Source of the DNA: Azolla caroliniana
Taxonomy: Eukaryota; Plantae; Polypodiophyta
Reading direction: 5' to 3'
NCBI GenBank assembly: GCA_043228905.1
Contig: JBHGNT010000012.1
Location: 12,090,001 to 12,154,000, forward strand
DNA: 64,000 nt
Shown here piece by piece: positions 1-64,000 of this stretch. The notes beneath the pieces are model-generated. The model searched no databases and was not told where the DNA came from. It was given only the letters and a program-made list of their open reading frames with translations. The position numbers and the translations under genes are program-made. How positions within the stretch are numbered: the stretch's first letter is position 1; each line of letters begins with the position of its first letter.

Positions 1-1708
1 AGGCGTTTGAAGAAGAGCTAAAGAGGATTCCTCCAAGGCGACGCGAAGGGGATTCGAAGATTGGGTGGAGACGCTGGACAAGGGATTGAAGGTCGTTGAT
101 GTGTTTTCGGCATTCGAAAGCCGGTTCGGGAGGTTGTCCGCGAGAGATCAAGCTATCCTCGTACCAAACAAGGTGATCATGTTCTTGCGAGCCGTGGACG
201 TCTGGGACCGGAAAGATCTCGGAGTGCTCTTGGAGGACATGACCACGGAGAGTGGCCTCACCGAAACATGGGAAAGCGTGCGGGATATCGTCGCGCGATA
301 CACGAAGAGGGGGCAATGGCTTGCCAACGAGGAAAAGAGGGTTTTGGAACCGATTCCGAAACCGAGAACCGGATTGGAAGACCATCAACGGAGGGCTCGG
401 GAGACTACAACCGAGAAGGGGATTGATGCATCTACGGTGGAGCAACTATTGAAGGAGATGGAGAATCTAAAGATCGCGATGGTGAAGAAGTCGGATGACC
501 GCCCCACAAGCTCCAAGTATACGGACCGACGGTGCATATGGTGCGATAGCACCAAACACAATCGGAGGGATTGCGACGAGCATAAGGAGGCGCTACGGCG
601 GGATCTCATCTACTACGAGGGAAACCGGATTCATTCGATGGAGTCTCGGAATCCACTCCGACCGAAGTTCCGGAAAGGCGGCATGAAGAAGGTGCTCGAG
701 GTGGAATTGGCGGCAAGAAGCAACTATGCGACAACCGCGGGAATATGTGTCGGGGAGTCATCGAGAGCAAAGACGTCTTTTTGGCCGGAAGTTCTAGAAA
801 ACACCTAGAAAACCGACTCCAACGAGATCCAAAGCACCGCAGAAGGCATCCGGGAAGCTACGGGATGGGAGTGCCCTGTCGACAAGAATAGCGTATACGC
901 CCTGTGTTAATTGCATAAGGTGTATGTGGACGAGAAACGACAACGCACGGAGGATGCGGGCGGGCCATCGAAGATACCGGAAAGCTGGAACTCCGGAGGT
1001 AAGGGAAAAGAAAAGGCAACTCCGGCATTCAAGCTCGCCTCGTACATAGAACAACAAACCGACTTGAAAAGAGTGTTCGATTGCTCGCTTCGGGAGCTAC
1101 TCGGAATAGCAAAGAAGGAGTTCCACGATCTTCTCGTGGATCTCGTGAAGCGAAAAAGACAAAGTACGGAGGAAAATGCTCCAAGGGCGAATGCGAACAC
1201 CGTTTTAATGAACGACGCCGAAATTCCGAACTCCCACTATACAAGGCCACATTGGGCACGCGCGACTACGGAGACTCCGGTCCGAATCGGCAACATCAAA
1301 GAACCCGTGCTAGCATTGATTGATCACGGATCGGAGATCAACTTGATGTCCAAGGAGTTCTACCGGAAGGGGAAGTGGCCTATTAACACCAACCATGGAT
1401 GGAAGATTCGGGTGGCCACCAAAGCAACGGAAGATCTATTTGCGGCTTGTCCGGATGTGACGGTGAAGATCCGGGATGTCGAGATCGACCAAAATTTCTT
1501 CGTGCAAGATGAGGTTTCACATTCCGTCATCCTTGGCCAACCCTTTATCACGGCATCACGGATGGAGACAAAGGTGCTCGATAGCGGTGCGGCTTTTGCG
1601 CGAATTCGGAGCCAAAACGGTGGGAAATCTGTCCAATTCCTAATGGTGCCGGCAAATCACGAAAGGAAAAAGAGGGAACTCTTGCCCCAAGTGAGAATGG
1701 ATTTTTAA
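1..1708 (+). pseudogene. gag: A1 gag-protease ORF with premature stops
   Basis: ORFs 65-808 and 911-1708 share a frame and are split by stops; CCHC knuckle and aspartic protease. Confidence 0.9.
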
Positions 1709-4700
1709 AGCAGACTGTTGCGGAGTGGGGAAGTGATAGTCCGAGAAGCCCTGATACCCCACACAGGAAGAAAACTCTCGGAGCAAAACATGTACGAATC
1801 GGTCCGGATGGGGCATCTACATACACGACCGTAACCGGAGGATTGAAGAAAGGATACCGACAAGTGGAGGATAAGTTTCGGTCGGCATCAATAATAAAAG
1901 AAGATGAAGAAATCGTGGGGATAGTCGAAGAAGTGTTCTATGGGAGCATGCTACAACGACTTGAAGAGCTTGCGGAAGATAAAAGCCAAGGGAACCGGGT
2001 AGTCCCGGTGGAATCGGTCGAGATGTACGAGATCATTGGGAAAATGGAGCCGGATACGCTCCGCAAAGAAGAAGCAAATGTAAGTACGAAATACAAGATA
2101 GTGGAGAAGAAGGTGAAACCGGCTGCGGGACCACTACCCGCCGATAGCGAACAAAAGAGGAAAGAAGTCTCGGGAGATCCAACACTTCGGAAGTCCGTGG
2201 ATATCGTACATGCCTTCACGGATGAGACCCGGAAGAAACTTCGGATCGGTGGAGGTGGGTTCCTATTACAAAAAGAAGAAGAACGGTTTCGTGAGATGTT
2301 GGAGCAACACGGCAATGCGTTTGCATTTACATCAAGGGAGATAGGGTGCGTCGATCCGAGAATAGTGGAGCCGATGGTGATCTTCACGATTGACCATGTA
2401 CCGTGGAACCTGAAGCCGATTCCGGTGCCACGAGTGCATATTCCGAAAGTCATTGACTTGCTCAAGGAGAAGGTGGCGATGGGGATTCTAGAGCCATCAA
2501 CTGCTCCGTACTCAAATCGATGGTTTACGGTTCCGAAGAAGAATGTGTCACTCTGATTTATCCAAGACTTGCAACCGGTGAATAAGGTCACGATCCGGAA
2601 CTCAGGAGTCGGTCCGATAGTGGACGAATTTGCGGAAGCTTCTGCCGGTCGTGCGATATACTCCATCGGAGACCTATACTCGGGGTATGACCAATTCCAA
2701 CTAGCCGTGGAGAGCCGAGACATCACAACCATGCGAACACCGATAGGATTAGTCCGAATGTGCACACTACCACAAGGAGCGACAAACTCGGTTGCTCATA
2801 TGATGAACGCGATGAACAAGGTGCTTCGAGACTGCATTCCGGAGATAACGATGCCGTTCCTCGATGACATTCCGATGAAAGGATGCGCGGTAGAAGAAAA
2901 AGATGAGACTATGGATGATCGGGGATGCTGAAAGTTCGTGGTCGACCATATTCATGATTGCGAGAAAGTGTTGCGAAAGCTAGAAGATATGCACCTAACA
3001 CTTTCCGGTGAGAAATCGGCATTCGGGCAAGAAGAAATATTGGTGGTCGGACATCTATGTGGGCCCTACGGCCGAAGACCGTCACCAACAAAGATCGATG
3101 CGATTCAAGCTATGGAGGAAGTATGCGAGTCAACATCCGAAGTCCGAAGGTTTCTCGGTGCATGTACATTCTATCACATATGGATTCCGCACTATGCACA
3201 TATAGCGGACTCGCTCTACCACTTGTTGCGGAAAGGTAAGAAATTCGAATGGAAACTGGAACACACCAAAGCCATGAAGAAATTAAAGAAGACACTTCGG
3301 AGGGCGGAAGCGCTTAAGAAGCCGAGCTACGACCGACCGATCATAGTAACGGTTGACACAAGTCCAACCGGTATCGGGTGGGTCATCAATCAAGCCGACT
3401 CGGATGGTTCGCGGTATCCGATCCGATTCGGAGCAAAGGTTCTCAACGAAAGGCAACGTGGATATGCACAAGTCAAAAGAGAACCGTGGGGAGTCGTGTC
3501 GGCGATAAAATTGGATCGGGATTATTTGATCGGAGCCGAAGTGGTGATCGAGACGGATTGTCTTCCGATACTCGGGATGATGCGGTGTTGTACGATACCG
3601 GATGTAGCTATGCTAAGGTGGATTGCATATGTCAAGTCACTTAATCCGGAGGTTCGACACATCTCGGGGAAGGACAACGCGGTAGCGGATATGTTATCAA
3701 GGGCTCAGTTCGGAGACGACATAACTGAATGGATAATGAAGAAGTTTCCGAAGACTACTTCGCGTCGGAGCACATATGCCGAGTGAACGTAATCCGAGAA
3801 TTCCGGGAAGAAGAATACGAGGGAGAAAGCTTGATGATCGGAAAGATGTTACAAGAGGCTGAGGATTCAACAAACGATAAAGGAAGAAGAGCCGAGATCC
3901 GAAGGAAGAAGAGGCAAGTCGAAAAGTTCTTCTTGGAAAACGGATTAATATGGAGGGTGCTGAAAAGACCGGATGGTATACCACTTCCAGTAGTCGGGAC
4001 AAAAGAGCAACGAAACTGGATAATGTCCGAGTTTCACGAATCCGATTGGGCTGGACACCGAGGAACATGGGCAACATTTGTGAAGATCAAGCAAAAATAT
4101 TGGTGGAAGAAAATGTACAAAGATGTTGCGGAGTTCACGGAAAGCTGCGAGAAATGTCAAGTCTACTCCGGGGTTCGACATCGAGATGAGTTACATCCGA
4201 CATTCTCACCGACAATCAACTTCAAGTGGATGGTCGACATAGTAGCCATGCCGACCGGGATCGGACAAAAGAAATACTTGGTATTAGCTCGGGATCACGA
4301 ATCAAGTAGAAGGTCGAGCGCTTCAGAGGAAAACGTGTTCCGCGGTATGCGAATTTCTTTTGGAGGAAGTATTTTGCAGGTACGGGTGCGTAGGACAAGT
4401 GATTGCAGACCGGGGAGAACTCGACTCGGACAAAGCTAGGGGATTCTTCGCCAAACACGGAGTTCGGTTAACGCTGACAACGGCATACAATCCGGAGGCC
4501 AATGGGAAAATCGAACGAGGACATAGTCCGATCGTGAAAGCACTTGCGACTGGCCGCAGATGCTTCTGTATGCACTATGGGCGGATCGGACGACGCATAG
4601 CTCCGTAACCGGTTACATGCCGGCAGAACTCATGACCGGACAAGCACCGGTAATGCCGACGGAAACCGCGATCGCAACATGGACAGTGCTACCGTGGAAG

Positions 4701-5144
4701 GAAGAGATGAGCCGGGAAGAACTACGAGCGGTCCGGATACGACAACTAGAGGGAAGACCGGCAGACATAGCGGAAGCAATACGCCGACAACAAGAAGCAC
4801 GATTCCGGAACAAAAGCTGGTTCGACACAAAGCAACGACTACGACCGAGGAGGATTGAAGAAGGAGATTGGGTGATTATCTATGACAGTAGTTTGGACCA
4901 TCAACGTACAACGATGCGGAAATTCGCGAAAAGGTGGTTCGGGCCATACGAGGTTTGGAAAGTCTTCGACAACGGAACGTACCGACTGTCCGAGTTGGAT
5001 GGAACAATACTACAAGTGCCTATAGCCGGGAAGTGGGTGAAGATTTTCAAGAAGCGGACCGACGACAAACCCTATGTGATCCAAGCCAAGGCCGACAACG
5101 AGGAGCAATCGGACGAAGACCACGGTGATGCGGGAAGCGAATAA
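1699..5144 (+). pseudogene. pol: A1 pol (RT-RNaseH-integrase), -1 frame relative to gag, several stops and frameshifts
   Basis: ORF pieces 1843-2556, 2569-2931, 2938-3786, 3729-4439, 4360-4608 and 4560-5144 carry consecutive pol motifs. Confidence 0.92.
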
Positions 5145-5266
5145 AGTGAATTACAACTCATAGTCGACATAAGGGGAGAATCGGAGGAAGTTTTTGGTGA
5201 AGACGGATATGAGGAATCGAGAACTTCGGCACATACCGGAGGACGTGCGGGCTCGGAGGGGGCGAG

Positions 5267-5970
5267 TGTCGTAGTGTATTCCACACACTACGTGAAAACC
5301 ATAAAATAATATATCCGAATTTAGATACATATAAATAAATAAATAATATGTCAAAATATTTATCACGTGCATAGGGCAAGATTCAAACCCTACACCTCCA
5401 CGTAGATAAACTTCAACTTTACCATTGAAATAACTTATCTTTAGTGTTATACATATAGATTTAATACGTATAAGACCTTTATTTACACATACCTTTATTA
5501 AAAGGTAAAAATCATGTATTCTTTAGGGTGTGAATATTTTATTTACACGTGACATTAAAAGTGACTCACGCACATCTAGCGTGCATGAGCCCTATACTTA
5601 GGAAATGACAAAGCATCACATGCACATTTAGTGTGCATGGACACTTTTTGTGAAAAAGCATGAAGCCATGCTTAGCCTCTTCCATCTTTATATAAGGAGG
5701 AGAGAAATATGTATAAGGTTGTTGATTAATATACAAGGATTGATCAATCTATTATATTCGTGGGATTCACGAATTTGGCCATCTAAATTACTCTTATAAT
5801 CTAAATATTGTTTTAAATACACTAAACTCATGGGATTCACGAGATTGCTATCTTACTTCTCTTTCCACTGTTCATAACTAGCCTTAAGTTGTATTCCTCT
5901 TCCTCCTAGTAAAAAACCTTGGCGGTTCCCACCCGACTCACGCAACGATCCGGAGCCGAAAGGCACGACA
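5267..5970 (+). repeat. A1 3' LTR (704 bp)
   Basis: TGTCGT...ACGACA termini, preceded by GGAGGGGGCGAG, TATA-like near 5690, followed by CCGG and resumption of a family B integrase. Confidence 0.9.
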
Positions 5971-8900
5971 CCGGTAACCGGTACGTGATCGTCGCGACGG
6001 ATTACTGCACTAAGTGGGTGGAAGCGAAAGCCCTACGAGACAACACCGCGGTGTCAACAGCGAAATTCTTATACCAATGCATTTGGTGCCGGTACGAATG
6101 CCCCATAGAGCTGATAAGCGACCAAGGAGGGCACTTTCTTGGACAGGTGGTAGAAAGTTTGACGACGTTCTATGCGGTAGTACATAAACGAAGCACACCG
6201 TACTATCCGCAAGCAAACGGGTTAGCTGAGTCGATGAACAAAACGCTCCAGAATATCCTCCGGAAAATCGTTAACGAAAACCGGACGAATTGGGATACGA
6301 AGCTGCATAGTGCGCTCTAGGCCTACCAGACAACGTACAAAACAAGCATCCGAACAACACCGTTCCGGTTAGCATTCAAATTAGAGGCAGTCATGCCGGT
6401 CGAGTTCCAGGTACCAAGCTTACGGATTCAGATTCGGGAACGACTGAATGAAAAGGAATCGGAGGCAATTCGGTTAAAGGCTCTGTGTGAACTAGAAGAA
6501 CACCGATTGGTGAGCATCATGCACCTAGAATTGGAACAACGACGACGGAAAGAATTTGTAGATCGACACTGGAAGGGAAACGAGAAAATGTTTGAAATCG
6601 GCAAGCCGGTACTAGTGTTCCAAACCCGGATGGGTAAAATGCTAGGCAAACTACGGTTTGGATGGACTGGACTGTACTGGATCACACGCGAGTTCAATGG
6701 ATCCTACCAGTTAGGGACACTTGCTAGCGAGGTGCAGAGTAAATGGGTCAACGGATTTAGACTAAAACCATACAAAGCACCTATGCCCAAGAACCCATTT
6801 GAACGAAGGGCCGCCACGGAATCAGACGCCGGCAGGCCAAGCACGACGGCAAACTGTGAGGAAAACGGCTACCACCAAGCCGGTAAGGGGGAGCACGAGC
6901 CAGCAACCGGGGAAAGCATAACGACGACAAACCGTCAAGAGGCCGGTATGGTGCACGTTTTGGGTAAGGGACCGACAGGACTGGAGAAAAATTAAGCACA
7001 CAATTTACTTTACAAAAAAAAAAAACAAAAAAAAGGAGAGAATCAAATAAATCATGGAAAGGAGTGGTGGAAACGGCCATGCAAACGAGGAGTAAAGAGG
7101 CACGTCGAAAAGGTACGAGGGGCTATGAATAGGACATTTAACCACCGCCACATGGCACGCAAGGCTATTATAGTACACGACCTGCACATGCAGAGGCTCG
7201 AAAAAGGCGCCAAGATGCAGAGAGAAAAACCCCCACGCATCGAGACCTTCTCCTATCGCGAACGAAGGAGAACAGACGCAGACAGACGCGTGAAGATTAA
7301 TCGCAGAGAGCTCGCACACAGAGAACCCCCTCCCTCAGAAGTTTCTCTCTCACACTCTCCCCACCACCAAACCTCGCCAACGCTCTCCGACCTCGACGTA
7401 GAGATGGACTACCAAACGTTGTCTGAAGCCGCCAAGAAGAAATGGCTACGACAACACGGACTGGAGGGTTTCTTAACGATCATGGAGGTGGTGCCACACA
7501 AGGAGGCCGAAAAGATCATCAAAGAAATCGACACAGAAGTGATCACGGAGGAGGTGATTCGTGCATTAATAGGCCTTCCGGAAGGAGGCATCTACACGAT
7601 CGACAATCCTACCTCTGAGCAACTCATCAAATATTTCAGTCAGTACTCTCTAGCCAGGAAGGGCTACAAGACATAGGGCGGCGAAGATATGCTATTCCGC
7701 GAAATTGCCTGTGTGCTCCATGAGTTTGGCCACGTGTACCCTCGACCCCCCGTCATGCCTCAGAATCGAGCAGGCTTGATCATCGCAACGTACGAAGGGG
7801 TCAAGGTAGATTGGTCGGTGTTGATCGCCGACGGGCTATGTACGACCATTGATATAGTAAGAGGAAAGGATGGCAAGGAAGGCTGGAAAATATGGCATGC
7901 GGTGACACAATGGCTCACCCTGTTGGCGCCACCGGTTGAGCCCGTTCAAACCAAGAAGCGGGGAAGAGCAACGGACGACACCCCGAAACCTGCTTCGAAA
8001 CGGCAACAATTGTTGGCCTCCAAGGCCACTAAGGGGAAGACGGCCGACGCAAAGAAGGCGACAAAGGAGTGTGCCAGCCAGAAGCGGCCGACAGATGCAA
8101 GTGAGGATACACCGGCACGGCCCCTGAAGAGCCCACTCCACCGACTGATGCAACAGGAAACAGACACCATGGCAGCAAGAATGAATGCCGGGACTCAGGC
8201 GGAAGAAATGGAGGAAGAACCCACGGAGCACCTCTAGCGGTGGCCGGTGAAGAGCACCGCTGAATCAGCCGGGAAGCGTTCGGACCCACAGAAGGATGGA
8301 ACGCCTGCAACTGACGCTGAGCATCCCACGCCAAGGGTGGTACCAGAACCGGTTCGGATGGAACCGGTCACGGAAGTCCTTGCACAACAGGCAGCACCGG
8401 CAAGCCCCGTAACTCAAGAGCCGGATATACAAAGACCAACCTTCCTAGCCGACCAAGAACAAGCAGACAAGGGGCGACTAGCCGAAACACACTCAGAGCC
8501 GGAATGGCAAAGTGGTCAGTTGGCAGAACCAGAACCGCAGCTCGACGCAGTAAGGCGGGACCAGTCACCGGCGAGTGAACCCATCAACCAACTCTCTATG
8601 CAAGCGCAACAACAGTGCACCGGCAGCCAATGGCTCCAGTGGATAGGGGAACAAATTTCCGGAGTAGTCAGATGCATAGAGGCGGAGGAAAGAGCGCAAA
8701 CGGAACGGTTGCTCGTCACAACCGATGAACTGGAGACGGCCTAGTCAAGGATCCGGTGCCTCGAACAAGACTTGGATCGGAATACCGAAGACATGGCCAA
8801 AAAGGCCCTAACCGCGACGCAGATCCAAGCATTGGTGACTCTGGTTGATGTACAGAGGAATAAGACCCCGGAGACACAAACTGTTTCGGAGAAAGATGCG

Positions 8901-10320
8901 GCGCAAGCCCAATAGCTTGCAGAATTTCGAGATGAGCTCGCTAATTAAAAAAGACTGTTGAGAACCTTCTCCGGGCAGAGGAAAACCTGCGTAAAGGACA
9001 TCATGCTTATGACCGGCTGAAGGAGGAAAAAGAGAAATTGCTGCAGGAAAAAGACAAGCTGCGACGGATGGCGGAGACGGAAATCGAGAGGCCGAAGAAA
9101 GAGCTCCGTCAATAGAAGGACCGGGAGGATTGCGCGCGCCGGCAGATCAACCAGAGGCTGAAGCAGAAGATTGATGATTTTGATCATCTGCATCGGGACT
9201 ACAAGCAGTTGGAGACGGAGTATAAGCAGCAGCAGGAACGGATGGCCGAGCTCCGACAGCAGGGCCACAACGGCACTCGCCGAAGAACAAGCGGAAAGTT
9301 CCAGGCTATTGGAGGAAGCGGCGAATGACCGGATGGAGCTTCAGAAACAGAACCATGAAGACAAGGAAAGAGCGACAATGGTATTACAGAGGTTGCAAAC
9401 AACCTATCAAAATCAATTGTCGCATTATAGGGATCAGGAGGCGGACACGGTTCGGATCATCAAGCAATTGAAGGAAGAGCGACAAGCCGCAGAAAATAAA
9501 TCACAGATGGGAGCCGCACGGATCCAGTGCATCTTCCGGTCATGGCTCACTAAGAACAAAAGCTTGATTGACGACAACTCTGTGCGTTGGTGGGCGAAAT
9601 GGGCGCAGAATACGGAGGAACTCCAATTGCTTAGGGCGGACGTGGAAAACCGGCGAAAGGAGGGCGATGACTGTTATACGCTGACCTTGGAGGACTTCAC
9701 CACCATAAGGGATGAGCTGGCCGAAGATTTCACAACCTTGGCGGATGAACAACTTGTACAGGTCCGGCAGCTCGTAGCCCAACTGGACGACGATCAGCTG
9801 GAGGCTCAAATCCAGTTCGAGAGCTATGAGCGGTCCCGGCTGCGGGAAGAAAAAGAGAGAAAGGCGGCAATGGTCAACCTTAGTGATGAGGAACCGTCAC
9901 CGGTGCAAGGAGCAGACGGGGACCAGGCCGGGGTCAGTCAGCCACAAACAACTCCAACGGAGGAACCAACAAAGGAGATGCCGGTGCCAGAGCAACAAAC
10001 GGAGCCGCAACCCCAAGCGGAGAAGGCACAAACGGAGCAGCAGCCACAGCCACAAACGAAACAGCAACAGCAACAACAACAACAGATTCCCGACAAACCA
10101 TTGGAAATTTTGAGGCAAAGCATTCTGGACATTTTGGACGAAGTGTAAAAGGGCCGACTAATGGGTTAGACGTACAAGGTACTGTCCCACGGGCGTGCCA
10201 TGTGTTACCGGTTGGCAAGAAGGCTTAAGGAGGTCCAAATCAGAGTGTAAAAAGGAATAGTTTCTTCGGGAATTGTTGTAATTAGTAATCTTAATATAGA
10301 TATTAATATATGAGAAGATG
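5971..10320 (+). mobile_element. Gypsy family B copy B1 (integrase, extra ORF, partial 3' LTR), degenerate
   Basis: Integrase DYCTKWVEA/SDQGGHF/PQANG nearly identical to B2; ORF3 homolog; 3' tRNA-like motif at 10184-10200; LTR starts TGTTACC at 10203. Confidence 0.9.
7404..10148 (+). pseudogene. B1 extra ORF3 (coiled-coil protein), broken by stops and frameshifts
   Basis: Pieces 7404-7676, 7689-8237, 8247-8744 and 9171-10148 are colinear with B2 ORF3 (YEGVKVDW, QWLTLLAPP, LRADVENRRKEG, QSILDIL). Confidence 0.85.
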
Positions 10321-10329
10321 TGGACAGAC

Positions 10330-11370
10330 GGACCGGAAATGACGGGTCGTAAGCCGAAACGACACGACCGAATAGCAATGATTGGTGACCAATAGAGATG
10401 GAGAGATGGAGAAACGGTGAGCGAAGGCTGGAAAGATAGTGATGGCAAGACGGGCCGGATGGATAGGCGCCAGACAGGGATGATAGAGAAGTCGGTGCAA
10501 CGTCTGGATAGGCGCCAGACAGGGATGATAGAGAAGTCGGTGCAACCTCTGGATAGGCGGCCGGAGACGGAGCCAAAGATAGAGATAAAGATGGCGACGA
10601 CGCAAGACACCGGCGACCGGATGACGGTCCAAACGGTGACAAAGATGGATGGCCGACAGAGGAAACGGACGACGATGACGATTGCCGGACAAGGCCAAGC
10701 GATGGAAATGACGATGACAATGGCAACAGAGATGGCAACGATGATGGAGACATCGACAGCCAACTAGCAGTAGGCAGAGGGCACCTACGAAATTTCGAAA
10801 ACTCATCAACCTAAAAGAAATGGATGTGATCGACACACAACTCACAAAATCAACAAAAGGAAGATACACATACACACAACGTTTTTGGACCCATGATATC
10901 AATGTTCATGAACCGACATAACAAGAATGTTCGTGTCGATGAAGTCGCTGACCGAAGGAGATATTCGAGTCAAGCGCTCCGATCGAGGGAGTCGATCGTT
11001 GAAAAGACCGATGGAAGTTCCGGTCGAAGAAATATCATCATCAAAGCATGTGGGATCTGCGTGCAAGGCACTTTCCCACGGGCGTGCCATATTGTGTTAC
11101 CCTGTATGAGATGTATGGAGAGTCAAGTGTGATGAGTGAGGGTCGAATGTTATCATGATGTTGTTGTGTATGTGTAGGGGGCATAAATGTAATTGTGAGT
11201 CTATACGTATGTGAACACATGCACACGTGTGTGCATGTGGATGGATACGAGGAGGTGTGAGTGTCCAGTATGAATGCTCTAGGGGGCTTACACCCCTTTG
11301 TATCTACCCCTCTTGTACTATTTAACCCCTTATGGGGAATGAATGAAACATGAATGATCATTTTCTCTCT

Positions 11371-11405
<35 letters not shown>

Positions 11406-13658
11406 CTTTAACGTTGAACCCCTTGGGAGGGGGGTGGAGCCATTCTAGGCACCACCCCACCACCCCTGAATGCTTTTCAATGCTTGTCGTCTCTCTCACC
11501 ATTGATCCCATAATGCTCATCATCCTCATTAAACATACCATCTCCATCACCAATTATCATTACCATTTACCCTAACCCTAAAACCGATAACATCTTTTGG
11601 CGACCACTAAGGTGACCCCCTTTTCAAGATGAAGTCGAAGACTACTACGCGGCAAAGACATGGCAACAACGAAATATGCAAGAAATCAAATGGACGACAT
11701 GCAGGAAATGGTGATGGTGATTGGAAGTCATCGAGGTCATCGAATGCAACACGATGATGCTGTGTGAGAGGAAGTCTGTGCAAGAGAACCCGCAATGGAA
11801 TCAACAAGAGTGCGAGAATAGCAATGACGTATGTACGAGTGTGCGGTTAACGACAACATGCGTGTGCAGAGGAAACGACACAGAAACTCCGGATAGAAGG
11901 GAGTTGGTGCTAGCATGACCGGAGAGAGACGCCCACCAGGAGACTGCGAAGGAAGACGTAGTGTGTGGAGCGGAGGCCGGCAGGATTTGCTGAGAATGCA
12001 TGGGACCGGAATCAGAAGTGTTCACAGTGTCCAGAAGAAGCAACGCGGTGAGAGTCGGAACCAGAACCAGAGTTGGTTAGCGCCGAAGTGGTTGTAATGG
12101 CCGAACGACAACCGGATGATGACTGAACAGACCGTCAGACATTAACAGCCGCATGATAACTGGATGATGACCGAAGCGGCCAAGCGACAGACCTCGGCCA
12201 AAACAGACGGCCGAATAGGGCCAACAAGGCCGGCGACAGAGACATCTGGAGATGGACCGGACAAACATGGCCGGATGGGCCAAACATCGGAAAGTGCGGC
12301 CAAAAGGGCCGAAAACCGGTCGACATAGTCGGACAGTGGCTCGAGCAGCCGAAGCGGCCGGAGGGCTGGAGAAGGCCGGGGAAGAAAACATGCCGCCGGG
12401 ATGACGGACGGGACGCACGACTGGAAATGACGGGTCGTAAGCCGAAAAGACACGACCGAATAGCAATGAGTGGTGACCAATAGAGATGAAGAGATGGAGA
12501 AACGGTGAGCGAAGGCTGGAAAGATAGTGATGGCAAGACGGGCCGGATGGACAGGCGCCAAACAGGGATGATAGAGAAGTCGATGCAACGTCTGTATAGG
12601 CGTCCGAAGACAGAGCCAAAGACAGAGATAAAGATGGCGACGACGCAAGACACCGGCGACCGGATGACGGTCGAAACGGTGACAAAGATGGACGGCCGAC
12701 AGAGGCAACGGATGACGATGACGATTGCTGGACGAGGCCAAGCGATGGAAACGACGATGACAACGGCAACAGAGATGGCAATGATGATGGAGACATCAAC
12801 AGCCAACTAGCAGTAGGCAGACAACCGACGGAAGAGACGGTTGATGGGAGGAGAAAAAAGCAGCAAACGATGCCGGAAACAGCGATGGTAGTAGAAGAAG
12901 AAAGAAGAAGAATAGAAATGAACAGGAAGAAGAAAAACACAGACTAAAGCAACACGAAAGAAGGAAACAGAGAGGAGCAAAGCAAGATTCGGGCACTAGA
13001 GATAGAGGCATGGACAGAGAGAGAATCAAGCGGGAGAATCAGAGGGAGAGAAAAAGCAGAAGGAGACACAGACAGAGAGGAGGAAGAGAAGAGAGAATAA
13101 GACAAATACAGAAGAGAAAAAGATAAAATAGGGGTATGAGACAAATTTTGAAACCCTGAGGGTATCGAGTAAAATTTCAAAAACTGGAGCGTACATAATT
13201 AAAATTTTAAAAATCAAAGGGCACCTACGAAATTTCGAAAACTCATCAACCTAAAAGAAATGGATGTGATCGACACACAACTCACAAAATCAACAAAAGG
13301 AAGATACACATACACACAACGTTTTTGGACCCATGATATCAATGTTCGCGCACCGACAGAACGAGAATGTTCGTGTCGATGAAGTCGGTGACCGAAGGAG
13401 ATATTCAAGTCAAGCGCTCCGATCGAGGGAGTCGATCGTTGAAAAGACCGATGTAAGTTCCGATCGAAGAAATATCATCATCAAGGCATGTGGGATCGGC
13501 GTGCAAGGCACTTTCCCACGAGCGTGCCATATTGTGTTACCCCGTACGAGATGTACGGAGAGTTAAGTGTGATGAGTGAGGGTCGAATGTTATCATGATG
13601 TTGTTGTGTATGTGTAGGGGGCATAAATGTAATTGTGAGTCTATATGTATGTGAACAC
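10330..13658 (+). mobile_element. Non-autonomous, non-coding family B-dependent LTR element in tandem (about 1.4 units, 2440-bp period)
   Basis: 10330-11220 repeats at 12420-13658; LTR 11095-11592 (TGTTA...TAACA); PBS TGGCGACCAC 11598-11607; same 3' motif as family B; second LTR 13535-13658 truncated. Confidence 0.85.
11095..11592 (+). repeat. LTR of the non-autonomous element (498 bp) with a (CT)n tract
   Basis: TG...CA termini, 3' motif upstream and PBS downstream. Confidence 0.85.
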
Positions 13659-14786
13659 AACCTTTCCTTGCCGACCTTGGAAACTCCCCGTACTCGTGGA
13701 GGGTCCGAAACTATTGTCTGCATTTTGATTATGCTTGAAGTCCTGCTCTCGTTGGCCATTTCCATTATGCGTCGACCGCCTCGTCCACCACAACCACGGG
13801 GCTGATCCACCTCTTTGTACAACATCTTGTTGTCGTTGTGCGTACTCTTCGATACACTCAAGTGGTTTTCTTTTATGAGAAACATCGATTGTAGCTCGAA
13901 AAATGAAGGTGTATTCTCCCTCGTGCAAACCGCCATTCGGAATGCTCCGAACTTTGACCCAACTGTCTGAGGCAAACCTGCACCATTTCATCCTCCTCGA
14001 TATTCATGTTGACAGAGGCAAGGGAGTCGAAGATCTCCTTGATCTTGGAGGTGTACTCAACCACCTACATGTCTCTTTGTTGGACGTTGCTTAGCTCCTG
14101 TCTGAGTTGAAGCTTTCTAACTGTGGTGCTTGCGGCGAAAATCTTCTTCAGATTTCCCCCACCATCCTTCGGCGTCCTGGCATCCCGAAAGTAGCTCAAA
14201 AGCTAATCACTAACACAAGATGCAAAAGTAGTAGAGAACTTTGCTTGCCACCTATTCCCAAGCTGGGAAATCTCTATGTATTGACTCGAGTGCTGCATGA
14301 TTAGCTCCTTCGACATAGCTCCAGTAACCGTGCTCGAGCAGGTACTGGTGCATCTTGTACGACCAAGATGCATAGTTGCTCCTATCGAGCTTTTCGGTCG
14401 GAAGAGAGCTTCCCATACCTCTATCCATGTTCTTGTCTTTTCTTTTTCAAAAATGAGAAGCCTTGTCTCTGTCTTGTTCGCTTCCTTTTCTATCGGCTGC
14501 AGAGGAGTCTCAACCCTTGCGATCGGATACCATGGAAAAGAATACGCTTCAGTTGATTCAACCCATGTTGAGCTTGTCTCCCAACACTGACACAAGTACC
14601 ATCAATACTTTAACGCTCACATAAGAGCATCTGACACTAACTCCTAAGGTATTCCTATTTACTAGAATAGGAATCTAGGCCTCTAACGACATGCCGACTT
14701 CTCCAACTGATCCGGCCTTCATCCGATCCGGCTCCTGGATTCTTCAGCCCATGTTGAGCTAGCTTGTCAACACGAGCTATCAAACA
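13659..14786 (-). mobile_element. Copia fragment: 5' LTR (~14533-14786), PBS, degenerate gag
   Basis: Minus strand MDRGMGSSLPTEKLDRSNYASWSYKM...YTSKIKEIFDSLASV is Copia gag-like; TGGTATCCGATC at 14521-14532 resembles the Met-i PBS. Confidence 0.8.
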
Positions 14787-15070
14787 TCCTACAAAACTAG
14801 TATTAAATCTACCCCATTTCGATTAGCATTCGGTTTGGAAGCATTGATGCTGGTGGAATTTCAAGTACCGACCTTATGAGTCCAAATCACCGAATGATTA
14901 CCGGAAGCCGAGTTTGAACTGAAATGGGTAGAGCAACTTCTCAAGCTCGGGGAAACTATAAATCCACCCCATGTGTAGCCCAAATGGGAGTGGACACAAC
15001 CTAAATTGTGCACCTCTCGTTTAGCAAGAGAGAGGTATACGTTATGACACTTAGAATGCAAAATCTAGAG
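14787..15070 (+). pseudogene. Family B integrase C-terminal fragment
   Basis: SYKTSIKSTPFRLAFGLEALMLVEFQVPTL matches B2 TYKTSIRTTPFRLAFGLEAVMPVEFQIPSL. Confidence 0.8.
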
Positions 15071-15389
15071 GGTCGGTATACCACTTAGTTATTCTATATC
15101 AATTATAATGTGTCAATCTGAACATGGACCAGACCAAATACCCTTCATGTTCTAAATATCAAATTCATTTCCCAAAAAAAATCCTCAGAGATGGAACAAT
15201 GTTTCCTTGGCATGCGTAAAGTATGAGGTGGATACCCAATTTCTCCATTTTGTATCATTACAAAGGTACTAATGAGGATTGAGCTCAATGGAAATTACTC
15301 TAGAATTTAAACCAAGGATTACTATAGCCTACCAACTAATCTCAAAATTAACATTTTTTTGGTTGAATACGAAGAAGCTTAGGTTTCAT

Positions 15390-15462
15390 GGGGATGTAGC
15401 TCCCGTGGTAGAGCGATTGCTTTTCATGGAAGAGGTACGGGGATCGATACCCTGCATCTCCA
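15390..15462 (+). pseudogene. tRNA-Ala-derived pseudogene (anticodon position reads TTC)
   Basis: GGGGATGTAGCTC...GGTAGAGC...GAGGTACGGGGATCGATACCCTGCATCTCCA has the plant tRNA-Ala body, 73 nt, followed by TTTTT; anticodon stem mispaired. Confidence 0.85.
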
Positions 15463-15621
15463 CTTTTTATCAAATTACGAATTAATCATGGAAATACGAA
15501 GTGGAAGAGTCTTATATTTTTGGATTTGAATACACATCAAATCTAGACGAACTCGGAAGGGTCGTGATCGATAGAGAGAGTGACATTGTACTGCAAACAA
15601 TTTTGCTAGATCAGAAGGGTT

Positions 15622-15684
15622 GTGAAGGTAGCTCAAATGGCAGAGCATTCGCTTAAGATGCGAGATCGATATCCCGCATCTCCA
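15622..15684 (+). pseudogene. Second tRNA-Ala pseudogene with ~10-nt deletion of variable loop and T-stem
   Basis: TAGCTCAAATGGCAGAGC-TTCGCTTAAGATGCGAG-ATCGATATCCCGCATCTCCA. Confidence 0.8.
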
Positions 15685-16326
15685 AATTTGTATCTCTATA
15701 AATTAAAGAATTGAAGGCCTAATGGTTCTAGTGGACCAGACTCTTCTGGATTGTGGATGTACCAACTCGGTATTTTAGTGGGAGAAGTAATGCCCAAATG
15801 GGTCAATAGGTTCAGATGAAACCATGCCTCGGCCCACACACTTGAACCCCTTTTCCGAAATAATGCATGACAACGAATCGATGGAAGTAAGTCACAAAGG
15901 TGGCTAACGGCCCCACCCCGCTACAATCATTGTAGCAACCCCACCTACCTTGTATATTCACTATAATTATATTCACTATATGCACAAAGTATTTAACTGC
16001 ATGTGCATGCATAGTACCCCAGAAAACAAGTTCATATTCCTTCCCAACACCAACTAGCATTAAGGTTCACTCAAGAAGAATGGCAGGAACCTACAATCGA
16101 GGCACCCCAAGCAACACTCTCTCAACCTCTGCATAGAACACACGACTTGAGAGCGGGAGTCGCTGACAACCACCGCTCAGTCGTTGGTACAAGGCACTGA
16201 TGATGACTTCACCATCTGTGGACAGAGCAAGCCACTGCCCGGAGGATTGGTTAATGAGCACCGTCAGCCGACTAAACCTCGCAGCAATATTCGGGACGAG
16301 ACCCAGGAACTCTTAAAGGAGACAAG

Positions 16327-19300
16327 TGTCATGAAGACATACATCTTGGCTTATCAAGAGTCGAACCCACAACTTCTTGGTCTATGTGATGAACCTTTAA
16401 CCATTGTAATAACATATGTGATGTGTAATTATAATAATTATATTTTTAGTTATTACAAGATATTTGGAATATTCTAGAACATTCTTGAATATTTCATGAT
16501 TATATTTATTATCATAAATATCTAAAATATTCTAGAACATTCTAGAATACTCCATAAAGATCTATAAATAGGTGTTTATACATTCATCACAACTCATTCG
16601 GTTCAACACCTGTCTTTAGCACTTAGCCTACTCTTTGTAACCTTCTTTTCTCATTATATAATATCCTTTCCATTTCCTGTCTTATCTCTCTCTCTCTCTC
16701 TCTCTAGTCACGACAATTTGAACCAAATATTTCTTTTTCCTCTTCCAATAACCCTAGCAAGCTTTATTCTCTTTCCTTCTTTCTTTTTCCCTCTAAGTTA
16801 TGGAGTCCATCCGCAAGCAAGAATTTATGTGTGTCCTTTCTGAGCTCGACATGCTCACGACTAAGTTTGTGGCATTAGAGGAGGAAAATCAAAGGCTACT
16901 CGGGGATCTACAACACATGAGTACCGAGAAAGCTCATCAATATGAGGAGTTATCACAATGGGTTCATCAACTCGAGGCTACTATATTAGCATTACAAGAA
17001 CAAGCGGCGGGGGTTCAAAACTCCCCAAGGGAACCAAAGATTAGCCTTCCTGCCAAGTTTGATGGTACACGATCTCTGTTTTGAGGTTTCCTGAATCAAG
17101 TCCATTTGGTGATTCAGTTACATCCCAATCGGTACCCAATTGATGCTGGTTGTGTGGGATTAGTAGGAACCTTGCTAAGCGGTACAACATTAGCATGGTT
17201 TGCACCACTTCTCAAGAAGAAATCACTATTGTTGGAGGATTTTGAGGCATTCATAAAGGAGTTTCAAGCTAGTTTTGGAGACACCGATAGCACTAGGACG
17301 ACAATAAACAAGGTTCGAAGACCCCGACAAGGAGATCATCCTGCTTCAACTTACGCAACATATTTCCGTCTCTTGGCATGCGACATCCCTTGGGATGAGA
17401 CTTAATGGATCAATTCCGTCAAGGTTTGCGTAACGATGTCAAAGATCTTCTTCTTACTTTTCACGAAGATCCGAAGTCTCTTACAGAGGCAATTAGTCGA
17501 GCTGTGCAATGTGATAATCACCTATTTGAGCGACGTTCTGAACGCCAACAAATGTTACGGCGCCAACCGGAACAGACGTACATTTCAATAGTCACAACGC
17601 AGTCACAAGTTCCCAGACCCGTTATGAGGGATGGTCCCACTCCGATGGAAATAGAGTCAACACAACATCGAGGGCCCTTATCAGATGCTGAGCAACAACG
17701 ACGTCGAGTGCATCGCATATGCCTATATTGTGGTGGTCCAGGACATATAGCCATGAATTGTCCACATAAACCCAAATGTCAAGTATACCAAGTAAGTGCA
17801 CATGAAAACCCTACCTCGAGTTCTACTATCACTTCTAATAACTTAAGTAAGCCTAATAGCTCATGCCATGAGAATCCATTTGGTGTTTTGAGCCAATTAG
17901 AGGATGTGTTAAACGAATAAGTCTGGCCAAAATAGGAGCCATTTGGTTGGACCATCCTAGATATGTAGAGTCAGTACCTAGTTGTGCTTCCATTTCATCA
18001 AATCAAGTTAGTAGAGTTTTTTTTGCACAAGTCGAGCTTAACACATCTACAGGTCATTGAGTCCTAACCTCTGCCCACCTAGATTCCGGAGCCAATTCTT
18101 TTTTCATGGATCACGAGTTTGCATTGACCCAAAACATCCTCTTGAATAAGCTCCCGAACCTAGTAGTTGTGGGAGTCATCGATGGTCACCCTATAGCATC
18201 AGGTGATATAGTCGAAGAGTCTGGACCAATTTGTGTAGTCCTAGGTAATTTGGCTAGTGTCATCTCATTCAACATCATTAGTAGTCTAGAGCATTCCCTA
18301 GTTCTTGGTCTTCCTTGGTTTCAATTACATAACCCAACTATTTATTGGAGAAAAAGAACAATTGAAAAGGTCACGGTACAGTCAGAGTCACTTGAAACTC
18401 CAACAAAGGACCTGGGATCCCACATGATCTCAACAATTTCTATACATTAGTTACGTGAGGATGGAAGGAAAGAAGACATGTTTGTGTTCGCGGTGTTAAC
18501 AACTCCTTCATCTAGCTCACAAGAGTTGGGGGTCCAACTACCAAAGAAGTATATAGAATTCTCCGATGTGTTCGATAAGGTGAAGGCTAATAGACTACTA
18601 GAGCATCGACCATATGATGGCCTGATTGATTTGCAGGCAGGAAAAGAGCCTCCACGGGGGCCAATTTATAACCCACGGAGTTAGAGGTTCTTAGAGAATA
18701 TATCGATGAGAACCTGGAAAATGGTTTTATCCAACATTCAAGATCTCCTCCTGGTGCACCCATCTTTTTCGTTAACAAGAAAGATGGCACACTTCGTATG
18801 GTCATGGATTATCGGGGCTTGAATAAAGTGACTATTTGAAACTAATATGCTCTACCATTTATCTCAAGACTTGTGGAACGCCTCAGTGGAGCAAAATATT
18901 TCACGAAGTTAGATCTTTGAGGTGCCTACAACCTTGATCGAATTTGTCCTGGGGATGAATGGAATATTGCTTTCCGCACTCGCTATGGCCATTTTGAGTA
19001 TACAATGATGCCATTTGGTCTCACGAATGCACCGTTAGTTTTCCAATATATGGCGAATGACATTTTTCGGGAATTCCTTGATATCTTCATGATAGTTTAC
19101 CTAGATGATATCTTGATCTACTCAAAAACACAAGAGGAGCATGAGATACACGTTCGCCAAGTTTTGCAGCGGTTGTGAGAGTATGGTCTCTATGAAAAAT
19201 TGGAGAAGTGACGCGAAGATATCGACCATTTATATGGAGTACATAGGCGAACTTTGCAATTGAGGGTTTAAAGCAAGTGTTTAAATCTGCACCAATTTTA

Positions 19301-20349
19301 ATGCATGTTGATCCAATGAGGCACATACTTGAAGCTGATGCATCTGACTTCACAATCGGAAGCGTACTATCCCACATTAGCGATGATGGCCAGTTGCACC
19401 CTGTGGCTTTTCACCCACGAAAATTTGAAACCGTAGAAATTAACTATGAGATTCACGACAAAGAGCTTCTTGCCATTGTAGATTCTTTTCAACAATGGCG
19501 TCATTTTTTGGAGGGTTCTTCTCAACAGATTATTTTCTACAATGATCACAAAAATCTAACATACTTCCAAAGTGCTTGAGTCTAGAATCGTCGACAAGCT
19601 CAATGGGCGCAATTCTTAACTTGTTTTGATTTCATAATTTTATATCGCCCTGGGATGCAACAAGGAAAAACAGATGTTTTATCTCGACGTTCGTATATGG
19701 AACTTCAATCAGGAGAGGCCGCATTTGAAAGTCAGAAGCAAATCCTCTTAGGTCATGATCGTCTATGACTAATGGCAATGAATACTATCAACACATCGGG
19801 AGATTCAAGGCTTCTTGATTCCATTCGAGAGCGTATTGCGACGGATGCATTCGACCAAGAGATTTTGAACCATATTATCCCAAATTGTGCCTCCAGCTCC
19901 CAATCTCAAAATCCTCGTCTAGACTACACCCAGTTCAGTTGGCATGATGGTTTACTTTTTCGATAGTATGTGCCAAACGGTCCTTCTCGACTCGAAGTTG
20001 TGCAACAATGTCATGCCACACCAATGGGTGGACATTTCAGCATCCACAAGACTTTTGAGTTAATTTCTTGTCGACACTGGTGGCCACGGCTTCACCATTT
20101 TGTTACGGATTATGTTCGTAGTTGTAATACATGTTGCCAATCAAAAAAGCCTCGACATCATCCATATGGCTTATTACACCTAATGCCTATTCCTAAGAGC
20201 CCATGAAAATCTATTTCCTTGGACTTTATTATGGATCTTCAACCTTCCAAGGGTTTTGATTCTATTCTCACGGTAGTAGATCGTTATACGAAGATGACAC
20301 ATTTCCTTCCATGCACGAAGACCATTACTAACCAAGAGACAGTTGATTT
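16327..20349 (+). mobile_element. Tcn1/sushi-like chromovirus family C copy C1 (LTR 16327-16715, gag 16800-17920, pol to ~20345), degenerate, 3'-truncated
   Basis: gag PKISLPAKFDG, PMEIE, CLYCGGPGHIAMNC; protease LDSGA; HRPYD; YLDDILIY; EADASDF; INYEIHDKELLAI; integrase HHCC. Confidence 0.92.
16467..16547. promoter_or_regulatory. Heat-shock element arrays upstream of the C1 LTR TATA box
   Basis: GAAtaTTCtaGAAcaTTCttGAA and TTCtaGAAcaTTCtaGAA; TATAAATA at 16563. Confidence 0.7.
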
Positions 20350-23300
20350 ACTTGAACCCATGACTTTATGTTACATGGTTCAAGCTCTTGACCATTAGAC
20401 TATATGTTGTAATATGAAGGATTTTATTTTCATTTAAGTTTTACTATAAAAAATTAATGTATATTCTAGATTTCTCTGGAACAATCTAGAAACTTCAGGA
20501 ATAATCCTGAGAACACTCTATAAAAGGAGGCACAAGCCATTATTTCGAACCAAATCGGTTCAATGCCAGTCTTAAGCCTCCTAGCTACTATTGTATATAT
20601 TTTCTTAACATAATATATATCTTTTGTTACAATCATTCTCTCTCTCTCTCTCTCTCTCACTCACTCTTTCCTTCACTCGATAGTTCTACACCTCCCTTAG
20701 TACTAATCCTCATCTTTTAGTACTAATTCCTTCTCTGTCTTAGGATTGTTCCTGACAATACTTCTCTGTCTTAGTATTGTTCATGACAGTTTGAACCGAT
20801 TTGCTCTCCTTCCTTCTCTTCCATATCTTCTTCCTTCTCACTCGCTTCATACTAATATCTTATTCCTCTTTTCTCTCATACTTTGGCCACTGTTAGCGCT
20901 CAAGAATATCAATCCGTTTCTCGGAGTTGCAATGCTTGAAAGAGAAGTTGATCTCATTGGAACAAGAAAATCAACGATTGTTGGGGGAGCTTCAACAAAT
21001 CTCCTTAGAGAAGCAGTAGACGCAACAACGACATGGGGAACTAGCGTTACGTGTGCAATAGCTCGAAGCAACGTAATGATGTCAAGGATTTACTCTTGAA
21101 CTTCCCCAAAGAACCAAAGTAATCGATAGAAGCAATCAGTCGCGCGGTAAGATGTGACAACCGTCTTTGCGAAGGATGTTCGGAACGTCAGTTCCAGATG
21201 CCAAGGGTAAGATTAGAGCCCACCTACGCCCGAGTGGTAGCAAAACCATTTCCAAGGGAGTCATATAATGCGTCTCCAGTGAATACTCCAACTCTGATGG
21301 AAATTGACACTATCCGTCATCGCGGACCATTACCGGAAGAAGAAAAGCAGCGACGCCGAGCAAATCGACTATGTCTTCATTGCGGTGGACCATGGCATAT
21401 TGCAGTGAAATGTCTTCATATGCCAAGAAGACACGTAAACCAAATAGTTGCTAGTTCTAATTGTACTAAGGCTGAGTCTATTTCTGTAGGAATATATGAT
21501 AGTCCTAATAGTTTTAATAGCCCAAATCTATCGAACAAATTTGATGTCCTTAGTCAGTTAGAAGAATAGTTAAACAACTAAGTCCAGCCAAAATAGGACC
21601 CGTTTGGTTGGACAGCCCTAGATATGTGCAACCCATTAGTGGTTTCATTCCCTCTAAGCAAGTTAGCAATGTGTTCTTAGCCCAAGTAACAGTTAGTCCT
21701 AAAAATATCTCTCCAGTACATGTGTCAGCAATCCTAGATTCTAGGAATTATTCTTGCTTCATGGATAGGAATTTTTCCCAAGGTCATCAGATATCCGTAA
21801 GAAAACTCCCGTGTCCAGCCTCTGTAGTAGTCATTGATGGTCGAGTCATTGCTTCTGGAAATATCATAGAAGAGTCGGAGCCCGTTAATATTGTCCTAGA
21901 TAATTTAGCGTGTGTAGTATCCTTTAATATAATTAGTATCCCAAAACATTCCATTGTTTTGGGATTACCATGTTTTGAATTACATAACCCAGACTTAGAT
22001 TGGAGAACAAGAGAAATCCGGTATTGGCAAACCTGAGGATCTACTCATAAGATTGCAACAATTTCACTACATTTGTGGCGTGAGGAAGGACGCAAGGAAG
22101 AAATGTTTCTCTTCGCAGTATTGGTAAAACCCTCCAACACCACTAAAGAGGAGTCCACCGTTCAACTTCTAGAGAAGTATCGTCATTATGCCGATGTGTT
22201 CGATAAAGTACAAGCCATTACCCTTGCTCACCATCGACCGTATGATTGCCCCATCGATTTATAACCAGGAAAAGAGCCACCATGGGGACTTATCTAAAAT
22301 TTGTCACTAACCGAGCTAGAAGTCCTTCGAGCCTATATAGAGGAGAATTTGGCAAATGGTTTTATTTGACATTCGAAATCTCTAACCTGAGCACCCATTT
22401 TCTTCATCAAGGAAAAGATGGATCAGTTCGTCTCATCATTGATTACCGTGGCTTTAATAAGGTCCCCATCAGGAATAGGTGCAAGGTTCCTCGGAAACAT
22501 CGACTTATGAGGAGCAGATAACCTTTTACGGATCCGACAAGGAGATTAATGGAAGACCGCGTTTCACAGCAGATATGGGCACTTCGAGTATACGGTCATG
22601 CCATTCGGCCTTACTAATGCGCCAACAGTCTTTTAGCACATGGCAAATGATATATTCCGAGATCTCTTGGATGTTTGGTTGATCATCTATTTGGAAGATC
22701 TACTGGTTTTGTCGAAGACCCAAGAAGAGCATGATTCTCATGTACTATTGGTACTAAAACGACTTCGAGAACATGGTCTTTATGCAAAACTAGAACAATG
22801 TAGTTTCGAGTGCGACCAGGTAAAATTTCTGGGCTATGTCATTTCCTCGAAAGGCATCTCCATGGATCCAGCTAAGGTCAAAGCGGTGGTAGAGTGGAAG
22901 ACTCCGCATTCGTTGCGAGATGTGCAATGCCTTTTAGGCTTTGCCAATTTCTACCACAAGTTTATACAAGATTACTCAAAGCTTGTTCTTCCTCACACAT
23001 AGCTTAGCAGGAGGGGACAATCGTTCGTTTGGTCTGAAGAAGCACACATGGATTTTGAGAGTCTTAAGAAGGCATTTACATCAGCTCCTATTCTAGCTCA
23101 TGTTGATCCGGAAAAACCATTCATCATCGAAGCAGACGCGTCAGAATTTGTCTTTGGTAGCATTTTGTCACAACAATGTGATGATGAAAAGCTACATCCC
23201 GTGGGTTTCCACTCACGCAAGTTTGACGCCACCGAAATCAACTATGAAATTCATGATAGTATAGCTAAAATCGTTGCCGGCCACAACCGGTTGTACGTGT

Positions 23301-24570
23301 GCGGAATATTAGTCAATCTAATGGAAAGGAAAAACATAATATAGAAACTGAGAATGACACAGATTTTAACGTGGAAACCCGATCTGGGAAAAAACCACGT
23401 GGAGTCCACAAACTCCGAACAGAACACTATGAGAGAAAGTAATACAATCAGAGATCTTAGAGGCAACGACCTCGAGATCCTGCTTCGCCAACAGGCGGCT
23501 ATGGAGCTCATGCACTTCCACTCCCACTCGTTCACTCTCACAGTTACAAATACAACAACCTCGTCAACAATAACTTTACAATAATGCGCATATCTAACAT
23601 GATTGCCCTAAGTACTTATATACTAATGTAACCTTTCGACTATTTACAAGTTTAGGCTTCCGTGTTGGCTATCTCCATGATTTCCGGTTTTGGCCTCGGC
23701 CGAGTTGCTCATCAACACGGTTCTTCTCACTTCCCATCCAGAGGGACCTGTTTCCTAACAGATAGGATCTATTAGCAATAGTGGGCTCTTTTACGCAATG
23801 GAGACATTTTCTAGTGGGATCTTCTCATCAAGTTATCGTATTCAGTGATCACAAAAACCTTGCCTACTTTCAGAATGCTCGTGTGTTAAATCGATGTCAA
23901 GCTCGGTGGGCACAATTCCTCACTTGTTTCGACTACAAAATCACATATCGTTTGGGGAAGCAACAAGGTAAGGAAGATGCATTATCACGACGCTCGGATC
24001 TAGCCCCGCGTCTTGGCGAGCCAGCTTTTGATAACCAAAAGCAAGAAATCTTGGGACCGGTACGACTACAAGCAACACAGGTCTTCGGTATGCCCTTGGA
24101 TTCCCACGTTATCGATACCATACATGAGGACTTGAAGACAAATGCTTTCAGTCAAGCCATTATAGCACAAATTGATACCCCTCGAGCATATTGTTCACAT
24201 TTGCAACAACCAGGTCCGGACTATCGACAATTAGAATGTCATGATGGATTACTATTCTTTAAGAAACTCTTGTATGTTCCTAATGGTTCTTGTCGCCTTC
24301 GAGTAGTCCAAAACTTTCATGACACATATACAATTGGGAATTTTGGTAGTACTAAAACATTAGATTTAGTACAACGATTATTCTGGTGGCCCCATATACG
24401 ACAATTTGTCGAAGATTTTGTTCGGACTTGTGATACATGTTCCAGAGCAAAAATGTTGAGGCATCATCAATATGGTTTATTACAACCATTACCAATGCCA
24501 AGAAAGCCGTGACAATCCATTGCTCTAGATTTCATCACAGATCTTCTGGTCTCTAAGAGATTCGATGCAA
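20350..24570 (+). mobile_element. Family C copy C2 (partial LTR 20350-20788, gag-pol remnants)
   Basis: LTR homologous to 56869-57277; MEID, CLHCGG, HHRPYDCPIDL, EADASEF, SDHKNL, CDTC motifs. Confidence 0.9.
23260..23760 (-). mobile_element. Copia-type solo LTR inserted in the C2 RNase H
   Basis: Flanked by GATAG/GATAG 5-bp TSD; RNase H resumes after it; shares the CGTGGTTTTT...GGGTTTCCACGT motif with the Copia LTR near 53430. Confidence 0.8.
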
Positions 24571-24787
24571 CAACTCGAAACAACTCGCAAGGGGTTCATA
24601 AAGAATCCAAGATCGGCCTTCCCATGAAATTCGTTTGAACACGATCGCAGTTTAGAGGATTCCTTAATCAGGTACGATTAGTCATTCAAATGCATCCTTC
24701 CCAATATCCCACCAATGCATCACGAGTGGGTTTAGTAGGCATGTTGTTAAGTGGCTCAACTTTGGCATGGTTCGCTCCGTTGTTAGA
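24570..24787 (+). pseudogene. Family C gag fragment
   Basis: Near-identical to 57650-57850 (FLNQVRLVIQMHPS, LAWFAPLL). Confidence 0.8.
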
Positions 24788-25006
24788 TAGAATGATAGGA
24801 AGAGGGATGAAGTGGTTGTAGCCTATTAGCTTGTTGCCGCTTGCACAATGCACTTCCTATTCGAACTTCTACACAGATGAGTCAGTGAGTCGTGAGTCAT
24901 GATAGAGGCCTGAGGGATGAGGTTTAAGTTTTAAAATTAAAAGTTGAAAATGAGCACTAAAAAGTGGGAACTTAGAGACTGGTGTGAAAAATTAGGGTCT
25001 GAGGGC

Positions 25007-25227
25007 TAGGGGTATGTATGAACCTATAAACCTATAAACCGAACCACATATATAAGGAACTGATAAACCAATAAACTGTCAAGTTTAAAACCAAACCAAA
25101 CCAAAACCAAACCGACCTAACACTTTATAAACCAAACCAAACTGTCTATTTATATTTGAACCAATAAACCGTTAAGCCACAGTTTAATGATTCGGTTCGG
25201 TTTGAACCGAAACCGTGCCCATTGTTA
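25007..25227. mobile_element. Possible degenerate non-autonomous DNA transposon (hAT/MITE-like) with AAACC arrays
   Basis: TAGGGG start, many AAACC/AACCG repeats, ...AACCGTGCCCA end; TIR and TSD not clean. Confidence 0.4.
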
Positions 25228-25228
25228 A

Positions 25229-25651
25229 CTCCGGATATGACTAGTTCCAGCTAGTCGTGGAGAGTAGGGATATCACGACGATGCGAGCCCCTCTCGGCCT
25301 AGTTAGAATGTGTACCTTGCCTCAAGGAGGGACCAACTCGGTATCGCACATGGTGAATGCAATGAACAAGGTTTTGCGGGACTGCATCCCGAACACCACC
25401 ATGCGTTTCTTGGATGACATTCTTATCAAGGGATGTCCGGAGCAAGCAAAGGAAGAATTGATCAGGCTGGACAGATGCCGGAGGTTTGTCGTGGATTACA
25501 TCTCCGACTGCGAGAAGATACTGTAGAGGCTTGAGGGTGCTCGACTTACCATCTCAGGGGAGAAGTCGACTTTCGGACAATCCGAGATCCTAGTCGTGGG
25601 GCACCTATGCGGACCATACGGCCGGAAACCATCTCCGGCGGAGGTAGAGGC
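25229..25651 (+). pseudogene. pol: Family A pol fragment A2 (RT), left of the B2 insertion
   Basis: ESRDITTMR, TLPQGGTNSV, FLDDI. Confidence 0.9.
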
Positions 25652-26041
25652 TGTTGTCTGTCTGGCCGGACTAGCCTCAACACAGGTGTCTATCCGACAC
25701 TTCTCCTAAGGGGTGGTAAGGGTTGGATGCTAGGTTACACGCGTAAGATGATTACAATTAAGCACAGACGGTAAACAATACGAGATACAGATAAACACGC
25801 AATAATTACTATTGTATTACTTCCGTCAAAACCCTTTACAAATCATCGGATCCTTTTATAGGCATCCGGCAAGGTTACAATCGGTGCGCTTAGGCAACCG
25901 ACATCCGAATCGGTCCGGATCCGGATCGGTACAACTGTACCGAATCCGTCCCTCGGAATAATAATTCTACTATTATTTACTTCCTATTATCCGATCCGAT
26001 TCCGCCTTCCCACTTGTCCTTGCTCTTCTGACCGGCCAACA
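25652..26041 (-). repeat. B2 3' LTR
   Basis: TGTTG...CAACA; matches 35392-35781 at 389/390 by eye. Confidence 0.97.
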
Positions 26042-26043
26042 CA

Positions 26044-26085
26044 TGGCACGCCCGTGGGAAAGTGCCTTGCACTTCGAATCCACTC
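26044..26085 (-). other. tRNA-3'-half-like motif in place of the PPT (antisense PBS)
   Basis: Element sense GTGGATTCGAA-GTGCAAGGCAC-TTTCCCACGGGCGTGCCA-TG then LTR; no purine tract. Confidence 0.8.
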
Positions 26086-26091
26086 CCGGCC

Positions 26092-28980
26092 TCAGTCTTC
26101 CTCCAAAATATCGAGCACACTCTGCTCGATGGTGTCAAGTGGTGCTTCTTCCTCCTGTTCCTGTTCCTTGCCTGCCTGGTCTCCGACCTCCGGTTGGGTA
26201 GGCTGTTCCGTAAAAATTTGCTGCTCCGGCTCTGCTTGATTCTGTGGTGCCGGTGCTTCCTCACCGCTTCGTCCGAGTTCTTCCTGTTCTCCCTCCGTTC
26301 CTGGCTCTGTTCTGTTACCGGTGTCGCTTTCTCCGGTCTCGACTGGTCGACTCGATATGCCTCCTTCCTCTGCTTTGGTGTCTTCCGGTCTCAGCTCTTC
26401 TTCTTCTCCGGCATCGGTCTGCTCCTGCTCTTCTTCAAGTTCGTCTTCGGGTATTCCTCGTCGGGGTTGTTCGGTGTCGGTTGGTTCATCTTCAGCCGGT
26501 CGCTCTCCCTCACTTATCGTGATTGGCGTCGTTCTTCCCTTAGCTTCCTGTCGTAACCGGTCCTGCTCGTATCTCTCCAACTCCAACTGAGTTGCGAGCT
26601 GCCCGTCATCCAACCTCTCTACCAACCCTCGGATTTCTTTGAGGTGTTCTTCTGCTAAAGTGTAGAAATCCTCCGACAATTCTTCCCGAATGGCGACGAT
26701 ACTTTCTTCATCCATCTTGTAGAACTTGTCACCGGTCTTCCTCCGATTCTCGGCATCCGCTCGGAGTGTCTGCAGCTCGGCTGCCTGTTGTGACCACTCC
26801 TTCCATAGCTTTTCCGTACTTTCGTTGATGCTTGCCTGAGCTCGGGTACTCCATCCTGACATGATGAGCTTGATCCGGTCAACCCCTGCCTTAGCATGCG
26901 CATAAGCTTCCTGCTTTTCCTTCCTTGGCCGTTTTATAATGTCGGCCATTATCTGAGCCTGGGCATCGTAATCTGCTTTCTGCTTTTCATAGGTACTCTG
27001 CAGTTTGCTGATCGTGAAGGTCGATTTTTCCTTTTCTTCATTCCTGATCTTGGTCAGGTCCAGCTTTTCCCGCCTTAGCGCCTCTAATTCCTTCCTTCTC
27101 TCCGTTGCTTGGGCTCTTTCCACCGACAATGCTTCCTTGTTGGCACTGACCTCATCCATCGCCTTAGCCAAGTCTAATCGGGTCTCTTTGAGCTGCACTT
27201 TCAGCTTCTCTATTTGCCGGTCGTAGTCTGCTGCCCGTTTTTTGTTGTCGGACTCGGCCTGCTTGTGATCTCGGTAGAGACGGTCGAAGTCCTCCGTCTT
27301 CTGCTTCAGGCGTCGGTTTGCCTGAGCTCTTAACCGATCGTCCTGGTCCTTCTGTTGTTGGAGTTCTTCCTGCAGTCGTTCTATCTCTTGCTCGGCATGT
27401 CGACGTAGTCGGTCCTTCTCCTTTTGCAGCTTCTCTTTTTCTTCTTGCAGTCGGTCATAAGCGGCTCGACCTTTCCGGAGGCCTTCTTCCATTTTTCGTC
27501 TGTCGTCCTCCACCGCTTTCCGCTGCTCCCTTTCTCTTTCCCTTAATGCCTCCTGAGCTTTTAACTCCTCTCGTAAGGTTTCTATTATTTTTTCGGTCTC
27601 AGGGCCGGTTTGCAAGGCTACCGGTTCTGGTTGCTTCCTTGTTGTCCCGACCGGCTCGGTGACAACTTGTGCTTGTTGAATTCCTTCCCTTGCCTGCAAC
27701 AGCTCCCCTTGCATTTCCTCGATCTGTGTTCGGAGCGCGACCAACTCCTGAGTTGTTGTATGCGTCAGCTGTTGCCTACACGTTTCTTCTTTCTCTAACT
27801 GGTCCGCTACTCCCGATAACTGCTCCAAAAGCCATCTCAGCCATTGTGGCTTTGTTCTTCCGGTGTCGGGGTGGCCTTGCTCACTTAACTCAGGCTGATT
27901 TTCCGGCCTCTTCTCTGGCTCCGGCTCCGGCGCTTGTTCCTTCTTCTCTAGGATGACCGGTTTTCTGAAGTCCAGCCCACCCGGTGTCGGTGCTGCTTCC
28001 CTGAGTACGGGTTCCGGTGCTGTTTCCGCCTCAGCTACTGGAGATGGTCCTTGCGCCCTCTGCTGAGTTCTGTCCACTGCTGGAGCCGGTCCTTTCGCCC
28101 GTTTCTCCCGACCTTGTCTTGCTGGGAGTCTTACCAGTGGTTCGGATGAGTCTTCTGTTTCAGCTTCCTCCTCCGGTGCGGTTACCAGACGGACCTTTTG
28201 TATAAAGACCTCTGGTTCCGGTTCCGGCCGTCGCAACGTTATATGGATTGGTTTGCGCGCTACCGGTTCCTCCTCGGCCGATTTCCGTTTGCCTTTACCT
28301 ACCGGTTTTGCCTTTGTTGCCGGTTCCTGTTGTTGTCGGGATGATCCTTCCCCCTGCTGTTCTGCTTCTTGCTGGGTCCATCCGGGGGTGTGTTTCTCCA
28401 AGATCTGTCGGCGCTTTGTGACCTTTTTCGGTGTCATCTCCTGCCGACCTCTTTTCTTTTGTGTGATGGGGAGCACCGGTGGGACTAACACCGTTAGCCA
28501 TTGTGCTATCCCGGCCCATGGCTTTTTTCCTTCCACAAGATTTTTGATGGCCTCCTTCAATCCTTCGGTTATGAAATGGAGCCAGTCTATTTGTAAGCCT
28601 TCGTACGCTGCTATTAAGAACGCTGCCCGGTACTTGGCTATGGCCGGGGGACGGGGATTCACGAATCCGTATTCCATCATGGCGCGGGCCACTTCTCCGA
28701 ACAGCAGGTTTTCTCCGCCCTGCGTTCGATACGCCTTGCTGCTGATAGAGTACTCCCCGAAATATTCGAACAGGATTTCACTTGAAGGGTTTTCGATTGT
28801 TTGAAGTCCTCCCGCTTTTATTCCCGTGAGCGCCTGCACCGCTCCTTCCGTGACTTCTGATATATCGATCGATGCTACCGCCTGCTCTGGTTCTGCGTGT
28901 GGTGGAGCGTCGGTGATCCGCAGCAATCCTTTTAACCCGTTCTCCCTCATCCATTGGCGTGCCTCTTCCGACAGTACCAT
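26092..28980 (-). CDS. B2 extra ORF3: ~960-aa protein with globular N-domain, basic NLS-like patch, long coiled coil and acidic tail (frame open to 29244)
   Basis: Uninterrupted ORF; homology with B1 begins at MVLSEEARQW; TATA-like CTATATAAG at 29116-29124 upstream. Confidence 0.88.
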   Translation of the reverse strand: MVLSEEARQWMRENGLKGLLRITDAPPHAEPEQAVASIDISEVTEGAVQALTGIKAGGLQTIENPSSEILFEYFGEYSISSKAYRTQGGENLLFGEVARAMMEYGFVNPRPPAIAKYRAAFLIAAYEGLQIDWLHFITEGLKEAIKNLVEGKKPWAGIAQWLTVLVPPVLPITQKKRGRQEMTPKKVTKRRQILEKHTPGWTQQEAEQQGEGSSRQQQEPATKAKPVGKGKRKSAEEEPVARKPIHITLRRPEPEPEVFIQKVRLVTAPEEEAETEDSSEPLVRLPARQGREKRAKGPAPAVDRTQQRAQGPSPVAEAETAPEPVLREAAPTPGGLDFRKPVILEKKEQAPEPEPEKRPENQPELSEQGHPDTGRTKPQWLRWLLEQLSGVADQLEKEETCRQQLTHTTTQELVALRTQIEEMQGELLQAREGIQQAQVVTEPVGTTRKQPEPVALQTGPETEKIIETLREELKAQEALREREREQRKAVEDDRRKMEEGLRKGRAAYDRLQEEKEKLQKEKDRLRRHAEQEIERLQEELQQQKDQDDRLRAQANRRLKQKTEDFDRLYRDHKQAESDNKKRAADYDRQIEKLKVQLKETRLDLAKAMDEVSANKEALSVERAQATERRKELEALRREKLDLTKIRNEEKEKSTFTISKLQSTYEKQKADYDAQAQIMADIIKRPRKEKQEAYAHAKAGVDRIKLIMSGWSTRAQASINESTEKLWKEWSQQAAELQTLRADAENRRKTGDKFYKMDEESIVAIREELSEDFYTLAEEHLKEIRGLVERLDDGQLATQLELERYEQDRLRQEAKGRTTPITISEGERPAEDEPTDTEQPRRGIPEDELEEEQEQTDAGEEEELRPEDTKAEEGGISSRPVETGESDTGNRTEPGTEGEQEELGRSGEEAPAPQNQAEPEQQIFTEQPTQPEVGDQAGKEQEQEEEAPLDTIEQSVLDILEED

Positions 28981-29390
28981 TGTTTCGAATTCTTCTTCTG
29001 CTACCTGTTGTTCGGGATCGCGCTGTGTGTGCTCTGTGCGTCGGGTCGCTCTTCTGTGCTTCTGCGCCTGTATGTAGGAAAATTCGTAAAAAGTGAGCCC
29101 TTCGCAGGCCTGTGTCTTATATAGTGGGTCGTGCCTCGAGCCGCCCTTTTTCGTTTCCCGCGCATGTTCCTCTCCCGCCATAATTAGTATGTCCTTTCTT
29201 GTTTGCCGCGTGTGAGTGCCCACGTTCCATGCTTTAAATAGCAAGTATGCGCACGTCCTTCTTTAATGCATGGCGCCTCTTCCTTGCATGGTGCCGCTCC
29301 CACCTCTTGTGATCTCCCCATCATTACTATGATTCGCGTCGATTTTGCCCACGTCTTCCTTTTTTTTTTTTTTTTTTTTTTTGGACCACG

Positions 29391-32300
29391 TCATTTGCTG
29401 GTCCCCCCCGATTTGTTCGGGTCGGTTCGTGTGGGTACCGGATCCTTCTGTCGGTTTTCCGGGATAGTCTTTGTCAGTATCGGTGTCGGTTCTTCCTCGG
29501 TCCGAATATCTTCAGCAGTGTCCGTCGGTGTCGGTTCCTCATCTTGCCGGATTTCCGGGTTTTGGTTGAACGGGTTGGCTGGCATATTTCCCTTATACGG
29601 CTTTAGCCGAAATCCATTTGCCCACTTGCCGATGACATCTCCAGACAACGTGCCGAGCTGATACGACCCATTGTACTCCTTGGTGATCCAGAACGGTCCG
29701 GTCCATCGAAACCGCAACTTTCCCGGCATGTTCCCCATCCGTGTCTGGAATAGTAGTACCGGTTTCCCGACTTCGAACTCCTTTTCATTGCCACGTCGGT
29801 GTCGATCCACGAAAGCTTTTCTCCTCCTTTGCTCCAGTTCGAGTTGTAGTAAGCTAGCTATTCGGTTTTCTTCTAATTCCAACAACGTCGCCAGCCGGAT
29901 TCGTTCGGACTCGTTCTCACTTAAGCGCTCCTTCACCTAAATCTGTAAGCTTGGGATCTGGAACTCTACCGGCATGACCGCTTCTAACCCGAATGCTAGT
30001 CGGAACGGGGTTGTCCGGATGCTGGTTTTGTACGTTGTTCGGTACGCCCATAGCGCGCTTTGCAATTTCGTATCCCAGTCGGTCCGGTTCTCGTTGACGA
30101 TTTTTCGTAGGATGTTCTGCAAAGTTTTGTTCGTTGATTCCGCTAGTCCATTGGCTTGAGGGTAGTAGGGAGTACTCTTTTTATGTACCACCGCGTAAAA
30201 TGACGTCAGGCTTTCTACTACCTGCCCGAGAAAATGTCCTCCTTGGTCACTTATAAGCTCGATCGGGCATCCATACCGGCACCATATGCACTCGTACAGA
30301 AACTTTGCCGTGGACGCGGCCGTGTTGTCCCGTAAGGCCTTTGCTTCTACCCATTTGGTGCAATAGTCGGTCACCACTATGACATACCGATTTCCGGTTC
30401 GCATTGCCGGTGGTTTGAAGGGACCGACAAAGTCCAACCCCCACTTTTGTAACGGTTCTAAGGGCAAGACCGGGTGGTGTGGCATCCGGGCCTGCTCTGT
30501 GGGTTGGCCCAGTCGTTGACACAAATCGCATTCTCTGCTATACTTCACGACATCTTTTAGGGTGGTCGGCCACCATAGTCTGCTCTGCCATATTTTCCGA
30601 GCGGTTGCGTCGCCAGCATAATGCCCGCCGGCAATTCCACAGTGGGCTTCCCTGAGGATTAGATCCTTCTCATCGCTCCGCACTGCTCGTCTCCAGATGC
30701 CATCTGCCCCCTTGTGATAGAGGGTGTCTCCAACCAAGCAGAAATATCTACTTCTTACTGCTACCCTTTTCCTTTCATCGCGGTCCATGTTCTCCGGGGG
30801 AACTCCGGTGCTCAGGAACTGATGCATCTCAGTTAGCCATGTGTCTTCATCGGCTACGGTTGTATCCGTTGCTGGTTTCGTCGTGATCCAGAACAATTCG
30901 GCGTCGGGAAACTCATCCTGGACGCCGTCCCCTGCTTCTCCGGATTCGAGTCTGCTTAGGTAGTCCGCTACCGCATGCTGCGCCCCGGGTCGGTGGAAAA
31001 TGTCGAATTCGAATTCCTGTAGCAGCAGTGTCCACTGTGCAATTTTTCCCGTTAGGGATGCCTTCGAGACCAGGTAGAGTAGTGCCGAATGGTCGACATG
31101 GAAGGAAAACTTCCTTCCGAGCAGATAGTGCCTGTACTTTGTGACACTATACACCATTCCCAATGCCTCGCGTTCCGTTGTAGAGTAATTCCGTTCGGCT
31201 TTTGAGAGTTTCCGGCTTGCGTAGTACACCGGTCGGTACCATTTCAGCTCCGTGAGTTGCATCAGAACGCTGCCGATTGCTACGTCCGACGCGTCGACGA
31301 AGACGTGAAAGCTTTTACTCCAATCCGGCGGTTGCACCACCGGGGCTTGCGACAGCATAACCTTCAACGCTTTGTAGGATTCCTCCTCCGTCTCCGCCCA
31401 TAGGAAGGGTACCCTATGTACGGCGGTATGTAACGGTGTAGCGAAGTTTGCGAGGTGCCGTATCATCCGGCTATGCCACCTTATTTGGCCCAGGAACCGG
31501 CTTAAAGCCTTTGCGTTACTTGGTGCTGGTGCCTCGAGAATCGCCTTGACTTTATCCGGATCTACCGTGATTCCTTCTACCGTGATTCCTTCCTTACTCA
31601 CCACGTGCCCTAGTAAGTTGCCGCTTGCCACTCCAAAGACGCACTTGGCCGGGTTCAGGCTCAATCGGTACTCGCGGCACTTCTCCAAGCACAGCCGGAG
31701 GTGATCGAGATGCTCTCCGTGCCGGCTGTAGACCGCGAAATCGTCAAGGAAGACCTGCATAAAACCGGGGATATATTCCCCGAAAATTTCCATTATTATC
31801 CTTTGAAAGGTCGCTGGAGCCGTCTTTAGTCCGAACATCATCACGACCGCGACGAACACTCCCCATTCCGTCACGAACGTTGTCTTCTCCTGGTCGGCCG
31901 GGTTCATTCGTATTTGGTTGTAGCCGCTAAATCCATCCAGGAAGCTGTAAACTTCGTGGCCGGCTACCACATCTAACACCCCGTCCGTAAATGGTAGTGG
32001 AAACGCATCGGTCACAGTTGCGGCATTTAGTTTTCGGTAGTCCACGCATACCCGGATTTTGCCGTTCTTTTTCGGGACCACCACTATCAGACTCAGCCAG
32101 GTTGCCTGCTTGACCGGTCGGATAAATCCGACCCGGAGGAGATTATCAATTTCCTCCTTCACCTTTGCCGCATAATTCGGATTCATCCGGTACCTGCGTT
32201 GAGCAATCGGTTTCGCGTCCGTACTTAGGTGAATTTGGTGCTGATAGAGCTGGGGGTCCAGCCCTCGCATGTCTTCGTACGACCACGCGAACACATCCTT

Positions 32301-35300
32301 GAAGTCTGTTAATAATGCAACCATTGCCTTCTTTTCTTCCTTCGGCAATTCCTTTGCAACATTTACCGGTCGGGGCTTGTCTGCTGTGCCGAGGTCCACC
32401 TCCTGGAGTTGGGATGCTTTCACCCTCTGGGATATCGTCATTTCCCTCTCTAGGGATTCCTGCGCTTGTCGCAGTTCCCGGATCGCCGCTTGGTCCGGTT
32501 CTTCCGGCGTTGTAATGTACGGCTCTACTGCCGCCGTGATATCCACCTCAAATAGTGGGACGATTCGTGGGTGTTCCTCGAGGTACCGCTCGACTTCCTC
32601 GTCCGGTAATCCCTCCAACATGTTAATGCTTTCCACATACAATGGAGTTGCTTCCTTACTGGTGATCACCCGTGGTTGCGTCGTTACTCGTACCTTTGTT
32701 TTCCCTCGCCGGAATGTGATCATGTTCTTTTGCCAGTTCTGCTTGATATGCGCCGTTCGCAGCCATGGTCGTCCTAGCAGTAGGGGGTACGCGCCTTGTA
32801 CATTCAGCTGCAGTACCACGGCCGATATCCGGAATACGTGGCCTCCGATCGTTACTTCCAAATCCCGGATAAGCCCGGTCAGTCGGACTGAGCTAGTATC
32901 CGCCATGCGTAACCAGAAGGGGCATGGTTCCCATTCCCGGATGCCCAGGTCGTTGCATGTCTGTTGGCTGATGACATTTACCCCGGAGCCTCCGTCAATA
33001 ATCGTTCCAGCAATTTCCTTTCCTTTCACGATTGCCGTGATCGCCGGGCTACTTGTATCGACCACCGCTGGTCCTTCCTCCGGGTTGGAGAAGAATGCCG
33101 GTGCCGGCGTCGGCTTCGGTTTGCTGATAGATGCCTGTAGGTCTGCCGTAAATCGTGGCACTAACTGTAGTAGTCGTGCTAACGGTAGCACGATTTGACA
33201 GTCCTGTAGCGCTTGCCAGGTCGGGTTTTCTCCTGGCTGTATGATTTCTTCGTCTTTTGGCATATTTTGGTCTCTTACTTCTCCCGCATTCTGTTCATTG
33301 GCCTCCTTGATCCATTGTGTCGCTTGTTTTCTGATTGCCTCCTGGGCTTCCCACTCGGCGGTCTTTCCCTTTGACCGGGTTGTGATCTGCTGTACTTCTG
33401 TTATTTCGGCTGTAACCATGTTGACTTCCGGCTTCTTGTCATAGCTTTTGCTTGGGCATTGGTTACTATAGTGGCCTTCCTTACGGCAGTAATAAGAGTA
33501 CACCTTGTGACTGTTGCTCGTTTCACCTTTGTCCCCGGTTTGGAGGGTGGGTATGCTCCGGCGGTCGTCTTCGGTTTTTCGGTTATCCGGTACCGATACC
33601 GGGTTGTCATTCCTTGCTGCCTCCCGACGTTCCTCTCTTCGGAAAAATCCACGCTTCTGATTCCGTCGGAAATTTCGGTTCCCTTGTCTCCTCTCTTCTC
33701 TGCGTCGGTCGTATTCCGGGGATTCGTCTCGGTCGTACCGGTCCCGGGGGTAGCTATCTTTGCGTCTCTCCTCTCGGTCATAGTTGTCGCGTCTTCTATC
33801 AGCGTATCCTTGTCGCCTCTCTTCTCTGCGTCGGTCGTCTTCCGGGGATTCGTCTCTGTCGTACCGGTCCCGGGGGTAGCTATCTCTGCGTCTCTCCTCT
33901 CGGTTATAGTTGTCGCGTCTTCTATCAGCGTATCTGTTACCGCGTTCACGTTGGTAGCGGTCGTCTCTCCGGAATCGATCCTCGTCCGGGTTTTGATTGC
34001 GCGGTTCTATGTGTTGAACCGGTGCTGCCTGCCGATTTAACAGGTTATATTCGCATCGGTCCGTTGTATGGGCTCGAGAGTTGCAGATCACACATTGTGT
34101 CCGCAGGGTGCAGTCTACTGTTGAGTGCCCCGAATTTAGGCATGTTGTACATTGTAAGGCCTGTCGGAACCTCAGGTCTTCCTCCTTTGGGAGTGCCCGG
34201 TGTAACATCCCCATCGACAAGAAGGGGCTAGTCTTGTCCATTTCTAAAACCCGATCAATAACTTGGTCCATTGTGCTGGTTTGGAAATCAAGGACTCCGC
34301 ACATTGTTCGAAGTGGCTCTTTTAGTGCGGCCAAAAAGACTGCTTTGGCTTCGTCTTCGGGTGGTGCTCTTGTTAGTTGGCTGTGCAGGTTCTGGAACCG
34401 AATGATGAATTGTGGTACAGTCTCGTTCTCTTCCTGCCGGGTGGTGTAGAACTGCCCGACCAATTCCCTTTGCTCAAATTGTCTGTGAAAAAACCTGAGG
34501 AATCTGGTCTTCAAGGCATCGAATGTGGCAAAGCTGCCCGGTAAGTGCTTTGCGTGCCATTGGGCCGCCGGTCCTTCTAAGGTTATGCCGAATTCGGCGA
34601 TTTTGGATCGTTCGGCTTCGGGCTCCGTCAGTCTTTGGGAGATATGGTTGGCTTCCCATGTTTGGAGGAATGCGTACACGTGTGCCTCCGCGTCGGCCTC
34701 ATCCCGGTACTTTGGGTATGGGTACGACATCGTGTCGTCCAACTGACTCTCCTGTTTCCTCCGCTCTTTGTCCGCTGTTGGCGTTGGTGTGAGAACCTTT
34801 GGTTCCTCCGCGGGTGTTGCCGGTGTCTGGTCCGTTGGTTCCTCCACGGGTGTTGTCGGTATCCGCTCCTTCGGTTCCTTCGCGGTTGTTGTCGGTATCC
34901 GGTCAGCCTTCCTCGGCGGTTGCCGGTCACCGAATTCCAGGGTTATTTCTTCCTCTGGCGCCGGTGTTACTGAGTCTTCCGACCCCTCGTCCTCCCGGTC
35001 GTTTGGTGTGTCGTGGCTGCTTTTATACCGGGACGCAACGCTTCCGTCGGTTTCCGACTCCGCCTCAAGTGTTGCGAATGCTTTCGAGTACCCGTCGCCC
35101 GCGGCGAGCGTCTGCAGTATCGTTTCCGCCTCTTGCAGGCTTGTTATGCTACTACCTTCGTCGGGGATTTGCAGAACCCGGAATTGCAATGCTTCTTCTG
35201 CGACTCTCCGAAGAGTTTTGGAGAATGACCGATCCCGCCGGATCTCGTCGACGGCTTGCTGCAGGGCTTCCCGTCGTTGCTCGCGTTCAGTGTATCGTCT

Positions 35301-35339
35301 CCCTCGTTCGGTGATGTGGTCGTCGTTTGGTCTAGACAT
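29391..35339 (-). CDS. gag-pol: B2 gag-pol polyprotein with one in-frame TAG (29937-29939) in the integrase C-terminus
   Basis: CCHC knuckles, IIDGGSGVN protease, FLDGFSGYNQI/FLDDF RT, DASD/EREAL/DHSAL RNase H, HHCC + D,D,E integrase, WTGPF module after the stop; start codon uncertain. Confidence 0.93.
33682..33934. repeat. 126-bp tandem duplication encoding an Arg/Asp-rich gag repeat
   Basis: Units start at 33682 and 33808. Confidence 0.9.
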
Positions 35340-35375
35340 CCATCCCCCGGTTGTCCTCTGCACTTTGCAGGAATC

Positions 35376-35385
35376 GTGGTCGCCA
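35376..35385 (-). other. B2 primer-binding site TGGCGACCAC (likely tRNA-Arg UCG)
   Basis: 6 nt inside the 5' LTR end; same decamer at 11598; tRNA identity from memory of plant tRNA-Arg ending GTGGTCG-CCA. Confidence 0.75.
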
Positions 35386-35391
35386 AAATAG

Positions 35392-35781
35392 TGTTGTCTG
35401 TCTGGCCGGACTAGCCTCAACACAGGTGTCTATCCGACACTTCTCCTAAGGGGTGGTAAGGGTTGGATGCTAGGTTACACGCGTAAGATGATTACAATTA
35501 AGCACAGACGGTAAACAATACGAGATACAGATAAACACGCAATAATTACTATTGTATTACTTCCGTCAAAACCCTTTACAAATCATCGGATCCTTTTATA
35601 GGCATCCGGCAAGGTTACAATCGGTGCGCTTAGGCAACCGACATCCGAATCGGTCCGGATCCGGATCGGTACAACTGTACCGAATCCGTCCCTCCGAATA
35701 ATAATTCTACTATTATTTACTTCCTATTATCCGATCCGATTCCGCCTTCCCACTTGTCCTTGCTCTTCTGACCGGCCAACA
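35392..35781 (-). repeat. B2 5' LTR
   Basis: Pairs with 25652-26041. Confidence 0.97.
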
Positions 35782-36730
35782 AAGGCCATCTCCGCGATGA
35801 AGGACGAATGCAGGTCGATCACGAAAGTCCGACGATTCCTGGGGGTGTGCGCCTTCTACCACATTTGGATCCCGCAATACGTGCACCTTACTGAGCCTCT
35901 CTAGGGGTTGCTGAAGAAGGGTCGGAAGTTCGAATGGGGCGCAGAGCACACAGAGGCAGTCCAGAAATTGAAGGAGAAGTTGACGACAACATCGGCTCTC
36001 CGGAAAGCCTGTATACAAGGTAGAAACTCCAGTTTACATAACGGTGGAAACAATTCCGACCGGAATCGGGTGGGTGATTAATCAGGAAGATGAGGAAGGC
36101 ACACGATTTCCCATCCGGTTCGGTGCGACGGTGCTGAGCGAGCTGCAACGAGGATATGCCCAGGTTAAACGCGAGCTCTAGGGTATTGTTTCGGAAGTCA
36201 AGGAAGATTTGATTGGGATGGAGGTAATAATCAAGACAGACTGCCTACTGATCCTCGGTATGGTTTCCAGACGTGTGACTCCGGACCTGGCAATGCTGAG
36301 GTGGATTGCGTACATCAAGTCCTTGAATCCGGAAATATGACACATCTTCGGAAAGGACAAAACACCATGGTCGATATGCTCTCAAGAGCATGGTTCGAGA
36401 ACGAGGAGGGCATGGTGTCGGAAGACGAAGAGGTCGACATGGACTTCTTCGAGTCATCTTGAATGTCGGTGAACAAGCAGAGCATTCTGGCCTTGATCGA
36501 GTTCAACGAGGATGACTACGATGGGGAATGGCTTCTGATCGGAAGATTCCTGAGCATGATGATGATGGATGCGTCGTGGACGAATGAAGAAGCGAGTCGA
36601 CTCTGGAAGAAACTTACAAGTTCTTCCTACGAAGCACTAAAATCTGGTGGCATCCGAAGAAGCGGAACAGCGCACCACTCCGGGTGGTGACATGGGAAGA
36701 AGACCAATCTGTGTTGATGACGGAGTTCCA
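35782..36730 (+). pseudogene. pol: Family A pol fragment A2 continued (RT end, RNase H)
   Basis: AISAMKDEC, VRRFLG, PTGIGWVINQE, TDCL, LAMLRWIAYIKSLNPEI. Confidence 0.88.
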
Positions 36731-38984
36731 AGGGCAATTCGATGCTCAAGACTATAGATTATGTTAAAGGAAACTACACATCCTAAATCACCTAAGAGTA
36801 TGTGTATTGGCTTAGACTCTTCGAATATCTTCCTGGAAGCTATGGGATGTCCATCAATCACAACTACGGAAAGTGGACAAGGAAGTGTATGCAAGGATAA
36901 TTGGTGTTTTTGGGCAAAATCTCTATCCATGAAACAAGAATTGGCTCCAGTATCTAAGAGGGCTTGGACTTGAAGTTGACAACTCGGTGTCCTAACTTGT
37001 ACTTGGGCTGAGAAGACTCTACTAATATGCTTGGAAGAAATGGAACCCACACTAGGTTGTACATATCTAGGGTTGTCCAACCAAATGGCTCCTATTTTGG
37101 CCGGACTTATTCATTTGACTCCTCTTCTAATTGGCTTAGGACTTCAAAGTTATTGGAAAAGGGTGGATTATTAATAATATTGGATTCACTAACTACTTGT
37201 AAAATGTTGGACTCAATTTTATTGTCATAGTGAATTTGATTTACTTGACGTCTCGGTCTACGGGAGCAATGAATGACTATATGTATTGGACCTCCACAAT
37301 ATAAGCACAAACGGTTTGCTCGGTGTCGTTGCTTCTCTTCGCCTGACAACAGTCATCGTTGTTGAGTGATATCGATCTCCATGGGTGTAGGACTATCCAT
37401 TGGGATTGGACTACGTGTTTGCTTTGGAGTTGGAGCAAGGCTATATGTTTGCCTTGGGGATGATTGTGCCATTATTGATGCATAAGTTGGTGTGAATCTT
37501 GATCTTGTTATTTGTTGTTGTTGCTCACATCGACGCTCAGAAAGGCGATTATCACTTGGACCGTGAAGTCGAAACAAGGAGTGCGGACGGTAGGCCATCG
37601 GTTGGTGCAATATGTAAGATGTAGAGTTATAGAGAAAAGGTTTAGGGTTTAGGAATTAGGGTTTGAGTCTTGGTTTTGGTTTTGGTTTAGGGTTAGGGTT
37701 TAAGAATTAGGGTTTAGTGTTTGTTTCGGGCTTAGGGTTTAGAGGATAAAAGGGTTTAGTGCAAGAGGGGAAAAAGTGAAAAGTAACACCAAGAATAATT
37801 TGAGCACACCCAAATTATTTGACAAACTTGGTGTAAGTGAGGCATAATAAGAGATAGAGGAAGGGGGGAGAGAGAGAGACGAGGGATTAATCACTAACAT
37901 TAAAACTAGAAACAAGTTAAAACATAACCATAAGCTAAATAGTCTAGATTAGAAAGAGGGAGAGATTAAGAAGGAGACTAATTTTCATTAAGAAAAAGGA
38001 AAAATTACAATACGAATCTTGTTGATAGTTGTTCTCGCCCCATCAGTATCTCCGAAACAAGCCTTAAATTCTTTGATAAATTCCTCAAAAGTATTCAGTA
38101 GAGGAGAATTTATCTCTAGCAATGGAACAAACCACGACAACACTATGCCAGTCAATAAGGTGCTCACTAAACCGACTCGTGATGCATCTATCAAATAACG
38201 TGTGGGATGCATTTGAATCACCAACTGTACTTGATTCAAGAAACCTCGGAAATGCGCCCTCGAACCATCAAATGCGTCCTTGACCTTCGACCCTTTTTTG
38301 TTGTAACACTACGATTGTCGGCTCTAACTGTTGAACCCATCACGTGCTCTCCTCTTATTGTTGCTACTTCTCTAGAGTAACCTTTTGTAGATACCCAAGT
38401 AGACGTTGATTCTCTACTTCAAGAGATGCGAACTTTGATTTAAGATTCTCCATTTCTGCAACAAGGGTGAGATATTCTTCTGATTTAATGGCGGCCATGG
38501 TTTCATGATGGTTATAGAGGAGGATGAGAGAGAGAGAGAGAGAGAGAGAGAGGGAATTCGAATCAAACTATCAGAACCAAGAATAAATGATAGAGCGATG
38601 GAAGAAGAATATAAGGGAACACGAGAAGAAAGGAACGAAATGCTAAGAGAAGAATGGGTGGATTAAGATAGAGAAAGAAAGAGAATGGATACAAGATATG
38701 TAATGAGAGCTAAAGAATGGTGTTGATTCTAATTGATTTGAGAATACATGTATGCCCTTATTTCTAGGTTCCTATGGAATATCTTAGAGATTTCTATAAT
38801 GTTCTAGAATGTTCTAGGACATTCTAGAACATTGTAGAATGATCTAGAGTTTTTACAATAATCAATCTAATACAAAAAGTAGCTTTTATCCTCTCATATG
38901 ACAATAAACTATCTTAATGGTTGAGGTTTTCAATTATCGATTACAAGGTCCGGGTGATGTCATAATGGTCATGTCTTCATGACA
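36731..38984 (-). mobile_element. Family C copy C3 (LTR 38569-38984, gag, protease), degenerate
   Basis: LLDTGANSCFMD, CLYCGG, PMEIDI, MHPTRY; LTR start TGTCATGAAGACAT matches 16327. Confidence 0.88.
37564..38010. other. Unrelated insert in C3 gag with degenerate TTTAGGG/telobox repeats
   Basis: Cluster of TAGGGTT(T) at 37638-37760 replacing part of gag. Confidence 0.55.
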
Positions 38985-39522
38985 CAAATAGTGCCACAAG
39001 GAGGCCTTGGATGAAATCACCCAACTCCACAAAGCCCTCCAGCAATCCCAACAGAAAGAAGTTGAACTGCAAAAGCAATTTGACACGAATAAGGCGGATT
39101 ACAACCAAAGCTTGCAAGGAAAAGAGGAGTAGACTGCAGAAGCAATTTGACACAGAGGAGGAGGATTACAACCAAACCCTGCAAGGAAAAGAGGAGTAGG
39201 CAACAACAGCCCTTAGGGAGAAAGACGAACAAGTAGCAGAAGCACTACGGACACAAGCGGAGTAGGTGGAAGTGGCCCTTCGGGCACACATGTACTAGGC
39301 GACCGAATTCACTCAGGCAAAGGAGGTAGCCTTTCAACAAGTGATTACGGCTATGAAAGTAGACCTGGCCCAAGTTCTCTGACAGAAACAAGTGCAATAT
39401 GCGAAACTGCAGAAAGAACATAATGCATTTCTGCTTGACTTCATCAACCTCCATCGAGAATTGCTCGACCTCCAAGTTTGTGACTGGATACAACAATATG
39501 AAATCGAGACGTACATGCATGA
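38985..39522 (+). pseudogene. Coiled-coil coding remnant, possibly the upstream part of B3 ORF3, with ~66-bp internal duplication
   Basis: LQKQFDT..DYNQ.LQGKEE twice; lies directly before the A3 insertion, whose other side is ORF3-like. Confidence 0.45.
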
Positions 39523-39578
39523 TGTCATGGAGGATTTCGGCCAAAGGGAGAAAAAGGAGCTGAAAGCATGTGAACCAG

Positions 39579-40435
39579 TGTCGTGGTAATCCGCGAGTAC
39601 GTGTCGAAGGGGGTGGGACCACGGGGGTCTCGGACGAGGAAGAGATGGGTTTCGAGAAGTCGACTTCTCTCTAGTCCCGGCTGCACCAGTTGTGGCACAA
39701 AACGGAGCAATTCCGGACGCATACCGGCGGCTACCGAACACGAGAGAGGGAGAGAGAGAGACCACGCGTGCAACGCCGACTCAACACACACCTCTTATGC
39801 ACAGGAAACAAAGGGGAAAGAAACGCATCCAACACCAACAGAGACACAAATATGCACAACCTTTTAAATATATATAATTACAAGAGCAAGATACAACTCC
39901 GGCTTCGAGCTGGACTGAGGTAGGTTAGGTCACAACAACAGTCTGCCACCAAGCCGCTTATTGGGGAGCTCTCGGGCTCATTGCGCCGAGCGGGGTCTTG
40001 CATAGGAGACCGAGCAAAATCAAACCCCCGCAGGACATACAAGCTCTTCACCAGACTAAATCCTGAATAGACACGAAGACTCAACCCACATGAGGATGAA
40101 GAAGAAGACCTAAATGAAGCCCTAAAGAAGTAAGTAAGGAAGAAAGAAAACTACCAAACCTTAGATCTAATTGGTATACCCTCCTAACTCAAAATGGGCA
40201 ACCCCTCTACAATGGAACCTTCCTTCCTTTTATAGAACAAGGAGAGGGATGCGTTACAATGTGGTTTAAATCCCGATTTACAGGGAATTCTCTGTCCCGA
40301 CTTAACTCCTACTCAGCGCCATAAAGGCACCCTTATTACCTACACCATTTGTACAAGGGTGAGTGCACATGCTCCACCCCGCCGATTCTTCCAATATTCC
40401 CCGGTTTCTCACTATGGCCCGGAATCTTCACGACA
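39579..40435 (-). mobile_element. Family A solo LTR A4 nested in the A3 5' LTR
   Basis: TGTCGTG...CACGACA, TSD CCAG/CCGG, U3 similar to the A5 LTRs. Confidence 0.85.
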
Positions 40436-43400
40436 CCGGGTGTGCACGGATGGACATGAAACCACGTTGATGTACCGCTATGTGTAAATAGTATAGTGTT
40501 AGTTGGTGAAACTAGGTAGGAGTGATTCAATAGCTACTTTTATGGCCACACGAGTAGAGGAATAAAGGGGATTGATGAGAGAAAATTGAGGAAGGAATCA
40601 GGACAGAAAAGCAGCTATCTTAACAGCTTGATGTAACAGCCTCTCTCTTCTTGAGCTATAAAAGGAGAGAGAGAAGATTGAAGCAAGGGTCCACAAGTTT
40701 GGAGAACGGAGTTTTGCCGGACTGAGCTCTGCAGATTTCCGTTTCTTTGTTCCCTGTTTCTGCCATTGTGCTGTGAGGCCTCGGTTTCGCATTGGTAGCC
40801 CATGTGCTCCCCATCGGAGGCTTGTTAGCGTTTGTGTGTGTGTGAGTGTGAAAAGCTAGAAGCTTTATTGTCGGCGGAGTCTGGTTGTAAGTCTCCTCCC
40901 TCGATTACTAGTTTACCTTGTTGTATTCTTATAAAGGCCTTCTTTGTCTCTACCATGTAGTTATCACCGTTTCTTCTCGCTTGTGTGTGCATACCCAAGT
41001 GTGTGAGCCCATGAGCTGATTGTCCGTTATCCGACGTAGCTCCAGAACCAATAACGCATGTCGAGCCTGTGTGCTCACCACCCAGCAGCATCCAAAGACA
41101 AGTTCAGATCGGATACGTCTCCGGACCGCACTCTCCCGAAGTTATCCGGAAACCGATGAAGATAATCCTGTTTCCTTACCGCCTCTGGATAATCCCTTTC
41201 CTTACTAGCTCAGTTATCCAAACACTGATCCGGAAAATCCCTCTTCCCTTACTGGCTCCTTGGTTCGAGAACCCGGTGGTTCCACCCTGTTTCAAAACAT
41301 ACTCACGGAAATCCGCGACATCTTTGGTGAGCCCAACATGAAAGGTGGCGGCAAAGGAGCAAGATTAGGGGAAGTGAACTTGCAAAGATGATGGTGGTCA
41401 TCGTCGACCATATAGTAAATGCACGGGTGAGCGCAGGTGGCCTCGACAAGGCCGTAGAGACGATAGTCGGCACGATAGGGAGTCCTACCGGGTCGAAATG
41501 ATAATGAGGGACATCCCGGAGGACTGACGGTTGTTCCTGATTCCCTCCGGTAGTGACGCCAAGCATCCACAAGGAGGTGCTCAAGGTATAGGCCGATTGT
41601 TGGAACTGCTCGGAGCTCGAGGAGCGACTCCTCGAGAGGCATGGTTTCAATGACTCGCTCCGTTGTCGAAGAGGGTGTTCATGGAGTGGGTCGCACTCCC
41701 CGACAAAGGACAGAACACATCAGTGCTTCTCCATGAATTTGAGAAGCATTTTGCGCGCCTTTCGGCATTGGACTAGACCGTGCTCGACACGAGCAGAGTC
41801 CTGCTATTTATAAAATTGGTCGATTCGCTTGATTGGCAGAAGGCGGATCTCCTGTTGAAGACGGATGAGGGTATCATGGCCGATTGGGCCGTGGTGAAGA
41901 TAGTTTGTAGCTGTTTTGACAAACGGCGGGAATGGAACGACAAGGGTCGTCAATAATTGGCCCGACTGCCGAGAAGAGGTCAGAGGAGATTCCGACTCGG
42001 TCGCAGGATACAAGAGGTGGCTTGAGTCAGGGCCAATTTGGACCAATGTGGTTGAAGGACCATCCCGAGGCACAACTTTGGAGGAGTTGATGAAGACGGT
42101 GCGCGATCTTCAGATCGCACAAGCCCAAAGAGATGATGAGGGTCACTCACGTGACCAGAGGCCTCCGAATGACCAAAGGTGCATGTGGTGCGATGCTATC
42201 GGACACATTTAGAGAGAGTGCACCAATTTTCCGCAGCTCTCAAGAGCAATGTCATGTACCTGTGGAATGGATGGGTACACATAAGAGACACGCAAAGGCC
42301 CCTCGAGGTGAACTTGGAATGAAGAGATTAATGGAGGATGCCGCAACCTAGAACGTTGAGGCTATTTACTACTCGGAGTCGGTAGGTATCCGGGTAGGCA
42401 GTGAAAAGGGCACCGGCCTCATAACAGACGCCGGATTTTGGCCGCTAGTACTTGAGGACCTATACAGAGTGAGACTAAGGAAGGAAGATGCGGATTGTGT
42501 AGAGAGGCAGGTCCAAGAGGGCACTCGATGGAACGATCTGATTGAAGAGAAAATCGGCTTCATGGAAGCCGCGTGGCTAAACTACAAAGTTTTTGTGGAA
42601 GACAAGCGGGCCGGACCTTCGAACTAGTATGAGACCTGGAGCGGTCCAAAGAAAAATCACAGAAAACGCTAAGTTCCCGAGCTTCCAGTTGAGTTCGGAG
42701 ATAGAGAGAGTGATGGACTTGCGAAAGGTCTTGGAAATGTATTCTCGACAGCTGGGTGGAACTCACCCTGAGGATGGTGCTACGGATAACGAAGAAAGAG
42801 TTCCACGATTCGATCGTCAACCTCGTGAAGAGGAAGCAACCCTTGTTGGAGCTTGTATGGAAACAAAGTTACATCATGGCGGCTTGGATGGAAACAAAGT
42901 GCTAGACAACGGTTCAGCCTATGCATGGGTAAAAAGCCAAGACGGTCGGCACTCCGTCCAATTCTTAACAGTCCGGCAGAACCACGAGCGGAACCAAAAC
43001 TCCCTCAACACCGAGTGCTGAGAGGACTTTTAGCAATGTCTATCAAGGCGTGGGTCTGTGATAGTCTTAATGACCGGAAAAATCCCCACACCTATACAAT
43101 AGGTAGGAAATTTTGGCCCTATGTTAATGGAGGTTGTACCATTGCCAGCATCGGTGGTCGGGAAAAGAAGAAGGTCGAAGACCGCTTGAAGGCATGCAGA
43201 GCCTTGGGTCCCGACCAATAGATCAGTGGCGTTGTGGAGGCGGTCTCATTTGATGACACTCTCGGGGAGATCGAGAGGGCAATCGAAGAGGATTTGAGCG
43301 AAGACCGAATGATTTAGATCAGTTCGGTTGAAATGTATGAAGTCATCATGGACTTCGGGAGGATAATCAGATTGTGTCCGATAGCCCAAGTCAACACGAA

Positions 43401-46257
43401 ATATAAGACTGTGGACCAAAAGGTAAGGCCAGTCATGGCTGCCTTACTGAGGATAGTTGGGAGCGGATGAGAGGGGTCACGACCGACCCAAGTTTGTGAG
43501 ATCCAACCGGCATAGGGTACTGGTTCACCGAGGAGATGCTACGGAGGTTGAAGATCATTGGGGGTTGCTTTTTACTGCAGACAGAGGACCAGTTTCGGAC
43601 GATGTTTGAGAGGCACGAGAAGGCCTTGTATTCTCTTTGGGGGCAGATCCGGTATGTCGATCCAAAAATTGTAGAACCAATGGTGATATTCAAGGTACCG
43701 CACATACCAGGAACCTGAAGCCGATTCCGGTACCGAGGGCTCACATCCCGAAGTTGATGGAGTTGCTCAAGGAGAAGGTGGAGATGGAGATTCTTGAACC
43801 GTCGAGTGCCCCTTTAAATTCGAATCGATGGTTTACGGTGCCAAAAAAGAACAACACGGTGCACTTCATCCAGGACCTGCAACCGGTCAATAAAGTGACT
43901 ATTAAGAATGTAGGGGTGGGGCCGACAATCAATGAGTTCGTAGAGGCTTATACTTTGGGTACCACCAGTTCTAGCTACCCGTGGAGAGTAGGGATATGAC
44001 AACAATGACCCCTCTCGGCTTAGTTCAGTTGTGTACCTACCTCAAGGAGGTACCAACTTGGTGGCGGACATGGTGAATGCAATGACCAAAATGCTAAGGG
44101 ACTACATCCCATACATCACCATGCCATTTTTCGATGACATTCCGTTGAAAAGATGTCCGGAGGACTTAAAGGAAGAATCGTTTGGAGAAGATGGGTGCCA
44201 AAAGTTTGTTGTTGATCACGTTGCCGATTGCGAGAAGGTACTTCAGAGGCTCGAGATAGCACGACTTACCTTCTCCAGGGAGAAGTCATCATTTGAGCAA
44301 TCAGAGGTCCTAGTGGTGGGGCACCTTTACGGACCTTACGGTCAAAAAATTTCCCTAGCCAAGGTAGAGGCCATCTTAGAGATGAAGGAAGAGTGCAGGT
44401 CGGTCACGGAAATCTGATGGTTCCTAGGTCTGTGCGTCATCTACCACATTTGGATTCCCCATTACGCGCATATCACCGAGCGAGTCTATGGCTTGTTGAA
44501 GAACGAGTGGAAGTTCAGATGGGGCAAAGAGCACTCGGGGGTGATCCGGAGACTAAAGGGGATGTTTACGGTGGCACTAGCTCTCCGGAAAGAAGTGTAC
44601 AAGACGGACACTCCAATTTATGTGACGATTGACACAAGTCCAACTGGAATTGGGTGGGTGATCAACCAAGAGGACGAAGTTGGAACAAGGTTCTCCATCC
44701 GATTCGGTGTGAAGGTGTTAAGCGAGTGACAACAAGGATACGCCCAAGTTAAACACAAACTATGGGGTATCATTTCGTTGGTTAAGGAAGATAAGGATTA
44801 CTTTATCGTGACTGAGGTAATTATCGAAATAGACTGCCTACCGATTCTCGGTATGGTTTCCGCATGCATGACTCCGGACTTGGCAATGCTAAGGTGGATC
44901 GCGTACATAAAGTCCCTGAATTCGGAGATATGGCACATCTCCGGGAAAGACAACACCATGGCCGACATGCTATTGAGGGCACGGTACGAAGACAAGAACG
45001 ACATGGTGTCGGAAGACGAAGGAGTCGTTGTAGACTACTTTGAGTCACCTCGGATGTCTACAAACAAACGAAGCGCTTCGACCCTGAACGAGTTCGACGA
45101 GGACAACTATGACAATGAGTGGCTTCTAATTGGGAGGTTCCTAAGCATGATGATGCCGAACGCAGTGTGGATGAAGGAAGAGGCCAGTCAAATCTGGAAG
45201 AAGGCCTACAAGTTCTTCTTGCGAGAGGGTAAGACATGGTGGCATCCGAAGAAGCGGAATGACACACCACTCTGGGTGGTGACGCGGATGGAAGACCAAT
45301 CGGTGCTGATGTCGGAGTTCCACGAGAGTCCTTGGTCTGGACATCGGGGGATGTGGGCCATGTTCAAAAAGCTCAAGGAGAGATGCCGGTGGCCGAGAAT
45401 GTATCGCGACATGCACCACTTCATGATGACATACGAGAGTTATCAGGTACATTCTGGAATCCGACACCATGACGAGCTACACCCAACCTACCCGCCGACC
45501 ATTCACTTGAAATGATAGTGGCAATGATAGTGGGGATAGGGAAGATGCAGTACCTAGCGCTTGCGCGAGAGGACCTGACGAACTAGGTAGAGGGTCGAGC
45601 ATTAATGAACAAGGCAACTGCAACGATATGCCGGTTCTTGATCGAGGACATGATTTGCCAATACGGGTGCGTTGGGAAGATAGTAGCCGACCGAAGGGAG
45701 TTGGACGTGCAAGAAGCCAAGGAGTTGTTCGACCGACTAGGGGTCAAGCTCTCCCTCACAATGGCGTACAATCCAAAGGCAAACGGAAAGGTCAAAAGAG
45801 GGCACAGAACGATTGACAAGGCAATAGTGCAAGCATGCGACTGACAAATTGGAAATTGGCCAAAGCTTCTCCCACATGCGTTGTGGGCCAACTGGACTAT
45901 GCACAATTCGGTGACCGGGTACATGCCAGCTGAACTCATGTTCAAACAAAAGCCAATTATGCCATTGGAGAGAACAATAGCGTTGTGGACGGCAATTGAC
46001 TTGACGGACGAGATGAGTCGGGAGGAGCTACTGGTTGCACGGGTTCGACAACTCCAAAGGCGACCAGAGGACGTAGAACGAGCTAAGGCGAATCTATAGG
46101 TGGCACGACTGAGCAGCAAAGGGAAATTCGACCGGACACACCGAATCAGGCCGAAGAAAATCAAGGAAGGTGATTGGGTACTGGTATACGATAGTAGCCT
46201 CGGCAACCAGCACCGGTCGACCCAGAATTTCACGACGCGGTGGTTTGGGCCTTACGT

Positions 46258-49200
46258 TGTCGCGGAGATCCGCGCTTGCATGTCAGATCCGGGTGGTAAC
46301 ACTGGGGTGATGGACCAGGAGAGGAGGATTTTCTGGAAATCGGAAGCCTTCGGAGCTCGCCGCATTGCCGGCCAGTTCGGACCCGGATAGTTTCCGAGGA
46401 TGACCGATCCGACCGGTTCCGGATGCTTTCCGGAAGCAGCCCGTAACTGCATGGGGAGAGAGATCGCACGTGCTTGTCCACTCGGCCCTTCTGCTCATAT
46501 GTACAAGGGCCTCAAAAGAAGCACTGGCCATGGCCTGGTTCACCGCGCTCGCACACACGCACCCACACATATACACAGGTTGCGACTAGCACACCTAAAC
46601 CGGTTAACTACACACACACTAGCACTTAGACCCCCTTAATACCTATGCTACCTCCCGAGGACACACACACGCGCGCATACATACACGCTGACTCCACACA
46701 GACCCTAACGACGACCTCTCATCGCCAAGCCGCTAGTCGGGAGCACACGGGCTCGCCACGCGAATGGGGCCTTGCACGACAGAGAGGGGAACCTGATACT
46801 GACCCTTCAAGCACCCAAGCTCGTCTGGAATAGCAACACCGCGGACACAGTTGAGGCACTCAGACAGAGATGTGTCGAGGAGAAGCAAAACATAGACAGA
46901 GAAAGACAGAAGATAGTCCGCGCTTTGCGACAAATGAACCCACATATACACAACAACGAAACCCTAACAGAAACAGAAATACCTTCTTGAAGATAAAAAA
47001 TAGAAACAACTTGTATTGACTAAGAAACAAAAATGGAACCTCAAACGAGGAACAAAACTATTTGGGACCCAACAGGTGGGAACCCCTGTACAAGAAGCGC
47101 GCCCTCCCTTTGATAGAACAAGGTGAGGGTCGCGTGACTATGTGGTATAAATCCCGTGATACATGGGAGCCTCCGTCCCGACTTTATTGCCGTTCGGCAC
47201 CATAAAGGCACCCCTATCCCCCATACAAGTTTTACAAGAGTGGGTGCACATGGTTCGCCTTGCCGATTCCTCCAATATCTCCCAGTTTCTCACCGTAGCC
47301 ATGAATCTTCACAACATCCGCCCCCACCAAACCGCACATCCACCGGTATGTGCCAAACTCCGGGAAGGTGAAAGATTCTGGCAGATGAGGAACCGGTCTT
47401 CCGTAGTCCGCACTCCAGTTGCCGCGTCGGCATTGCCAGTCTGAACCTTTGGCTTCGGTTCTTCCTTGCGCTCGCCTCTCCGTAGGCTTGTTCAACCCGT
47501 CCATAGGTCCTTGCCGCGATCCCTCCTGCATGTGCTCCCTTGTTGGCCCTTCTCTCGACCGCCTGCATGCTTCTGTTCATCCGGATTATGCGGTGTCCTT
47601 TGTCCAAGGAGCACCCGTGATGGCCCGCTTAGCCTCCGTAGACTTTCGCGTCATCTTGGTTTCCGTCCCTTGTCGTCCGTCGCCTTCGTCCCCTCGCCGC
47701 CACCTTCCTTCTCCTTGGTCTTATGTTGCCATGTTGGCTCAAATTTCCAAGGTCTCAGGAACTGGTGTGGAGGATCCCTCGCCGGCCTTCTACGCGAGAT
47801 CACCTGAACCGGGAACCATCCTTCGCGCGTGTGCCGTGCATCCCCTTCCCGTGTTCGGCTCCGTCCGTGCCGAACCCCGGTTTTGTCCTATGCACACATC
47901 ATCAGCCCTTGCCCGGCCAGATTGTGCATCACGGCTTCTCCGCATACTAGTGTCCTCCGCATCCGAGGAACACCCCATAGTAACCCGCTTGGCCACTTTC
48001 GTCTTGTGTCTCTACCACAGGTTTGGATCCTTCCGCTTTCCTTCGTCCCCTTGCCCGCTTGTTATCTCGGGTTTGGCACGCCACCCCAGTCGTTGCCACT
48101 CCGACTTCAATCTCCGAGATCTCCGAAGCGGGCGTGGAGGATCCTTCTCCGGTCCTCGATCTTGTTTTCAGTCTCCATCCCGCATAGTTCGTTTACGCAC
48201 GCGTGTGTTCTCGTTCCCGACACCTCCGTGTGCCATCTTCCGCCTTCCTTGTCCGGCACCGCCTGTGCCGAACACCGTCCCGTACTCGTGCTTAACTTTG
48301 GCCCTTGACGGCCACCAACACGTCTTCCGTTCCGCTTTCGGGTGCGCCCTTTCCAGCTCGGCACACCGCTCCTTAACCAGGTGTCCCCGGCAGCTTACTG
48401 GAATATCACCCTTGCCGTCTACCAGCCTGCATGGCTTCCTTCGTTCATGTAACGCCTTGGCTAGTTGGTGCTTCTACTGTTGCCACCTTTGTCCCCTTTC
48501 CTCCACCTTCCATTACCCTCGATCTCACGTTGGCATGTCGGCCGAACAATCAAAGTCTCTGGGCAGGTGTGAAGGATCCTTCTCGGGCCTCTGTCTTGTT
48601 GGGTCGCCGACACTCGTACTAAGTGTGTCCGATCTTTGTCTTGCCGACTCTGCCGGTTGGGTCCGTATCCGGTTCGTGGCCGCCTTGCCGGACTTATACC
48701 TCCTTTTTTCTCTGCTTTCCGTCATCCGATCACGTTCTCCTGCCGCCACCATCCTTCTCTCTAGGTCTCATGCCGGCTCTCGTTGCCGGCTGTCAGAGTC
48801 TCCGACTCTAGAACAACAACACCGCGGAGACAAATGAGACACTCAGACAGAGATGTGTCGAGGAGAAGCAAAACATAGACAGAGAAAGACGAAGACAGTC
48901 CGTGCTCTGCCACAAACGAACCCACACACACACAGCAACGAAACACTAACAGAAACATAAATACCTTCTTGAAGATAAAAAATAGAAACAACTTGTATTC
49001 ACTAGGAAATAAAAATGGAACCTCAAACGAGGAACAAAACTATTTGGGACCCAACCAGTGGGAACCCCTGTACAAGAAGTGCGCCCTCCCTTTTATAGAA
49101 CAAGGTGAGGGTCGCGTGACTATGTGGGATAAATCCCGTGATACATGGGATCCTCCGTCCCGACTTTATTGCCATTCGGTGCCTTTAGCGCCATAAAGGC

Positions 49201-49307
49201 ATCCCTATCCCCCATACAAGTTTTACAAGAGTGGGTGCACATGGTGCGCCTTGCCGATTCCTCCAATATCTCCCGGTTTCTCACCATAGACCAGAATCTT
49301 CACGACA
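46258..49307 (-). mobile_element. Family A internally deleted element A5 nested in the A3 integrase (3' LTR 46258-47316, partial 5' LTR ~48810-49307)
   Basis: TSD ACGT/TCGT within GPYVV codons; 46830-47316 repeats at 48810-49307; PPT at 47317-47330. Confidence 0.87.
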
Positions 49308-50443
49308 TCGTGGTGATGAGCGTCAACAACAATGCGACGTACCATTTGGCTGAGCTCGATGGGATGGGGATCATAGTGCCGATTGTGGGAAAATGGATCA
49401 AATCCTTCAAGAAGGGACACGAAGTGGAACTAAACCTGGAGGTAGGGGTCGAAAGCGCCGACGAAGGCGAGGAGTTGGAAGAGGACTAGATCGGTGATGG
49501 TTAAGGAGAGGAAGAGTGAAGATTGAGCCGGAATCACCACCGCTTCGCTGATTGGCACGTGCTGGAGGACGTGCGGTTTGCTAGGGGTGGATGTCGTGGA
49601 GGATTCCATTCATAGGGAGAAAAAGGAGCCAGAAGCGTGGGAGGAGGGTGTGGATGGATGCACATGAAACCATGTTTATGTACCAATATGTGTAAATAGT
49701 ATAATGTTAGTTGGTGAAACTAGGTAGGAGTGATTCAATAGTTACTATTATGGACACACAAGTAGGTAGGAGTGATTCGATAGTTACTATTATGGACACA
49801 CAAGTAGAGGAATAAAGGGGATTGATGATAGGAAATCGAGGAAGGAATCGAGACAGAAAAGCGGTTGTCATAACAGCCTGAGGATATTGAGGAAGGAATC
49901 CAGACCAAGCTTTGTAGATTTCTGTTTCTCTATTCCATGTTTCTGCCATTGCTGTGAGGCCTCTGTTTTGCGCTAGTAGCTTGTGTGCTCCTAATTGGAG
50001 GCTCGCTAGCGTTTGTGTGTGTGTGAGTGTGGAGAGCTAAAAGCTCTATTGCCAGCCGAGTTCGGTTGTAAGTCTCCTCCGCCGATTAATAATTTACCAT
50101 GTTGTCTTCTTATCCTTTGCCTTCTTTGTCTTTACCGTTTACTTATCACCGTTCCTTCTCGCTTGCATGTGGGTACCCTAGTGTGTGATCCCGTGAGCTC
50201 ATTGTTCGCTATCCAGTGCAGCTCCAAAACCAATAATGTGTGGCGAGCTCATGTGCTCACCATCTAGCATCCGAAGATTGGTCCAAATTGGATACGTCTC
50301 CGGACCGCGCTCCACCGAAGTTATCTGGAAACCAATCGGGATAATCCCATTTCCTTACCAGCTCCAGAATCATGATCATGATAATCCCTTTCCTTACCGG
50401 ATCCGGAACGGAGGTCCGGAGAAAGTTATCGGGACACTAATCC

Positions 50444-51580
50444 AAATCAAGGCCTTGTTAGCAAAGCACTGCAAGCGGTTGGCCCAGATGATAGATGTGA
50501 CACTAACTCAGAGATGGCAAGAATGGTCGGCAAACACCACTGAATTTAAAATGTTTCGAGCAGACCATGAGAACCGCAAGGAGGAGGGCCGGGGGTTATA
50601 CAAAATGGATGAGAACAACATTGAACTGCAACGCGAAGACCTAACCGAGGAATTCTACTCCCTGGCCCAGACACACAGTGAGGAGGTCAAGAAATTACTC
50701 AAGGAATTCGAGGATGAACAGTTGCAACTTGCCCTCAACTTGGAGCGATACGAGCAGAAGCGAACCCAGGAGACTAACTTGGAAGACCAAGGACGAATGG
50801 AAGATGAACTCGGCGAAGACATCGTAGAGGTCCAAAATTGATTGGACGCAGAAATCAATGTTCATGAAGCTTAACAAAGGGAGGAGGCAGAACACGATGC
50901 ACAAGGGCAAGCCGACGCCGGTGACGACAGGGTTGAACTGACGGAGCAAAGGCTCCCACACAATGAAGAGCGGCCACAAGCCGAGAGCACACACGCGATG
51001 GAACCAAGGGCCACGATACAACAACCGAACGTTAAAGACCACCTAGTGGCAACAAGAGACAATCAATCAGTTGAGGAACAACCGACCCATCTCGAGCAGG
51101 CGGTCGAGTTCGACACCAAAGTAGATGACTCGCGATAGTCACCAAGCATCTTGCACATTTTTTATGAAGAGTAAAGAGCAACAATTTTGGCAAGGTTATA
51201 TATTTTTTGATTATTTTGTTTCTTGGGTTCAATGTCCAAGGCACTATGCCATGGGCGTGCTAGGTGTTAACTAACAGGACAAGTGTGACAAGGTGTGAAA
51301 GGAGTCAAATGGAGCCGAGCACTAACAGTCGAACAAAGGAAGCCAACTATTAAGGAGGAACAGTTGTAAAGCGCCGAGCATAGAGAATTGTATATATATA
51401 GCGAGTGTTTGAGAACGGAGAGGGGGACATATAGGGAAAGATATATATTAGGCCAGAAAAGAGAGAGAGTGAGTCTTGTGCTGATAGTGATCGGTACATG
51501 TATTTGTGTATGTTTGTACTCTAATCAATTATACTTTCTTGTGGGCAACTCGAGTGTTCTTCCTTTAAGTCTAGCATAGA
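50444..51580 (+). mobile_element. Family B-related copy B3: ORF3 C-terminus, 3' motif, 3' LTR from 51265 (end uncertain)
   Basis: RWQEW..FRADHENRKEEG..YKMDE..REDLTEEFYSLA matches B2 ORF3; CAAGGCACTATGCCATGGGCGTGCTA before TGTTAAC. Confidence 0.8.
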
Positions 51581-51819
51581 AGCACTATTTGTGTAAGAAT
51601 TGTGGTTCTGGGAACGGTTGTAGCCAATCATGTCTAAGGATATTTTTCTTGTCTGTTGATTGTAGCAAATCCGAGTGGGTAGACCGAAATAACAATTTGT
51701 ATGTGTCATGAGTGCTGTGAAGTCCATATACCACATATTGATTCGAATAACAGGTATGGCCGGGTGTTGTAAACCCAACTCCCCTTTGCACCACAATACC
51801 TTGATCCGATTGCTCAGGA

Positions 51820-52778
51820 AGGAGTAACAAATGTTATCTTCCAAATTTGGAGTTTGCTTATAACAACTCCAAGCATACATCGATGGTATATAGTCCTTTT
51901 ATGTTCATGTATGGTTTTTAGCCACGAGCCCCGATTGATGTTAAATATAAATCACGATGAGTTGAGAAGTGCATAAAAGTTTCCAAGGGATATGCAAGAT
52001 ATGTTACATATATTGCACAGATATTATAAAAACAGCTCAAGATAGAACGTGCTTTTATGCCGACCATAATAGGAAACCTCGTGTATTCAAACTTGGACCG
52101 AAGGTATTTCTACGTGTGCCTCAAGATTCTAAGAAATTGTCAATGGGCAAGTGCGCTAAGTTAGCCTCACGGTTTTGTGGACCTTTCACAGTCCTTAAAC
52201 GCATTGGAACGCATTGGTATCTCAATCTATCATCTTGCTCTTCTTGATGATGTCGGAAACCATCCAGTTTTCCATGTATGCCGTTTAAAAGAACTTCTTG
52301 GTTCCAACAATAATACAATTACAACTAAAACTTTGGTTACTTCTGAAGATTTATCTTCTAAACCACATGTACTAGAGAAAATTTTCGATATTAAAACAAA
52401 ACATTTGAGTTCTAAAACAATCGGAGGATTTAAAATTAAATAGATGGATAGGTCTATAAAAGATGCTACATGGGAATGAGAAAACACCATTCAAACGAAC
52501 TTCCCTAACTTTTCATTGCAAGAGATCAATGTTTAAAAGAGGGGGAATATGTTATAGGCATGAGCATAATTTATCCTCTGGTAGTTTATACCCTAGTGTT
52601 CTTCACACGAGGATAAAAATATGAGGGTTAATCGAGAGTGTAAAGAAGGTAGAATTACTTTTAATCTTAGGGATTGAGTCAACCCATAAGGGCCACCTAT
52701 GAAATTGCCTAGTGGCCTTAGCTTTGGCTATAAATACAAGGCCTAGCTATCCTTGTTACGGACATTATTCGACAATTT
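51820..52778 (+). mobile_element. Chromovirus 3' end: integrase C-terminus, GPF module, chromodomain, PPT, partial LTR from 52550
   Basis: LEFAYNNS, RFCGPFTVLKRIG, HPVFHV, FKIK*...DATWE, AAAAGAGGGGGAA then TGTTAT. Confidence 0.85.
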
Positions 52779-53466
52779 TGTTATGTAAGGTTGTCCCTCC
52801 TTGTGGGGGAGTCGGATGAAAAAAATCGGTCGAAAAGCTGAAATGAGTCGGTTGGCCGAAATCGGTCGAAAAGCCGAAACGAGAGTCGGCTGGCCGACAT
52901 CGGTAAGAAAGCAGAAATTGGGATTCGATCGAATGGGAGTCAGTCGAATAGAAGTTCAAACAAACATATACATGTATATGTATATGTATATGTATGAGAT
53001 AAGTTAGTATATGTAGTGAGAGTTGAACTAACTGCGTTTGTATGTGGGATAACTCACTAAGAGTAAAAACAATGAGTAAAACCGCGAAAGTGAACTTAAG
53101 TAAGTGAGCGCGTGAGGGTGTAGTGACTCGTGAGAACATGTTGCAAGAGAAGAGTGACACAGAGAACGACAGAGACCTAACACAGTAGTGGTTGTGTGAG
53201 TGCCATAGCTCAGAAGCTGAGCGTGAGTGGAAACAAAGGAAGAAGAGTGTAACAGAAAGAAAAGAAAAGACAAATCATGAAGTTGTGAAGGCTTCGAACG
53301 AGATAGATACCTACGAGTTAGGTTTTGGTGCACTCAGCTAAAATTGTGGTTTTAGAGTACAACCGTACCAAATCAGGTTCTATCATTCTGTGATTGTATT
53401 TTGTCTTATCTTATAGTGGAAATTTCTCGTACCGTGGTTTTTCCTTGAAATCAGGGTTTTCCACGT

Positions 53467-54115
53467 TGTCGTGACGATTTTCGGCTACGGTGTGAAACCG
53501 AGTGAGACGAATAAACCAAGGATGTGCAACATTGCACATACACTTAGCAAATAAGCCTCCTAAGGCCTAGTGGCACTTGAGTTCATACAGAGGGGTGCAA
53601 GCAAGGTTTGAACCTTGCACCTCTAAGATACAAGATAATTGCCTTACCACTAGGACAACTATCATATAGTGTAGATTTTATGTATTTACTTTTCATATAT
53701 GAATTATAGATGAAACAACCATTAGAAAACCATGTGCACAAAACCATGGTTCTAAACCCATGGTTTGTGCATGACATAAACAAAACCGTGTGCACAAAAC
53801 CATGGTTTTAGCCCATGCTTTTGTGCATGTCACAAGCATGGAAAGACCTATAAAAGCCTCGAGTTGGGCTTGTGTAAGGGGGGCTCAATATGTGATATCA
53901 CCAACACCATTATCATCAATATAATTATATTTGTCTTTATCTTCTTCATATTTTTCTACTTCTCAAGTGTACAATCTTTCTTCTTCTCAAAGTAAACCAA
54001 TTTCATCTAATCTTACATTGATCGTCATCTCTTCGATAATTCTGCAAACATCCTCCCCAGTCCAAGACCCCGGTGGTCGCTCGAGTAGCACACGCACGCG
54101 CGAATCTTCGCGACA
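53467..54115 (+). mobile_element. Family A solo LTR A6 nested in the Copia LTR
   Basis: TGTCGTG...CGCGACA with perfect ACGT/ACGT TSD; start matches A7 U3. Confidence 0.9.
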
Positions 54116-54222
54116 ACGTAAATCATGTGCTACTTGTTTTATTTTTGTTCGTGTCTAAGTTTATTTGTAACTTCCATTTGAGTGGAAATCATAACAAATT
54201 GGTATCAGAGCATAGGTTCTAG

Positions 54223-56868
54223 ATGGAAGGGAATGTGAGTGGCTTTCCGGGGATGATTGTCCTAAACTCACAAAACTACTCAGACTGGAAGATTAAAATG
54301 AAGGATCTTTTGATAGTCAAAGATCTATATGAGCCAATAGAAAAGGAAGACGTACCTAGAGGGGTAATAGAATCTGAGTGGAAAACTCTAAATAGAAAGA
54401 CAATTGCAACCATAAGACAATGTGTAGAGATTAGCATTCTACAACATGTAGCAAGTGACACAAATGCCTATGAGTTATGGCAAAAACACTCAGCTCTCTA
54501 CGAAAGCAAAAATGCCTTAAATAAAACTTCCCTGTTGAGAAAAATAGTGAGACTAAAGTACGTAGATGGGGAGAATATCGTAGAGCACATTAGTAACTTC
54601 ATGGGGTTGGTAAACCAGTTAGCATCATCGAAGTTCCCGTTAGATGATGCTATGCAGGACACAGTACTACTATATACTTTGGTTGACAGCTGGGAAAACC
54701 TAATAGTGACACTCAACACCTCATGTAAAGAAGTCAACCTATCTTTACAAGTAGTAAAAACAAGTATTCTAAGCGAAGAGACAAAAAGAAAGGATAAAAG
54801 TGCCTTGTCTCAATCGGAAGCTAATGTGCCCCACGAACTTAGCACAGGAGGAAGTCTTATGCAAGGTCAAAATCTAGAGGAAGACCTACATGCTTCTATT
54901 GTGGAAGCCTGGTCACTTCCAAAAGAATTGTTAACACTTTAGGAAGGACAGAGGCATGGTTGATGAGGTCGAACCTAGAAAAATTTCTGATGATAAAAAC
55001 ACCTCAGCCATTGCAACTAGTGAGGAAGAGATGTTGTTTATTTGTGAATAAGGTAGTGTGAACCTTGCAAATGTTGAGTGCTCATGGGTAGTCGATTCCG
55101 GTGCATCATTCCACTTGACTCCCAAAAGAGAATGCTTCTCATCTTACACAATCGGTGACAACGACTACGTAAGGATGGGAAATGGTGGTGAATGCAAGAT
55201 TGTGGGCATAGGAAACATGTGTTTGCTAACATCTACTGGCTGCATGTTGATGTTGAAGGATGTTCGCCATGTTCCGGATGTGAGATTGAATCTAATATCG
55301 GCTGGATGGCTAGATGACGAAGGCTACAGTGGTAGTTTTCGTAATGGTACATGGAAGTTCTGTAAAGGGAGCCTGATTGTGGCTCGAACTCAAAAACAGA
55401 ACACATTGTACGTAATGCATGCAAAATTGTGCCGAGATGAAGCAAATTCAGTTGGTGACGCAGATGGTGAGTTGTGGCATAAAAGGCTCGAGCACATGAG
55501 CGAAAGGGCTATGCATATCCTTGTTGAAAAGGATTTCCTACCAGAGGTGAAAGGGAGTAATGTTGATGGTTTTGTACCTTATAAACAAGTCTCCCTCAGT
55601 ACCTTTGAAGGGGGATGTCCCACATAAGGTGTGGACAGGAAGTAATGTGTCTTATCAGCATTTAAGAGTGTTTGGATGCTTGGCCTATGTACATGTTGCT
55701 AAAGATCAGAGGTCAAAGTTGGATAGCAAGCCCAAGCCTTGTATATTCTTGGGGTACTCGGAAGATAAGTTCATATATAGAATGTGGGATCTCCTTGATA
55801 AGAAAGTGATAAGAAGTCGAGATGTTATATTCATGGAATACAAGACAATTGAAGACTGGAAGCAACAAAGACCAGAGTCGTCTTCCCAATCAACTACTGT
55901 TATGGAGTCGACACTAGTCGATCCCACTCCCACACAAATAGTCGGCAAACAATAGCCGGCTGATGAAGCCAAATCTGAGTTAGCTGACACTCAACAACAA
56001 GCATATGCACATGAATCTAAGTCGGACGATGATTTGGTAGAAGAAACCGAATCTGAATCAGTTGTTGAAGGAAGAAGATATCCATGAAGACAAAGTAAGA
56101 CCTCTGCTCGGTATCCAGCCAGTCAATATATTCTCTTGACTAATGAAGGGGAACCAGAATGCGATGAAGAGGTCATGACTGATGTACATAAGGAGAAATG
56201 GTATAATGCCATGCAAGAGGAAATTGATTCCTTGCATGAGAACCACACCTATGAGCTAATGGAGCTGCCTGATGGAAAGAAGGCACTAAGAAACAAATGG
56301 GTCTACAAACTAAAGATTGGAGAAGACGTAAGTACACCTAGGTATAAGGCCCGTATTGTAGTGAAAGGTTTCCAACAGAAAAAGGGTGTTGATTTTGATG
56401 AGATTTTTGCTCCGGTAGTGAGAATGACCTCCATCCAAACTGTTTTGAGTATGGTTGCTAGTAGGAATTTGGAAATTGAACAGTTGGATGTTAAAACAAC
56501 ATTCTTGCACGGTGAGTTGGAAGACGAAATCTATATGCAGCAGCCGGAGGGCTTTGAGGTGAAAGGAAAATAAAATCTTGTATGTACGTTGACCAAGAGC
56601 TTGTATGGACTGAAACAAGCTCCTCGACAATGGTATAAGAAGTTTGAGTCCTTCATGTTGGAACATGGATTCCAAAAAACACACGATGATCATTGGGTAT
56701 TTGTGAAGAGGTATGATGAAGGTGATTTTCTGATTCTTTTGTTGTATGTGGATGATATGTTGGTTGTTGGACAGAATGCTAAAAAGATTGTAAGCTTGAA
56801 GAAAGCTTTGAGCAAATCTTTTGCCATGAAAGACTTAGGACTAGCAAAACAGATTCTGAGAATGCATA
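54223..56868 (+). pseudogene. gag-pol: Copia gag-pol remnants
   Basis: ORF pieces 54223-54942, 55058-55627, 55560-55955, 56136-56573 and 56589-56876. Confidence 0.88.
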
Positions 56869-57158
56869 TGTCATGATATGGCAAGACTTGAACCCATAAC
56901 CTTATGCTACATGGGTCGAGCTCTTGACCATTAGACTATACATTGTAATATATAGAATATATTTATATTTTATTATAGAAAATTGATGTATATTCCAGAT
57001 TTCTCTAGAACATTCTAGAAACTTCAAGAGTACTCCTGAGAACACTATAAAAGGAGGCACAAGGCATTATTTCGAACCAAATCGGTTCAACACCAGTCTT
57101 AACCCTCCTAGCTACTATTGTATACTCTCTTCACATAATATATATCTTTTATCATCAT

Positions 57159-57190
<32 letters not shown>

Positions 57191-57991
57191 CTTCTCTCGA
57201 GAGTTCTACACCTCTCTTAGTACTAATCCTCATCTTTTAGTACTAATTCCTTCTCTGTCTTAGTACTCATCCTTACAATTTGAACCGATTTTTCCGTCCT
57301 CCTTCCGTCTCCTCCTTTCCTCCTCTTCCTTTTATATTCTTACATATCCCCCTTTTCCGGTCTTCTTTTCAGTTTCCCACATACTCTTACCCCTTTCTTC
57401 CTTTCATACTAATCCTCTTATTCTCCCTAGTAAAATGGAAACTATTAGCGCTCAGGAATACCAATCTGTTTTCTCGGAGCTCCAGTGCTTAAAGGAGAAA
57501 TTTGTAGCACTAGAACAAGAAAATCACCATTTGTTGGGGGATCTTCAACAAATAGCGCTGGAAAAACAACAACCACACGGGGAGCTGATCTTATGTATGC
57601 AACAACTCGAAGCAACCATCGTATCGATGCAACAACAAGGACCCGGAACACAAGGGATTCATAAAGAACCCAAGATCGTCCTTCCCATGAAATTCGATGG
57701 AACGTGATCGCAGTTTAGAGGGTTCCTTAATCAAGTATGACTAGTTATTCAAATGCATCCTTCCCGATATCCCACCGATGCATCACGAGTGGGTTTAGTA
57801 GGCACGTTGTTAAGTGGCTCAGCGTTGGCATGGTTCGCTCCGTTGTTAGAAAAAGAATCTCCATTACTAAACAATTTTGAAGAATTTATAAGTGAGTTTA
57901 AAGCCTGTTTTGGAGATACTGACATCATAAGGACTGCAATTAACAAAATCTGGCGATTACGTCAAGGCGATCGTCCAGCCTCCGCATACGG
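56869..57991 (+). mobile_element. Family C copy C4 (LTR 56869-57277, gag 5' part), interrupted by A7
   Basis: TGTCATG start, self-priming PBS, METISAQEY...EPKIVLPMKFDG, LAWFAPLL. Confidence 0.9.
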
Positions 57992-60900
57992 TGTCGTGAA
58001 GATCCGTCACTACGCGCGGATCGTGAGGCGGAACCGCCGGGGTTCTGGACCAGAAGGATTTAGAGTCGATACAAGCTTTGGCGAGAAAGTACTTAAGATA
58101 GATTGGGAAAGAGAGAAGTTGAGATTACACGATTGATTTGATAACAAATTTCTTCCTCTTAATTTTCATAAAAAAAACCGTGTTTTTTCTCCTCCCCCTT
58201 CCCTCTTTTATAAATGCTCTCATGCATATGATGCATGTGAGGGTACAAGACATGCATAAATTGCATGTTTGCCATTTGGCGCTTAAGTATTACATGTGGT
58301 GCATGCTAACCATGTCACTCATTTTAGCACTCATGTATGAGAATTTACATGTAAAAGTACTATGATAGAAATATAATTTCAACTAAATAGCATGGCTTAA
58401 TGGTAAGCCAATTGACTCCTAACATGGAGGTGCAAGGTTCGAATCCATACTTGCCCTCCTTGTATATGTAACTATGTATATATATTTATATATTTATTTA
58501 TCTAGTCGCCGGATCCGGTGCCTCGTCGGTTACCGGTGCCGCCGCCGGATGCCGTTGGTTACCGGTGCCTCGCCGGATACCGGATGCTGCCGCCGGATAC
58601 CCTTTACGAGTAGCTAACCACCTCCACTCTTAGTTCAAGTTACCTTGAACTCTCTATGCTCCACACATAGACACAAAGATAATATCTTTTGCTCCACCTT
58701 ATATATGATGAGAGCCGTATTTGTCGTGCCTATGTGGGATATCTCACAATTTTCTCTTTTCTTTTCACAAACTTTATATCCTCATATCTTGACATTTAGT
58801 TGTCCATTTCTCGTGTAATAAAGTGCATTCGAAACCTCCATCATTTTGTACTTAGATATTAAATATGTTATCTTCACAATTATTGTATTACGTGATTCAT
58901 ACTCAATTTCGTACGTTTTATGGGATTTTCACACTATTGCCGAAAATCTTCACGACATCCACCCCCACCAAACCGCACGTCCTCCGGTACGTGCCAAGAA
59001 GAGAAGAAGTGAGATTTCGGCTACGATGATCAATTAGATTCCTCCATGTCTTCATTTTCATCCAGCCTATTATGTTCATCGTCGAGGTAATCGAGGTCAG
59101 GATTCTTGTCTTGTCTTTTCTTGAAAAGCTTTACTCTTTTTCCCGCAATGGGTACAACCAACCTTGATCCGTCTAGTTCCGCAAGGTGGTATGTGGCATT
59201 ATCGTTGGCACTTGTCACCACATACGGCCCGAACCATCTTCTTGCGAACTTCCTTGTTGTACTATGTTGATTGTCAAGGGTGTTGTCGTAAACCAAAACC
59301 CAATCCCCTTCTTCAATCTTCTTGGGACGAAGTCGATGCGTGTTGTCGAACCGAACTTTGTTCTTTACTCGGGCTGCCTTCATCATCTTTCACACTTTTT
59401 CTAAATTTTCAGGTCTTCTTTCAAGTTGCCTTATCCGCGCCGCTAATAACTCTTCTCGGCTCATCTCGTTCTCCCACGGTATCGCTACCCATGAGGCGAT
59501 CGTCCTTTCGATGGGCATAATCGTCTTTTGTCCATACATAAGCTCCGTCGGCATATACCCTGTCACCGAGCTATGTGTCGTTCTATCGGCCCACAAGGCA
59601 TAGGGTAATAGTCGTGGCCAATTCCCGACTCCACCGTTGCATGCCCGTACGATGGCTTTAACGATAGGTCCATGCCCTCGCTCGATCTTCCCATTTGCTT
59701 CCGGATTGTAGGCAGTCGTGAGGGAGAGCTTCACGCCTAGTCTTTCGAAGAGCTTCATCGCTTCGTGCGCGTCCAACTCCCCTCGGTCGGCCACTATCTT
59801 CCCTACACATCCATATCGGCAAACAACATCTTCAAGTAAAAATTTACAAACGGCTGAAGTCGTCTTATTTGTCAAGGCTCGTCCTTCCACTTGCGAGCGC
59901 TAAGTACTTCATTTGTCCCACTCCCATTGGCATCGAGACCAGATCCACCATCCATTTGAAGTGAATGGTGAGTGGGTATGTCGGCTTTAACTCATCACGA
60001 TGACGTATATTTGAATATATTTGGCAAGTTTCACATGTCGACACGAAATGGAGTACATCTTTGTACATGCTTGGCCACCAGTACTTCTCCTTCAATTTTT
60101 CGAACGTCGCCCATGTTCCTCTATGACCTGCCCAAGCACTCTCGTGGAATTCGGTCATCAGCGTCTCTTGCTCTTCTTTCTTTACCACCACTCGACGTGG
60201 TATTCCTGTCCTTCTTTTTGGGTGTCGCCAAAGGAATCCTCCCTTCAAGAAGTATCGATAAGCTTTCTTTCGGATTCGTAGGGCCTCCTCCTTTGTCAAC
60301 GAAGCATCTGTCGTCAATGTTCTTAGGAATCTACCGATGAGTAACCATTCTCCTTCGTACTCGTTCTCGTTGAAGGCGTGGAGGGTTTGCGAGTCCTAGT
60401 CTTCCGCCGACAATCGAGCCATCTTGAAGAAGTTGAGGGCGACATCTTCATCTTCCGAAACCATGTTACTTCCATTTGAAAATCTTGCCCTCGACAGCAT
60501 GTCAGCCATGGCGTTCTTCTTCCCTGCGATGTGACGGATCTCTGGGTTTAAAGACTTGATGTAGGCGATCCACCTTAGCATAGCAAGATCTGGGGTCGCA
60601 CATCCCGAGACCATTCCGAGAATTGGGAGACAATCTGTCTCTATTATCACTTATGACCCGATCAGGTAATCTTTGTCCGTCTTCACTGCCGACACAATAC
60701 CCCAAAGTTCCCGCTTGACTTGGGCATATCTTTGTTGTTGTTCGCTGAGAACCTTTGCTCCGAACCGGACGGCATATCGCGCATTATCTTCACCTTCTTG
60801 ATTGATGACCCACCCGATTCCGGTTGGGCTCATATCTACGGTCACGTAAATTGGTTTCCCTTCGGCATAGTCGGCCTTCCTTAGTGCCGGAGCTTCAAGA

Positions 60901-63900
60901 AGCAGTTTCTTTAATCTTCGCATCGCCTCTGTGTGCTCGTCTCGCCATTCGAACTTTATTCTTTTCTTTAGTAGTCCATATAACGGTTCGGCGACATGAG
61001 CGTAGTGAGGAATCCATATATGATAAAACGCGCACGCTCCAAGGAACCTTCGAACCTCCGTTTGGTTTTCGCATTCTTCTTTCATGTCTTGGATTGCGTT
61101 CACTTTGGATGGCGAGGGGTTCCGGCCATATGCTCCACACAAGTGACCTACCACCAAGATCTCCGGTTGCCCGAATGCGGATTTTTCTCCCGAAATGTCA
61201 AATTCGCATCTTCGAGCCTTTGAAGCACCTTCTCGCAATCTTTCATATGATCCGCAACGAACTTTCTACAACCTTCCTTATCTTTCGATTCATCTTTCTC
61301 CTCATTCGAACATCCTTTTATCGGAATATCATCCAAGAATGGCATCGTGATGTCCGGAATGCAATCCTTCAAGACTTTATTCATGGCATTCACCATATGA
61401 GCCACCGAGTTCGTTGCGCCTTGGGGTAAGGTACACATCCGCACAAGCCCGATCGGAGTCCTCATGGTTGTAATGTCCCGACTGTCGATCGCCAATTGGA
61501 ATTGGTCATATCCGGAGTAGAGATCGCCAATGGAGTAGATGGACCGGCCCGCAAACGCTTCGGCAAATTCGTCCACGCTCGGACCGATTCCAGCATTTCG
61601 AATTGTCACCTTGTTGACGGGTTGAAGATCTTGGATGAATCGCAATGATCCATTCTTCTTCGGCACCGTGAACCACCTATTGGAATAAGGAGCATTCGAC
61701 GGTTCTAGAATTCCCATACTCACCTTCTCCTTTAAGAGTTCGATAAGCTTCGGAAGGTGTGCTCTTAGAACCGGTATCGGTTTCAAATTCCAAGGCACAT
61801 GAGGCACCGTGAAGATCACCATTGGCTCTATAACCTTTGGGTCGGCGCATCCGATTTCTCGTGGGAAGAATGCGAAAGCCTTCCCATGTCTCTCAAGCAT
61901 ATCGCGAAACATTCGCTCCTCTTCAGGGAGAAGGAAATCGTCCTTTCCAACTCGTAGCTTCCCCTTCGTCTCTTTGGTGAAGTCATGACGTATCTTCTTC
62001 GGATCTCTTAAGCTTGGATCGTTAGCGACTTCCTTCATCTTTTGCCAGCTATCTTCCGGTAGCGGAACCGCAACTGGCTTGATCTTCTTATCCACCGTTT
62101 TATATTTCGTGTTGATGTCAGCTTCCTTCATCAAGATGCCACGACGGTATTCATCGATGATAGCGTACATGTTGACGGAGTTAACCGAAATCACGCATTG
62201 GTTGTGAAGATAGCTCAAGTCCACGACGTCCTCGATTTCGCCGATGGTGTTGTTAAATGAGGCTTCTTCCATAATATGAGTCACGAACTCCCCTTCTTCT
62301 ATTATGTTCTCTTCTTTCAACATCTTCTCGAATTCTTGTATCCGGTGCTTGTGCTTCTTGTCGGGTAGTACTAGTTTACATGCGCCACTAGGTGTGACAC
62401 ATGTTGCTTCTCTTTGCAATCCACGCACTCTTCTTTCTTGTGGGGTCTTGTGATTGCTCGGACTATTTGTGCCCCATGCTTCAATAGTCCGCTCTAAAAA
62501 TCCGAGGATTCGCCTCCGAGACTATCTCGATTCCTTTCATGATTGGCTCGCACTGTTAGGAATTGGACCGATCTTTGGTTGTCAAGACTCTTTATTCGTG
62601 CGAAGGCTGCTCCATTATCGAACACTTTGGTCTCCATCCGAGATGATGTGATATAAGGTTGCCCTAGGATGACAGGATGCGACGCCGATTCTAGTACGAA
62701 GAAGTGTTGATCCATCTCCACATCCCCGATCGTGACTTTGACATTGGGACAAGCTCCGTACAAGTCCCCCGTAGACTTTGTTGCCGCGCGAATCTTCCAT
62801 CCGTGGTTTGTATTGATTGGCCATCTTCCCTTTTTGTAGAAGTCGGTTGACATGAGGTTGATCTCCGAGCCGTGGTCGATCAAGGCTACGACGGTCTCTT
62901 TCTTCTCCCCGATCTTCACCGGCGTCTCCGTTGTCGCTCGTGCCCAATGAGGTCGAGTGTAGTGGCTGTCCACCATATCTTCATCAATTTCATCTCTTGC
63001 CATCGTTATGGCATTCGTTTTTGCTTTCTACGGCTTCTCTTCTTCCTCGTCCGATTGTTGTCTCTTTCTCTTTACAAGGTCCACGATCGTGTCATGGAAC
63101 TCCTTCTTCGTAATGCCAAGCAATTCCCTCAAGGACAAAATTACGTGGCTATCAAGAACTCGTTCTTCGAGAATCTTCTTTAGGTCTGTCGTCTGCTCTA
63201 TGTCCGACCTTAGCTTATAGGTAGGTATGGTCCTTGTCCTCCGAGCGGGGTCTTCGACACCAACCTTCACGGGCCGAACCGTTTCTTCAACTCGTATGCT
63301 CGGCTCCCCTTTTCGGCTTGATTCTCGTTCCTCCGTTTGTAAAGGTCGACTCGTCTCCGCATCGTCCTTCTTTTTCGCGTTCCTTGTTTCATGTCTTTTT
63401 TATGTCCCTTGCTCTTCTATTCTCTTTCTCTTTTCTTCGACGACCACCTCGTGGTTGTCGCACATCACCTCTGCGAGTATGGTGTTGTCGTCCACCGGAT
63501 CCGACCACCCGGTTATGCTTTGCACGCTTCGGTCCGCAAGCTCTACCTCGTTCGATGTGATTTTTCCCTTCTTCTCATATTCGAGAACGGAGGTCCAAAA
63601 CTTTGCTCCCGCTCTAGCAGCTTCAGTCTTGTCTTTCCCGACTCTTATTCCGGCCGACGCAGCATAGTGCATCGCATCCACATGAGTCGCATCGGCATCC
63701 TCCATAGATCTCTTCATTCCTCCTCTTCCGAAATTCACCCGTAGGGGTCTTCTAGTCTCGCTTGAGCAGATCATGTTGTCCTCTATGTATACGATATTTT
63801 GTCGAATTGCCTCTCGAAGGCTCGCACAATCCCTTCTCATGTGGTCCATGCTATCGCACCACACGCATCTAAAGGGTTCTTTTCCTTTAGGGCTCCGACG

Positions 63901-64000
63901 ATTCATGTTGGCTAGCGTGACCTTCTCGAACTTCTTCGCTAGCTCTTCAATGATGTCGTCATCAATCTTCTTTTCTTCCACGTTACTTTGTCTCAGCGGC
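57992..64000 (-). mobile_element. Family A copy A7 (3' LTR 57992-58957, pol 59030-62503, gag-pro to the window end)
   Basis: CVWCDSMDHMRRDC, LIDHGSEIN, LPQGATNSV, PFLDDI, WFGPY; PPT GGTGGGGGTGGA; a few frameshifts. Confidence 0.95.
58388..58455 (+). promoter_or_regulatory. tRNA-like Pol III A/B-box module in the A7 LTR, antisense to the element
   Basis: TGGCTTAATGGTAAGCC (A box with D-stem) and GGTTCGAATCC (B box) at tRNA spacing. Confidence 0.75.

What the first reader, a model, noticed from the sequence alone, without database searches (positions are those of the whole stretch)
5363..58455. Antisense tRNA-like Pol III promoter modules in the U3 of two unrelated Gypsy families
Seen: seven LTRs carry an A-box (T-R-x-x-x-x-A-R-T-G-G-T) and, in six of them, a B-box (GGTTYRA) about 44-45 nt apart. 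They always point away from the LTR TATA box. Family A: 5363-5436(-), 53596-53662(-), 58388-58455(+). Family C: 16348-16416(-), 20350-20406(-), 56877-56945(-), and 38909-38955(+) with a decayed B-box. The boxes and some D-stems are kept while anticodon and acceptor regions are not. Known: A/B boxes bind TFIIIC, tDNAs can act as chromatin barriers, and Cassandra TRIMs carry 5S-derived Pol III promoters in their LTRs. Inference: convergent capture of a Pol III module as an insulator or anti-silencing device, or as a source of outward antisense RNA. Other family A LTRs here appear to lack it.
Basis: partly seen in the sequence, partly recalled or inferred. Interest (0 to 1): 0.8.

Follow-up and report, generated by a model that had tools for sequence, protein, structure and literature searches.

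The report
Backward tRNA promoters inside retrotransposon LTRs
Two unrelated families of protein-coding jumping genes in a non-seed plant, likely a moss, carry a worn tRNA-type promoter facing outward in their end repeats, and its two protein-binding boxes have outlasted the DNA around them, so it likely recruits the tRNA-gene transcription factor to help keep the element's own promoter open.

Summary
A profile search finds exactly the seven modules; six score at least 15/16, against 0.1 expected in shuffles. Family A is Phygy-like and family C Tcn1-like. A module-independent search gave 81 further family C LTRs: 59 carry the antisense module, 1 scores on the sense strand. Across four subfamilies, 14 of 16 box positions keep one base against 11 of 37 others (p=1e-4; textbook positions alone p=0.018). 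In family A the module is nearly the only alignable U3 stretch. There is no SINE tail, target duplication or depth spike, and no tRNA fold. Against a strict role: one Phygy subfamily shares a broken B-box, five Phygy LTRs and some Tcn1-like LTRs lack the module, and orientation rests on two or three independent captures. Binding and transcription are untested. Best reading: a selected, dispensable TFIIIC site acting as a boundary or open-chromatin element (0.45); selected for some function about 0.8. It is the reverse of Helenus/Cassandra (sense, non-coding TRIMs). The scan had noted antisense tRNA-like units inside fungal Gypsy elements, but my look-ups did not return this LTR module.

The parts
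5363..5436 (-). Module A1: A-box starting 5432, B-box 43 nt on with C56 changed to T
   Evidence: same C56T in the related LTR in L028
5267..5970 (+). Phygy-type 3' LTR A1, after a purine tract; TATA near 5690
   Evidence: 76% identical LTR in L028
53596..53662 (-). Module A2: intact A- and B-box (16/16), spacing 43
53467..54115 (+). Phygy-type solo LTR A2 with a 4-bp NCGN target duplication, inserted in a Copia LTR; TATA near 53849
   Evidence: empty-site joints skipping 653-654 nt
58388..58455 (+). Module A3: intact boxes (16/16), spacing 43
57992..58957 (-). Phygy-type 3' LTR A3 of the minus-strand element that runs off the window end
16348..16416 (-). Module C1 (gamma subfamily), 16/16, spacing 44, ending 31 nt from the LTR 5' end
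16327..16715 (+). Tcn1-type 5' LTR C1: module, heat-shock-element-like array (16467-16547), TATA at 16562
20350..20406 (-). Module C2 (alpha subfamily), 15/16; LTR cut just after the B-box
20350..20803 (+). Tcn1-type 5' LTR C2 (5'-truncated, ends 20788); TATA 20518; self-priming site at 20791 complementary to the R motif
56877..56945 (-). Module C3 (alpha subfamily), 16/16, ending 16 nt from the LTR 5' end
56869..57291 (+). Tcn1-type 5' LTR C3 (ends about 57277) inserted in a Copia pol; TATA 57045; self-priming site at 57280
38909..38955 (+). Module C4: A-box intact, B-box mostly deleted (13/16)
38570..38984 (-). Tcn1-type 5' LTR C4 (inner end approximate)

Best explanation
The module is a tRNA-derived internal promoter (A-box plus B-box), fixed in antisense orientation in U3 of a Tcn1-like and a Phygy-like lineage, that was likely kept by selection as a TFIIIC landing site and would act as a boundary or open-chromatin element shielding the element's own Pol II promoter. 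Shown: position, orientation, inheritance with the LTR, box-specific conservation between subfamilies, loss of the tRNA cloverleaf. Inferred: TFIIIC binds the boxes; TFIIIB would load on the AT-rich 50 nt on the TATA side of the A-box, next to the heat-shock-like array in family C; any Pol III would run away from the Pol II start rather than through it; the complex would slow heterochromatin spreading and read-through from the neighbouring nested elements into which these families insert. The module is helpful, not essential: some lineages lack it or carry a damaged B-box.
For: (1) 59 of 81 independently fetched family C LTRs score >=14/16 antisense, 1 of 81 sense. (2) Four subfamilies (27, 19, 12, 8 copies): commonest base identical at 14 of 16 box positions, both differences being A/G at purine positions, against 11 of 37 spacer and free positions (Fisher p=1.2e-4), 12 of 45 upstream, 2 of 12 downstream. 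With recalled textbook positions only: 11 of 15 against 14 of 38, p=0.018, and 59 of 60 subfamily states fit the consensus. Window copies C1, C2 and C4 are only 62-66% identical in gag/protease DNA. (3) A-B spacing is 43 or 44 in 58 of 62 copies while the B-box-to-LTR-end distance runs 11-36 nt and the A-box-to-TATA distance about 110-170 nt. (4) Family A modules align at z=5.0, 7.7, 19.4 while 8 of 9 other U3/R comparisons give z<=1.1; pol DNA identity is 70%. (5) B-box CpG decay: the 7 copies with C56T each need their own change on the tree, whereas the tolerated G57A forms a supported 4-copy clade. (6) Position 59, the D-stem positions and the spacer vary freely. (7) 75-86% AT in the 50 nt upstream of the A-box. 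(8) TFIIIB/TFIIIC limit silencing spread in yeast (PMC9540200, passages) and Pol III complexes block intergenic Pol II read-through (PMC4228148, abstract).
Against: No binding, transcription or chromatin data. A1 and its 76%-identical relative in L028 share C56T, so that subfamily probably multiplied with a damaged B-box. Five Phygy LTR segments in the window lack the module; L029 lacks it and L036, L037, L087 have it partly deleted. 22 of 81 family C LTRs score under 14. Within subfamilies the boxes decay like the spacer (0.097 and 0.123 against 0.124), as expected of dead copies but giving no sign of selection on inserted copies. The subfamilies are related, so the Fisher tests overstate independence; the 16-position score was partly fitted to these sequences. 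The gamma subfamily has T at G10. A Pol III complex in the 3' LTR would stand in the path of the element's own transcript (inference from PMC4228148). The whole LTR is AT-rich. The plant barrier review's passages give tRNA/TFIIIC barriers for yeast and animals only.
Confidence: 0.45

Rival explanations
1. The module is a working Pol III gene and its antisense RNA is the point: a 60-120 nt RNA complementary to U3 (and, from the 3' LTR, to the purine tract) that tunes the element's RNA or feeds small-RNA pathways, like the Pol III cassettes in foamy-virus U3.
For: Same box conservation as above. T4 right after the B-box in 7 of 7 beta and 3 of 4 delta copies; T4 in the purine-tract complement of 5 of 5 gamma 3' LTRs. 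Alpha and beta modules fold into a long hairpin (z -2.0 to -4.8). D- and T-stem pairing stays above chance. Foamy viruses make Pol III miRNAs from U3 (PMC3993851, passages).
Against: Neither terminator nor fold is shared: alpha 0 of 22 and gamma 0 of 15 copies have T4 inside the LTR; gamma, L010, L057 and L064 modules fold no better than shuffles (z -1.5 to +0.7). Antisense RNA to its own genome would be expected to invite silencing (inference).
Confidence: 0.2
2. Neutral relic: a tRNA gene, SINE or tRNA-derived miniature element landed once in an ancestral LTR of each lineage and has been copied along without function.
For: tRNA-like repeats do insert into these LTRs: L069 has an insert with two facing tRNA-like modules inside the microsatellite of a family C LTR. 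The spacer is also partly kept (15-17 of 33 positions, gamma versus each other subfamily). Module-less sister lineages exist and one subfamily shares C56T. Two or three antisense events can be chance.
Against: Boxes are kept far better than the spacer between subfamilies; the length inside the module is nearly fixed while both flanks change; in family A nearly nothing else in U3 aligns. No tail or target duplication above chance in 6 of 6 tested window copies.
Confidence: 0.2
3. The module works on the sense strand as RNA: in the genomic RNA it is complementary to the D- and T-arms of a host tRNA and anchors one near the 3' end, like the U3 half of the bipartite primer site of yeast Ty3.
For: Predicts both the antisense orientation and the U3 position; Ty3 uses U3 to pair with the T and D arms of its primer (PMC5371799, passages). 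Tight tRNA-like spacing and tolerance of G57A (a wobble) also fit. The gamma B-box region closely matches the tRNA-Arg gene in L034 (z 2.0-3.2 in four of five gamma copies).
Against: Family C primes itself (12-13 nt R-to-primer-site complement in C2 and C3), so needs no primer tRNA. The Phygy primer site at 41325 implies a primer with T59 and A62, whereas the three A modules have A59 and C or T at 62. Position 59 and the D-stem positions differ between subfamilies, which would break pairing to one fixed tRNA.
Confidence: 0.12

Closest known systems
Helenus / TRIMp3 (Kojima 2024, PMC10886601; main text parts 1-4 of 6, figure legends in passages, six supplement passages), with Cassandra and Ajax
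   Same: tRNA-derived sequence inside an LTR, conserved mainly at boxes A and B, not a working tRNA; one family in Selaginella.
   Different: Helenus are short non-coding TRIMs whose module is taken to be the element's own promoter; in the supplement the B-box motif occurs 120 times forward and 7 times reversed. Here the hosts are gag-pol elements with a separate TATA promoter and the module is antisense, upstream of that TATA. The paper expects autonomous partners to use Pol II and not to share such LTR sequence; it also says 'not a few' Repbase LTRs hold tRNA-like pieces but analyses only TRIMs.
Pol III miRNA cassettes in foamy-virus U3 (PMC3993851, passages)
   Same: A/B-box Pol III units inside U3 of a coding LTR element that also has a Pol II promoter; dispensable in culture.
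   Different: Those make defined hairpin miRNAs with terminators; here no fold or terminator is shared across subfamilies and the unit is a single tRNA-spaced module on the antisense strand.
tDNA and ETC barriers of yeasts and animals (PMC9540200 passages; PMC4228148 abstract)
   Same: TFIIIC boxes next to a Pol II promoter, proposed to block silencing and read-through.
   Different: Those are host loci with measured activity; here the boxes travel with a transposon, in a plant, and activity is untested.
Ty3 bipartite primer-binding site (PMC5371799, passages)
   Same: U3 sequence complementary to tRNA T and D arms.
   Different: Ty3's segments match its own primer; family C has no tRNA primer and family A modules mismatch the primer implied by the Phygy primer site.
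Tcn1 chromoviruses and Phygy non-chromoviruses (PMC6317226 passages and supplement table; PMC2864245 passages)
   Same: Family C: self-priming, chromodomain. Family A: 4-bp NCGN target duplication, tRNA-type primer site.
   Different: The passages read describe no tRNA-like module in these LTRs; the large sequence supplements could not be read.

Membership tests
Helenus/TRIMp3 | tRNA-like sequence with conserved A and B boxes inside the LTR | tested here: met
Helenus/TRIMp3 | Non-coding TRIM, under about 1.3 kb | tested here: not met
   gag-pol remains follow or precede six of the seven LTRs; only L036 looks like a TRIM-sized derivative
Helenus/TRIMp3 | Module in sense orientation, able to transcribe the element | tested here: not met
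   antisense in 59 of 81 against 1 sense; Helenus supplement mostly forward
tRNA-derived SINE insertion | Own target duplication and tail | tested here: not met
   flanking repeats no longer than in shuffles in 6 of 6; no tail
tRNA-derived SINE insertion | Copies outnumber or occur apart from the host LTR | tested here: not met
   contig depth over the module is of the same order as the rest of the LTR; depth is only a rough measure
tRNA gene | Cloverleaf with acceptor and anticodon stems | tested here: not met
   no ARAGORN or Rfam hit; stems at chance
Type 2 Pol III promoter | A- and B-box consensus at workable spacing | tested here: met
   exceptions: A1 subfamily C56T, gamma G10T
Type 2 Pol III promoter | Upstream AT-rich region and CAA at -10 to -3 (PMC13578239, passages) | tested here: inconclusive
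   AT-rich but so is the LTR; CAA lies at tRNA positions +1 to +3 in three of four subfamilies, absent in gamma
Type 2 Pol III promoter | TFIIIC binding and Pol III transcription | not testable with these tools
   only contigs were available
tDNA/ETC barrier | Blocks silencing or read-through in a reporter | not testable with these tools
   needs experiment
Tcn1 chromovirus (family C) | Self-priming site | tested here: met
   12-13 nt complement in C2 and C3; C1 only partial
Tcn1 chromovirus (family C) | Chromodomain before the purine tract | tested here: met
   PF00385, E=4e-14, in L023; no family C 3' end lies in the window
Tcn1 chromovirus (family C) | RT/integrase tree placement; 5-bp target duplication | not tested
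   no reference set on hand
Phygy (family A) | 4-bp NCGN target duplication | tested here: met
   A2 and its empty site; table
Phygy (family A) | tRNA-Trp primer site; RT tree placement | tested here: inconclusive
   a tRNA-type primer site is at 41325 and looks like Trp by recall; no plant tRNA-Trp gene could be fetched; no tree against references

The most novel reading that the evidence does not exclude
Heterochromatin-dwelling plant retrotransposons have repeatedly captured an outward-facing tRNA promoter and use the host's essential TFIIIC/TFIIIB as a built-in, cis-acting anti-silencing wall around their LTR promoter: a transposon-borne tDNA barrier that the host cannot remove without harming tRNA synthesis, scattered in many thousands of copies across the genome.
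Probability: 0.35. Interest if true: 0.82.

Novelty: new variant of a known kind. Interest (0 to 1): 0.62.

Why it matters
Known small-RNA promoters in LTR retrotransposons drive tiny non-coding elements in the sense direction. Here coding elements of two distant Gypsy clades keep one backwards beside their normal promoter. If TFIIIC binds, this gives a natural test of whether tDNA-type barriers work in plants, offers a cis route by which elements that land in heterochromatin stay expressible, and means that a large share of the genome's TFIIIC sites are transposon-borne. Sister lineages with and without the module, and subfamilies with intact, CpG-free or broken B-boxes, are ready-made controls.

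Tried and rejected
No whole genome is held for this window, so no genome-wide LTR scan was possible. No RNA holder was listed; runs X17 and X21 are only guessed to be RNA and are contigs, so their coverage of the modules is not used as evidence. ARAGORN and Rfam found no tRNA in the modules. The family C LTR pattern gave 3 hits in viral contigs that were not examined further. Searches for Phygy integrase relatives in viral and prokaryote contigs found none, so family A rests on three window LTRs, one more in L028 and contig coverage. Two motif scans for the Phygy primer tRNA gene gave 2 non-tRNA hits and 0 hits, so the donor tRNA is unresolved; similarity to the tRNA-Arg gene in L034 is real for some modules but similar scores arise with tRNA-Ala. 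Origin by read-through of the element's own primer was considered and is not supported (mismatch at positions 59 and 62). Binomial tests of orientation over copies were rejected as meaningless because copies share descent. A first worry that the 53596 LTR was a Copia LTR was rejected: it is a solo family A LTR inside one. A conserved hairpin RNA was rejected as the common function. The protein search gave mostly unnamed metagenome hits; named ones among the 120 listed (Riccia, Ceratopteris, 52-62% identity) only point to non-seed plants.
Full report
Setting. The window is a nest of decayed plant LTR retrotransposons. The element clades and the few named protein hits point to a non-seed plant, likely a moss (inference).

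Observation. Scoring 7 A-box and 9 B-box positions at spacing 41-47 gives six hits at 15 or more, all cited modules, against 0.1 in 100 shuffles. A profile from natural copies returns exactly the seven. None is a tRNA by ARAGORN or Rfam. Mapped on a cloverleaf, family C subfamilies keep 2.6-3.5 of 4 D-stem and 3.5-4.0 of 5 T-stem pairs (chance 0.39 per pair; two T-stem pairs are part of the B-box) but only 1.0-1.6 of 5 anticodon and 2.3-3.3 of 7 acceptor pairs; a true tRNA-Arg gene in L034 scores 4, 5, 5 and 6.

The hosts. Family A LTRs (5267-5970, 53467-54115, 57992-58957) fit Phygy: A2 is a solo LTR with a 4-bp NCGN duplication and empty sites show in contigs, matching the Phygy row of Neumann et al. 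(PMC6317226, supplement table). Family C (16327, 20350, 56869, 38984) fits Tcn1: the start of R is complementary to the sequence just after the 5' LTR and a family C relative carries a chromodomain; Tcn1 is described as self-priming. I did not place either on a tree with references. In family C the order is LTR end, antisense module, AT-rich stretch, heat-shock-element-like array, TATA, R.

Is it part of the LTR or a SINE? Contigs of four runs laid on C3 give depth over the B-box and spacer of 0.75-1.0 million in X1, falling to 0.3 million at the A-box end, against up to 1.8 million elsewhere in U3/R and 10-25 thousand on the flank; loose ends gather at the LTR start and read like a purine tract. 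On A2 the module shows 55-172 thousand against up to 203 thousand elsewhere in the LTR, and it is covered in runs of three organism codes. Depth is rough, but there is no spike. Flanking direct repeats are no longer than in shuffles in 6 of 6 copies tested.

An unbiased sample. A pattern built from the heat-shock motif, TATA and R, with nothing from the module, found 104 metagenome loci. Eight were chance hits, 12 had under 200 nt upstream, 3 were duplicates; 81 remain. Of these 59 score 14 or more on the antisense strand and 47 score 15 or more; on the sense strand 1 and 0. Nearly all loci share one accession series and are probably one study, so they sample copies, not habitats.

Are the boxes selected? 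Clustering 85 LTRs (81 plus 4 from the window) on module-free sequence gave four subfamilies of 27, 19, 12 and 8; 19 copies fell outside and were left out. The commonest base is the same in all four at 14 of 16 box positions, the two exceptions being A/G at purine positions, against 11 of 37 spacer and free positions (p=1.2e-4), 12 of 45 upstream and 2 of 12 downstream. Because that score was partly fitted to these sequences I repeated it with textbook positions (recalled): 11 of 15 against 14 of 38, p=0.018; 59 of 60 states fit the consensus class. For comparison the 40 nt next to the TATA box agree at 24 of 40 (this stretch overlaps the search pattern). Three of the four subfamilies are close kin, so these p values are optimistic. 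Spacing is 43 or 44 in 58 of 62 well-scoring copies while both flanks change length. On a tree of 62 LTRs built without the module (those scoring 13 or more), the 7 copies with C56T are all single changes, while G57A (18 copies, 12 changes) includes a supported clade of four; the numbers are small. Within subfamilies boxes decay like the spacer. In family A the modules align at z=5.0 to 19.4 while 8 of 9 other U3/R comparisons do not; the exception is an AT-rich run beside the module in A1 and A3. The two module-bearing elements are 70% identical in pol and 66-67% identical to a module-less one.

Results against. A1 and a 76%-identical LTR in L028 share C56T, so this subfamily probably spread with a damaged B-box. 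Five Phygy LTR segments in the window have no module. L029 lacks it; L036, L037 and L087 have deletions. Twenty-two of 81 family C LTRs score under 14. Orientation rests on two or three independent captures (family A, family C, perhaps the different LTR in L064), which chance could give. Whether A and C captured independently is open: their similarity outside the boxes is no greater than to an unrelated tRNA pseudogene.

Mechanism. What is shared across lineages is the pair of boxes, their spacing, the orientation and the position upstream of the TATA box. What is not shared is the terminator (10 of 11 beta and delta copies have T4 right after the B-box; 0 of 37 alpha and gamma copies have one inside the LTR) and the fold (strong hairpin in alpha and beta, none in gamma). 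That pattern fits a DNA site read by TFIIIC better than a defined RNA. From the known assembly order (PMC13578239, passages) TFIIIB would sit on the AT-rich stretch between module and TATA, and Pol III would move away from the Pol II start. TFIIIB/TFIIIC hold back silencing in yeast (PMC9540200, passages) and block read-through (PMC4228148, abstract). Physcomitrium RLG1 has a chromodomain and is suggested to target heterochromatic islands (PMC7466625, passages), where such a wall would pay. All of this is inferred; the same complex in the 3' LTR could obstruct the element's own transcript. I give the boundary or open-chromatin role 0.45, a functional antisense RNA 0.2, a neutral relic 0.2 and a Ty3-like tRNA anchor on the genomic RNA 0.12. 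The anchor idea explains the orientation neatly (PMC5371799, passages) but family C needs no tRNA primer and family A modules mismatch the primer implied by the site at 41325.

Comparison and novelty. Helenus, Ajax and Cassandra are non-coding TRIMs with a sense promoter (PMC10886601, parts 1-4 of 6); this fails two of three membership features. Foamy viruses have Pol III miRNA units in U3 (PMC3993851, passages). Ten full-text searches were run; those aimed at this arrangement listed no paper describing an antisense tRNA promoter in the LTRs of coding plant retrotransposons. Subscription papers and Repbase notes are outside that library, Kojima mentions unanalysed LTRs with tRNA-like pieces, and the REXdb sequence supplements could not be read. 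Earlier scan notes gave no match by sequence; by words they gave antisense tRNA-like units inside fungal Gypsy elements, unchecked here. Verdict: real, probably selected, function unproven; a new variant of a known kind; interest 0.62.

Noticed in passing
window 25652-35781 (-), boundary near 26042: A near-intact Gypsy element with 99.7% identical LTRs, a 1830-aa gag-pol frame and a 1056-aa extra frame has, where the purine tract should be, a sense copy resembling the 3' end of the tRNA-Arg gene seen in L034; similar motifs near 11075 and 13520. Same feature as several earlier notes on this genome.
   Followed up: partly
window 15390-15462 (+) and about 15620-15690 (+): A tRNA-Ala-like pseudogene (Rfam 36.4 bits) with a T run after it, and by eye a second, more decayed remnant, 640-870 nt before the C1 insertion.
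   Followed up: no
window 16467-16547, 20489, 57008-57025, 38802; 79 of 85 family C LTRs: Arrays of nGAAn inverted repeats like heat-shock elements just upstream of the TATA box in family C, absent from family A (count biased by the search pattern). Suggests a heat-inducible lineage.
   Followed up: partly
L069 about 900-1130: A roughly 230-nt insert inside the (TC)n run of a family C LTR with short inverted ends and two tRNA-like A/B modules facing each other; looks like a microsatellite-targeting miniature element.
   Followed up: partly
L036 and L081: TRIM-sized family C derivative (about 170 nt between LTRs, high coverage); its 3' LTR keeps both boxes but has lost about 16 nt of spacer.
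   Followed up: partly
L057 about 546-613; L064 about 1685-1749: Antisense modules in two further LTR types: a self-priming LTR without heat-shock arrays, and an LTR with heat-shock arrays but a different R region.
   Followed up: partly
window 58520-58957: The 5' part of LTR A3 holds short CCGG-rich tandem repeats and a second TATA-like stretch near 58700; the LTR may be a composite.
   Followed up: no
L034 1944-2019 (-): An intact tRNA-Arg(TCT) gene about 930 nt from a family C LTR.
   Followed up: partly
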